Positions 1-64,000 of a stretch of 64,000 nucleotides of DNA are shown here, one piece after another (positions within the stretch are counted from its first letter, which is position 1; each line of letters begins with the position of its first letter). The DNA comes from Eukaryota sp. TZLM1-RC (Eukaryota; Protista; Metamonada: BaSk clade), in contig JAUPSS010000003.1 of NCBI GenBank assembly GCA_040285825.1, positions 2,108,001-2,172,000 of the forward strand, written 5' to 3'. A program made the position numbers and the translations under genes. Below the pieces are notes generated by a model, which was not told the origin of the DNA, did not search any database, and saw only the letters and a program-made list of their open reading frames with translations.

Positions 1-1160
1 AAAATAGAAAACACAATTCTATTTTGCCAAAACAATCTGTTGAAATTTCTCCCAGTTCTTCTCTTTACAATCAACTCAAAATCATCCAAAAAACGTAAAG
101 CAGTTGGTGCAGGTGAACCAAAAAGGGAAAATACAAATGGATACAAATTGTATTTTGCATGTTGTAGACTGGCCAATTTGGACAAAGGTTCATTGTATTT
201 TTTGAATTTAAAATTTTCAGCATTTGAAAGGGGATTATGAATTTCAGAATTAACAAGCCTTTCATTTGAGGCATTACAAGGATCAACAGACATTACATCC
301 AATAAAATGAAGCTTCCATCTAATCCAGGTAATATGACATCACCTCTATTATTCTTATGAAAATCATTTTCAGCATCAAACAGATTTGACAACAGAGGTT
401 CCAAGAAGGATTCAATTCTATGAGATTTACACATACAATATAACTGGTCTCTTACAGCATCATGAACCTTGCTTCTAAAAGTAATAAAATGTTTACAATT
501 TAACAAATGAGTAATTGTAATTTCTCACCTCTATTGATTGAGGAAAACATTTGTATTTTTTGAATTAAAAATTTTCAGCATTTGAAAGGGGATCTTTAGC
601 AATTAATTGTTTTGATGTAGGGGAGGCAGGTTTTGAGGATGTGGAGTTTTAATTGTGTATTTCATATTTGTTGTTGAATAAAAATAAAAAGAAATTTAAA
701 CAAAAAAATCCAGGTAATATAACATCACCTCTATTATTCTTATGAAAATCATCTTCAGCATCAAACAGATTTGACAACAGAGGTTCCAAGAAGGATTCAA
801 TTCTATGAGATTTACACATACAATATAACTGGTCTCTTACAGCATCATGAACCTTGCTTCTAAAAGTAATAAAATGTTTACAATTTAACAAATGAGTAGT
901 TGTAATTTTTCGAGAACATTTACAAATTAAATTATGAGGTAAATTATCAGGCCAGATAAAGGAACGAAATCTCATATTCAGAGTCCAAGCAGAATCGGAT
1001 AAGAGAGTACCATAAACTTGTGGAATTGTTGTTACTAAGGCAGAAGAAGTACTGTCACACATATCTTGTAAAAGATTTGCAAAAGCAGGATTCTTTTTCT
1101 TGGCCAAGCCAAGTCTAACATCAAAATCCAAGCTTTCAAAAATCTTTGACAATTTTTGTT
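1..1160 (-). mobile_element. Family A 3' (RLE) fragments interrupted by a patchwork containing a + strand family B tail (~592-708)
   Basis: ORF 649..1215; B stop and 3' UTR gtggagttttaattgtgtatttcatatttgttgttgaataaaa at ~641-690; same block at ~17724-18885. Confidence 0.85.
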
Positions 1161-3455
1161 GAATCTGCAAATCTTTCGTGAATCTGCAACATCTTTTTTG
1201 CAAAATGGACAACAAAAATTACTGTTTTCAGAAGGGGAAGAAGAGGGAACACTAGAAGCATTTAACTGTTGATCGTCAGAAACATTATTTTCAGCACCTT
1301 TCACAACGGCAACAGCTGGAACAGAACATTTGAGAATTTGTTGAGCAGATTTTAATTCAAATTCACCTCTATTTTTTTTTACAAAATTTTAATTTTATTC
1401 AAAACCTATAAATCAACATCTAAAAAATCCATCTCTCCCAAAACAAAAACACTAGATGCAACTCTCTCATAGTGAGATCCAAGAGAAAGCAAAGCATCAG
1501 AAACCATCTTCAACATCCCCTTAAAAATAGAAAACACAATTCTATTTTGCCAAAACAATCTGTTGAAATTTCTCCCAGTTCTTCTCTTTTAGATCAATTC
1601 AAAATCATCCAAAAAACGTAAAGCAGTTGGTGCAAGTGAACCAAAAAAGGAAAATACAAATGGATACAAATTGTATTTTGCATGTTGTAGACTGGCCAAT
1701 TTGGACAAAGGTTCATTGTATTTTTTGAATTTAAAATTTTCAGCATTTGAAAGGGGATTATGAATTTCAGAATTAACAAGCCTTTCATTTGAGGCATTAC
1801 AAGGATCAACAGACATTACATCCAATAAAATGAAGCTTCCATCTAATCCAGGTAATATGACATCACCTCTATTATTCTTATGAAAATCATTTTCAGCATC
1901 AAACAGATTTGACAACAGAGGTTCCAAGAAGGATTCAATTCTATGAGATTTACACATACAATATAACTGGTCTCTTACAGCATCATGAACCTTGCTTCTA
2001 AAAGTAATAAAATGTTTACAATTTAACAAATGAGTAGTTGTAATTTTTCGAGAACATTTACAAATTAAATTATGAGGTAAATTATTAGGCCAGATAAAGG
2101 AACGAAATCTCATATTCAGAGTCCAAGCAGAATCGGATAAGAGAGTACCATAAACTTGTGGAATTGTTGTTACTAAGGCAGAAGAAGTACTGTCACACAT
2201 ATCTTGTAAAAGATTTGCAAAAGCAGGATTCTTTTTCTTGGCCAAGCCAAGTCTAACATCAAAATCCAAGCTTTCAAAAATCTTTGACAATTTTTGTTGA
2301 ATCTGCAAATCTTTCGTGAATCTGCAACATCTTTTTTGCAAAATGGACAACAAAAATTACTGTTTTCAGAAGGGGAAGAAGAGGGAACACTAGAAGCATT
2401 TAACTGTTGATCGTCAGAAACATTATTTTCAGCACCTTTCACAACGGCAACAGCTGGAACAGAACATTTGAGAATTTGTTGAGCAGATTTTAATTCAAAT
2501 TCACCTCTATTTTTTTTTTACAAAATTTTAATTTTATTCAAAACCTATAAATCAACATCTAAAAAATCCATCTCTCCCAAAACAAAAACACTAGATGCAA
2601 CTCTCTCATAGTGAGATCCAAGAGAAAGCAAAGCATCAGAAACCATCTTCAACATCCCCTTAAAAATAGAAAACACAATTCTATTTTGCCAAAACAATCT
2701 GTTGAAATTTCTCCCAGTTCTTCTCTTTACAATCAATTCAAAATCATCCAAAAAACGTAAAGCAGTTGGTGCAAGTGAACCAAAAAAGGAAAATACAAAT
2801 GGATACAAATTGTATTTTGCATGTTGTAGACTGGCCAATTTGGACAAAGGTTCATTGTATTTTTTGAATTTAAAATTTTCAGCATTTGAAAGGGGATTAT
2901 GAATTTCAGAATTAACAAGCCTTTCATTTGAGGCATTACAAGGATCAACAGACATTACATCCAATAAAATGAAGCTTCCATCTAATCCAGGTAATATGAC
3001 ATCACCTCTATTATTCTTATGAAAATCATTTTCAGCATCAAACAGATTTGACAACAGAGGTTCCAAGAAGGATTCAATTCTATGAGATTTACACATACAA
3101 TATAACTGGTCTCTTACAGCATCATGAACCTTGCTTCTAAAAAGTAATAAAATGTTTACAATTTAACAAATGAGTAGTTGTAATTTTTCGAGAACATTTA
3201 CAAATTAAATTATGAGGTAAATTATTAGGCCAGATAAAGGAACGAAATCTCATATTCAGAGTCCAAGCAGAATCGGATAAGAGAGTACCATAAACTTGTG
3301 GAATTGTTGTTACTAAGGCAGAAGAAGTACTGTCACACATATCTTGTAAAAAGATTTGCAAAAGCGGGATTCTTTTTCTTGGCCAAGCCAAGTCTAACAT
3401 CAAAATCCAAGCTTTCAAAAATCTTTGACAATTTTTGTTGAATCTGCAAATCTTT
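1161..3455 (-). repeat. Tandem repeat of a ~1.14 kb unit (A N-terminal fragment + 5'-truncated A tail)
   Basis: Linker aatctgcaaatcttt recurs at ~1161, 2300 and 3441; ORFs 1035..1304 and 2173..2442 are identical. Confidence 0.9.
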
Positions 3456-5568
3456 TTTTTCTCCCTCCCTTAGTCAACCCTCTCATATTTCACTTTCTGT
3501 CAAGGCGTCAAAGTCTTACTGTTTCTCTGTCAAAACGATGCCATTGGCTGATAGTGACTCTGATACTGATTGGAACTCCCGAGTAAAGATTCTACCAGTC
3601 AGATCAAGCTCATCCTCTTCACTTCCCCACTCTCCCCACAATACAAGCTATGCTCGAAATTCATCTCAAAAAAATTTTCATTCAAAAACTGATCATTGTA
3701 CCAGAAAAACCACACAAAAAACACAATTACGATCCTTACGTTCTGTTGCGCGTTCCATTGACAACTCCTTTTCTCGAAATTTGTTTGCTCCAGCTGAAAT
3801 TGGAAAAAGTCAAAAATCTATTTCTACTTTTAACTCACCAATTGACAAAATAGAAATAACAGAAAAAATAAAACCTTTACCATTAAAAGGTTCTAAAAAA
3901 TGTTCGATTTGTGGTATCAGTGGTCATAATTTGAGAACATGCCCTGAAAAACAAAAAAGAGAAATTGAATTAAAATCTGCTCAACAAATTCTTGAATGTT
4001 CTGTTCCAGCTGATGCCGTTGTGAAAGGTGCTGAAAATAATGTTTCTGACGATCAACATTTAAATGCTTCTAGTGCTCACTCTTCTTCCCCTTCTGAAAA
4101 CAGAAATTTTTGTTGTCCATTTTGCAAAAAGATGTTATAGATTCAAGAAATGGTCGAAAACTTCTGTTTTGTACGAATTGTAAAGCCGTTGATACCGTAA
4201 GACCCCCGATCCGGATCCCAGTAGAAATTAGCCCCGCCAGCACAATCCCCTTCTCAATGGAAATGAGAAATTTTACTTCTGAATTGAAAAATAATAAGTG
4301 GAATATTTCATCCTTCTGGAAATATTTTGCTCGAAAAAACAAAAATTGTTTTAAGAAAAATTTGGAAATAGAAGAATTGTAAAATCAAAAATTTGCCGAA
4401 AATTGTGCTTACGTGGTCGTTATGGTGCCGCAAAGCAGTCCTTGTTTTCCTCTTCTTTGGCTGATGCAAACTCTGATACCCTTGAAAAACTTCAAAAGTT
4501 GCATCCTCAAGAAAATTTCAAGTGCAGCAAGCCTGATGTGTGTCCTTTTTGGATTGAAAATCCTATTACTGCAATTGAAGTTCTTAAAGCTATTCAAAAA
4601 TTACCAAAGGGGAAAGCAGCAGGCCCATCTGGAATTTCTTTTGATCTCTTAAAAATAGCATGTTCCAGTGCTCCTGAAATTGCTGATGATCTAGCCCATT
4701 ATTTTCAACAATTAATTGTTTTGAAAATTAATCCTCCATTTGAATTACTCGCTGCACGTCTGATTGCTTTAGTAAAGCCTGGAAACGGAATCAAACCTGA
4801 TGGAATACGCCCAATTGCTGTTGGTGAATCTCTTTCTCGTTTGCTAGCATCAATTGTCTTCGATCGTGTCAAAGACAAAGCTTCTACATTTTTGAATCCT
4901 CATCAATTTGGAATCAAAACAATTGATGGTGCTTCTGTTGCTGCTATTGCCTCTGATACCTTTTTTAATGCAGAGGAAAATAATTTTATTTTTAATCTCG
5001 ACTTTAAAAATGCCTTTAATTCTGTAAAGCGAGAAGCAATTTTTGAAGTTATTAAATCTGATTTTCCTGAGCTATCGAGTTTTTTTTACCATTTTTATGG
5101 GAAAGAATCGGATTTAATTTTTAATTCATTTGGTCTTAAATCATCTTCTGGTGTGAAGCAAGGTGATCCTTTGGGCCCGTTATTATTTTGTTTAGCTATT
5201 CACAAAACTTTAAATATCATTAAGCACAAATACCCTTCTATAAAAATAGTTGCTTATATGGATGATATATCCTTGATTGGTTCATTTGATTTACTAGAAT
5301 TGGTTGCTCAAGAAATTGCCGATTCATATAAAAATATTGGGCTTCATCTTAATGCCAGCAAATGCCTTCTGATTGGATCTTCTGCTCAAGATCTCGTGAT
5401 AAACGATTCTATTGTCCCTTTTACTAATTATAGTAGTGATGCTTTTAAGTTCCTTGGTTGTTGGTTAGGAAACGTGCCTCAAATTCAGAATGAATTACAA
5501 GTTATTTTGGAAAAAATGAAAATTGAACTTGATTCAATTTCTTCTTTAGATATAGAAAAAAACATATT

Positions 5569-8500
5569 AATTTATATTTATTTCTTCAGAAGATTGCCTT
5601 GGTTTATTGACCAAATTTTTTTCAACCAAATATTATCTGGTCAACGCAAGTACCCAGAAGAATTAAGAAGTTCTCGTTTGACTGCACTTGTCAAAAATTC
5701 AAAAATGGATGTTCGTCCTATTGCAGTCTCTGAGAGCTTACATAATATTTTTTTCTGCGTGTTGCTTAAGCAGGTTCAATGAAAAAAAGCTAAAAAGATT
5801 TTTATTACCCTTTCAATATGGTATAAATACTACAGATGGAGTCTCTTCAGCGATTTTTGCTACTGATGTCTTATTTTCGTCAAAAATGAATCCAATGTTT
5901 GCATGTCATTGGATTTTTAGTAATGCTTTCAATTCGCTAAGTCGTCGCAGTATCCATGGTGCTCTATTGCAATATATGCCAGAATTAATACCATATTTTC
6001 AATCAACATATTGCACATATTCTAATTTACATTTTGGTAACAACATTTTGATTTCATCAAGTGGCGTAAAAGCAAGGAGATCCGTTAGGACCTCTTTTTG
6101 TTTTGTTTGGCCATTCATCCTATTCTACTGCAAATTCAAGAGATGTTTCCTTCACTAAAAAAATGATTGCATATATGGATGATGTTGTGCTTATTGGTGA
6201 ATTAAATATTGTGAAAAAAAGCAACTGTATGTTTTAAAGAATTATTTACCAAAATTGGTCTCCGACTTAATTTTCTTAAATGTGTTTTGTTATCGAATTC
6301 TCCAGTTTCCACAATAATTGATGATATTGAAATTCAAGCCAAATTATATTCAATTGATGCTATTCGTCATTTGGGTTCGTTTTTAGGAAATAATGATGAA
6401 ATTACCAAAAAATTGTTTGAAAAGTTGAACTCAATTTCTGACAAAATTGACCGAATGATGAATTTAGATATAAAAAAACACATCAAATTTACCATTATAA
6501 GACTGTGTTTTAGTTCCAATTTTAATCATATATTTCGATCTACAAATCCTCTCGTCACTAGACCTTTGGCTCAAAAGTTTAATGAGTTACGTGCAAAAGT
6601 TCTGTCTCAATTACTGGGATGTAAAATGTTTCAAATTCCAGATCATGCTTACCTTAGTCCACAATATGGTGGTTTAGGGTGGACGAAGGCTTCTATTCTT
6701 ACCTCGTGTGCTTTTGTTGGTGGATGCAGAAATGCAATCTTTGAAAGAAAAATGTATTTGTTCGAATTTTTTATGCTTAAAATTTGCTACACTGGGAGAA
6801 TAACCCACATTTTGAGATCTTGTGCTCCTTCCATAGCATTAGATTTTTGTCGTTCTTTTAATTCATTGAGAACAGAATTTTTTGCTGATTTATTGGATGT
6901 AGAACCAGGAATGTTGAAAAGCCATTTATTTTCTTCAGCAAATTTGGGGGGTATTGGATTTACTAAATCTTCAATTTTGTGTCAATCAGCATTCTTGGGT
7001 GGTGGCAAAAATTTTATTTATGAATTTTCTCGTAGATTTCCTGATGATTCTCATCTGTTAGTCCCCAATTGTAGTCCCTATTTGTATGAGTTATCTTGTG
7101 AACTTGAAAAATTACCGCCACAAATTTGGACCAAATGTTTTCCTCAATCAATTCAAGAAATTCCAAACCGATCTCTATTTAATTTACAGTTTTGCTGTAA
7201 AAAGCTTCAACAAAAATTGTCAAAGATTTTTGAAAGCTTGGATTTTGATGTTAGACTTGGCTTGGCCAAGAAAAAGAATCCCGCTTTTGCAAATCTTTTT
7301 ACAAGATATGTGTGACAGTACTTCTTCTGCCTTAGTAACAACAATTCCACAAGTTTATGGTACTCTCTTATCCGATTCTGCTTGGACTCTGAATATGAGA
7401 TTTCGTTCCTTTATCTGGCCTGATAATTTACCTCATAATTTAATTTGTAAATGTTCTCGAGAAATTACAACTACTCATTTGTTAAATTGTAAACATTTTA
7501 TTACTTTTAGAAGCAAGGTTCATGATGCTGTAAGAGACCAGTTATATTGTATGTGTAAATCTCATAGAATTGAATCCTTCTTGGAACCTTTGTTGTCAAA
7601 TCTGTTTGATGCTGAAAATGATTTTCATAAGAATAATAGAGGTGATGTCATATTACCTGGATTAGATGGAAGCTTCATTTTATTGGATGTAATGTCTGTT
7701 GATCCTTGTAATGCCTCAAATGAAAGGCTTGTTAATTCTGAAATTCATAATCCCCTTTCAAATGCTGAAAATTTTAAATTCAAAAAATACAATGAACCTT
7801 TGTCCAAATTGGCCAGTCTACAGCATGCAAAATACAATTTGTATCCATTTGTATTTTCCCTTTTGGTTCACTTGCACCAACTGCTTTACGTTTTTTGGAT
7901 GATTTTGAAATGATTGTAAAGAGAAGAACTGGCAGAAATTTCAACAGATTGTTTTGGCAAAATAGAATTGTGTTTTCTATTTTTAAGGGGATGTTGAAGA
8001 TGGTTTCTGATGCTTTGCTTTCTCTTGGATCTCACTATGAGAGAGTTGCATCTAGTGTTTTTGTTTTGGGAGAGATGGATTTTTTAGATGTTGATTTATA
8101 GGTTTAGAATAAAATTAAATTTTAAAAAAAAAAAAAAAAAATTCACCTCAACTCACTTTGCGCCATGCTCTAAATTGCTCTAAATTGATAACTTATCGTT
8201 CTTCATTACATGATGCTGTTAGAGACACTGTTTTCAATATGGCACAAACTGCAAGGATATCGTGTATCAAAGAGCCCCTGCTGAAAGAAACACTTTCTCT
8301 GAATAATTTTGGTTCTGATGATAGAGGTGATGTATACTGTGATTGGATTGATAATTCTGAAGCTATTGTTGACTTTGTCTCATGTAATGTTGCAAACGAT
8401 ACTTTGGTTCACAGAAGAAAACTTAATCCTGTGGCTGCTCTGGATTTTAAAGCAAAAGAAAAACATAGAAAATATGATAAAGAAATTGAAGATGCAAATA

Positions 8501-8829
8501 TCGATAGAAATACACAGCTGGTTTTTATTGCTTTTCCATTTTCGATAAATGGAAGATTATCAGTTGAAGCAGAAACTTTTTTGGATGACTTCCAAAAAAT
8601 GGTGAAAGAAAAAACAATGAAAAGATTTGATATTTTTTTATGGCGTTCACGGATTCAATTTGCCATTATTAATAGATTACCGCGGTTTTTCAATCGAATT
8701 AGAGAAGCTTTAGCTAGACAGCAAGCAAATCAAGATTTTGTAGAGGAAATCTTGGTTTAATGATAGTCGTCCCATTAGTTATGATTTAATTTAATCAAGT
8801 GTGCAAATTCAATAAATTAACTTATATAA
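5569..8829 (+). mobile_element. 5'-truncated, internally deleted family C element inserted in A
   Basis: Distinct RT (MDVRPIAVSESL, YMDDVVLIG) and C-terminus ..DFVEEILV (ORF 8158..8760); aaaaacatatt on both sides. Confidence 0.88.
6769..8139 (+). mobile_element. Young 5'-truncated family A copy nested in C
   Basis: Begins FFMLKICY, ends in an 18-nt poly(A) at 8124-8141; C is uninterrupted (gttcgaattcacctc) in the duplicate at ~23331-23345. Confidence 0.9.
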
Positions 8830-9564
8830 AAAAACATATTAAATTTTTCATGCTTAAAATTTGCTACACTGGGAGAATGACCCACATTTTGAGATCTTGT
8901 GCTCCTTCCATAGCATTAGATTTTTGTCGTTCTTTTAATTCATTGAGAACAGAATTTTTTGCTGATTTATTGGATGTAGAACCAGGGATGTTGAAAAGCC
9001 ATTTATTTTCTTCAGCAAATTTGGGTGGTATTGGATTTACTAAGTCTTCAATTTTGTGTCAATCAGCATTCTTGGGTGGTGGCAAAAATTTTATTTATGA
9101 ATTTTCTCGTAGATTTCCTGATGATTCTCATCTGTTAGTTCCCAATTGCAGTTCTTATTTGTATGAGTTATCTTGTGAACTTGAAAAATTGCCGCCACAA
9201 ATTTGGACCAAATGTTTTCCTCAATCAATTCAAGAAATTCCAAACCGATCTCTTTTTAATTTACAGTTTTGCTGTAAAAAGCTTCAACAAAAATTGTCAA
9301 AGATTTTTGAAAGCTTGGATTTTGATGTTAGACTTGGCTTGGCCAAGAAAAAGAATCCCGCTTTTGCAAATCTTTTACAAGATATGCGTGACAGTACTTC
9401 TTCTGCCTTAGTAACAACAATTCCACAAGTTTATGGTACTCTCTTATCCGATTCTGCTTGGACTCTGAATATGAGATTTCGTTCCTTTATCTGGCCTGAT
9501 AATTTACCTCATAATTTAATTTGTAAATGTTCTCGAGAAATTACAACTACTGATTTGTTAAATT

Positions 9565-9633
9565 AATTTATTGAATTTGCACACTTGATTAAATTAAATC
9601 ATAACTAATGGGACGACTATCATTAAACCAAGG
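9565..9633 (-). mobile_element. 69-bp family C 3' tail insertion
   Basis: Reverse complement of the C 3' UTR; TSD tttgttaaatt at 9554-9564 and 9634-9644. Confidence 0.85.
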
Positions 9634-10306
9634 TTTGTTAAATTGTAAACATTTTATTACTTTTAGAAGCAAGGTTCATGATGCTGTGAGAGACCAGTTA
9701 TATTGTATGTGTAAATCTCATAGAATTGAATCCTTCTTGGAACCTCTGTTGTCAAATCTGTTTGATGCTGAAGATGATTTTCATAAGAATAATGGAGGTG
9801 ATGTTATATTACCTGGATTAGATGGAAGTTTCATTTTAGTGGATGTAATGTCTGTTGATCCTTGTAATGCCTCAAATGAAAGGCTAGTTAATTCTGAAAT
9901 TCATAATCCCCTTTCAAATGCTGAAAATCTTAAATTGAAAAAATACAATGAACCTTTGTCCAAATTGGCCAGTCTACAGCATGCAAAATACAATTTGTAT
10001 CCATTTGTATTTTCCCTTTTTGGTTCACTTGCACCAACTGCTTTACGTTTTTTGGATGATTTTGAAATGATTGTAAAGAGAAGAACTGGGAGAAATTTCA
10101 ACAGATTGTTTTGGCAAAATAGAATTGTGTTTTCTATTTTTAAGGGGATGTTGAAGATGGTTTCTGATGCTTTGCTTTCTCTTGGATCTCACTATGAGAG
10201 AGTTGCATCTAGTGTTTTTGTTCTGGGAGAGATGGATTTTTTAGATGTTGATTTATAGGTTTTGAATAAAATTAAAATTTTGTTAAAAAATCTGCAAATC
10301 TTTCGT

Positions 10307-11323
10307 TAATTCCCACTCGATCACTTCCAAATTTACGTTTTTGCTTGAAAAAGCTTCAGCACCATCTGGTTAAATTATATGAAGGCTTGGATTATGAAGT
10401 AAGACTTGGCTTGGCCAAAACTAAAAATCCCGCTTTCGGTAATTTTTTAAAGGATATTCGTCATAGTTCAGCTGCTGCTTTAGTAACTCAAGTTCCCTCT
10501 GTTTATGGACTTTTGTTAAAAGACAATGAATGGCTTCTAAACATGCGTTTTCGTTGTTTTCTGTGGCCAAACAATTTGCCCAATCATTTAACTTGTAAAT
10601 GTGGTAAACCTCTTTTGTTTACTCATCTTTTGAACTGTAAACATTTCATTACGTTTAGAAGCAAAGTGCATAATAACGTCAGGGACCAAATTTATGTAAT
10701 GTGCAAATCATATCGTGTAGATTCCTTTTTAGAACCGCTGTTATCAAAATTAATTCTTGATGATCCCAATATTGATAGTACGCGTTACAACAGAGCTTCT
10801 ATGGGTCTGACTAGAGGTGATCTAGTTGTTCCTGGTTTAAATGGTAGTTTTACTATTTTGGACGCCATGTCTATTGACCCTTGTAATTCCTCTAACGAAC
10901 ATTTCATTAACTCGGATGTAAATAATCCTCTTCTTGCAGGCGAAAAATATAAAATTGCTAAATATGCGAAACCCATTTCCTCGGTTAATGAAAATTCTCA
11001 TGCCCAATATAATTTATGTCCATTTGTTTTTTTCTTTGCTTGGATCTCTAGGTAAGGCTGCTATGGCTTTCCTTGAGGATTTTGTTGTAGTTGTAAAGGA
11101 AAGAACTGGAAGAATTTTCAATCGTGTTTACTGGCAAAACAGGATTGTATTTTCTATTTTTAAGGGAATGGTAACACTAATTTCTGATTTACTATCTTCT
11201 TTTTGGGAAATTTTCTGAATCTTTAGCGATTAATTGTTTTGATGTAGGGGAGGCAGGTTTTGAGGATGTGGAGTTTTAATTGTGTATTTCATATTTGTTG
11301 TTGAATAAAAAGTTTTAGAAAAA
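10307..11323 (+). mobile_element. 5'-truncated family B element (zinc finger + RLE)
   Basis: ORFs 10345..11055 and 10934..11218; ends ..GFEDVEF; TSD aaatctttcgt at 10296-10306 and 11324-11334. Confidence 0.88.
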
Positions 11324-11340
11324 AAATCTTTCGTGAATCT

Positions 11341-12258
11341 TTTTTTTTTAATTTATTTTTATTCAACAACAAATATGAAATACAATTAATTTATTGAATT
11401 TGCACACTTGATTAAATTAAATCATAACTAATGGGACGACTATCATTAAACCAAGATTTCCTCTACAAAATCTTGATTTGCTTGCTGTCTAGCTAAAGCT
11501 TCTCTAATTCGATTGAAAAACCGCGGTAATCTATTAATAATGGCAAATTGAATCCGTGAACGCCATAAAAAAAATATCAAATCTTTTTCATTGATTTTTC
11601 TTTCACCATTTTTTGGAAGTCATCCAAAAAAGTTTCTGCTTCAACTGATAATCTTCCATTTATCGAAAATGGAAAAGCAATAAAAACCAGCTGTGTATTT
11701 CTATCGATATTTGCATCTTCAATTTCTTTATCATATTTTCTATGTTTTTCTTTTGCTTTAAAATCCAGAGCAGCCACAGGATTAAGTTTTCTTCTGTGAA
11801 CCAAAGTATTGTTTGCAACATTACATGAGACAAAGTCAACAATAGCTTCAGAATTATCAATCCAATCACAGTATACATCACCTCTATCATCAGAATCAAA
11901 AATTATTCAGAGAAAGTGTTTCTTTCAGCAGGGGCTCTTTGATACACGATATCCTTGCAGTTTGTGCCATATTGAAAACAGTGTCTCTAACAGCATCATG
12001 TAATGAAGAACGATAAGTTATCAATTTAGAGCAATTTAGAGCATGGCGCAAAGTGAGTTGAGGTGAATTCGAACAAATACATTTTTCTTTTGATAATAAT
12101 TGGTTAATGGGGATGTTCAAATATAATCTCATTTTTGTTACAAATGCTTCATTAGTAGCACACAATCCAAATCTTCGTGGTACAATGGTTACAAAAAGTG
12201 AAGAATCTGACACCTTGTTTTCACAAACACCCTTTTCCAATAACAATGAGTGAAGATC
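11341..12258 (-). mobile_element. Short B tail (~11341-11384) followed by family C 3' portion
   Basis: ORFs 11896..12246 and 11577..11804 match the C C-terminus; C 3' UTR reverse complement at ~11385-11450. Confidence 0.85.
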
Positions 12259-12261
12259 TTA

Positions 12262-13465
12262 TATATGAAATACACAATTAAAACTCCACATCCTCAAAAC
12301 CTGCCTCCCCTACATCAAAACAATTAATTGCTAAAGATTCAGAAAATTTCCCAAAAGAAGATAGTGAATCAGAAATTAGTGTTACCATTCCCTTAAAAAT
12401 AGAAAATACAATCCTGTTTTGCCAGTAAACACGATTGAAAATTCTTCCAGTTCTTTCCTTTACAACTACAACAAAATCCTCAAGGAAAGCCATAGCAGCC
12501 TTACCTAGAGATCCAAGCAAAGAAAAAAACAAATGGACATAAATTATATTGGGCATGAGAATTTTCATTAACCGAGGAAATGGGTTTCGCATATTTAGCA
12601 ATTTTATATTTTTCGCCTGCAAGAAGAGGATTATTTACATCCGAGTTAATGAAATGTTCGTTAGAGGAATTACAAGGGTCAATAGACATGGCGTCCAAAA
12701 TAGTAAAACTACCATTTAAACCAGGAACAACTAGATCACCTCTAGTCAGACCCATAGAAGCTCTGTTGTAACGCGTACTATCAATATTGGGATCATCAAG
12801 AATTAATTTTGATAAAAGCGGTTCTAAAAAGGAATCTACTCGATATGATTTGCACATTACATAAATTTGGTCCCTGACGTTATTATGCACTTTGCTTCTA
12901 AACGTAATGAAATGTTTACAGTTCAAAAGATGAGTAAACAAAAGAGGTTTACCACATTTACAAGTTAAATGATTGGGCAAATTGTTTGGCCACAGAAAAC
13001 AACGAAAACGCATGTTGAGAAGCCATTCATTGTTTTTTTAACAAAAGTCCATAAACAGAGGGAACTTGAGTTACTAAAGCAGCAGCTGAACTATCACGAA
13101 TATCCTTTAAAAAATTACCAAAAGCGGGATTTTTAGTTTTGGCCAAGCCAAGTCTTACTTCATAATCCAAGCCTTCATATAATTTAACCAGATGGTGCTG
13201 AAGCTTTTTCAAGCAAAAACGTAAATTTGGAAGTGATCGGGTGGGAATTTCTTGAACATTTTGAGGAAAACACTGAATCCAGATATCACTAGGCAAATTT
13301 TCTAATTCAAATTGCAGTTGATTCAAGTAAAAATTTGATTCACCATTGATCAGATGAACATCAAAAGGGAACCTTTGGAAAAATTCAAAAACAAAATTTT
13401 TACCACCTCCCAAAAATGCTGCTTTACACAGAATCGAAGATTTGGTGAATCCAATGCCACCCAAA

Positions 13466-13496
<31 letters not shown>

Positions 13497-16113
13497 TTTT
13501 ATTCTAAACCTATAAATCAACATCCAAAAAAATCCATCTCTCCCAAAACAAAAACACTAGATGCAACTCTCTCATAGTGAGATCCAAGAGAAAGCAAAGC
13601 ATCAGAAACCATCTTCAACATCCCCTTAAAAATAGAAAACACTATTCTATTTTGCCAAAACAATCTGTTGAAATTTCTGCCAGTTCTTCTCTTTACAATC
13701 ATTTCAAAATCATCCAAAAACGTAAAGCAGTTGGTGCAAGTGAACCAAAAAGGGAAAATACAAATGGATACAAATTGTATTTTTGCATGCTGTAGACTGG
13801 CCAATTTGGACAAAGGTTCATTGTATTTTTTTGAATTTAAAATTTTCAGCATTTGAAAGGGGATTATGAATTTCAGAATTAACAAGCCTTTCATTTGAGG
13901 CATTACAAGGATCAACAGACATTACATCCAATAAAATAAAGCTTCCATCTAATCCAGGTAATATGACATCACCTCTATTATTCTTATGAAAATCATTTTC
14001 AGCATCAAACAGATTTGACAACAGAGGTTCCAAGAAGGATTCAATTCTATGAGATTTACACATACAATATAACTGGTCTCTCACAGCATCATGAACCTTG
14101 CTTCTAAAAGTAATAAAATGTTTACAATTTAACAAATGAGTAGTTGTAATTTCTCGAGAACATTTACAAATTAAATTATGAGGTAAATTATCAGGCCAGA
14201 TAAAGGAACGAAATCTCATATTCAGAGTCCAAGCAGAATCGGATAAGAGAATACCATAAACTTGTGGAATTGTTGTTACTAAGGCAGAAGAAGTACTGTC
14301 ACACATATCTTGTAAAAGATTTGCAAAAGCGGGATTCTTTTTCTTGGCCAAGCCAAGTCTAACATCAAAATCCAAGCTTTCAAAAATCTTTGACAATTTT
14401 TGTTGAAGCTTTTTACAGCAAAACTGTAAATTAAATAGAGATCGGTTTGGAATTTCTTGAATTGATTGAGGAAAGCATTTGGTCCAAATTTGTGGCGGTA
14501 ATTTTTCAAGTTCACAAGATAACTCATACAAATAGGGACTACAATTGGGGACTAACAGATGAGAATCATCAGGAAATCTACGAGAAAATTCATAAATAAA
14601 ATTTTTGCCACCACCCAAGAATGCTGATTGACACAAAATTGAAGATTTAGTAAAACCAATACCACCAAAATTTGCTGAAGAAAATAAATGGCTTTTCAAC
14701 ATTCCTGGTTCTACATCCAATAAATCAGCAAAAAATTCTGTTCTCAATGAATTAAAAGCACGACAAAAATCTAATGCTATGGAAGGAGCACAAGATCTCA
14801 AAATGTGGGTTATTCTCCCAGTGTAGCAAATTTTAAGCATAAAAAATTTAATATGCTTTTCTATATCTAAAGAAGAAATTGAATCAAGTTCAATTTTCAT
14901 TTTTTCCAAAATAACTTGCAATTCATTCTGAATTTGAGGCACATTTCCTAACCAACAACCAAGGAACTTAAAAGCATCACTACTATAATTAGTAAAAGGG
15001 ACAATAGAATCGTTTATCACGAGGTCTTGAGCAGAAGAGCCAATCAGAAGGCATTTGCTGGCATTAAGATGAAGCCCAATATTTTCATATGAATCGGCAA
15101 TTTCTTGAGCAACCAATTCTAGTAAATCAAATGAACCAATCAAGGATATATCATCCATATAAGCCACAATTTTTATAGAAGGGTATTTTTGCTTAATGAT
15201 ATTTAAAGTTTTGTGAATAGCTAAACAAAACAATAATGGACCTAAAGGGTCACCTTGCTTCACACCAGAAGATGATTTAAGAGCAAATGAATTAAAAATT
15301 AAATCTGATTCTTTACCATAAAAATGGTAGAAAAAACTCGATAACTCAGGAAAATCAGATTTAATAACTTCAAAAATTGCTTCTCGCTTTACAGAATTAA
15401 AAGCATTTTTAAAGTCGAGATTAAAAATAAAATTATTTTCCTCTGCATTAAAAAAGGTATCAGAGGCAATAGCAGCAACAGAAGCACCATCAATTGTTTT
15501 GATTCCAAATTGATGAGGATTTAAAAATGTAGAAGCTTTGTCTTTGACACGATCGAAGACAATTGATGCCAGCAAACGAGAAAGAGATTCACCAACAGCA
15601 ATTGGGCGTATTCCATCAGGTTTGATTCCGTTTCCAGGCTTTACTAAAGCAATCAGACGTGCTGCGAGCAATTCAAATGGAGGATTTATTTTCAAAACAA
15701 TTAATTGTTGAAAATAGTGGGCTAGATCCACCCAAATCTGCTGAACAAAATACATGACTTCGAATTAAAGATTCATTTACTTCTAATAAAGAAGAAAAAA
15801 ATTTAACTCGAAGTTTGTTAAAAGATCTGCAAAAATTGAGAGATACCGATGGGGGTGTTGACCTTAAAGTATGAGTGAATTTTCCGGAATAACAAATTTT
15901 TAAAATAAAAAATTTGATGTGTTTCTCAATGTCACATTCAGCAATAAAACTAAGATCCTTGTCAAACTTCTCCAATAAATTGTTTAACTGGGAATAAATT
16001 TCATCCAAATTGCCAAGCCAACATCCAAGAAACTTAAAAGCTTGTTGGTTATAATTGATAAAAGGAATCTGAGCTCCACCAATTATCAAAGATTGTTTTT
16101 CTCTACCAATCAA
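12262..16113 (-). mobile_element. 5'-truncated family B element split by an A insertion
   Basis: ORFs 12278..12622, 12501..13013, 13027..13464, with B sequence again at 15728-16113. Confidence 0.85.
13469..15727 (-). mobile_element. Young 5'-truncated family A element with 12-bp TSD ccacccaaatct
   Basis: ORF 13818..15755 (RT+RLE, 645 aa); long poly(T) at ~13468-13488; TSD 13457-13468 and 15728-15739. Confidence 0.92.
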
Positions 16114-17573
16114 GAAAGAAGAAATTGAATCAAGTTCAATTTTCATTTTTTCCAAAATAACTTGCAATTCATTCTGAATTTGAGGCACATTTCCTAACCA
16201 ACAACCAAGGAACTTAAAAGCATCACTACTATAATTAGTAAAAGGGACAATAGAATCGTTTATCACGAGCTCTTGAGCAGAAGAGCCAATCAGAAGGCAT
16301 TTGCTGGCATTAAGATGAAGCCCAATATTTTCATATGAATCGGCAATTTCTTGAGCAACCAATTCTAGTAAATCAAATGAACCAATCAAGGATATATCAT
16401 CCATATAAGCAACTATTTTTATAGAAGGGTATTTTTGCTTAATGATATTTAAAGTTTTGTGAATAGCTAAACAAAAAAATAATGGGCCTAAAGGATCTCC
16501 CTGCTTCACTCCAGAAGATGATTTAAGAGCAAATGAATTAAAAATTAAATCTGATTCTTTACCATAAAAATGGTAGAAAAAAACTCGATAGCTCAGGAAA
16601 ATCAGATTTAATAACTTCAAAAATTGCTTCTCGCTTTACAGAATTAAAAGCATTTTTAAAGTCTAGATTAAAAATAAAATTATTTTCCTCTGCATTAAAA
16701 AAGGTATCAGAGGCAATAGCAGCAACAGAAGCACCATCAATTGTTTTGATTCCAAATTGATGAGGATTCAAAAATGTAGAAGCTTTGTCTTTGACACGAT
16801 CGAAGACAATTGATGCCAGCAAACGAGAAAGAGATTCACCAACAGCAATTGGGCGTATTCCATCAGGTTTGATTCCGTTTCCAGGCTTTACTAAAGCAAT
16901 CAGACGTGCTGCGAGTAATTCAAATGGAGGATTAATTTTCAAAACAATTAATTGTTGAAAATTTTTTTTTAATTTATTTATTTTTAAAACTGGAATAATA
17001 TGTTGAAAATAGTGGGCTAGATCATCAGCAATTTCGGGAGCACTGGAACACGCTATTTTTAAGAGATCAAAAGAAATTCCAGATGGGCCTGCTGCTTTCC
17101 CCTTAGGTAATTTTTGAATAGCTTTAAGAACTTCAATTGCAGCAATAGGATTTTCAATCCAAAAAGGACACACATCAGGCTTGCTGCACTTGAAATTTTC
17201 TTGAGGATGCAACTTTTGAAGTTTTTCAAGGGTATCAGAGTTTGCATCAGCCAAAGAAGAGGAAAACAAAGACTGCTTTGCGGCACCATAACGACCACGT
17301 AAGCACAATTTTCGGCAAATTTTTGATTTTACAATTTTTCTATTTCCAAATTTTTTCTTAAAACAATTTTTGTTTTTTCTAGCAAAATATTTCCAGAAGG
17401 ATGAAATATTCCACTTATTATTTTTCAATTCAGAAGTAAAATTTCTCATTTCCATTGAGAAGGGGATTGTGCTGGCGGGACTTATTTCTACTGGGATCCG
17501 GATCGGGGGTCTTACGGTATCAACGGCTTTACAATTCGTACAAAACAGAAGTTTTCGACCATTTCGTGAATCT
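16114..17573 (-). mobile_element. Family A RT region (host of the B insertion on its left and a composite A insertion on its right)
   Basis: ORFs 15673..16620 and 16559..17455; resumes at 18898 after TSD tttcgtgaatct (17562-17573 and 18898-18909). Confidence 0.85.
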
Positions 17574-20122
17574 TTTTTTTATTTAAATTTAATTTTATTC
17601 AAAACCTATAAATCAACATCTAAAAAATCCATCTCTCCCAAAACAAAAACACTAGATGCAACTCTCTCATAGTGAGATCCAAGAGAAAGCAAAGCATCAG
17701 AAACCATCTTCAACATCCCCTTAAAAATAGAAAACACAATTCTATTTTGCCAAAACAATCTGTTGAAATTTCTCCCAGTTCTTCTCTTTACAATCAACTC
17801 AAAATCATCCAAAAAACGTAAAGCAGTTGGTGCAGGTGAACCAAAAAGGGAAAATACAAATGGATACAAATTGTATTTTGCATGTTGTAGACTGGCCAAT
17901 TTGGACAAAGGTTCATTGTATTTTTTGAATTTAAAATTTTCAGCATTTGAAAGGGGATTATGAATTTCAGAATTAACAAGCCTTTCATTTGAGGCATTAC
18001 AAGGATCAACAGACATTACATCCAATAAAATGAAGCTTCCATCTAATCCAGGTAATATGACATCACCTCTATTATTCTTATGAAAATCATTTTCAGCATC
18101 AAACAGATTTGACAACAGAGGTTCCAAGAAGGATTCAATTCTATGAGATTTACACATACAATATAACTGGTCTCTTACAGCATCATGAACCTTGCTTCTA
18201 AAAGTAATAAAATGTTTACAATTTAACAAATGAGTAATTGTAATTTCTCACCTCTATTGATTGAGGAAAACATTTGTATTTTTTGAATTAAAAATTTTCA
18301 GCATTTGAAAGGGGATCTTTAGCAATTAATTGTTTTGATGTAGGGGAGGCAGGTTTTGAGGATGTGGAGTTTTAATTGTGTATTTCATATTTGTTGTTGA
18401 ATAAAAATAAAAAGAAATTTAAACAAAAAAAATCCAGGTAATATAACATCAACTCTATTATTCTTATGAAAATCATCTTCAGCATCAAACAGATTTGACA
18501 ACAGAGGTTCCAAGAAGGATTCAATTCTATGAGATTTACACATACAATATAACTGGTCTCTTACAGCATCATGAACCTTGCTTCTAAAAGTAATAAAATG
18601 TTTACAATTTAACAAATGAGTAGTTGTAATTTTTCGAGAACATTTACAAATTAAATTATGAGGTAAATTATCAGGCCAGATAAAGGAACGAAATCTCATA
18701 TTCAGAGTCCAAGCAGAATCGGATAAGAGAGTACCATAAACTTGTGGAATTGTTGTTACTAAGGCAGAAGAAGTACTGTCACACATATCTTGTAAAAGAT
18801 TTGCAAAAGCAGGATTCTTTTTCTTGGCCAAGCCAAGTCTAACATCAAAATCCAAGCTTTCAAAAATCTTTGACACTTTTTGTTGAATCTGCAAATCTTT
18901 CGTGAATCTGCAACATCTTTTTTGCAAAATGGACAACAAAAATTACTGTTTTCAGAAGGGGAAGAAGAGGGAACACTAGAAGCATTTAACTGTTGATCGT
19001 CAGAAACATTATTTTCAGCACCTTTCACAACGGCAACAGCTGGAACAGAACATTTGAGAATTTGTTGAGCAGATTTTAATTCAAATTCACCTCTATTTTT
19101 TTTTACAAAATTTTAATTTTATTCAAAACCTATAAATCAACATCTAAAAAATCCATCTCTCCCACAACAAAAACACTAGATGCAACTCTCTCATAGTGAG
19201 ATCCAAGAGAAAGCAAAGCATCAGAAACCATCTTCAACATCCCCTTAAAAATAGAAAACACAATTCTATTTTGCCAAAACAATCTGTTGAAATTTCTCCC
19301 AGTTCTTCTCTTTACAATCAATTCAAAATCATCCAAAAAACGTAAAGCAGTTGGTGCAAGTGAACCAAAAAAGGAAAATACAAATGGATACAAATTGTAT
19401 TTTTGCATGTTGTAGACTGGCCAATTTGGACAAAGGTTCATTGTATTTTTTTGAATTTAAAATTTTCAGCATTTGAAAGGGGATTATGAATTTCAGAATT
19501 AACAAGCCTTTCATTTGAGGCATTACAAGGATCAACAGACATTACATCCAATAAAATGAAGCTTCCATCTAATCCAGGTAATATGACATCACCTCTATTA
19601 TTCTTATGAAAATCATTTTCAGCATCAAACAGATTTGACAACAGAGGTTCCAAGAAGGATTCAATTCTATGAGATTTACACATACAATATAACTGGTCTC
19701 TTACAGCATCATGAACCTTGCTTCTAAAAGTAATAAAATGTTTACAATTTAACAAATGAGTAGTTGTAATTTTTCGAGAACATTTACAAATTAAATTATG
19801 AGGTAAATTATTAGGCCAGATAAAGGAACGAAATCTCATATTCAGAGTCCAAGCAGAATCGGATAAGAGAGTACCATAAACTTGTGGAATTGTTGTTACT
19901 AAGGCAGAAGAAGTACTGTCACACATATCTTGTAAAAGATTTGCAAAAGCGGGATTCTTTTTCTTGGCCAAGCCAAGTCTAACATCAAAATCCAAGCTTT
20001 CAAAAATCTTTGACAATTTTTGTTGAATCTGCAAATCTTTTTTTTCTCCCTCCCTTAGTCAACCCTCTCATATTTCACTTTCTGTCAAGGCGTCAAAGTC
20101 TTACTGTTTCTCTGTCAAAACG

Positions 20123-22195
20123 ATGCCATTGGCTGATAGTGACTCTGATACTGATTGGAACTCCCGAGTAAAGATTCTACCAGTCAGATCAAGCTCATCC
20201 TCTTCACTTCCCCACTCTCCCCACAATACAAGCTATGCTCGAAATTCATCTCAAAAAAATTTTCATTCAAAAACTGATCATTGTACCAGAAAAAACACAC
20301 AAAAACCACAATTACGATCCTTACGTTCTGTTGCGCGTTCCATTGACAACTCTTTTTCTCGAAATTTGTTTGCTCCAGCTGAAATTGGAAAAAGTCAAAA
20401 ATCTATTTCTACTTTTAACTCACCAATTGACAAAATAGAAATAACAGAAAAAATAAAACCTTTACCATTAAAAGGTTCTAAAAAATGTTCGATTTGTGGT
20501 ATCAGTGGTCATAATTTGAGAACATGCCCTGAAAAACAAAAAAGAGAAATTGAATTAAAATCTGCTCAACAAATTCTTGAATGTTCTGTTCCAGCTGATG
20601 CCGTTGTGAAAGGTGCTGAAAATAATGTTTCTGACGATCAACATTTAAATGCTTCTAGTGCTCACTCTTCTTCCCCTTCTGAAAACAGAAATTTTTGTTG
20701 TCCATTTTGCAAAAAAGATGTTATAGATTCAAGAAATGGTCGAAAACTTCTGTTTTGTACGAATTGTAAAGCCGTTGATACCGTAAGACCCCCGATCCGG
20801 ATCCCAGTAGAAATTAGCCCCGCCAGCACAATCCCCTTCTCAATGGAAATGAGAAATTTTACTTCTGAATTGAAAAATAATAAGTGGAATATTTCATCCT
20901 TCTGGAAATATTTTGCTCGAAAAAACAAAAATTGTTTTAAGAAAAAATTTGGAAATAGAAGAATTGTAAAATCAAAAATTTGCCGAAAATTGTGCTCACG
21001 TGGTCGTTATGGTGCCGCAAAGCAGTCCTTGTTTTCCTCTTCTTTGGCTGATGCAAACTCTGATACCCTTGAAAAACTTCAAAAGTTGCATCCTCAAGAA
21101 AATTTCAAGTGCAGCAAGCCTGATGTGTGTCCTTTTTGGATTGAAAATCCTATTACTGCAATTGAAGTTCTTAAAGCTATTCAAAAATTACCAAAGGGGA
21201 AAGCAGCAGGCCCATCTGGAATTTCTTTTGATCTCTTAAAAATAGCATGTTCCAGTGCTCCTGAAATTGCTGATGATCTAGCCCATTATTTTCAACAATT
21301 AATTGTTTTGAAAATTAATCCTCCATTTGAATTACTCGCTGCACGTCTGATTGCTTTAGTAAAGCCTGGAAACGGAATCAAACCTGATGGAATACGCCCA
21401 ATTGCTGTTGGTGAATCTCTTTCTCGTTTGCTAGCATCAATTGTCTTCGATCGTGTCAAAGACAAAGCTTCTACATTTTTGAATCCTCATCAATTTGGAA
21501 TCAAAACAATTGATGGTGCTTCTGTTGCTGCTATTGCCTCTGATACCTTTTTTAATGCAGAGGAAAATAATTTTATTTTTAATCTCGACTTTAAAAATGC
21601 CTTTAATTCTGTAAAGCGAGAAGCAATTTTTGAAGTTATTAAATCTGATTTTCCTGAGCTATCGAGTTTTTTTTACCATTTTTATGGGAAAGAATCGGAT
21701 TTAATTTTTAATTCATTTGGTCTTAAATCATCTTCTGGTGTGAAGCAAGGTGATCCTTTGGGCCCGTTATTATTTTGTTTAGCTATTCACAAAACTTTAA
21801 ATATCATTAAGCACAAATACCCTTCTATAAAAATAGTTGCTTATATGGATGATATATCCTTGATTGGTTCATTTGATTTACTAGAATTGGTTGCTCAAGA
21901 AATTGCCGATTCATATAAAAATATTGGGCTTCATCTTAATGCCAGCAAATGCCTTCTGATTGGATCTTCTGCTCAAGATCTCGTGATAAACGATTCTATT
22001 GTCCCTTTTACTAATTATAGTAGTGATGCTTTTAAGTTCCTTGGTTGTTGGTTAGGAAACGTGCCTCAAATTCAGAATGAATTACAAGTTATTTTGGAAA
22101 AAATGAAAATTGAACTTGATTCAATTTCTTCTTTAGATATAGAAAAACATATTTATTTATATTTATTTCTTCAGAAGATTGCCTTGGTTTATTGA
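20123..22195 (+). CDS. Family A polyprotein, N-terminus through RT (truncated by the C insertion)
   Basis: 690 aa: CCHC knuckle CSICGISGHNLRTC, CPFC..CTNC motif, KAAGPSG, RPIAV, DFKNAFNS, QGDPLG, YMDD. Confidence 0.9.
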   Translation: MPLADSDSDTDWNSRVKILPVRSSSSSSLPHSPHNTSYARNSSQKNFHSKTDHCTRKNTQKPQLRSLRSVARSIDNSFSRNLFAPAEIGKSQKSISTFNSPIDKIEITEKIKPLPLKGSKKCSICGISGHNLRTCPEKQKREIELKSAQQILECSVPADAVVKGAENNVSDDQHLNASSAHSSSPSENRNFCCPFCKKDVIDSRNGRKLLFCTNCKAVDTVRPPIRIPVEISPASTIPFSMEMRNFTSELKNNKWNISSFWKYFARKNKNCFKKKFGNRRIVKSKICRKLCSRGRYGAAKQSLFSSSLADANSDTLEKLQKLHPQENFKCSKPDVCPFWIENPITAIEVLKAIQKLPKGKAAGPSGISFDLLKIACSSAPEIADDLAHYFQQLIVLKINPPFELLAARLIALVKPGNGIKPDGIRPIAVGESLSRLLASIVFDRVKDKASTFLNPHQFGIKTIDGASVAAIASDTFFNAEENNFIFNLDFKNAFNSVKREAIFEVIKSDFPELSSFFYHFYGKESDLIFNSFGLKSSSGVKQGDPLGPLLFCLAIHKTLNIIKHKYPSIKIVAYMDDISLIGSFDLLELVAQEIADSYKNIGLHLNASKCLLIGSSAQDLVINDSIVPFTNYSSDAFKFLGCWLGNVPQIQNELQVILEKMKIELDSISSLDIEKHIYLYLFLQKIALVY

Positions 22196-23379
22196 CCAAA
22201 TTTTTCAACCAAATATTATCTGGTCAACGCAAGTACCCAGAAGAATTAAGAAGTTCTCGTTTGACTGCACTTGTCAAAAATTCAAAAATGGATGTTCGTC
22301 CTATTGCAGTCTCTGAGAGCTTACATAATATTTTTTCTGCGTGTTGCTTAAGCAGGTTCAATGAAAAAGCTAAAAAGATTTTATTACCCTTTCAATATGG
22401 TATAAATACTACAGATGGAGTCTCTTCAGCGATTTTTGCTACTGATGTCTTATTTCGTCAAAATGAATCCAATGTTTGCATGTCATTGGATTTTAGTAAT
22501 GCTTTCAATTCGCTAAGTCGTCGCAGTATCCATGGTGCTCTATTGCAATATATGCCAGAATTAATACCATATTTTCAATCAACATATTGCACATATTCTA
22601 ATTTACATTTTGGTAACAACATTTTGATTTCATCAAGTGGCGTAAAGCAAGGAGATCCGTTAGGACCTCTTTTGTTTTGTTTGGCCATTCATCCTATTCT
22701 ACTGCAAATTCAAGAGATGTTTCCTTCACTAAAAATGATTGCATATATGGATGATGTTGTGCTTATTGGTGATTTAAATATTGTGAAAAAAGCAACTGTA
22801 TGTTTTAAAGAATTATTTACCAAAATTGGTCTCCGACTTAATTTACTTAAGTGTGTTTTGTTATCGAATTCTCCAGTTTCCACAATAATTGATGATATTG
22901 AAATTCAAGCCAAATTATATTCAATTGATGCTATTCGTCATTTGGGTTCGTTTTTAGGAAATAATGATGAAATTACCAAAAAATTGTTTGAAAAGTTGAA
23001 CTCAATTTCTGACAAAATTGACCGAATGATGAATTTAGATATAAAAAAACACATCAAATTTACCATTATAAGACTGTGTTTTAGTTCCAATTTGAATCAT
23101 ATATTTCGATCTACAAATCCTCTCGTCACTAGACCTTTGGCTCAAAAGTTTAATGAGTTACGTGCAAAAGTTCTGTCTCAATTACTGGGATGTAAAATGT
23201 TTCAAATTCCAGATCATGCTTACCTTAGTCCACAATATGGTGGTTTAGGGTGGACGAAGGCGTCTATTCTTACCTCGTGTGCTTTTGTTGGTGGATGCAG
23301 AAATGCAATCTTTGAAAGAAAAATGTATTTGTTCGAATTCACCTCAACTCACTTTGCGCCATGCTCTAAATTGCTCTAA
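22192..23379 (+). CDS. Family C reverse transcriptase fragment
   Basis: 395 aa with LDFSNAFNS, QGDPLGPLLF, YMDD, GGLG. Confidence 0.88.
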   Translation: MTKFFNQILSGQRKYPEELRSSRLTALVKNSKMDVRPIAVSESLHNIFSACCLSRFNEKAKKILLPFQYGINTTDGVSSAIFATDVLFRQNESNVCMSLDFSNAFNSLSRRSIHGALLQYMPELIPYFQSTYCTYSNLHFGNNILISSSGVKQGDPLGPLLFCLAIHPILLQIQEMFPSLKMIAYMDDVVLIGDLNIVKKATVCFKELFTKIGLRLNLLKCVLLSNSPVSTIIDDIEIQAKLYSIDAIRHLGSFLGNNDEITKKLFEKLNSISDKIDRMMNLDIKKHIKFTIIRLCFSSNLNHIFRSTNPLVTRPLAQKFNELRAKVLSQLLGCKMFQIPDHAYLSPQYGGLGWTKASILTSCAFVGGCRNAIFERKMYLFEFTSTHFAPCSKLL

Positions 23380-23997
23380 ATTGATAACTTATCGTTCTTC
23401 ATTACATGATGCTGTTAGAGACACTGTTTTCAATATGGCACAAACTGCAAGGATATCGTGTATCAAAGAGCCCCTGCTGAAAGAAACACTTTCTCTGAAT
23501 AATTTTGGTTCTGATGATAGAGGTGATGTATACTGTGATTGGATTGATAATTCTGAAGCTATTGTTGACTTTGTCTCATGTAATGTTGCAAACGATACTT
23601 TGGTTCACAGAAGAAAACTTAATCCTGTGGCTGCTCTGGATTTTTAAAGCAAAAGAAAAACATAGAAAATATGATAAAGAAATTGAAGATGCAAATATCG
23701 ATAGAAATACACAGCTGGTTTTTATTGCTTTTCCATTTTCGATAAATGGAAGATTATCAGTTGAAGCAGAAACTTTTTTTGGATGACTTCCAAAAAAATG
23801 GTGAAAGAAAAAACAATGAAAAGATTTGATATTTTTTTATGGCGTTCACGGATTCAATTTGCCATTATTAATAGATTACCGCGGTTTTTCAATCGAATTA
23901 GAGAAGCTTTAGCTAGACAGCAAGCAAATCAAGATTTTGTAGAGGAAATCTTGGTTTAATGATAGTCGTCCCATTAGTTATGATTTAATTTAATCAA

Positions 23998-25377
23998 GTG
24001 TGCAAATTCAATAAATTAACTTATATAAAAAAACATATTAAATTTTTCATGCTTAAAATTTGCTACAATGGGAGAATAACCCACATTTTGAGATCTTGTG
24101 CTCCTTCCATAGCATTAGATTTTTGTCGTTCTTTTAATTCATTGAGAACAGAATTTTTTGCTGATTTATTGGATGTAGAACCAGGAATGTTGAAAAGTCA
24201 CTTATTTTCTTCAGCAAATTTGGGTGGTATTGGATTTACTAAATCTTTAATTTTGTGTCAATCAGCATTCTTGGGTGGTGGCAAAAATTTTATTTATGAA
24301 TTTTCTCGTAGATTTCCTGATGATTCTCATCTGTTAGTTCCCAATTGCAGTCCTTATTTGTATGAGTTATCTTGTGAACTTGAAAAATTGCCGCCACAAA
24401 TTTGGACCAAATGTTTTCCTCAATCAATTCAAGAAATTCCAAACCGATCTCTTTTTAATTTACAGTTTTGCTGTAAAAAGCTTCAACAAAAATTGTCAAA
24501 GATTTTTGAAAGCTTGGATTTTGATGTTAGACTTGGCTTGGCCAAGAAAAAGAATCCCGCTTTTGCAAATCTTTTACAAGAGATGTGTGACAGTACTTCT
24601 TCTGCCTTAGTAACAACAATTCCACAAGTTTATGGTACTCTCTTATCCGATTCTGCTTGGACTCTGAATATGAGATTTCGTTCCTTTATCTGGCCTGATA
24701 ATTTACCTCATAATTTAATTTGTAAATGTTCTCGAAAAATTACAACTACTCATTTGTTAAATTGTAAACATTTTATTACTTTTAGAAGCAAGGTTCATGA
24801 TGCTGTAAGAGACCAGTTATATTGTATGTGTAAATCTCATAGAATTGAATCCTTCTTGGAACCTCTGTTGTCAAATCTGTTTGATGCTGAAGATGATTTT
24901 CATAAGAATAATAGAGGTGATGTTATATTACCTGGATTAGATGGAAGTTTCATTTTATTGGATGTAATGTCTGTTGATCCTTGTAATGCCTCAAATGAAA
25001 GGCTTGTTAATTCTGAAATTCATAATCCTCTTTCAAATGCTGAAAATTTTAAATTCAAACAATACAATGAACCTTTGTCCAAATTGGCCAGTCTACAGCA
25101 TGCAAACTACAATTTGTATCCATTTGTATTTTCCCTTTTTGGTTCACTTGCACCAACTGCTTTACGTTTTTTGGATGATTTTGAAATGATTGTAAAGAGA
25201 AGAACTGGCAGAAATTTCAACAGATTGTTTTGGCAAAATAGAATTGTGTTTTCTATTTTTAAGGGGATGTTGAAGATGGTTTCTGATGCTTTGCTTTCTC
25301 TTGGATCTCACTATGAGAGAGTTGCATCTAGTGTTTTTGTTTTGGGAGAGATGGATTTTTTAGATGTTGATTTATAG
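23998..25377 (+). CDS. Family A C-terminal half (thumb, CCHC finger, RLE)
   Basis: GGIG, CKC..HLLNC..HDAVRD, RGD..LDV..AENFKFKQY. Confidence 0.88.
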   Translation: MCKFNKLTYIKKHIKFFMLKICYNGRITHILRSCAPSIALDFCRSFNSLRTEFFADLLDVEPGMLKSHLFSSANLGGIGFTKSLILCQSAFLGGGKNFIYEFSRRFPDDSHLLVPNCSPYLYELSCELEKLPPQIWTKCFPQSIQEIPNRSLFNLQFCCKKLQQKLSKIFESLDFDVRLGLAKKKNPAFANLLQEMCDSTSSALVTTIPQVYGTLLSDSAWTLNMRFRSFIWPDNLPHNLICKCSRKITTTHLLNCKHFITFRSKVHDAVRDQLYCMCKSHRIESFLEPLLSNLFDAEDDFHKNNRGDVILPGLDGSFILLDVMSVDPCNASNERLVNSEIHNPLSNAENFKFKQYNEPLSKLASLQHANYNLYPFVFSLFGSLAPTALRFLDDFEMIVKRRTGRNFNRLFWQNRIVFSIFKGMLKMVSDALLSLGSHYERVASSVFVLGEMDFLDVDL

Positions 25378-25412
25378 GTTTTGAATAAAATTTAAATTTT
25401 GGTAAAAAAAAA

Positions 25413-26117
25413 GAAGATAGTGAATCAGAAATTAGTTTTACCATTCCCTTAAAAATAGAAAATACAATCCTGTTTTGCCAGTAAACACGATTGAAAATTC
25501 TTCCAGTTCTTTCCTTTACAACTACAACAAAATCCTCAAGGAAAGCCATAGCAGCCTTACCTAGAGATCCAAGCAAAGAAAAAACAAATGGACATAAATT
25601 ATATTGGGCATGAGAATTTTCATTAACCGAGGAAATGGGTTTCGCATATTTAGCAATTTTATATTTTTCGCCTGCAAGAAGAGGATTATTTACATCCGAG
25701 TTAATGAGATGTTCGTTAGAGGAATTACAAGGGTCAATAGACATGGCGTCCAAAATAGTAAAACTACCATTTAAACCAGGAACAACTAGATCAACTCTAG
25801 TCAGACCCATAGAAGCTCTGTTGTAACGCGTACTATCAATATTGGGATTATCAAGAATTAATTTTGATAACAGCGGTTCTAAAAAGGAATCTACTCTATA
25901 TGATTTGCACATTACATAGATTTGGTCCCTGACGTTATTATGCACTTTGCTTCTAAACGTAATGAAATGTTTGCAGTTCAAAAGATGAGTAAACAAAAGA
26001 GGTTTACCACATTTACAAGTTAAATGATTGGGCAAATTGTTTGGCCACAGAAAACAACGAAAACGCATGTTTAGAAGCCATTCATTGTTTTTTAACAAAA
26101 GTCCATAAACATTGGGA
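25413..26117 (-). mobile_element. Family B RLE fragment
   Basis: ORF 25328..26098 matches the B C-terminus. Confidence 0.85.
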
Positions 26118-26119
26118 AC

Positions 26120-27661
26120 TTTAATTCATTGAGAACAGAATTTTTTGCTGATTTATTGGATGTAGAACCAGGAATGTTGAAAAGTCACTTATTTTCTTCA
26201 GCAAATTTGGGTGGTATTGGATTTACTAAATCTTCAATTCTGTGTCAATCAGCATTCTTGGGTGGTGGCAAAAATTTTATTTATGAATTTTCTCGTAGAT
26301 TTCCTGATGATTCTCATCTGTTAGTTCCCTATTGCAGTCCTTATTTGTATGAGTTATCTTGTGAACTTGAAAAATTGCCGCCACAAATTTGGACCAAATG
26401 TTTTCCTCAATCAATTCAAGAAATTCCAAACCGATCTCTTTTTAATTTACAGTTTTGGTAAAAAGCTTCAACAAAAATTGTCAAAGATTTTTGAAAGCTT
26501 GGATTTTGATGTTAGACTTGGCTTGGCCAAGAAAAAGAATCCCGCTTTTGCAAATCTTTTACAAGATATGTGTGACAGTACTTCTTCTGCCTTAGTAACA
26601 ACAATTCCCCAAGTTTATGGTACTCTCTTAACCGATTCTGCTTGGACTCTCAATATGAGATTTCGTTCCTTTATCTGGCCTAATAATTTACCTCATAATT
26701 TAATTTGTAAATGTTCTCGGGAAATTACAACTACTCATTTGTTAAATTGTAAACATTTTATTACTTTTAGAAGCAAGGTTCATGATGCTGTAAGAGACCA
26801 GTTATATTGTATGTGTAAATCTCATAGAATTGAATCCTTCTTGGAACCTCTGTTGTCAAATCTGTTTGATGCTGAAGATGATTTTCGTAAGAATAATAGA
26901 GGTGATGTTATATAACCTGGATTAGATGGAAGTTTCATTTTATTGGATGTAATGTCTGTTGATCCTTGTAATGCCTCAAATGAAAGGCTAGTTAATTCTG
27001 AAATTCATAATCCCCTTTCAAATTTTTTTTATTTAACTTATTTATTTTTATTCAACAACAAATATGAAATACACAATTAAAACTCCACATCCTCAAAACC
27101 TGCCTCCCCTACATCAAAACAATTAATTGCTAAAGATCCCCTTTCAAATGCTGAAAATTTTTAATTCAAAAAATACAAATGTTTTCCTCAATCAATTCAA
27201 GAAATTCCAAACCGATCTCTTTTTAATTTACAGTTTTGCTGTAAAAAGCTTCAACAAAAATTGTCAAAGATTTTTGAAAGCTTGGATTTTGATGTTAGAC
27301 TTGGCTTGGCCAAGAAAAAGAATCCCGCTTTTGCAAATCTTTTACAAGATATGTGTGACAGTACTTCTTCTGCCTTAGTAACAACAATTCCACCAGTTTA
27401 TGGTACTCTCTTATCCGATTCTGGTTGGACTCTGAATATGAGATTTCGTTCCTTTATCTGGCCTGATAAGTTACCTCATAATTGAATTTGTAAATGTTCT
27501 CGAGAAATTACAACTACTCATTTGTTAAATTGTAAACATTTTATTACTTTTAGAAGCAAGGTTCATGATGCTGTAAGAGACCAGTTATATTGTATGTGTA
27601 AATCTCATAGAATTGAATCCTTCTTGGAACCTTTGTTGTCAAATCTGTTTGATGCTGAAGA
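26120..27661 (+). mobile_element. Rearranged family A fragments with antisense B tail (27024-27135)
   Basis: TSD atcccctttcaaat at 27010-27023 and 27136-27149; internal jump back at ~27175; premature stops. Confidence 0.82.
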
Positions 27662-29059
27662 TTTTTTTTCTCCCTCCGTTAGTCAACCCTCTCATATTTC
27701 ACTTTCTGTCAAGGCGTCAAAGTCTTACTGTTTCTCTGTCAAAACGATGCCATTGGCTGATAGTGACTCTGATACTGATTGGAACACCCGAGTAAAGATT
27801 CTACCAGTCAGATCAAGCTCATCCTCTTCACTTCCCCACTCTCCCCACAATACAAGCTATGCTCGAAATTCATCTCAAAAAAATTTTCATTCAAAAACTG
27901 ATCATTGTACCAGAAAAAACACACAAAAACCACAATTACGATCCTTACGTTCTGTTGCGCGTTCTATCAACAACTTCGTTTCTCGAAATTTGTTTGCTCC
28001 AGCTGAAATTGGAAAAAGTCAAAAATCTATTTCTACTTTTAACTCACCAATTGACAAAATAGAAATAACAGAAAAAATAAAACCTTTACCATTAAAAGGT
28101 TCTAAAAAATGTTCGATTTGTGGTATCAGTAATCATAATTCGAGAACATGCCCTGAAAAACAAAAAAGAGAAATTGAATTAAAATCTGCTCAACAAATTC
28201 TTGAATGTTCTGTTCCAGCTGATGCTGTTGTGAAAGGTGCTGAAAATAATGTTTCTGACGATCAACATTTAAATGCTTCTAGTGCTCACTCTTCTTCCCC
28301 TTCTGAAAACAGAAATTTTTGTTGTCCATTTTGCAAAAAAGATGTTATAGATTCAAGAAATGGTCGAAAACTTCTGTTTTGTACGAATTGTGAAGCCGTT
28401 GATACCGTAAGACCCCCAATCCGGATCCCAGTAGAAATTAGCCCCGCCAGCACAATCCTTTTCTCAATGGAAATGAGAAATTTTACTTCTGAATTGAAAA
28501 ATAATAAGTGGAATATTTCAAAAAAATTGTAAAATCAAAAATTTGCCGAAAATTGTGCTTACGTGGTCGTTATGGTGCCGCAAAGCAGTCCTTGTTTTCC
28601 TCTTCTTTGGCTGATGCAAACTCTGATACCCTTGAAAAACTTCAAAAGTTGCATCCTCAAGAAAATTTCAAGTGCAGCAAGCCTGATGTGTGTCCTTTTT
28701 GGATTGAAAATCCTATTACTGCAATTGAAGTTCTTAAAGCTATTCAAAAATTACCAAAGGGGAAAGCAGCAGGCCCATCTGGAATTTCTTTTGATGTCTT
28801 AAAAATAGCATGTTCCAGTGCTCCTGAAATTGCTGATGATCTAGCCCATTATTTTCCACAATTAAATGTTTTGAAAATTAATCCTCCATTTGAATTACTC
28901 GCTGCACGTCTGATTGCTTTAGTAAAGCCTGGAAACGGAATCAAACCTGATGGAATACGCCCAATTGCTGTTGGTGAATCTCTTTCTCGTTTTCTAGCAT
29001 CAATTGTCTTCGATCGTGTCAAAGACAATGCTTCTACATTTTTGAATCCTCATCAATTT

Positions 29060-32000
29060 TTTTTTTTTTTTTTTTTTTTAAAATTTAATTTTATTCTAAA
29101 CCTATAAATCAACATCTAAAAAAATCCATCTCTCCCAAAACAAAAACACTAGATGCAACTCTCTCATAGTGAGATCCAAGAGAAAGCAAAGCATCAGAAA
29201 CCATCTTCAACATCCCCTTAAAAATAGAAAACACAATTCTATTTTGCCAAAACAATCTGTTGAAATTTCTGCCAGTTCTTCTCTTTACAATCATTTCAAA
29301 ATCATCCAAAAAACGTAAAGCAGTTGGTGCAAGTGAACCAAAAAGGGAAAATACAAATGGATACAAATTGTATTTTGCATGCTGTAGACTGGCCAATTTG
29401 GACAAAGGTTCATTGTATTTTTTGAATTTAAAATTTTCAGCATTTGAAAGGGGATTATGAATTTCAGAATTAACAAGCCTTTCATTTGAGGCATTACAAG
29501 GATCAACAGACATTACATCCAATAAAATGAAGCTTCCATCTAATCCAGGTAATATGACATCACCTCTATTATTCTTATGAAAATCATTTTCAGCATCAAA
29601 CAGATTTGACAACAAAGGTTCCAAGAAGGATTCAATTCTATGAGATTTACACATACAATATAACTGGTCTCTTACAGCATCATGAACCTTGCTTCTAAAA
29701 GTAATAAAATGTTTACAATTTAACAAATGAGTAGTTGTAATTTCTCGAGAACATTTACAAATTAAATTATGAGGTAAATTATCAGGCCAGATAAAGGAAC
29801 GAAATCTCATATTCAGAGTCCAAGCAGAATCGGATAAGAGAGTACCATAAACTTGTGGAATTGTTGTTACTAAGGCAGAAGAAGTACTGTCACACATATC
29901 TTGTAAAAAGATTTGCAAAAGCGGGATTCTTTTTCTTGGCCAAGCCAAGTCTAACATCAAAATCCAAGCTTTCAAAAATCTTTGACAATTTTTGTTGAAG
30001 CTTTTTACAGCAAAACTGTAAATTAAATAGAGATCGGTTTGGAATTTCTTGAATTGATTGAGGAAAACATTTGGTCCAAATTTGTGGCGGTAATTTTTCA
30101 AGTTCACAAGATAACTCATACAAATAGGGACTACAATTGGGGACTAACAGATGAGAATCATCAGGAAATCTACGAGAAAATTCATAAATAAAATTTTTGC
30201 CACCACCCAAGAATGCTGATTGACACAAAATTGAAGATTTAGTAAATCCAATACCCCCAAATTTGCTGAAGAAAATAAATGGCTTTTCAACATTCCTGGT
30301 TCTACATCCAATAAATCAGCAAAAATTCTGTTCTCAATGAATTAAAAGAACGACAAAAATCTAATGCTATGGAAGGAGCACAAGATCTCAAAATGTGGGT
30401 TATTCTCCCAGTGTAGCAAATTTTAAGCATAAAAAATTTAATATGCTTTTCTATATCTAAAGAAGAAATTGAATCAAGTTCAATTTTCATTTTTTCCAAA
30501 ATAACTTGCAATTCATTCTGAATTTGAGGCACATTTCCTAACCAACAACCAAGGAACTTAAAAGCATCACTACTATAATTAGTAAAAGGGACAATAGAAT
30601 CATTTATCACGAGGTCTTGAGCAGAAGAGCCAATCAGAAGGCATTTGCTGGCATTAAGATGAAGCCCAATATTTTCATATGAATCGGCAATTTCTTGAGC
30701 AACCAATTCTAGTAAATCAAATGAACCAATCAAGGATATATCATCCATATAAGCAACTATTTTTATAGAAGGGTATTTTTGCTTAATGATATTTAAAGTT
30801 TTGTGAATAGCCAAACAAAACAATAATGGACCTAAAGGGTCACCTTGCTTCACACCAGAAGATGATTTAAGAGCAAATGAATTAAAAATTAAATCTGATT
30901 CTTTACCATAAAAATGGTAGAAAAAACTCGATAGCTCAGGAAAATCAGATTTAATAACTTCAAAAATTGCTTCTCGCTTTACAGAATTAAAAGCATTTTT
31001 AAAGTCGAGATTAAAAATAAAATTATTTTCCTCTGCATTAAAAAAGGTATCAGAGGCAATAGCAGCAACAGAAGCACCATCAATTGTTTTGATTCCAAAT
31101 TGATGAGGATTCAAAAATGTAGAGGCTTTGTCTTTGACACGATCGAAGACAATTGATGCCAGCAAACGAGAAAGAGATTCACCAACAGCAATTGGGCGTA
31201 TTCCATCAGGTTTGATTCCGTTTCCAGGCTTTACTAAAGCAATCAGACGTGCTGCGAGCAATTCAAATGGAGGATTTATTTTCAAAACAATTAATTGTTG
31301 AAAATAGTGGGCTAGATCATCAGCAATTTCGGGAGCACTGGAACACGCTATTTTTAAGAGATCAAAAGAAATTCCAGATGGGCCTGCTGCTTTCCCCTTA
31401 GGTAATTTTTGAATAGCTTTAAGAACCTCAATTGCAGTAATAGGATTTTCAATCCAAAAAGGACACACTTCAGGCTTGCTGCACTTGAAATTTTCTTGAG
31501 GATGCAACTTTTGAAGTTTTTCAAGGGTATCAGAGTTTACATCAGCCAAAGAAGAGGAAAACAAAGACTGCTTTGCGGCACCATAACGACCACGTAAGCA
31601 CAATTTTCGGCAAATTTTGATTTTACAATTTTTCTATTTCCAAATTTTTTCTTAAAACAATTTTTGTTTTTTCTAGCAAAATATTTCCAGAAGGATGAAA
31701 TATTCCACTTATTATTTTTCAATTCAGAAGTAAAATTTCTCATTTCCATTGAGAAGGGCATTGTGCTGGCGGGACTTATTTCTACTGGGATCCGGATCGG
31801 GGGTCTTACGGTATCAACGGCTTTACAATTCGTACAAAACAGAAGTTTTCGACCATTTCGTGAATCTGCAACATTTTTTTTTGCAAAATGGACAACAAAA
31901 ATTACTGTTTTCAGAAGGGGAAGAAGAGGGAACACTAGAAGCATTTAACTGTTGATCGTCAGAAACATTATTTTCAGCACCTTTCACAACGGCAACAGCT

Positions 32001-32554
32001 GGAACAGAACATTTGAGAATTTGTTGAGCAGATTTTAATTCAAATTCTCTTTTTTGTTTCTCAGGGCACGTTCTCGAATTATGACCACTGATACCACAAA
32101 TCGAACATTTTTTAGAACCTTTTAATGGCAGTGGTTTCATTTTTTCAGTTCTTTCAATTTTGTCAATTTTTGAGTTAAAAGTAGAAATAGACTTTTGACT
32201 TTTGCAGTTTCAGCTGGAGAAAACAAATTTCGAGAAACGGAGTTGTTAATAGAACGCGCAACAGAACGCAAGGAACGTAATGGTGGTTTTTCTGTGTTTT
32301 TTCTGGTACAATGATCAGTTTTTGAATGAAATTTTTTTTGAGATGAATTTCGAGCATAGCTTGTATTGTGGGGAGAGTGGGGAAGTGGAATGGATGAGCT
32401 TGATCTGACTGGTAGAATCTTTGCTTGGGCGTTCCAATCAGTATCAGAGTCACTATCAGCCAAAGGCATCGTTTTGACAGAGAAACAGTACGACTTTGAC
32501 GCCTTGACAGAAAGTGAAATATGAAAGGGTTGACTAAGGGAGGGAGAAAAAAAA
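29060..32554 (-). mobile_element. Full-length ~3.5 kb family A element, probably the youngest full-length copy
   Basis: ATG 32469 to stop near 29102; 23-nt T run at 29057-29079; 15-bp TSD aatcctcatcaattt at 29045-29059 and 32555-32569; frame breaks only in homopolymers as far as seen. Confidence 0.93.
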
Positions 32555-33764
32555 AATCCTCATCAATTTGGAATCAAAACAATTGATGGTGCTTCTGTTG
32601 CTGCTATTGCCTCTGATACATTTTTTAATGCAGAGGAAAATAATTTTATTTTTAATCTCGACTTTAAAAATGCCTTTAATTCTGTAAAGCGAGAAGCAAT
32701 TTTTGAAGTTATTAAATCTGATTTTCCTGAGCTATCGAGTTTTTTCTACCATTTTTATGGGAAAGAATCGGATTTAATTTTTAATTCATTTGGTCTTAAA
32801 TCATCTTCTGGTGTGAAGCAAGGTGATCCTTTAGGCCCGTTATTGTTTTGTTTAGCTATTCACAAAATTTTAAATATCATTAAGCAAAAATACCCTTCTA
32901 TAAAAATAGTTGCTTATATGGATGATATATCCTTGATTGGTTCATTTGATTTACTAGAATTGGTTGCTCAAGAAATTGCCGATTCATATGAAAATATTGG
33001 GCTTCATCTTAATGCCAGCAAATGCCTTCTGATTGGATCTTCTGCTCAAGATCTCGTGATAAACGATTCTATTGTCCCTTTTACTAATTATAGTAGTGAT
33101 GCTTTTAAGTTCCTTGGTTGTTGGTTAGGAAACGTGCCTCAAATTCAGAATAAATTACAAGTTATTTTGGAAAAAATGAAAATTGAACTTGATTCAATTT
33201 CTTCTTTAGATATAGAAAAACATATTAAATTTTTCATGCTTAAAATTTGCTACACTGGGAGAATAACCCACATTTTGAGATCTTGTGCTCCTTCCATAGC
33301 ATTAGATTTTTGTCGTTCTTTTAATTCATTGAGAACAGAATTTTTTGCTGATTTATTGGATGTAGAACCAGGAATGTTGAAAAGCCATTTATTTTCTTCA
33401 GCAAATTTGGGTGGTATTGGATTTACTAAATCTTCAATTCTGTGTCAATCAGCATTCTTGGGTGGTGTCAAAAATTTTATTTATGAATTTTCTCGTAGAT
33501 TTCCTGATGATTCTCATCTGTTAGTTCCCAATTGCAGTTTTTATTTGTATGAGTTGTCTTGTGAACTTGAAAAATTGCCGCCACAAATTTGGACCAAATG
33601 TTCAATCAATTCAAGAAATTCCAAACCGATCTCTTTTTAATTTACAGTTTTGCTGTAAAAAGCTTCAACAAAAATTGTCAAAGATTTTTGAAAGCTTGGA
33701 TTTTGATGTTAGACTTGGCTTGGCCAAGAAAAAGAATCCCGCTTTTGCAAATCTTTTACAAGAT

Positions 33765-36700
33765 ATGTGTGACAGTACTTCTTCTGCCTTAGTAACAACA
33801 ATTCCACAAGTTTATGGTACTCTCTTATCCGATTCTGCTTGGACTCTGAATATGAGATTTCGTTCCTTTATCTGGCCTGATAATTTACCTAATAATTTAA
33901 TTTGTAAATGTTCTCGAGAAATTACAACTACTCATTTGTTAAATTGTAAACATTTTATTACTTTTTAGAAGCAAGGTTCATGATGCTGTAAGAGACCAGT
34001 TATATTGTATGTGTAAATCTCATAGAATTGAATCCTTCTTGGAACCTCTGTTGTCAAATTTGTTTGATGCTGAAAATGATTTTCATAAGAATAATAGAGG
34101 TGATGTCATATTACCTGGATTAGATGGAAGCTTCATTTTATTGGATGTAATGTCTGTTGATCCTTGTAATGCCTCAAATGAAAGGCTTGTTAATTCTGAA
34201 ATTCATAATCCCCTTTCAAATGCTGAAAATTTTAAATTCAAAAAATACAATGAACCTTTGTCCAAATTGACCAGTCTACAGCATGCAAAATACAATTTGT
34301 ATCCATTTGTATTTTCCCTTTTTGGTTCACTTGCACCAACTGCTTTACGTTTTTTGGATGATTTTGAAATGATTGTAAAGAGAAGAACTGGCAGAAATTT
34401 CAACAGATTGTTTTGGCAAAATGCTTTCAATTCTGTGAAACGTAATTGTATTTTTGATGTGCTTCTTCATGATTTTCCTGAACTTTCTGCATATTTTTAT
34501 TTATTTTATGGAAAAAAATCAGACTTAATTTTTGACACCTTTGCCCTTGAATCTTCTTCTGGTGTGAAACAAGGTGATCCTCTTGGCCCTTTGCTGTTTT
34601 GTTTGGCTATTCATAATATTATTAAAATGACACAACAAGATTTCCCTGATTTGCGTATTGTTGCCTATATGGATGACATTTCTATTATTGGTTCTTTTGA
34701 AAGCATTTCTAGGGTCTCTGAAGACATTGCGGCGAAATACAAAGAAATTGGATTAGCTTTGAACCCATCTAAATGTCTCTTGATTGGTAGAGAAAAACAA
34801 TCTTTGATGATTGGTGGAGCTCAGATTCCTTTTATCAATTATGACCAACAAGCTTTTAAGTTTCTTGGATGTTGGCTTGGCAATTTGGATGAAATTTATT
34901 CCCAGTTAAACAATTTATTGGAGAAGTTTGACAAGGATCTTAGTTTTATTGCTGAATGTGACATTGAGAAACACATCATATTTTTTATTTTAAAAATTTG
35001 TTATTCTGGAAAATTCACTCATATTTTAAGGTCAACTCCCCCTTCGGTATCTCTCAATTTTTGCAGATGTTTTAACAAACTTCGAGTCAAATTTTTTTCT
35101 TCTTTATTAGAAGTAAATGAATCTTTAATTCGAAGTCATGTATTTTGTTCAGCAGATTTGGGTGGCATTGGATTCACCAAATCTTCGATTCTGTGTAAAG
35201 CAGCATTTTTGGGAGGTGGTAAAAATTTTGTTTTTGAATTTTTCCAAAGGTTCCAAAGGTGTGTGACAGTACTTCTTCTGCCTTAGTAACAACAATTCCA
35301 CAAGTTTATGGTACTCTCTTATCCGATTCTGCTTGGACTCTGAATATGAGATTTCGTTCCTTTATCTGGCCTGATAATTTACCTCATAATTTAATTTGTA
35401 AATGTTCTCGAGAAATTACAACTACTCATTTGTTAAATTGTAAACATTTTATTACTTTTAGAAGCAAGGTTCATGATGCTGTAAGAGACCAGTTATATTG
35501 TATGTGTAAATATCATAGAATTGAATCCTTCTTGGAACCTCTGTTGTCAAATCTGTTTGATGCTGAAGATGATTTTCATAAGAATAATAGAGGTGATGTT
35601 ATATTACCTGGATTAGATGGAAGTTTCATTTTATTGGATGTAATGTCTGTTGATCCTTGTAATGTCTCAATTGAAAGGCTAGTTGATTCTGAAATTCATA
35701 ATCCCCTTTCAAATGCTGAAAATTTTAAATTCAAACAATACAATGAACCTTTGTCCAAATTGGCCAGTCTACAGCATGCAAACTACAATTTGTATCCATT
35801 TGTATTTTCCCTTTTTGGTTCACTTGCACCAACTGCTTTACGTTTTTTGGATGATTTTGAAATGATTGTAAAGAGAAGAACTGGCAGAAATTTCAACAGA
35901 TTGTTTTGGCAAAATGCTTTCAATTCTGTGAAACGTAATTGTATTTTTGATGTGCTTCTTCATGATTTTCCTGAACTTTCTGCATATTTTTATTTATTTT
36001 ATGGAAAAAAATCAGACTTAATTTTTGACACCTTTGCCCTTGAATCTTCTTCTGGTGTGAAACAAGGTGATCCTCTTGGCCCTTTGCTGTTTTGTTTGGC
36101 TATTCATAATATTATTAAAATGACACAACAAGATTTCCCTGATTTGCGTATTGTTGCCTATATGGATGACATTTCTATTATTGGTTCTTTTGAAAGCATT
36201 TCTAGGGTCTCTGAAGACATTGCAGCGAAATACAAAGAAATTGGATTAGCTTTGAACCCATCTAAATGTCTCTTGATTGGTAGAGAAAAACAATCTTTGA
36301 TGATTGGTGGAGCTCAGATTCCTTTTATCAATTATGACCAACAAGCTTTTAAGTTTCTTGGATGTTGGCTTGGCAATTTGGATGAAATTTATTCCCAGTT
36401 AAACAATTTATTGGAGAAGTTTGACAAGGATCTTAGTTTTATTGCTGAATGTGACATTGAGAAACACATCATATTTTTTATTTTAAAAATTTGTTATTCT
36501 GGAAAATTCACTCATATTTTAAGGTCAACTCCCCCTTCGGTACCTCTCAATTTTTGCAGATCTTTTAACAAACTTCGAGTCAAATTTTTTTCTTCTTTAT
36601 TAGAAGTAAATGAATCTTTAATTCGAAGTCATGTATTTTGTTCAGCAGATTTGGGTGGAATTGGATTCACCAAATCTTCGATTCTGTGTAAAGCAGCATT

Positions 36701-37410
36701 TTTGGGAGGTGGAAAAAATTTTGTTTTTGAATTTTTCCAAAGGTTCCCTCATATCTTTTACAAGATATGTGTGACAGTACTTCTTCTGCCTTAGTAACAA
36801 CAATTCCACAAGTTTATGGTACTCTCTTATCCGATTCTGCTTGGACTCTGAATATGAGATTTCGTTCCTTTATCTGGCCTGATAATTTACCTCATAATTT
36901 AATTTGTAAATGTTCTCGAGAAATTACAACTACTCATTTGTTAAATTGTAAACATTTTATTACTTTTAGAAGCAAGGTTCATGATGCTGTAAGAGACCAG
37001 TTATATTGTATGTGTAAATCTCATAGAATTGAATCCTTCTTGGAACCTCTGTTGTCAAATCTGTTTGATACTAAAGATGATTTTCATAAAAATAATAGAG
37101 TGATGTTATATTACCTGGATTAGATGGAAGTTTCATTTTATTGGATGTAATGTCTGTTGATCCTTGTAATGCCTCAAATGAAAGGCTAGTTAATTCTGAA
37201 ATTCATAATCCCCTTTCAAATGCTGAAAATTTCAAATTCAAAAAATACAATGAACCTCTGTCCAAATTGGCCAGTCTACAGCATGCAAAATACAATTTGT
37301 ATCCATTTGTATTTTCCCTTTTTGGTTCACTTGCACCAACTGCTTTACGTTTTTTGGATGATTTTGAAATGATTGTAAAAAGAAGAACTGGCAGAAATTT
37401 CAACAGATTG
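33765..37410 (+). repeat. Tandem ~1.49 kb chimeric unit A(RLE)-B(RT), pattern A-B-A-B-A
   Basis: Identical junction ttttggcaaaat|gctttcaattc at ~34422 and ~35915; B segments 34423-35254 and 35916-36749. Confidence 0.9.
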
Positions 37411-37569
37411 TTTTGGCAAAATAGAATTGTGTTTTCTATTTTTAAGGGGATATTGAAGATGGTTTCTGATGCTTTGCTTTCTCTTGGATCTCACTATGAG
37501 AGAGTTGCATCTAGTGTTTTTGTTCTGGGAGAGATGGATTTTTTAGATGTTGATTTATAGGTTTTGAAT

Positions 37570-38912
37570 CATCCTTATGAAGACCCTATAATGGATCAAA
37601 ATTTTTGCGGGACTTACTGGGAAAATTATCCATTAATGGCATCAGAAGTATTTTCGGTGATAAAAAAAGGCCATGCGGTAAGTCTGCCAAACTTTCTGGT
37701 ATTACTATCGATCATGTAAAAGCCGCAATTATTTCTTCAGAGGATTGTCTTGGTTTATTAACCAAATTCTTCAACAAAATATTGACTGGTCAACTCAAAT
37801 ACCCAGAAGAATTAAGAAGTTCTCGTTTGACTGCACTTGTCAAAAATTCAAAAATGGATGTTCGTCCTATTGCAGTCTCTGAGAGCTTACACAATATTTT
37901 TTCTGCGTGTTGCTTAAGCAGGTTCAATGAAAAAGCTAAAAAGATTTTATTACCCTTTCAATATGGTATAAATACTACAGATGGAGTCTCTTCAGCGATT
38001 TTTGCTACTGATGTTTTATTTCGCCAAAATGAATCCAATGTTTGTATGTCATTGGATTTTAGTAATGCTTTCAATTCACTAAGTCGTCGCAGTATCCATG
38101 GTGCTCTATTGCAATATATGCCGGAATTAATACCGTATTTTCAATCAACATATTGCACATATTCTAATTTACATTTTGGTAACCACATTTTGAGTTCATC
38201 AAGTGGCGTAAAGCAAGGAGATCCGTTAGGACCTCTTTTGTTTTGTTTGGCCATTCATCCTATTTTACTGCAAATTCAAGAGATGTTTCCTTCACTAAAA
38301 ATGATTGCATATATGGATGATGTTGTGCTTATTGGTGATTTAAATATTGTGAAACAAGCAACTGTATGTTTTAAAGAATTATTTACCAAAATTGGTCTCC
38401 GACTTAATTTACTTAAATGTGTTTTGTTATCGAATTCTCCAGTTTCCACAATAGTTGATGATACTGAAATTCAAGCCAAATTATATTCAATTGATGCTAT
38501 TCGTCATTTGGGTTCGTTTTTAGGAAATAATGATGAAATAACCAAAAAATTGTTTGAAAAGTTGAACTCAATTTCTGACAAAATTGACCGAATGATGAAT
38601 TTAGATATAAAAAAACACATCAAATTTACCATTATAAGACTGTGTTTTAGTTCCAATTTTAATCATATATTTCGATCTACAAATCCTCTCGTCACTAGAC
38701 CTTTGGCTCAAAAGTTTAATGAGTTACGTGCAAAAGTTCTGTCTCAATTACTGGGATGTAAAATGTTTCAAATTCCAGATCATGCTTACCTTAGTCCACA
38801 TTATGGTGGTTTAGGGTGGACGAAGGCTTCTATTCTTACCTCGTGTGCTTTTGTTGGTGGATGCAGAAATGCAATCTTTGAGTTTTCCGAAAGATTTGCA
38901 GATTGGGAAGAT
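37570..38912 (+). mobile_element. Family C RT fragment (longest 5' extent of C in the window)
   Basis: ORF 37605..38927, 440 aa, with RT motifs. Confidence 0.88.
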
Positions 38913-38914
38913 TT

Positions 38915-41900
38915 ATTTTTTTTTTAAATTTAATTTTATTCTAAACCTCCAATTTATTGAATTTGCACACTTGATTAAATTAAATCATAACTAATGGGAC
39001 GACTATCAAACCTATTCTAAACCTATAAATCAACATCTAAAAAATCCATCTCTCCCAAAACAAAAACACTAGATGCAACTCTCTCATAGTGAGATCCAAG
39101 AGAAAGCAAAGCATCAGAAACCATCTTCAACATCCCCTTAAAAATAGAAAACACAATTCTATTTTGCCAAAACAATCTGTTGAAATTTCTGCCAGTTCTT
39201 CTCTTTACAATCATTTCAAAATCATCCAAAAAACGTAAAGCAGTTGGTGCAAGTGAACCAAAAAGATAAATACAAATGGATACAAATTGTATTTTGCATG
39301 CTGTAGACTGGCCAATTTGGACAAAGGTTCATTGTATTTTTTGAATTTAAAATTTTCAGCATTTGAAAGGGGATTATGAATTTCAGAATTAACAAGCCTT
39401 TCATTTGAGGCATTACAAGGATCAACAGACATTACATCCAATAAAATGAAGCTTCCATCTAATCCAGGTAATATGACATCACCTCTATTATTCTTATGAA
39501 AATCATTTTCAGCATCAAACAAATTTGACAACAGAGGTTCCAAGAAGGATTCAATTCTATGAGATTTACACATACAATATAACTGGTCTCTTACAGCATC
39601 ATGAACCTTGCTTCTAAAAGTGATAAAATGTTTACAATTTAACAAATGAGTAGTTGTAATTTCTCGAGAACATTTACAAATTAAATTATGAGGTAAATTA
39701 TTAGGCCAAATAAAGGAACGAAATCTCATATTTAGAGTCCAAGCAGAGTCGGTTAAGAGAGTACCATAAACTTGGGGAATTGTTGTTACTAAGGCAGAAG
39801 AAGTACAGTCACACATATCTTGTAAAAGATTTGCAAAAGCGGGATTCTTTTTCTTGGCCAAGCCAAGTCTAACATCAAAATCCAAGCTTTCAAAAATCTT
39901 TGACAATTTTTGTTGAAGCTTTTTACAGCAAAACTGTAAATTAAAAAGAGATCGGTTTGGAATTTCTTGAATTGATTGAGGAAAACATTTGGTCCAAATT
40001 TGTGGCGGCAATTTTTCAAGTTCACAAGATAACTCATACAAATAAGGACTGCAATTGGGAACTAACAGATGAGAATCATCAGGAAATCTACGAGAAAATT
40101 CAAAAATAAAATTTTTGCCACCACCCAAGAATGCTGATTGACACAAAATTGAAGATTTAGTAAATCCAATACCCCCCAAATTTGCTGAAGAAAATAAGTG
40201 ACTTTTCAACATTCCTGGTTCTACATCCAATAAATCAGCAAAAAATTCTGTTCTCAATGAATTGAATGAACGACAAAAATCTAATGCTATGGAAGGAGCA
40301 CAAGATCTCAAAAAGTGGGTTATTCTCCCAGTGTAGCAAATTTTAAGCATGAAAAATTTAATATGCCTTTCTATATCTAAAGAAGAAATTGAATCAAGTT
40401 CAATTTTCATTTTTTCCAAAATAACTTGCAATTCATTCTGAATTTGAAGCACATTTCCTAACCAACAACCAAGGAACTTAAAAGCATCACTACTATAATT
40501 AGTAAAAGGGACAATAGAATCGTTTATCACGAGGTCTTGAGCAGAAGAGCCAATCAGAAGGCATTTGCTGGCATTAAGATGAAGCCCAATATTTTCATAT
40601 GAATCGGCAATTTCTTGAGCATCCAATTCTAGTAAATCAAATGAACCAATCAAGGATATATCATCCATATAAGCAACTATTTTTATAGAAGGGTATTTTT
40701 GCTTAATGATATTTAAAGTTTTGTGAATAGCTAAACAAAACAATAATGGGCCTAAAGGATCTCCCTGCTTCACTCCAGAAGATGATTTAAGACCAAATGA
40801 ATTAAAAATTAAATCTGATTCTTTCCCATAAAAATGGTAGAAAAAACTCGATAGCTCAGGAAAATCAGACTTAATAACTTCAAAAATTGCTTCTCGCTTT
40901 ACAGAATTAAAAGCATTTTTAAAGTCGAGATTAAAAATAAAATTATTTTCCTCTGCATTAAAAAAGGTATCAGAGGCAATAGCAGCAACAGAAGCACCAT
41001 CAATTGTTTTGATTCCAAATTGATGAGGATTCAAAAATGTAGAAGCTTTGTCTTTGACACGATCGAAAACAATTGATGCCAGCAAACGAGAAAGAGATTC
41101 ACCAACAGCAATTGGGCGTATTCCATCAGGTTTGATTCCGTTTCCAGGCTTTACTAAAGCAATCAGACGTGCAGCGAGTAATTCAAATGGAGGATTAATT
41201 TTCAAAACAATTAATTGTTGAAAATAATGGGCTAGATCATCAGGAATTTCGGGAGCACTGGAACACGCTATTTTTAAGAGATCAAAAGAAATTCCAGATG
41301 GGCCTGCTGCTTTCCCCTTTGGTAATTTTTGAATAGCTTTAAGAACTTCAATTGCAGTAATAGGATTTTTAAATTTTTTTTTTCGAATTAGAGAAGCTTT
41401 AGCTAGACAGCAAGCAAATCAAGATTTTGTAGAGGAAATCTTGGTTTAATGATAGTCGTCCCATTAGTTATGATTTAATTTAATCAAGTGTGCAAATTCA
41501 ATAAATTAAATTATGTTTAATATAGTAATAGGATTTTCAATCCAAAAAGGACACACATCAGGCTTGCTGCACTTGAAATTTTCTTGAGGATGCAACTTTT
41601 GAAGTTTTTCAAGGGTATCAGAGTTTGCATCAGCCAAAGAAGAGGAAAACAAGGACTGCTTTGCGGCACCATAACGACCACGTAAGCACAATTTTCGGCA
41701 AATTTTTGATTTTACAATTTTTCTATTTCCAAATTTTTTCTTAAAACAATTTTTGTTTTTTCGAGCAAAATATTTCCAGAAGGATGAAATATTCCACTTA
41801 TTATTTTTCAATTCAGAAGTAAAATTTCTCATTGCCATTGAGAAGGGGATTGTGCTGGCGGGACTAATTTCTACTGGGATCCGGATCATGGGTCTTACGG

Positions 41901-42644
41901 TATCAACGGCTTTACAATTCGTACAAAACAGAAGTTTTCGACCATTTCTTGAATCTGTAACATCTTTTTTGCAAAATGGACAACAAAAATTACTGTTTTC
42001 AGAAGGGGAAGAAGAGTGAGCACTAGAAGCATTTAAATGTTGATCGTCAGAAACATTATTTTCAGCACCTTTCACAACGGCATCAGCTGGAACAGAACAT
42101 TCGAGAATTTGTTGAGCAGATTTTAATTCAATTTCTCTTTTTTGTTTTTCAGGGCACGTTCTCGAATTATGACCACTGATACCACAAATCGAACATTTTT
42201 TAGAACTTTTTAATGGCAGTGGTTTCATTTTTTCAGTTCTTTCTATTTTGTCAATTTGTGAGTTAAAAGTAGAAATAGACTTTTGACTTTTTCCAGTTTC
42301 AGCTGGAGAAAACAAATTTCGAGAAACGGAGTTGTTAATGGAACGCGCAACAGAAGGTAAGGAACGTAATGGTGGTTTTTGTGTGTTTTTTCTGGTACAA
42401 TGATCAGTTTTTGAATGAAAATTTTTTTGAGATGAATTTCGAGCATAGCTTGCATTGTGGGGAGAGTGGTTGAGTGAAGGAGATGAGCTTGTTCTGACTG
42501 GTAGAATCTTTGCTTGGGCGTTCCAATCAGTATCAGAGTCACTATCAGCCAAAGGCATCGTTTTGACAGAGAAACAGTACGACTTTGACGCCTTGACAGA
42601 AAGTGAAATATGAAAGGGTTGACTAAGGGAGGGAGAAAAAAAAA
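38915..42644 (-). mobile_element. Full-length family A element with C-tail insertions at ~38950-39008 and 41370-41523
   Basis: ORFs 39211..41205 and 41506..42729; TSD agtaataggatttt at 41356-41369 and 41524-41537. Confidence 0.9.
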
Positions 42645-42904
42645 CTTCGCACAAGTGGTTCAACAAAAGCTTCAATGTGATGACTTTTGCACATAGCGTA
42701 TAGTTGGTCTCTAACAGCATCGTGAACAACTGAACGATATGTAATATTAAATTTGGAATTAAATAAATGATTCAGATTGATGAGCTGACCACAACGACAA
42801 ATCAAATCATTTGGCACACTACATGGCCACAGAAAACACCTCATCCTGAAGGCAGTTGTCCATTGATAGACCATTTACATTTGGAATCTAGGAAATAAGA
42901 CAAC
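42645..42904 (-). mobile_element. Family D zinc-finger fragment (repeated at ~46391-46651)
   Basis: RCFLWPCSVPNDLICRCGQ..HDAVRDQLYAMCK; matches the longer D piece at 54886-55585. Confidence 0.8.
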
Positions 42905-45900
42905 TTTTTTTTGACCAAAATTTTAATTTTATTCAAAACCTATAAATCAACATCTACAAAATCCATCTCTCCCAGAACGAAAACACTGGATGCAACTTTC
43001 TTATAGTGAGATCCAAGAGAAAGCAAAGCATCAGAAACCATCTTCGACATCCCCTTAAAAATAGAAAACACAATTCTATTTAGCCAAAACAATCTGTTGA
43101 AATTTTTGCCAGTTCTTCTCTTTACAATCATTTCAAAATCATCCAAAATACGTAGAGCAGTTGGTGAAAGTGAACCAAAAAGGGAAAATACAAATGGATA
43201 CAAATTGTATTTTGCATGCTGTAGACTGGCCAATTTGGACAAAGGTTCATTGTATTTTTTGAGTTTGAAATTTTCAGCATTTGAAAGAGGATTATGAATT
43301 TCAGAATTAACAAGCCTTTCATTTGAGGCATTACAAGGATCAACAGACATTACATCCAATAAAATGAAACTTCCATCTAATCCAGGTAATATAACATCAC
43401 CTCTATTATTCTTATGAAAATCATCTTCAGCATCAAACAGATTTGACAACAGAGGTTCCAAGAAGGATTCAATTCTATGAGATTTACACATACAATATAA
43501 CTGGTCTCTTACAGCATCATGAACCTTGCTTCTAAAAGTAATAAAATGTTTACAATTTAACAAATGAGTAGTTGTAATTTCTCGAGAACATTTACAAATT
43601 AAATTATGAGGTAAATTATCAGGCCAGATAAAGGAACGAAATCTCATATTCAGAGTCCAAGCAGAATCGGATAAGAGAGTACCATAAACTTGTGGAATTG
43701 TTGTTACTAAGGCAGAAGAAGTACAGTCACACATATATTGTAAAAGATTTGCAAAAGCGGGATTCTTTTTCTTGGCCAAGCCAAGTCTAACATCAAAATC
43801 CAAGCTTTCAAAAATCTTTGACAATTTTTGTTGAAGCTTTTTACAGCAAAACTGTAAATTAAAAAGAGATCGGTTTGGAATTTCTTGAATTGATTGAGGA
43901 AAACATTTGGTCCAAATTTGTGGCGGCAATTCTTCAAGTTCACAAGATAACTCATACAAATGAGGACTGCAATTGGGAACTAACAGATGAGAATCATCAG
44001 GAAATCTACGAGAAAATTCAAAAATAAAATTTTTGCCACCACCCAAGAATGCTGATTGACACAAAATTGAGGATTTAGTAAATCATATACCACCCAAATT
44101 TGCTGAAGAAAATAAATGGCTTTTCAACATTCCTGGTTCTACATCCAATAAATCGGCAAAAAATTCTGTTCTCAATGAATTAAAAGAACGACAAAAATCT
44201 AATGCTATGGAAGGAGCACAAGATCTCAAAATGTGGATTATTCTCCCAGTGTAGCAAATTTTAAGCATGAAAAATTTAATACGTTTTTCTATATCTAAAG
44301 AAGAAATTGAATCAAGTTCAATTTTCATTTTTTCCAAAATAACTTGTAATTCATTCTGAATTCGAGGCACGTTTCCTAACCAACAACCAATTAACTTAAA
44401 AGCATCACTACTATAATTAGTAAAAAGGACAATAGAATCATTTATCACGAGATCTTGAGCAGAAGAGCCAATGAGAAGGCATTTGCTCGCATTAAGATGA
44501 AGCCCAATATTTTCATATGAATCGGCAATTTCTTGAGCAACCAATTCTAGTAAATCAAATGAACCAATCAAGGATATATCATCCATATAAGCAACTATTT
44601 TTATAGAAGGGTATTTTTGCTTAATGATATTTAAAGTTTTGTGAATAGCTAAACAAAACAATAACGGGCCTAAAGGATCACCTTGCTTCACACCAGAAAA
44701 TGATTTAAGACCAAATGAATTAAAAATTAAATCTGATTCTTTCCCATAAAAATGGAAGAAAAAACTCGATAGCTCAGGAAAATCAGACTTAATAACTTCA
44801 AAAATTGCTTCTCGCTTTACAGAATTAAAAGCATTTTTAAAGTCGAGATTAAAAATAAAATTATTTCCCTCTGCATTAAAAAAGGTATCAGAGGCAATAG
44901 CAGCAACAGAAGCACCATCAATTGTTTTAATTCCAAATTGATGAGGATTCAAAAATGTAGAAGCTTTGTCTTTGACACGATCGAAAACAATTGATGCCAG
45001 CAAACGAGAAAGAGATTCACCAACAGCAATTGGGCGTATTCCATCAGGTGTGATTCCGTTTCCAGGCTTTACTAAAGCAATCAGACGTGCAGCGAGTAAT
45101 TCAAATGGAGGATTAATTTTCAAAACAATTAATTGTTGAAAATAATGGGCTAGATCATCAGGAATTTCGGGAGCACTGGAACACGCTATTTTTAAGAGAT
45201 CAAAAGAAATTCCAGATGGGCCTGCTGCTTTCCCCTTTGGTAATTTTTGAATAGCTTTAAGAACTTCAATTGCAGTAATAGGATTTTCAATCCAAAAAGG
45301 ACACACATCAGGCTTGCTGCACTTGAAATTTTTTGAGGATGCAACTTTTGAAGTTTTTCAAGGGTATCAGAGTTTGCATCAGCCAAAGAAGAGAAAAACA
45401 AGGACTGCTTTGCGGCACCATAACGACCACGTAAGCACAATTTTCGGCAAATTTTTGATTTTACAATTTTTCTATTTCCAAATTTTTTCTTAAAACAATT
45501 TTTGTTTTTTCGAGCAAAATATTTCCAGAAGGATGAAATATTCCACTTATTATTTTTCGATTCAGAAGTAAAATTTCTCATTTCCATTGAGAAGGGGATT
45601 GTGCTGGCGGGACTAATTTCTACTGGGATCCGGATCAGGGGTCTTACGGTATCAACGGCTTTACAATTCGTACAAAACAGAAGTTTTCGACCATTTCTTG
45701 AATCTGTAACATCTTTTTTGCAAAATGGACAACAAAAATTACTGTTTTCAGAAGGGGAAGAAGAGTGAGCACTAGAAGCATTTAAATGTTGATAGTCAGA
45801 AACATTATTTTCAGCACCTTTCACAACGGCATCAGCTGGAACAGTACATTCGAGAATTTGTTGAGCAGATTTTAATTCAATTTCTCTTTTTTGTTTTTCA

Positions 45901-46390
45901 GGGCACGTTCTCGAATTATGACCACTGATACCACAAATCGAACATTTTTTAGAACCTTTTAATGGTAAAGGTTTTATTTTTTCTGTTATTTCTATTTTGT
46001 CAATTGGTGAGTTAAAAGTAGAAATAGATTTTTGACTTTTTCCAATTTCAGCTTCAGCAAACAAATTTCGAGAAAAGGAGTTGTCAATGGAACGCGCAAC
46101 AGAACGTAAGGAACGTAATGGTGGTTTTTGTGTGTTTTTTCTGGTACAATGATCAGTTTTTGAATGAAAATTTTTTTGAGATGAATTTCGAGCATAGCTT
46201 GCATCGTGGGGAGAGTGGTTGAGTGAAGGAGATGAGCTTGTTCTGACTGGTAGAATCTTTGCTTGGGCGTTCCAATCAGTATCAGAGTCACTATCAGCCA
46301 AAGGCATCGTTTTGACAGAGAAACAGTACGACTTTGACGCCTTGACAGAAAGTGAAATATGAAAGGGTTGACTAAGGGAGGGAGAAAAAA
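42905..46390 (-). mobile_element. Full-length family A element (two frame breaks)
   Basis: ORFs 45192..46307, 44083..45306 and 42940..44064 are colinear; 5' T-run and 3' A-tail. Confidence 0.92.
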
Positions 46391-48105
46391 ATTTCGCACA
46401 AGTGGTTCAACAAAAGCTTCAATGTGATGACTTTTGCACATAGCGTATAGTTGGTCTCTAACAGCATCGTGAACAACTGAACGATATGTAATATTAAATT
46501 TGGAATTAAATAAATGATTCAGATTGATGAGCTGACCACAACGACAAATCAAATCATTTGGCACACTACATGGCCACAGAAAACACCTCATCCTGAAGGC
46601 AGTTGTCCATTAATAGACCATTTACATTTGGAATCTGGGAAATAAGACAACTTTTTTTTGACCAAAATTTTAATTTTATTCAAAACCTATAAATCAACAT
46701 CTACAAAATCCATCTCTCCCAGAACAAAAACACTAGATGCAACTTTCTCATAGTGAGATCCAAGAGAAAGCAAAGCATCAGAAACCATCTTCGACATCCC
46801 CTTAAAAATAGAAAACACAATTCTATTTTGCCAAAACAATCTGTTGAAATTTTTGCCAGTTCTTCTCTTTACAATCATTTCAAAATCATCCAAAATACGT
46901 AGAGCAGTTGGTGCAAGTGAACCAAAAAGGGAAAATACAAATGGATACAAATTCTATTTTGCATGCTGTAGACTGGCCAATTTGGACAAAGGTTCATTGT
47001 ATTTTTTGAATTTAAAGTTTTCAGCATTTAAAAGAGGATTATGAATTTCAGAATTAACAAGCCTTTCATTTGAGGCATTACAAGGATCAACAGACATTAC
47101 ATCCAATAAAATGAAGCTTCCATCTAATCCAGGTAATATAACATCACCTCTATTATTCTTATAAAAATCATCTTCAGCATCAAACAGATTTGACAACAGA
47201 GGTTCCAAGAAGGATTCAATTCTATGAGATTTACACATACAATATAACTGGTCTCTTACAGCATCATGTACCTTACTTCTAAAAGTAATAAAATGTTTAC
47301 AATTTAACAAATGAGTAGTTGTAATTTCTCGAGAACATTTACAAATTAAATTATGAGGTAAATTATCAGGCCAGATAAAGGAACGAAATCTCATATTCAG
47401 AGTCCAAGCAGAATCGGATAAGAGAGTACCATAAACTTGTGGAATTGTTGTTACTAAGGCAGAAGAAGTACAGTCACACATATCTTGTAAAAGATTTGTA
47501 AAAGCGGGATTCTTTTTCTTGGCCAAGCCAAGTCTAACATCAAAATCCAAGCTTTCAAAAATCTTTGACAATTTTTGTTGAAGCTTTTTACAGCAAAACT
47601 GTAAATTAAAAAGAGATCGGTTTGGAATTTCTTGAATTGATTGAGGAAAACATTTGGTCCAAATTTGTGGCGGCAATTTTTCAAGTTCACAAGATAACTC
47701 ATACAAATAAGGACTGCAATTGGGAACTAACAGATGAGAATCATCAGGAAATCTACGAGAAAATTCATAAATAAAATTTTTGCCACCACCCAAGAATGCT
47801 GATTGACACAAAATTAAAGATTTAGTAAATCCAATACCACCCAAATTTGCTGAAGAAAATAAGTGACTTTTCAACATTCCTGGTTCTACATCCAATAAAT
47901 CAGCAAAAAATTCTGTTCTCAATGAATTAAAAGAACGACAAAAATCTAATGCTATGGAAGGAGCACAAGATCTCAAAATGTGGGTTATTCTCCCATTGTA
48001 GCAAATTTTAAGCATGAAAAATTTAATATGTTTTTTTGAGGTTTACAATTTTCAGGAATATCGGTTGAATCCAATTCTAGACCTCTACAATTCTAGACCT
48101 TTCTT

Positions 48106-48906
48106 ATGGGGCTATCTTTTGACCTTCTTTTGACATCTCCTGACCTTAAGTCACTGTCTGTACGCCCCACAGAAGACACCAAAGTAAGAGTTGTGTACAC
48201 CTATCTTTATCTTGGTTGTACACAAAGACAAACAGCTGAACTATTTTCAGTTTCACAATCATCCATCAGTAAATGGGTGAGCTACTATCTAACCCTCAAA
48301 ACACGGCAGGAGAAGATACTTGCCGATCTTTATGTTAGTGAGGAGGAATCTGCTGATGAAGACTGCCTATCACATGATTCTCGGTGTATCTTGACATCTG
48401 AAGAAGAAGAGGAACTACTAGCTTTCGTTGAAAAGGATCCGCTTTCTTTCTTACGAGAAATCCGTTCTTTCGTCCGCTCTAAGTTTAATAAAACCATTTC
48501 CATAACAACTGTTCACAGAATACTTGTTAGACATGGGTACTCATACAAAAAGTGCCAAAATCTTGTCCGAAGGGCGAAGTTGTTGCTTATAACAAAGTTT
48601 GAGACTAATTATATGCTTGACATTGGACTTGTACTACATCATCAACTGGTTTTTATTGATGAACTTTCGTTTAAAACACAAGTCAATGCTCGTTCCTATG
48701 GTCGTTCTCCCAAAGGACAATCCATATACACTGTACAACCTGAGATGCTACAGGTCCAAGTAAGTGCTTTACACTGTGCTTTGAAAGGTTTGGTTGACTT
48801 TGACTGTCGAGGATTTTTTAATCACTGTGGATGGATAGATCTACGAAATGTCGATTCTCCTTATTCAAGGCCTGGTTCCAAGTTGTTAGATGCATTAACT
48901 GACTAG
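48106..48906 (+). pseudogene. Truncated Tc1/IS630-like transposase (copy inside the retroelement array)
   Basis: Two HTH-like segments (QRQTAELFSVSQSSISKWV; LREIR..ISITTVHRIL..GYSYKK) and LVFIDE..YGRSPKG; no later DDE residues seen. Confidence 0.85.
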
Positions 48907-49307
48907 ACAATATGTTGTTTTATATAAAGTTTTTCGCAAATGTTGATCTTTGAAACGGTTATTGATTACTGGTGAGAGTCTTGGACATTCGAAATAGAAG
49001 CAAAAAGCAACGTCAACAGGCCGAGGAACATAAGAAGACAAGGGGAAAAGCGAAATAACGGCAGAAGGGGCTTCATTAACTATGTCAGATGCCAGTTTTT
49101 CTGGACTTGATGTATTAACTGTTGATGGAGAAGTTTGCCGAGCATTCGAAAAGTTGAATGAATCATCAAAAGTGAGAGGAAAAGGTGGTAATGAAGAAGG
49201 ACCAAACATAGATAAGGAGGTCGAAAATTTCTGATTATTCTTTAGAAGTGAAAATCACAATTCTATATCTAAAGAAAAAATTGAATCAAGTTCAATTTTC
49301 ATTTTTT

Positions 49308-52300
49308 TTTCTCCCTCCCTCAGTCAACCCTCTCATATTTCACTTTCTGTCACGGCGTCAAAGTCGTACTGTGTCTTTGCCAAAACGATGCCAGTGACTG
49401 ACAGTGACTCTGATACTGATTGGAACGCCCAAGCAAAGATTCTACCCATCAGATCAAGCTCATCCCCTTCACTTCTCCACTCTCACCACCCTTCAAGCTA
49501 TGCTCGAAATTCTTCTCAAAAAAATTTGAAAATTTTTAAAAAAGATTTTTTGCCTTTGTGTGATGCCCCTGATATTATGTCTGAAAAAGTGCAAAAAAGA
49601 AGACAAACCTGTTCCAAATGTGGCAAGGTTGGTCATAACATTAGAAAATGTCCTGATATTATTACCGAAAAAATGAGACTGAAAACCAATATTTCTATTG
49701 TTAAAGTTTGCAAACGCCATCCGAACTGAATCTTCCTCCTGTTCCCAATGTTTCTGCTGATGATGTTAATTATGATTTAAATATTGATCAAACTCATTTA
49801 CCAAAAACTGTTGCTCCTGATCCTATGGATAATGTCTTGAAACATAATTGTCCTTTTTGCAAAAAGTTCCTCTCTAATTCTTCTAATAATAGCCCTCTCT
49901 TGTTTTATTTTGACTGTCAAACAAGTGATTCTCTTCGTGCACCTGTTAAAATTCCTGTAGAGGTGAGTCCTGCCAGTTCTGTTCCTATGTCAATGGAAAT
50001 GCGTTCTTTTTCTTCGCAATTGAAATTGAACAAATGTAACATAACAAGATTTTGGAAATTCTTTGCCAAAAAGAATAAGAAGAAAATTAATTACAAACCA
50101 AAACAGAGAAAAGCTAATTCATCTTTTCAAGCAAGAAAATTGTTTTTGAGAGGTAGATATGGAAGCGGATTAAAAAATATTTTTTCGGGAAAACTGGCTG
50201 ATACCAATCTCGAAACTGTTGAAAAATTGAAATCCCTCCATCCAACTGAACATTTTTGCCCCAGTAAGCCTTCTATTTGTCAATATTGGCTCGAAAATCC
50301 ATTTCAGGCTCAAGAAGTATTGTATGCCGTTGCTAAATTACCAAAAGGAAAAGCTGCTGGTCCTTCAGGCATTTCCTTTGATTTGTTAAAAACTGCCTGT
50401 AAAAATGCTCCTGAAATTGTTGAGGATCTTGCTTCCTATTTTCAAAATTTAATGTGTTTAAATTATGTTCCTCCGCCTGAATTGACTGCTGCCTGTTTAG
50501 TTGCTTTAGTTAAACCTGGTAAAGGTGACAAACCTGATGGAGTTAGACCAATTGCTATTGGAGAGTCATTAACCAGATTGCTTTCTTCGCTTATTTTTAA
50601 CAGAATTTCTACTAAAGCAAGGGACTATTTGAAGCCTTTCCAATTTGGTATAAAAACTGGTGAAGGTGCTTCTGTTGCTTCAATGACTTCAGATGTTTTT
50701 TTCAATAGTCAACAACATCAATATATTTTCAATTTGGATTTCAAAAATGCTTTCAATTCTGTGAAAGGTAATTGTATTTTTGATGTGCTTCTTCATGATT
50801 TTCCTGAAATTTCTGCATATTTTTATTTATTTTATGGAAAAAAATCAGACTTAATTTTTGACTCCTTTACCCTTGAATCTTCTTCTGGTGTGAAACAAGG
50901 TGATCCTCTTGGCCCTTTGCTGATTTGTTTGGCTATTCATAATATTATTAAAATGACACAACAAGATTTCTTTGATCTGCGTATTGTTGCCTATATGGAT
51001 GACATTTCTATTATTGGTTCTTTTTTTTACAATATTGGTTCTTTTGAAAGCATTTCTAGGGTCTCTGAAAACATTGCGGCGAAATACAAAGAAATTGGAT
51101 TAGCTTTGAACCCATCTAAATGTCTCTTGATTGGTAGAGAAAAACAATCTTTGATGATTGGTGGAGCTCAGATTCCTTTTATCAATTATGACCAACAAGC
51201 TTTTAAGTTTCTTGGATGTTGGCTTGGCAATTTGGATGAAATTTATTCCCAGTTAAACAATTTATTGGAGAAGTTTGACAAGGATCTTAGTTTTATTGCT
51301 GAATGTGACATTGAGAAACACATCAAATTTTTTTATTTTAAAAATTTGTTATTCTGGAAAATTCACTCATATTTTAAGGTCAACTCCCCTTCGGTATCTC
51401 TCAATTTTTGCAGATCTTTTAACAAACTTCGAGTCAAATTTTTTTCTTTTTTTATTAGAAGTAAATGAATCTTTAATTCGAAGTCATGTATTTTGTTCAG
51501 CAGATTTGGGTGGCATTGGATTCACCAAATCTTCGATTCTGTGTAAAGCAGCATTTTTGGGAGGTGGTAAAAATTTTGTTTTTGAATTTTTCCAAAGGTT
51601 CCCTTTTGATGTTCATCTGATCAATGGTGAATCAAATTTTTATTTGAATCAACTTCAAATCGAATTAGATAATTTGCCTAGTGATATCTGGATTCAGTGT
51701 TTTCCTCAAAATGTTCAAGAAATTCCCACCCGATCACTTCCAAATTTACGTTTTTGCTTGAAAAAGCTTCAGCACCATCTGGTTAAATTATATGAAGGCT
51801 TGGATTATGAAGTAAGACTTGGCTTGGCCAAAACTAAAAATCCCGCTTTCGGTAATTTTTTAAAGGATATTCGTGATAGTTCAGCTGCTGCTTTAGTAAC
51901 TCAAGTTCCCTCTGTTTATGGACTTTTGTTAAAAGACAATGAATGGCTTCTAAACATGCGTTTTCGTTGTTTTCTGTGGCCAAACAATTTGCCCAATCAT
52001 TTAACTTGTAAATGTGGTAAACCTCTTTTGTTTACTCATCTTTTGAACTGTAAACATTTCATTATGTTTAGAAGCAAAGTGCATAATAACGTCAGGGACC
52101 AAATTTATGTAATGTGCAAATCATATCGAGTAGATTTTTTTAGAACCGCTGTTATCAAAATTAATTCTTGATGATCCCAATATTGATAGTACACGTTACA
52201 ACAGAGCTTCTATGGGTCTGACTAGAGGTGATCTAGTTGTTCCTGGTTTAAATGGTAGTTTTACTATTTTGGACGCCATGTCTATTGACCCTTGTAATTC

Positions 52301-52729
52301 CTCTAACGAACATTTCATTAACTCGGATGTAAATAATCCTCTTCTTGCAGGCGAAAAATATAAAATTGCTAAATATGCGAAACCCATTTCCTCGGTTAAT
52401 GAAAATTCTCATGCCCAATATAATTTATGTCCATTTGTTTTTTCTTTGCTTGGATCTCTAGGTAAGGCTGCTATGGCTTTCCTTGAGGATTTTGTTGTAG
52501 TAGTAAAGGAAAGAACTGGAAGAATTTTCAATCGTGTTTACTGGCAAAACAGGATTGTATTTTCTATTTTTAAGGGATTGGTAACACTAATTTCTGATTC
52601 ACTATCTTCTTTTGGGAAATTTTCTGAATCTTTAGCGATTAATTGTTTTGATGTAGGGGAGGCAGGTTTTGAGGATGTGGAGTTTTAATTGTGTATTTCA
52701 TATTTGTTGTTGAATAAAAATAAATAATT
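49308..52729 (+). mobile_element. Full-length family B element with TSD aattttcatttttt
   Basis: ATG 49388, knuckle CSKCGKVGHNIRKC, RT 49708..51468, stop 52688; TSD 49294-49307 and 52730-52743. Confidence 0.92.
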
Positions 52730-54885
52730 AATTTTCATTTTTTCCAAAATACTTGCGATTCATTCTGAATTTGAGGCACGTTTCTTAACCAACAACCAAG
52801 GAACTTAAAAGCATCACTACTATAATTAGTAAAAGGGACAATAGAATCCTTTATCACGAGATCTTGAGCAGAATAGCCAATCAGAAGGCATTTGCTCGCA
52901 TTAAGATGAAGCCCAATATTTTCATATGAGTCGGCAATTTCTTGAGCAACCAATTCTAGTAAATCAAATTCAATAAATAGAAAGTAAATCAAATGAACCA
53001 ATCAAGGATATGTCATCCATATAAGCAACTATTTTTATAGAAGGGTGTTTTTGCTTAATGATATTTAAAGTTTTGTGAATAGCTAATCAAAACAATAATG
53101 GGCTTAAAGCATCTCCTTGCTTCACACCAGAAGATGATTTAAGACCAAATGAATTATAAATTAAATCTGATTCTTTCCCATAAAAATGGTAGAAAAAACT
53201 CGATAGCTTAGGAAAATCAGATTTAATTACTTCAAAAATTGCTTCTCGCTTTACAGAATTAAAAGCATTTTTAAAGTCAAGATTAAAAATAAAGTTATTT
53301 TCCTCTGCATTAAAAAAATATCCATCAATTGTTTTGATTCCAAATTGATGAGGATTCAAAAAAGTAGAAGCTTTGTTTTTGACTCGATCGAAGACAATTG
53401 ATGCCAGCAAACGAGAAAGAGATTCACCAACAGCAATTGGGCGTATTCCATCAGGTTTAATTCCATTACCAGGCTTTACTAAAGCAATCAGACGTGCAGC
53501 AAGTAATTCAAAAGGAGGATTAATTTTCAAAACAATTAATTGTTGAAAATAATGGGCTAGATCATCAGCAATCTCGGAAGCACTGGAACACGCTATTTTT
53601 AACAGATCAAAAGAAATTCCAGATGGGCCAGCGGTTTTCCCTTTTGGTAATTTTTGAATAGCTTTAAGAACTTCAATTGCAGTAATAGGATTTTCAATAC
53701 AAAAGGGACACTCATCAAACTTACTGCACTTGAAATTTTCTTGAGGATGCAACTTTTGAAGTTTTTCAAGGGTATCAGAGTTTGCATCAGCCAAAGAAGA
53801 GGAAAACAAGGACTGCTTTGCGGCACCATAACGACCACGTAAGCACAATTTTCGGCAAATTTTTGATTTTACAATTCTTCTATTTCCAAATTTTTTCTTA
53901 AAACAATTTTTGTTTTTTCGAGCAAAATATTTCCAGAAGGATGAAATATTCCACTTATTATTTTTCAATTCAGAAGTAAAATGTCTCATTTCCATTGAGA
54001 AGGGAATTGTACTGGCGGGGCTAATTTCTACTGGGATCTGAGTCGGAGTTCTAACGGTATAAGCAGCTTTACAATTGGTGCAAAACAGAAGTTTTCGACC
54101 ATTTCTTGAATCAGTGACAATTTTTTTTGCAAAATGGACAACAAAAATTATTGTTATCAGAAGGGGAAGAAGAGTGAGCACTAGAAGCATTAAAATGTTG
54201 ATCGTCAGAAACAATATTTTCAGCACCTTTTACATCAGCATCAGCTGGAACAGAACATTCGAGAATTTGTTGAGCAGATTTTAATTCAATTTCTCTTTTT
54301 TGTTTTTCAGGGCATGTTCTTGAATTATGACACAAATCGAACATTTTTGTGAACCTTTCAAACTTTTTGATTGTAATCCAATATTCAAAGGAACTATTTT
54401 TTCTTTATGTTCTTGCGAATATTCAGCAACTAACTCTTTTGTTTGAATAGAAGAACGAAAAACAACATGCGAGCCATGATGAATTCTGTTATTTGAGCCA
54501 TAATTGTTGTCAGTGGTAGATTTATGACTTTTACCAATTTTAGCAGTAGAAAACAGATTTCGAGAAATGGAGTTGTTGATGAAGCGCGCAACAGAACGTA
54601 AGGAACGTAATGGTGGTTTTTGTGTGTTTTTTCTGGTACAATGATCAGTTTTTGAATTGAAATTTTTTCGAGATAAATTTCGAGCACAGCTTGTATTGTG
54701 GGGAGAGTGGTTGAGTGAAGGAGATGAGCATGTTCTGACTGGTAGAATCTTTGCTTGGGCGTTCCAATCAGTATCAGAGTCACTATCAGCCAATGGCATC
54801 GTTATTGAGAGAGAAGAAGTACGATTTTGACGCCGTGACAGAAAGTGAAATACGAGAGGGTGGACTAAGGGAGGGAGAAAAAAAA

Positions 54886-55585
54886 ACAGTGCTTTGGTCA
54901 ACATTTCTGGAATTGCTTTAAGAATACTACAAACAATTCTATTGTGCCAGAAATTGAAGTTCAATTCTTTTCCTGCTCTTTCTCTTATTAAACTTCTGAA
55001 ACCTTCAAGAAATTTAATGCCAGATATTCCAATGTTACCAAAAAGAGAAACAGCAAATGGAACCAACTGATACTTGACATGCTCAACACGTCCTAGCTGA
55101 GATAAGGGTTCATTGTACTTTTTGATTTTGCTCTTTTCAGCAAAGCAAAGTGGAGTTTCATCTCTTTTAGCAAAATCAATTGCTGAGTCTTTACAAACAT
55201 CAACAGTGACAACATCAACAACTTTAATAACACCATCAGACGCAGGGGTAATTAAATCAGCACGGCGTTTCCCAAAAGTATTTTCATCTTCATTTTCCGA
55301 TGACAACCTTCGCACAAGTGGTTCAACAAAAGCTTCAATGTGATGACTTTTGCACATAGCGTATAGTTGGTCTCTAACAGCATCGTGAACAACTGAACGA
55401 TATGTAATATTAAATTTGGAATTAAATGATTCAGATTGATGAGCTGACCACAACGACAAATCAAATCATTTGGCACACTACATGGCCACAGAAAACACCT
55501 CATCCTGAAGGCAGTTGTAAATTGATGATCATTTAATAATAGACCATTTACATTTGGAATCTGGGAAATAAGACAACTTGAGCTA
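54886..55585 (-). mobile_element. Family D C-terminal (finger + RLE) fragment
   Basis: RRADLITP..VVDVVTVD..AEKSKIKKY in ORF 54281..55459. Confidence 0.82.
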
Positions 55586-55594
55586 ATTTGGTCG

Positions 55595-55995
55595 TAATAG
55601 AGGTGATTTAATGCTCAGAGGTCTTGAAGGAACGACCATCATTACTGATGTAAGATACATTGAGGTGTATTAATTCTGTTATATCGTTAGCTCAGTCAAA
55701 ACACAATACTCCACTGTCTGTTGCCGAAAATTTTAAAAATGATAAATATAGTGCAAGGTTGCTGACCTTGAATATTGAATCACATACTGATTATGTCCTT
55801 TGTCCATTCGGATTCTCCATACATGGCTCGATTGGACCACTTACTTTGTCTTTCTTGGATGATTTCATTGAAATTGTGAAGCAGCGTACAGGAAGAGGTT
55901 GTGACCAGACGTTTTGGCAAAATAGAGCTAAATATTCAATTTGTCAAGGTGTTGTTCCCTTGGTATCTTATGCTTAGTTATTTCTTATTCGGTTT
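55595..55995 (+). pseudogene. Decayed family E RLE fragment
   Basis: RGDLMLRG upstream; PLSVAENFKNDKY..PFGFSIHGSIG..KQRTGR..FWQNR in ORF 55660..55977. Confidence 0.7.
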
Positions 55996-56919
55996 TATTG
56001 CTTTTGGAGCTTTTCAGACGGCCGCTTAGTAAGAAAAAGAGGAAGTTTGTGATCCCTTTTTACGGTTTCGTCAGTTTTTCTTGAGATAGAATCCTCACTT
56101 TTGATATTGGATATGATTGCTGGTACAAAAAATTGTACGTGTGATGAAAAGCTTGCTGTCGAATTTAAAACGCTCTTGGAGCTTCTCAGACGGCCGTTTA
56201 ATAATGTCAATCATGTACTTTTTTGCTTTGGTTGTTCAGTGTCTTTTTTAAGTATTGGCTACTAGTAGTGGAATAGTTAGATAAAATATTTTTGAATTGC
56301 TCTAGTAGTTAGCTCATTTAATAATTAAAAACGTTATGTTAAAAACAGTTTTATGAAAGAAAAACTTCCAGTCAATGCTCTTTGGTTGGTTTGGGCTATG
56401 AAGTTATAGAACTTGAAGTTTGCTATTTAGTTTTCCTTGGAATAAATTAATGTATTGAAAAAAAACAGTCATTGACAAAGCTAAAAAATTGATAGAGAAT
56501 TTTGCAGAAAACAGTTTATGACATTGGTATTCTTGACGTTACATTTGTCAAAATAAAAGAATTGATTGAGTCGTAGAAATAGACTCTTCCGTGCTCTTTT
56601 TAAATGTAAACTAACACCGACTGCAGCTTGGAGAAAGCAAGTTGATCAATAAATGTTATATTGGATATAGAACAAGGTAAGTAAGTGTTGGTTACCATGA
56701 CTCTTGATGAGGACAGCCGTAAGCTTTCAGCAATTTGAATGCTCGTTCTAAGGGATTTCAGGGCAATAAAACAGACGTATCATGATCGATCACACATTGA
56801 AATCACAGAATGGGAAAACGATATCACAAACATGAATTTGCTTCCATTTGCTCCATACCCACTCTCAATCATGGTGCTTGTGTCTCTATTCATTGGGTCC
56901 AAAAGATAACAATTAATAT

Positions 56920-57003
56920 TCGAGCCTCTGGGAATTGAACCCAGGACATTTCGATATCTACAACATCTACAGTCGAATGCTCTACCAACTGAGCTAAGGC
57001 TCG
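56920..57003 (-). tRNA. tRNA-Tyr(GTA) with 11-nt canonical intron (56956-56966)
   Basis: CGAGCCT/AGGCTCG acceptor stem with C1:G72 and A73, TAGCTCAGTTGGTAGAGC D arm, TTCGA-CTGTAG[ATGTTGTAGAT]A-TCGAA anticodon arm, GGGTTCAATTCCC T arm; 73 nt after splicing; T4 run downstream (56901-56904). Confidence 0.96.
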
Positions 57004-57149
57004 TTCTCTAATTGCGCGTCCATAACCAGAGCCGCTCTGTCACCATAGTCGTATTCATTTTTTCCGTCAATTGAGAGGTTTTCTCTCACTTTATGAAGGT
57101 AATTTGCAACAATTTTTGTTACATATTCCTTAATTGTTTTCGCGTTTTG

Positions 57150-58299
57150 CCATTTTGTGGAGGTCTTATTTTTTTACTACTTTTACCAGCAAAGCAATTC
57201 AACCAATCATCAGGGAAATCAATGTTGGGCAATTATCTAGGAATTAAGCCTTCAAAGATCAGCTGAGGGGGTAAAAGTACACCAGATTTGGTTACTGTTA
57301 AAGTAACAGTACTACCTCTTTTATCTCCTGAACCTGTGATTCTTATTGTTTCAGATCCTTTTTCAGCATAAGTGTAGTCAGACAATGGGCATCACGGTGC
57401 AAGAGTCTCAATTATCTCCAAAACTAACTTTGGATTATATCTGATCAGCATATCAGACGTCTTTTTTATAGACAATGCTGTTTCATAAGCTTCACTATGA
57501 GAAAAATTTCTCGTCGTGGTTACCTTTCGTTTCACTCATTTGAGGGTGTTTTCCAGTATTCCTCGTGCCCAGCGTTTACTCAGAACCAATCCACCACCAT
57601 TTTTTTCCGTCGGGCATCTAAACCTGATGATTTCATCACTGCCCTGGCTAGACTTTGAATAATAACTGCAGTGACTCTGCCATTGTTTAGTCGAACAGCT
57701 TTAATTAAATCTATCAATTCCTCATGCTGTTGAGTTGGTATAAGTGTTGGGCGACCCCGTTGCTTTTCTCTTGAAAATAGCTGTTTTGTGGCTTCTAAAG
57801 CTTTTTCTTGGGTTGAATAAATCTCTATCATTTCTTGTAGAATAGAATTAAAAGTAGTCCGCCAATTCTTAACGGAAGTAGTTGTAAGTTTCAAGTTGCC
57901 ATGATGTCGCACAGCTTGAGGCGCACTGCGTTGATTTTTGCGCATTTATAAAACAACTTTTAATTGCTGAGCTTTATCTATTATAATATACGTAGAAAGA
58001 CGGTCCACAGGACTACTATCAGGAAAAGCAGATACAAGAACGCTATTAAGCTGATCCAGCCTATTGGAGGGAGAAGTCATATTGTTGAAAATGTCTTCGA
58101 CAGATGGGACACTTAACACAGAAAGTGCAGAGTAGGAACAACAAAGGGTAAAAGTTTACTTTGAATAAGACAAGGTTGTTTTGTAGGTGGTGAAGAGTCC
58201 ATGCTAAATGATATGACAAAAAAGTTGGGCGATAAGAAAAAAAACGCCCAATTAATAGACGCCCAATTTTTGTGACGTCCAAAATTTAAAGAAACACGG
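57150..58299 (-). pseudogene. Decayed pogo/Tc5-like (CENP-B HTH + DDE_1) transposon
   Basis: ORF 57580..57945 GRPTLI..EELIDLIKAVR..VTAVIIQSLARA; downstream in other frames LSKRWARG..VKRKVTT and YAEKGSETIRITGSGDKRGSTVTLTVTKSGVLLPPQLIFEG, with stops. Confidence 0.75.
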
Positions 58300-58439
58300 T
58301 ATACCGTGCTTGATGAAAAATTAGGTGGAAAACAGTGGGAACAAATAAAATTGGGTGCAAATGAATATGGGATGTTCTGACAAAAATCCCAATATTGTTC
58401 AAATTTCTCCAAATCATTTGAACTTCGTATTGTTTCTTT

Positions 58440-59330
58440 TATGAATGACATTTCTATTTTTGGTTCTTTTGAGAGCATTTGTAGGGTTTCTGAAGGCATT
58501 GCTGCGAAATACAAAGACATTGGATTAGCATTGAATCCAGCAAAATGTCTCTTGATTGGAAGAACAAAACAATCTTTATTGATTGATGGTACTCAGATTT
58601 CCGTTATTAATTATGACCAACAAGCGTTCAAGTTTCTTGGATGTTGGTTAGGTAATTTGGATCAAATTTATTCCCAGTTTGTTATCATATAGTGTTATTT
58701 ATTCAAACAAAAACAAACTATACGACAAGGTTAAAATTCCATGTCTTCATAACCCAAATCAGCCAAGAAGAATTGACTGGAAGTTTTTCTTTCATAAAAA
58801 CGTCCAAGAGATAACAAAGCTGAAGATAATAAGGGAACAACACCCTTGAAAATAGAAAATACAATTCTGTTTTGCCAAAAAACTCTTGTCAGATCCCATA
58901 AATAATTGAATAGATGCCATGTGCGTAGACCCTTGCAATTCTTTTAACGAACATTTCATTAATTCAGATGTCAATAATCCTCTTCTTACTGGCGAAAAAA
59001 ATTGCTGAATATGCGAAACCCATTCCCTCAGTTAATGAAAATTCTCATGTCCAATATTAGTTAGGTCCCTTTGTTTTTTCCTTGCTCGGATTGTTAGGTA
59101 CCGCTGCTATGGCTTTTCTTCAGGATCTTGATGTAGTTGTAAACGAAAGAACTGAAAGAATTTTCAATCGTGTTAACTGGCAAAACAGGATTGTATTTTC
59201 TAGTTTTAAGAGATTGGTGAAATTATTTTCTGATTCACTGTCTTCTTTTGGGAAATTTTCTGAATATCTTTGACAATTAACTGTTTCGATGTAGAGGAGG
59301 TAGGTTTTGAGGATGTGGAGTTTTAGTTGT
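58440..59330. pseudogene. Decayed B-like fragments (+) with an antisense E-like 3' end (~58690-58885)
   Basis: ORFs 58441..58692 (mutated YMDD region) and 59082..59273; B-type terminus gaggatgtggagttttag. Confidence 0.75.
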
Positions 59331-59760
59331 GTAACTGATGATTTTTTTATTCTTTATTCCATGAATAAACAAAAATGATATACGTGTGCAAATTTGTGTT
59401 ATCCATTTGTGATTTTCACTTTTAAAGAATAATCAGAAATTTTCGACCTCCTTATCTATGTTTGGTCCTTCTTCATTACCACCTTTTCCTCTCACTTTTG
59501 ATGATTCATTCAACTTTTCGAATGCTCGGCAAACTTCTCCATCAACAGTTAATACATCAAGTCCAGAAAAACTGGCATCTGACATAGTTGATGAAGCCCC
59601 TTCTGCCGTTATTTCGCTTTTCCCCTTGTCTTCTTATGTTCCTCGGCCTGTTGACGTTGCTTTTTGCTTCTATTTCGAATGTCCAAGACTCTCACCAGTA
59701 ATCAATAACCGTTTCAAAGATCAACATTTGCGAAAAACTTTATATAAAACAACATATTGT

Positions 59761-60561
59761 CTAGTCAGTTAATGCATCTAACAACTTGGAACCAGGCCTT
59801 GAATAAGGAGAATCGACATTTCGTAGATCTATCCATCCACAGTGATTAAAAAATCCTCGACAGTCAAAGTCAACCAAACCTTTCAAAGCACAGTGTAAAG
59901 CACTTACTTGGACCTGTAGCATCTCAGGTTGTACAGTGTATATGGATTGTCCTTTGGGAGAACGACCATAGGAACGAGCATTGACTTGTGTTTTAAACGA
60001 AAGTTCATCAATAAAAACCAGTTGATGATGTAGTACAAGTCCAATGTCAAGCATATAATTAGTCTCAAACTTTGTTATAAGCAACAACTTCGCCCTTCGG
60101 ACAAGATTCTGGCACTTTTTGTATGAGTACCCATGTCTAACAAGTATTCTGTGAACAGTTGTTATGGAAATGGTTTTATCAAACTTAGAACGGACGAAAG
60201 AACGGATTTCTCGTAAGAAAGAAAGCGGATCCTTTTCAACGAAAGCTAGTAGTTCCTCTTCTTTTTCAGATGTCAAGATACACCGAGAATCATATGATAG
60301 GCAGTCTTCATCAGCAGATTCCTCCTCACTAACATAAAGACCGGCAAGTATCTTCTCCTGCCGTGTTTTGAGGGTTAGATAGTAGCTCACCCATTTACTG
60401 ATGGATGATTGTGAAATTGAAAATAGTTCAGCTGTTTGTCTTTGTGTACAACCAAGATAAAGATAGGTGTACACAGCTCTTACTTTGGTGTCTTCTGTGG
60501 GGCGTACAGACAGTGACTTAAGGTCAGGAGATGTCAAAAGAAGGTCAAAAGATAGCCCCAT
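59761..60561 (-). pseudogene. Truncated Tc1/IS630-like transposase
   Basis: 266 aa, differs from 48106..48906 at only a few residues; VFIDE motif. Confidence 0.85.
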
Positions 60562-60632
60562 AAAAAAGGTCTAGAATTGTAGAGGTCTAGCATTGGATTC
60601 GACCGATATTCCTGAAAATTGTAAACCTCAAA

Positions 60633-61361
60633 AAAACATATTAAATTTTTCATGCTTAAAATTTGCTACACTGGAAGAATGACCCACATTTTGAGATCTT
60701 GTGCTCCTTCCATAGCATTAGATTTTTGTCGTTCTTTTAATTCATTGAGAACAGAATTTTTTGCTGATTTATTGGATGTAGAACCAGGAATGTTGAAAAG
60801 CCATTTATTTTCTTCAGCAAATTTGGGTGGTATTGGATTTACTAAGTCTTCAATTTTGTGTCAATCAGCATTCTTGGGTGGTGGCAAAAATTTTATTTAT
60901 GAATTTTCTCGTAGATTTTCTGATGATTCTCATCTGTTAGTTCCCAATTGCAGTCCCTATTTGTATGAGTTATCTTGTGAACTTGAAAAATTGCCGCCAC
61001 AAATTTGGACCAAATGTTTTCCTCAATCAATTCAAGAAATTCCAAACCGATCTCTTTTTAATTTACAGTTATGCTGTAAAAAGCTTCAACAAAAATTGTC
61101 AAAGATTTTTGAAAGCTTGGATTATGATGTTAGACTTGGCTTGGCCAAGAAAAAGAATCCCGCTTTTGCAAATCTTTTACAAGATCTGTGTGACAGTACT
61201 TCTTCTGCCTTAGTAACAACAATTCCACAAGTTTATGGTACTCTCTTAACCGATTCTGCTTGGACTCTCAATATGAGATTTCGTTCCTTTATCTGGCCTG
61301 ATAATTTACCTCATAATTTAATTTGTAAATGTTCTCGAGAAATTACAACTACTCATTTGTT
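60633..61361 (+). mobile_element. Internal family A fragment inserted in the Tc1-like element
   Basis: ORF 60652..61416; acctcaaa duplicated at 60625-60632 and 61362-61369. Confidence 0.85.
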
Positions 61362-64000
61362 ACCTCAAATGTGCATAAACTTTCGACTTCACCTCTTCAA
61401 ACTTACAGAACCTTAACAACATCTTTTATTACCTATCTGTTGGAACATGTAGAACGATTGTGCCCTTCCTGAAAACATATACCACATCTTGGCCTTCTTC
61501 TAGCCCCCTAGCACCCACAATGTCAGACGATTGTACAAGTTGAGGTTCGTTCAACTGTTGAACAATTGTTGCTTGTTGCTCACGTAAAACCTCTCTGAGC
61601 CTCATCAAATGAGCTTCAGTCAATTGGGCCGTTTCTGAAACAAATTCTCGAGATAGCTGTTGTCTAGTATCAACAGGGACGTCGCTGCCACAGGGCGGTA
61701 TTGAAGGTTCTGGATCAAGTATGATCCAATGAGAGTGAAATTGATCCACTTCCAAGGGAGTGCATGAGTATATTTGTTCCTTGACAATGTGAATACAAGG
61801 AATTCCCAGTGTTGTTGGTTCAACACAACAAAATTGTTCTCCCTAGTTGTTCACTGGTTGTACCATCATTTGTTTTAATTTTTTAATAATAAAATGGCTG
61901 ACCCTTTTTTTATTTTGATAAATAAGGGATTAGACAAAAGTTCGCAATCGACTGCACTGGTTTCGATACAGATTGTTTATCTGATTTCATCAAATTGGTA
62001 CATGACGTATTGTTCCCTTTGATTTTTCTGATTTATTAACAGCAAAGTACTGCTCTTTGGTTTAAATGTGAATTGCCAGAAACAGGTCAGAAGATGTTCC
62101 GATAGAGCCAACTTGTGAAGGTAATTGTGTTGTAAAAGTTGATGGCATCAACAGTAGAGTTGATCGATATAAGATGTGTGCACACAGATAGTAAAAATGC
62201 ACACGTATAACATTTGCACATGGATAACACAAATTTGCACACGTATATCATCACCCATGAATAAATAATCGTGAAATTCAAAAAAAATAATTTCATTCGT
62301 TTTTTCATATCTAAAGTTGCCGAAACTTATTATTTACGGCTTTGCTTAATAACTCAACACCTTCTGCTATATTGCTTGATCCCGCATCATGTGTCGACTT
62401 TGTTCACGGTTTTCAATGCAATGATGCGATGGATAACACCCAGTCACCGCCAGTAACTGTTTCAAAAGAGAGTGGCATTCCTTCAATCCACAGTACATTC
62501 CATAGCTTGCCGTGGTTGTCAAGTCACAAGGAAAGTCGCTATACATTATTGATTGCAGTTGCAAGCAGCTTTCCTTCATAGACATTGTGAACTTAATCTA
62601 TTCACACATCAAGGAGCATTCTCTTCTGTCTTGATTTCACACCCAAACTACTGATTGCAATTGATACTCCTTTTTCGGATTGAATAACACTCTAAATACC
62701 ATTCTATTCAATAGTGAATCACTACAGTCCTTGGAAGATTCCTCGCTTATAGATTTGTTATCAGCAAAACCAGTTCCTTTCTTTCAACACTTATATGGGG
62801 AACTCCTTGGGGTTTTGTCTGATCTGAATTGCTTAAACACCATTCATAATCCATTAAACTCCATTTCAAGCAGAATCCAGGGATCTATTTCTATTATAGT
62901 TGCTCCACTCAGTTGCTCTTTATTCCAACAGCACTGCCAATGTTTTTTTCAACAACTATAGAGAAGAATGTCAGATTTGGAAATTTAAGCATTCTGAGAA
63001 TTGTGTTACAAGCTTGGGTAGTCGAAATAAGCACCACATAACACTCTTTGAGTTGGTTTTTTCTGGGGAAAACAATTCAGATACATTGTCAGAACTTTTT
63101 GGTCTTGATCAACAACAATAACAGAGCCCAACTATAAGAATATTACATTATATTGTTGACGATTTATATTTTGGGTGAAATAATTTATTTATTCTATTTA
63201 TTTAATAAAAAAAGACTGTATCTGTTATTCGTCAAAGATAAACAACCACCGAAGTACAATCAAACATCAAGAACTACGGTTGATTGAGACCAGAAGTCGT
63301 ATATATAAGTTACAAATGCTAAAACAATGGTAAAGAAATATTCTGAAATATATTATACTAAATTTACAATGTTAAATAGAAATCGTGGGACTAGGAAAAT
63401 TTTATTTAAATAAATGTTTATTTAGTATTTTACACAAAATAATGTTTTTTTCAATAAAATAATTTTATATGATAAAATTTTATTTTCAAAATATATCAAA
63501 ATTGTACAAACTTATTTCTGTGCAACATCAATGGTCAGTGATCATTGATGTTCTCTTCTGAGCTTTGAATATGGGAATAAGTAATATTGTAGATAATAAT
63601 TGCGCTATTGGTATCTCTGTTCCAGTAGATTCCATATTCACTGCTTTAACAATGTAACAACCCATATCAGGAAACCAATTTCGCAGCCTTATTAACATTT
63701 TTTTAACTGAAATATTTATTGAGATAAGAAAAATCTATCTAGAATTCAATATCCTCCAAACAAGCGTCACTATTACTAAACCTACTCACAGCATGACGTT
63801 CATATTCTACACCAATAGCTAAACACGCCTTGGAAATCATTTTTGGAATAGAATTGAAAATGCAAAATACAAATTATTAACATTTTCAAGTTGCTGTTTT
63901 TGTTCCTTCAGTAGGTTTAATTTTTTCCTTGATTCTTTTTTCCCACAACTTTTTTCTTTTCATTCTCAAGTAATGAATCCAATTGTTCAAACATTTTGAT

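Follow-up and report, generated by a model that had tools for sequence, protein, structure and literature searches.

Positions 1-55,600 of the window analysed here, a 64,000-nucleotide stretch of the Skoliomonas litria TZLM1-RC genome (JAUPSS010000003.1:2,108,001-2,172,000; contig total 3,724,615), belong to a nest of RLE-type LINEs that lacks genes and extends further left; they make up its right-hand ~55 kb. The nest is probably an ordinary one, formed by target-primed reverse transcription (TPRT) of R2-like LINEs, passive accumulation and unequal recombination, a reading that draws on what was observed of its composition, its position in the genome, the hallmarks of insertion, the repeated junctions and the copies found elsewhere. 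A few closely related R2-like families, each with an RT and a C-terminal restriction-like endonuclease, would insert by TPRT and cut DNA with little sequence preference. Insertions would survive where they are harmless, that is, inside older copies, and unequal recombination among the many near-identical copies would then duplicate blocks, both in tandem and as segments. Passive accumulation would reflect selection against genic insertions in a compact, repeat-rich genome, and the region presumably serves no chromosomal function in its own right. Transposon nests have been described before, as have RLE LINEs that insert non-specifically (HERO clade), and in a protist genome so rich in repeats the region can be seen as routine. 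It also documents, in a free-living metamonad, RLE LINEs that are abundant, recently active and for the most part not site-specific, and gives an example of how insertion and unequal recombination may jointly build gene-free blocks.

Composition and extent of the nest

Self-BLAST combined with a four-sequence library assigned 54,759 of the 55,600 bases (98.5%) to families. Family A, for which the minus-strand copy at 29060-32554 (3,495 bp) serves as reference, accounts for 37.7 kb (68%) of these window positions, followed by family B with 8.7 kb (16%) and family C with 5.8 kb (10.5%). These three are young families; the older family E and a DNA-transposon fragment contribute 1.2 kb each. The initial annotation had described four to five families nested in both orientations, and this holds, with three main and one or two old families and 25.9 kb on the plus versus 27.7 kb on the minus strand. 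It had also noted the absence of SL-RNA, rDNA, microsatellites and telomeric repeats. In agreement, Rfam, ARAGORN and TRF returned zero matches in 1-55,600 (rRNA, SL-RNA, telomeric and simple repeats), with TRF detecting no TTAGGG-type repeat there. The sole matches of these programs in the window are a tRNA-Leu and one 38-bp repeat at 62.2 kb. The nest and its right-hand border comprise:

1-55600, unstranded: gene-free nest of RLE-type LINE families A, B, C and E, 98.5% annotated, its inside free of RNA genes and simple repeats
54886-59333, unstranded: nest edge of decayed older RLE families (E and others), 80-87% identity with B/A pieces (similarity map)
56920-57003, minus strand: tRNA-Leu (Rfam, 63 bits; also ARAGORN), the nearest feature on the right of the nest that is not a transposon

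To the left, 79% of a sampled stretch 50-72 kb from the window consists of these same repeats. The sampled ends of the nest lie 128 kb apart, with an upper bound of ~162 kb, counting the 50 kb between that stretch and the window as presumed nest. The contig runs uninterrupted into unique genes on either side: PAP2, PIP5K and RCC1 genes at 1.98-2.00 Mb on the left and, just beyond the window on the right, a GCN5-type gene (P9112_005068, 2,172,409-2,174,718). Of the two chromosomal locations first proposed, the subtelomere can be set aside because of this interior position between host genes (2.11-2.17 Mb of a contig of 3.72 Mb); neither a chromosome end nor the polarised orientation of a telomeric array was found. 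GilM and GilT of Giardia, a related metamonad lineage, are telomere-associated RLE LINEs. Compared by description, they resemble the families studied here as metamonad RLE LINEs in head-to-tail arrays, but the Giardia arrays are polarised and located at chromosome ends, whereas the Skoliomonas nest is interior and of mixed orientation.

R2-like proteins of the element families

The first description of the elements as RLE-type LINEs is confirmed at the protein level. ORFs of families A, B and C match RVT_1 (E 1e-24 to 1e-10), and A, B, C and E each combine an RT with a C-terminal CCHC / PD-(D/E)XK endonuclease, while domain searches of the family ORFs did not find an AP-endonuclease domain (Exo_endo_phos). 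A profile of 11 family members matches R2 proteins at E 1e-22, with the CCHC, R..H, E, PD, D and K..KY motifs aligning with the R2 endonuclease. Across 21 sequences, the endonuclease motifs are near-invariant (C884, H892, C896, H907, E928 and D962, in P0008 numbering). P0008 (P9112_005057, same contig) is a gene model of 1,099 aa with the full domain order and 94% identity to the protein-search query; judging from tag order, it is likely the gene model of the copy at 42905-46391. In a Foldseek search with the 1,099-aa model, the best seven matches were all R2 structures (E 1e-22 to 2e-16), and the structural alignment with R2Bm pairs model residues 276-1077 with chain residues 305-1107, reaching the R2 C-terminal end. 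The LINE-type RT, the C-terminal CCHC and PD-(D/E)XK region without an AP endonuclease, and the hallmarks of TPRT (A-rich 3′ tail, 5′ truncation and TSD) place the families among the RLE-type non-LTR elements.

The nearest solved relatives are R2 proteins (R2Bm, R2Tg, R2Pm; 8gh6, 9dou, 9nl2, 9nl3), which share the single ORF with RT, linker, CCHC and PD-(D/E)XK endonuclease, give the best sequence-profile and fold matches, and show the same insertion hallmarks. In contrast to R2, which uses one site in the 28S rRNA gene, the Skoliomonas families occupy many unrelated sites; and where R2 has N-terminal C2H2 and Myb domains, they have a CX2CX4HX4C knuckle, with a weak, sub-threshold zf-CCHC match. 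The nearest relatives outside Skoliomonas are unnamed metagenome proteins: an ESM Atlas search returned solely unnamed RVT_1 clusters, and an exhaustive profile search gave 37,444 matches, among which the ten full-length relatives inspected were unnamed metagenome or Logan proteins.

Among other known elements, Cnl1 and MoTeR belong to the CRE clade. The initial annotation called the elements CRE-like; CRE members, like the families described here, are RLE-type LINEs of protists and fungi, but the nest has no spliced-leader or telomeric target repeat in 1-55,600. Most members of that clade (CRE1/2, SLACS, CZAR) are target-specific, inserting into spliced-leader genes or telomeric repeats, while many families of RLE LINEs in the HERO clade show no target specificity on insertion (Kojima and Jurka 2015, PMC4640811). 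The Skoliomonas families resemble HERO in their non-specific insertion, a likeness of insertion behaviour only.

Insertions, target sites and later duplication

Insertion events were curated from overlaps in host-element coordinates, as an automatic TSD finder gave few true events owing to the long repeats. TSDs are 10-15 bp long, and 5′ truncation is frequent, with the shortest copies measuring 58-127 bp. Six mutually unrelated TSDs quoted in the initial annotation proved sound, each being an exact pair around a real insert with a corresponding overlap in host-element coordinates (29045/32555, 13457/15728, 41356/41524, 9554/9634, 27010/27136 and 22143/24029). Representative copies are:

29060-32554, minus strand: full-length family A copy, 3,495 bp, within another A copy; 15-bp TSD at 29045 and 32555, host A overlap 1444-1458
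42905-46391, minus strand: family A copy, near full length, part of a head-to-tail array and set off from its neighbours by 260-bp E spacers (similarity map, three-way alignment)
42644-42904, minus strand: spacer, 260-bp fragment of family E (older RLE), with a second copy at 46392-46651 (three-way alignment)
49303-52728, plus strand: full-length family B copy within an older (~91%) A-like copy; 14-bp TSD, A 2060-2073, RLE motifs in the 3′ part
22154-24022, plus strand: 5′-truncated family C copy within A; 11-13-bp TSD
13468-15728, minus strand: 5′-truncated family A copy (A 1237-3495) within B; 12-bp TSD
48036-49260, minus strand: 1.2-kb DNA-transposon piece within an A copy at A 2105/2106; inverted repeat I1 (1,963 nt, 98%), HTH/DDE matches

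The two E spacer copies are 99% identical, and an uninterrupted E copy lies at ~55308-55577. Joins between 3′ ends of C and A (38912-39012) and of C and B (11351-11393) were considered as template-switch chimeras; this was rejected, as 12-bp host overlaps identify them as ordinary nested, very short C fragments.

Host sites are other transposon copies, hit at many different positions, and not a specific repeat of the kind used by CRE-type elements. The earlier statement that the insertions share no target sequence stands, since ~30 3′-junction flanks contain no strong target motif, with two small exceptions. First, a C immediately precedes the TSD in 16 of 24 events versus 36% expected (P = 0.002, for a hypothesis formed after seeing the data), giving a tentative C-A preference at the nick. 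Second, several events, seemingly independent of one another, struck or broke two small regions of family A (~688-699 and 2060-2117), a hint that sites are chosen to some degree. A motif resembling GATTCA, suspected close to the insertions, was dropped, as it was not visible at a fixed offset.

These exceptions bear on a different account of how the nest grew, in which the elements would seek out other RLE copies or repeat chromatin, guided by short cues of sequence or structure within the elements or by tethering to heterochromatin, so that nests grow by integration bias and not by selection alone, with no centromere role implied. We regard this as possible but rather unlikely. The recurrent hits at A 688-699 and A 2060-2117 and the weak preference at the nick speak for it, as does a small island at 2.40 Mb, where two young A copies lie within or adjacent to an older RLE copy rather than in the unique DNA around it. 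However, the hotspot and C-A statistics are post hoc and cover ~25 events, the replication half yielded 7 of 12 (P = 0.09), and the flanks have no longer common motif. Moreover, in a compact genome, selection removing most insertions outside repeats would produce an identical picture. The nest would gain in importance if empty sites in large number bore out a genuine preference for landing in other elements.

Under passive accumulation with unequal recombination, the preferred reading, not every copy in the nest would derive from its own insertion. Of 58 segment junctions, 24 are present in the window in two or three copies, and part of the array was thus copied after insertion by unequal recombination, not by separate insertions. 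The clearest cases are:

1-9564, unstranded: segmental duplicate of 17573 to ~24760, sharing piece order and junctions at 96.5-100% identity
707-3442, minus strand: tandem array with a period of 1,139 bp, the unit being A 2556-3487 plus tail plus A 508-699 (repeat spacing, map, repeated junctions)
32555-37569, plus strand: tandem duplication of a composite A/B unit, period ~1.5 kb, with the junction of A3314 and B1442 present twice

One tandem unit and one additional insertion distinguish the two segmental copies. A shorter version of the 1,139-bp-period array lies at 18431-20027; the C-into-A event of 22154-24022 recurs at 5582-8823, where another A insertion (6765-8141) interrupts it; and the A-transposon junction of the piece at 48036-49260 occurs again at 60631/60632.

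Duplicated blocks that are 96.5-100% identical could also arise if part of the array were an artefact of the Nanopore assembly, through repeat collapse or false duplication. Short-read contigs, the form of the sole public runs, break off at each repeat border and do not span any nested junction. In addition, 1-bp mismatches to Illumina contigs lie near most frame breaks of the copy at 29060-32554, suggesting imperfect polishing. We nevertheless consider an artefact very improbable: entire insertions and tandem copy number distinguish the duplicated blocks, as expected of real paralogs, TSDs and empty-site paralogs are mutually coherent, and the contig passes without a break into unique genes on either side.

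Genomic distribution and a possible centromere

Family A-like copies occur at ~0.09, 2.40 and 2.77 Mb of JAUPSS010000003.1, adjoining host genes (BTB/LRR, DNA polymerase epsilon and RRM/Dymeclin genes), while a relative with 62% identity lies at 1.99 Mb, beside PAP2/PIP5K. Among the best 120 of 461 matches of a protein search, relatives are found on at least 12 of the 16 contigs. On contig 1 the elements occupy two or more separate zones, and in one of these they alternate with genes. Clustering by locus tag had suggested one cluster per contig; this was rejected, as the contig 1 "cluster" spans 305 kb and contains host genes. The proposal that the families target one region or chromatin state is therefore not upheld, given A-like copies beside genes and relatives on so many contigs. 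Even dispersal of the copies, named from the start as evidence against that proposal, is seen in part, in the dispersed A-like copies and the at least 12 contigs. On contig 3, the nest is the sole dense cluster among the best 120 of 461 protein matches, and a special status on this chromosome is thus conceivable.

The closest precedent for such a status comes from the ZeppL clusters of Chlamydomonas. These putative centromeres are gene-poor, nested regions of 51-320 kb with scant satellite DNA, ~60% of which belongs to one LINE family (PMC9940879). By analogy, the 128-162-kb nest (2.04-2.16 Mb) might be a regional centromere built of LINE insertions, which we consider quite unlikely. It has the properties of a ZeppL-type block (gene-free, 50-320 kb, nested, one LINE family dominant): its 128-162 kb fall within the ZeppL range, family A makes up 68% of the part in the window, and one family contributes ~60-70% in both (PMC9940879). 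Its mixed orientation, contig-interior position and standing as the sole dense contig 3 cluster among the best 120 of 461 matches point the same way. However, ZeppL elements are L1-type with nearly all copies in one cluster per chromosome, whereas the Skoliomonas families are RLE-type and also dispersed beside genes, and the partial map (best 120 of 461 matches) does not show one cluster per chromosome holding nearly all copies.

The centromere first suggested for this region is not borne out, as nothing sets this nest apart: the families also occur outside it, contig 1 has at least two separate element zones, one amid genes, and the genome (31.9 Mb, 16 contigs) is 55.4% repetitive (PMC11316075). 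In Skoliomonas sp. GEM-RC1, no comparable nest lies within 10 kb of the GCN5 ortholog, a weak argument as synteny is not conserved there, the ortholog having different neighbours. The Skoliomonas litria genome paper makes no mention of centromeres (PMC11316075). If the nest were a centromere, skoliomonad centromeres would consist of RLE LINEs landing preferentially in one another, and it would be the first centromere made of RLE LINEs and also the first to be described for this branch of Metamonada. The matter would gain weight if chromatin data showed one such block per chromosome to be the centromere.

For annotation, the "hypothetical protein" models found at about one per kb in such blocks (tags ~P9112_004968 to 005067) are to be read as transposon ORF fragments and not as host genes.

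Composition of the nest and identity of its families

The nest, a block of LINEs within LINEs that fills positions 1-55,600 and runs on leftwards past the window, is most likely an ordinary one, formed by recently active, weakly specific RLE (restriction-like endonuclease) LINEs and enlarged by recombination. Self-comparison finds positions 1 to ~55,000 repeated up to 23-fold inside the window and 55-64 kb mostly unique. The reference library used for annotation consists of full-length A (29060-32554, minus strand, 3,495 bp), full-length B (49303-52728, plus strand), a 1.9-kb 5′-truncated C copy and a DNA-transposon piece, and was supplemented by a 260-bp piece of the older family E. The description of the window in the initial annotation is accurate: its claim of over 55 kb made almost wholly of nested RLE elements in both orientations is borne out by the library with the E piece, which together annotate 98.5% of 1-55,600 (A 67.9%, B 15.7%, C 10.5%, E 2.2%, DNA transposon 2.2%), copies covering 25.9 kb on the plus and 27.7 kb on the minus strand. 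Its six quoted target-site duplications (TSDs) were all recovered as exact pairs around inserts; in host coordinates, the two halves of each interrupted element share a stretch as long as the TSD. As it had also stated, no rRNA, spliced-leader RNA, telomeric repeat or microsatellite was found in the nest (Rfam, ARAGORN, TRF). Identity of the copies to the references runs from 93 to 100%; it falls to 90-93% in an older A-like lineage at 52.7-54.9 kb.

A, B, C and E are RLE-type LINEs. This assignment follows from the RVT_1 domain in the ORFs of A, B and C, from a profile of 11 Skoliomonas relatives whose best PDB match is R2 proteins (E 1e-22), from the endonuclease motifs and fold, and from the absence of an AP endonuclease in the element ORFs. 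In its C-terminal part the 11-member profile matches the R2 endonuclease at each motif (CCHC, R..H, E, PD, D, K..KY). Across 21 relatives, among them metagenomic proteins sharing only 20-26% identity, those residues hardly vary; the motifs are also readable in B (with one frameshift), C and E. The AlphaFold model of P0008, a 1,099-aa gene model of the same contig, has a pLDDT of 71 (~85-95 over most of the RT core); its best Foldseek matches are seven R2 structures, and residues 276-1077 align to residues 305-1107 of the R2Bm chain with a Z of 19. Unlike R2, which has C2H2/Myb N-terminal domains, P0008 carries a CX2CX4HX4C knuckle in its N-terminal part.

The first 226 bases of A and B (5′ UTR and first codons; 49303-49527 versus 32329-32554) agree at 90%, their bodies at only ~71%, which suggests that 5′ modules were swapped between the two families. 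Full-length A and B copies start with a run of ~7-10 T before an invariant CTCCCTCC (32545-32554, 42635-42643, 46383-46391, 49303-49311). Where an uninterrupted host is available for comparison (the family E copy at the nest edge), it lacks the T run.

Insertion, recombination and target choice

The A-rich tails, 10-15-bp TSDs and 5′ truncations, which leave as little as 58-127 bp of the 3′ end, are hallmarks of insertion by target-primed reverse transcription. As each of the shortest inserts carries a clean TSD, reverse transcription by implication often aborts early. Insertion was not the only source of growth: of the 58 junctions that separate annotated pieces, 24 recur, each found twice or three times within the window (11 junction types), and these, together with the segmental and tandem duplicates and the E-spaced A array, match the products expected if unequal recombination between near-identical copies enlarged the array.

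Short inserts and duplicated structures of the nest
9565-9633, 27024-27135, 38949-39012, 41370-41523, and 6437-6540 of L002 (a locus left of the window): very short 5′-truncated inserts, 58-127 bp of the B or C 3′ end, each with a clean 10-14-bp TSD
1-9564 versus 17573 to ~24760: segmental duplicate; a single tandem unit and one later insertion set the copies apart
707-3442: composite unit of A pieces in tandem, period 1,139 bp
32.5-37.6 kb: A/B composite, duplicated
41.5-48 kb: full-length A copies alternating with a 260-bp E spacer

The short-read contigs of public runs stop at repeat borders, and no nested junction is spanned by any of them; the long-range order is that of the published Nanopore assembly. 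That duplicated blocks are distinguished by whole insertions and by copy number speaks for real paralogs. In the A copy at 29060-32554, most frame breaks lie within tens of bases of 1-bp indels relative to high-depth Illumina contigs (e.g. 29905, 30253/30320, 31614, 31876); the frameshifts of nest copies may therefore partly be polishing or uncorrected long-read errors, and family A may be more intact than it looks, encoding an intact ~1,100-aa protein. A 1,963-bp inverted duplicate (98%; 47305-49267 and 59400-61362) carries the same junction of a DNA transposon (HTH/DDE ORF) with A 2105 in both copies; this junction thus moved as one unit, copied either into a retroelement or out of one.

The initial view that the elements share no target sequence is broadly right, as ~30 independent 3′ junction flanks hold no evident common motif, with two qualifications; RLE LINEs lacking target specificity are known from the HERO clade (PMC4640811). 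The first qualification concerns the cleavage context. Oriented by element, the TSDs of 11 of the 12 curated events begin with A, a bias that the poly(A) tail dictates in part. C stands just before the TSD in 16 of 24 events, where local dinucleotide content predicts 36% (P = 0.002, for a hypothesis framed post hoc after the first 12); the second 12 events alone give 7 of 12 (P = 0.09). A C-before-A preference at the insertion site is thus a lead, not a result.

The second concerns two stretches of family A (family coordinates). Around A 688-699 (window 17573, 10308-11393 and the borders of the 1,139-bp unit) lie three insertions and one tandem-unit border: within these 12 bp, one A insertion and two opposite B insertions, the B tails facing each other across 13 bp. 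Around A 2060-2117 (window 5558-5581, 16115, 22143-22153, 48035/48036, 49261-49302, 6765) lie a B insertion, a C insertion, an A/B junction, a DNA-transposon piece and two 5′ truncation points. Such clustering would be expected if elements actively preferred other elements as landing sites, a reading we consider rather unlikely given the motif-free 3′ flanks. At A 2060-2117 it could also reflect an RT pause site or chance; with ~25 events and stretches chosen after the fact, both are no more than candidate hotspots. The 58 bp of A 2060-2117 contain a palindrome with a 7-bp stem.

Chromosomal setting and dispersal of the families

Exact-protein look-up places ORF 20123-22195 at 2,128,123-2,130,195 and ORF 59761-60561 at 2,167,761-2,168,561 of JAUPSS010000003.1 (contig 3; 3,724,615 bp) in assembly GCA_040285825.1 of Eukaryota sp. 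TZLM1-RC (Skoliomonas litria), so the window corresponds to 2,108,001-2,172,000. The AT-rich window (G+C 32-37%) sits ~57% along the contig, a position that rules out the subtelomere initially proposed. The Skoliomonas litria genome comprises 31.9 Mb in 16 contigs (N50 3,724,615) with 55.4% repeats; its paper reports telomeric repeats for two other assemblies only, and centromeres go unmentioned there (PMC11316075). To the left, locus L002 (2,035,482-2,057,825) is 79% covered by repeats of the nest, and the density of ~1 locus tag per kb over the 50 kb from 2,057,825 up to the window fits a continuous nest; the host genes PAP2, PIP5K and RCC1 lie at 1.98-2.00 Mb. The nest ends, as sampled, are 128 kb apart, and the nest is at most ~162 kb long.

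Right flank of the nest
Right of the nest: decayed older elements and tRNA
56920-57003, minus strand: tRNA-Leu (Rfam, ARAGORN), the one RNA gene identified, directly at the decayed right edge
2,172,409-2,174,718 of the contig: GCN5-type histone acetyltransferase gene P9112_005068, just beyond the window
2,175,434-2,178,561 of the contig (1-3128 of L009, a sampled locus right of the window): LTR retrotransposon (RT, RNase H, integrase), right of the GCN5-type gene

In the sister strain Skoliomonas sp. GEM-RC1, which has six telomere-to-telomere chromosomes (PMC11316075), no nest lies within 10 kb of the GCN5 ortholog, but with synteny lost at that locus the comparison carries little weight.

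Targeting of a single region, as initially inferred, is not needed to account for the nest. Proteins 87-98% identical to A are encoded at ~0.09, 2.40 and 2.77 Mb of contig 3, in small islands adjoining RRM/Dymeclin, BTB/LRR and DNA polymerase epsilon genes; a 62%-identical relative lies near PAP2/PIP5K at 1.99 Mb, and the best 120 of 461 matches spread over at least 12 contigs. Among those 120, the nest is the only dense cluster on contig 3, as might be expected of that chromosome's centromere, and it resembles in size and make-up the ZeppL clusters that are putative centromeres in Chlamydomonas (PMC9940879). ZeppL clusters, however, are defined by the near-absence of their family elsewhere (PMC9940879), whereas the families of the nest are present elsewhere, and contig 1 (JAUPSS010000001.1) has two separate zones among the same matches; a centromere role is improbable, and an ordinary nest is the preferred reading. 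The first zone on contig 1 spans 305 kb: its left end, as sampled, has host genes, and its right end has 22 kb of nothing but transposons. Since repeats make up 17.7 Mb of the 16 contigs, this genome must contain many transposon-only blocks.

Transposon ORF fragments are deposited as hypothetical proteins at ~1 per kb in nests. One deposited 1,097-aa model on contig 1, P0001 (P9112_014461), consists of scrambled family A pieces: the C-terminal half of the RT, the endonuclease twice, and the RT again.
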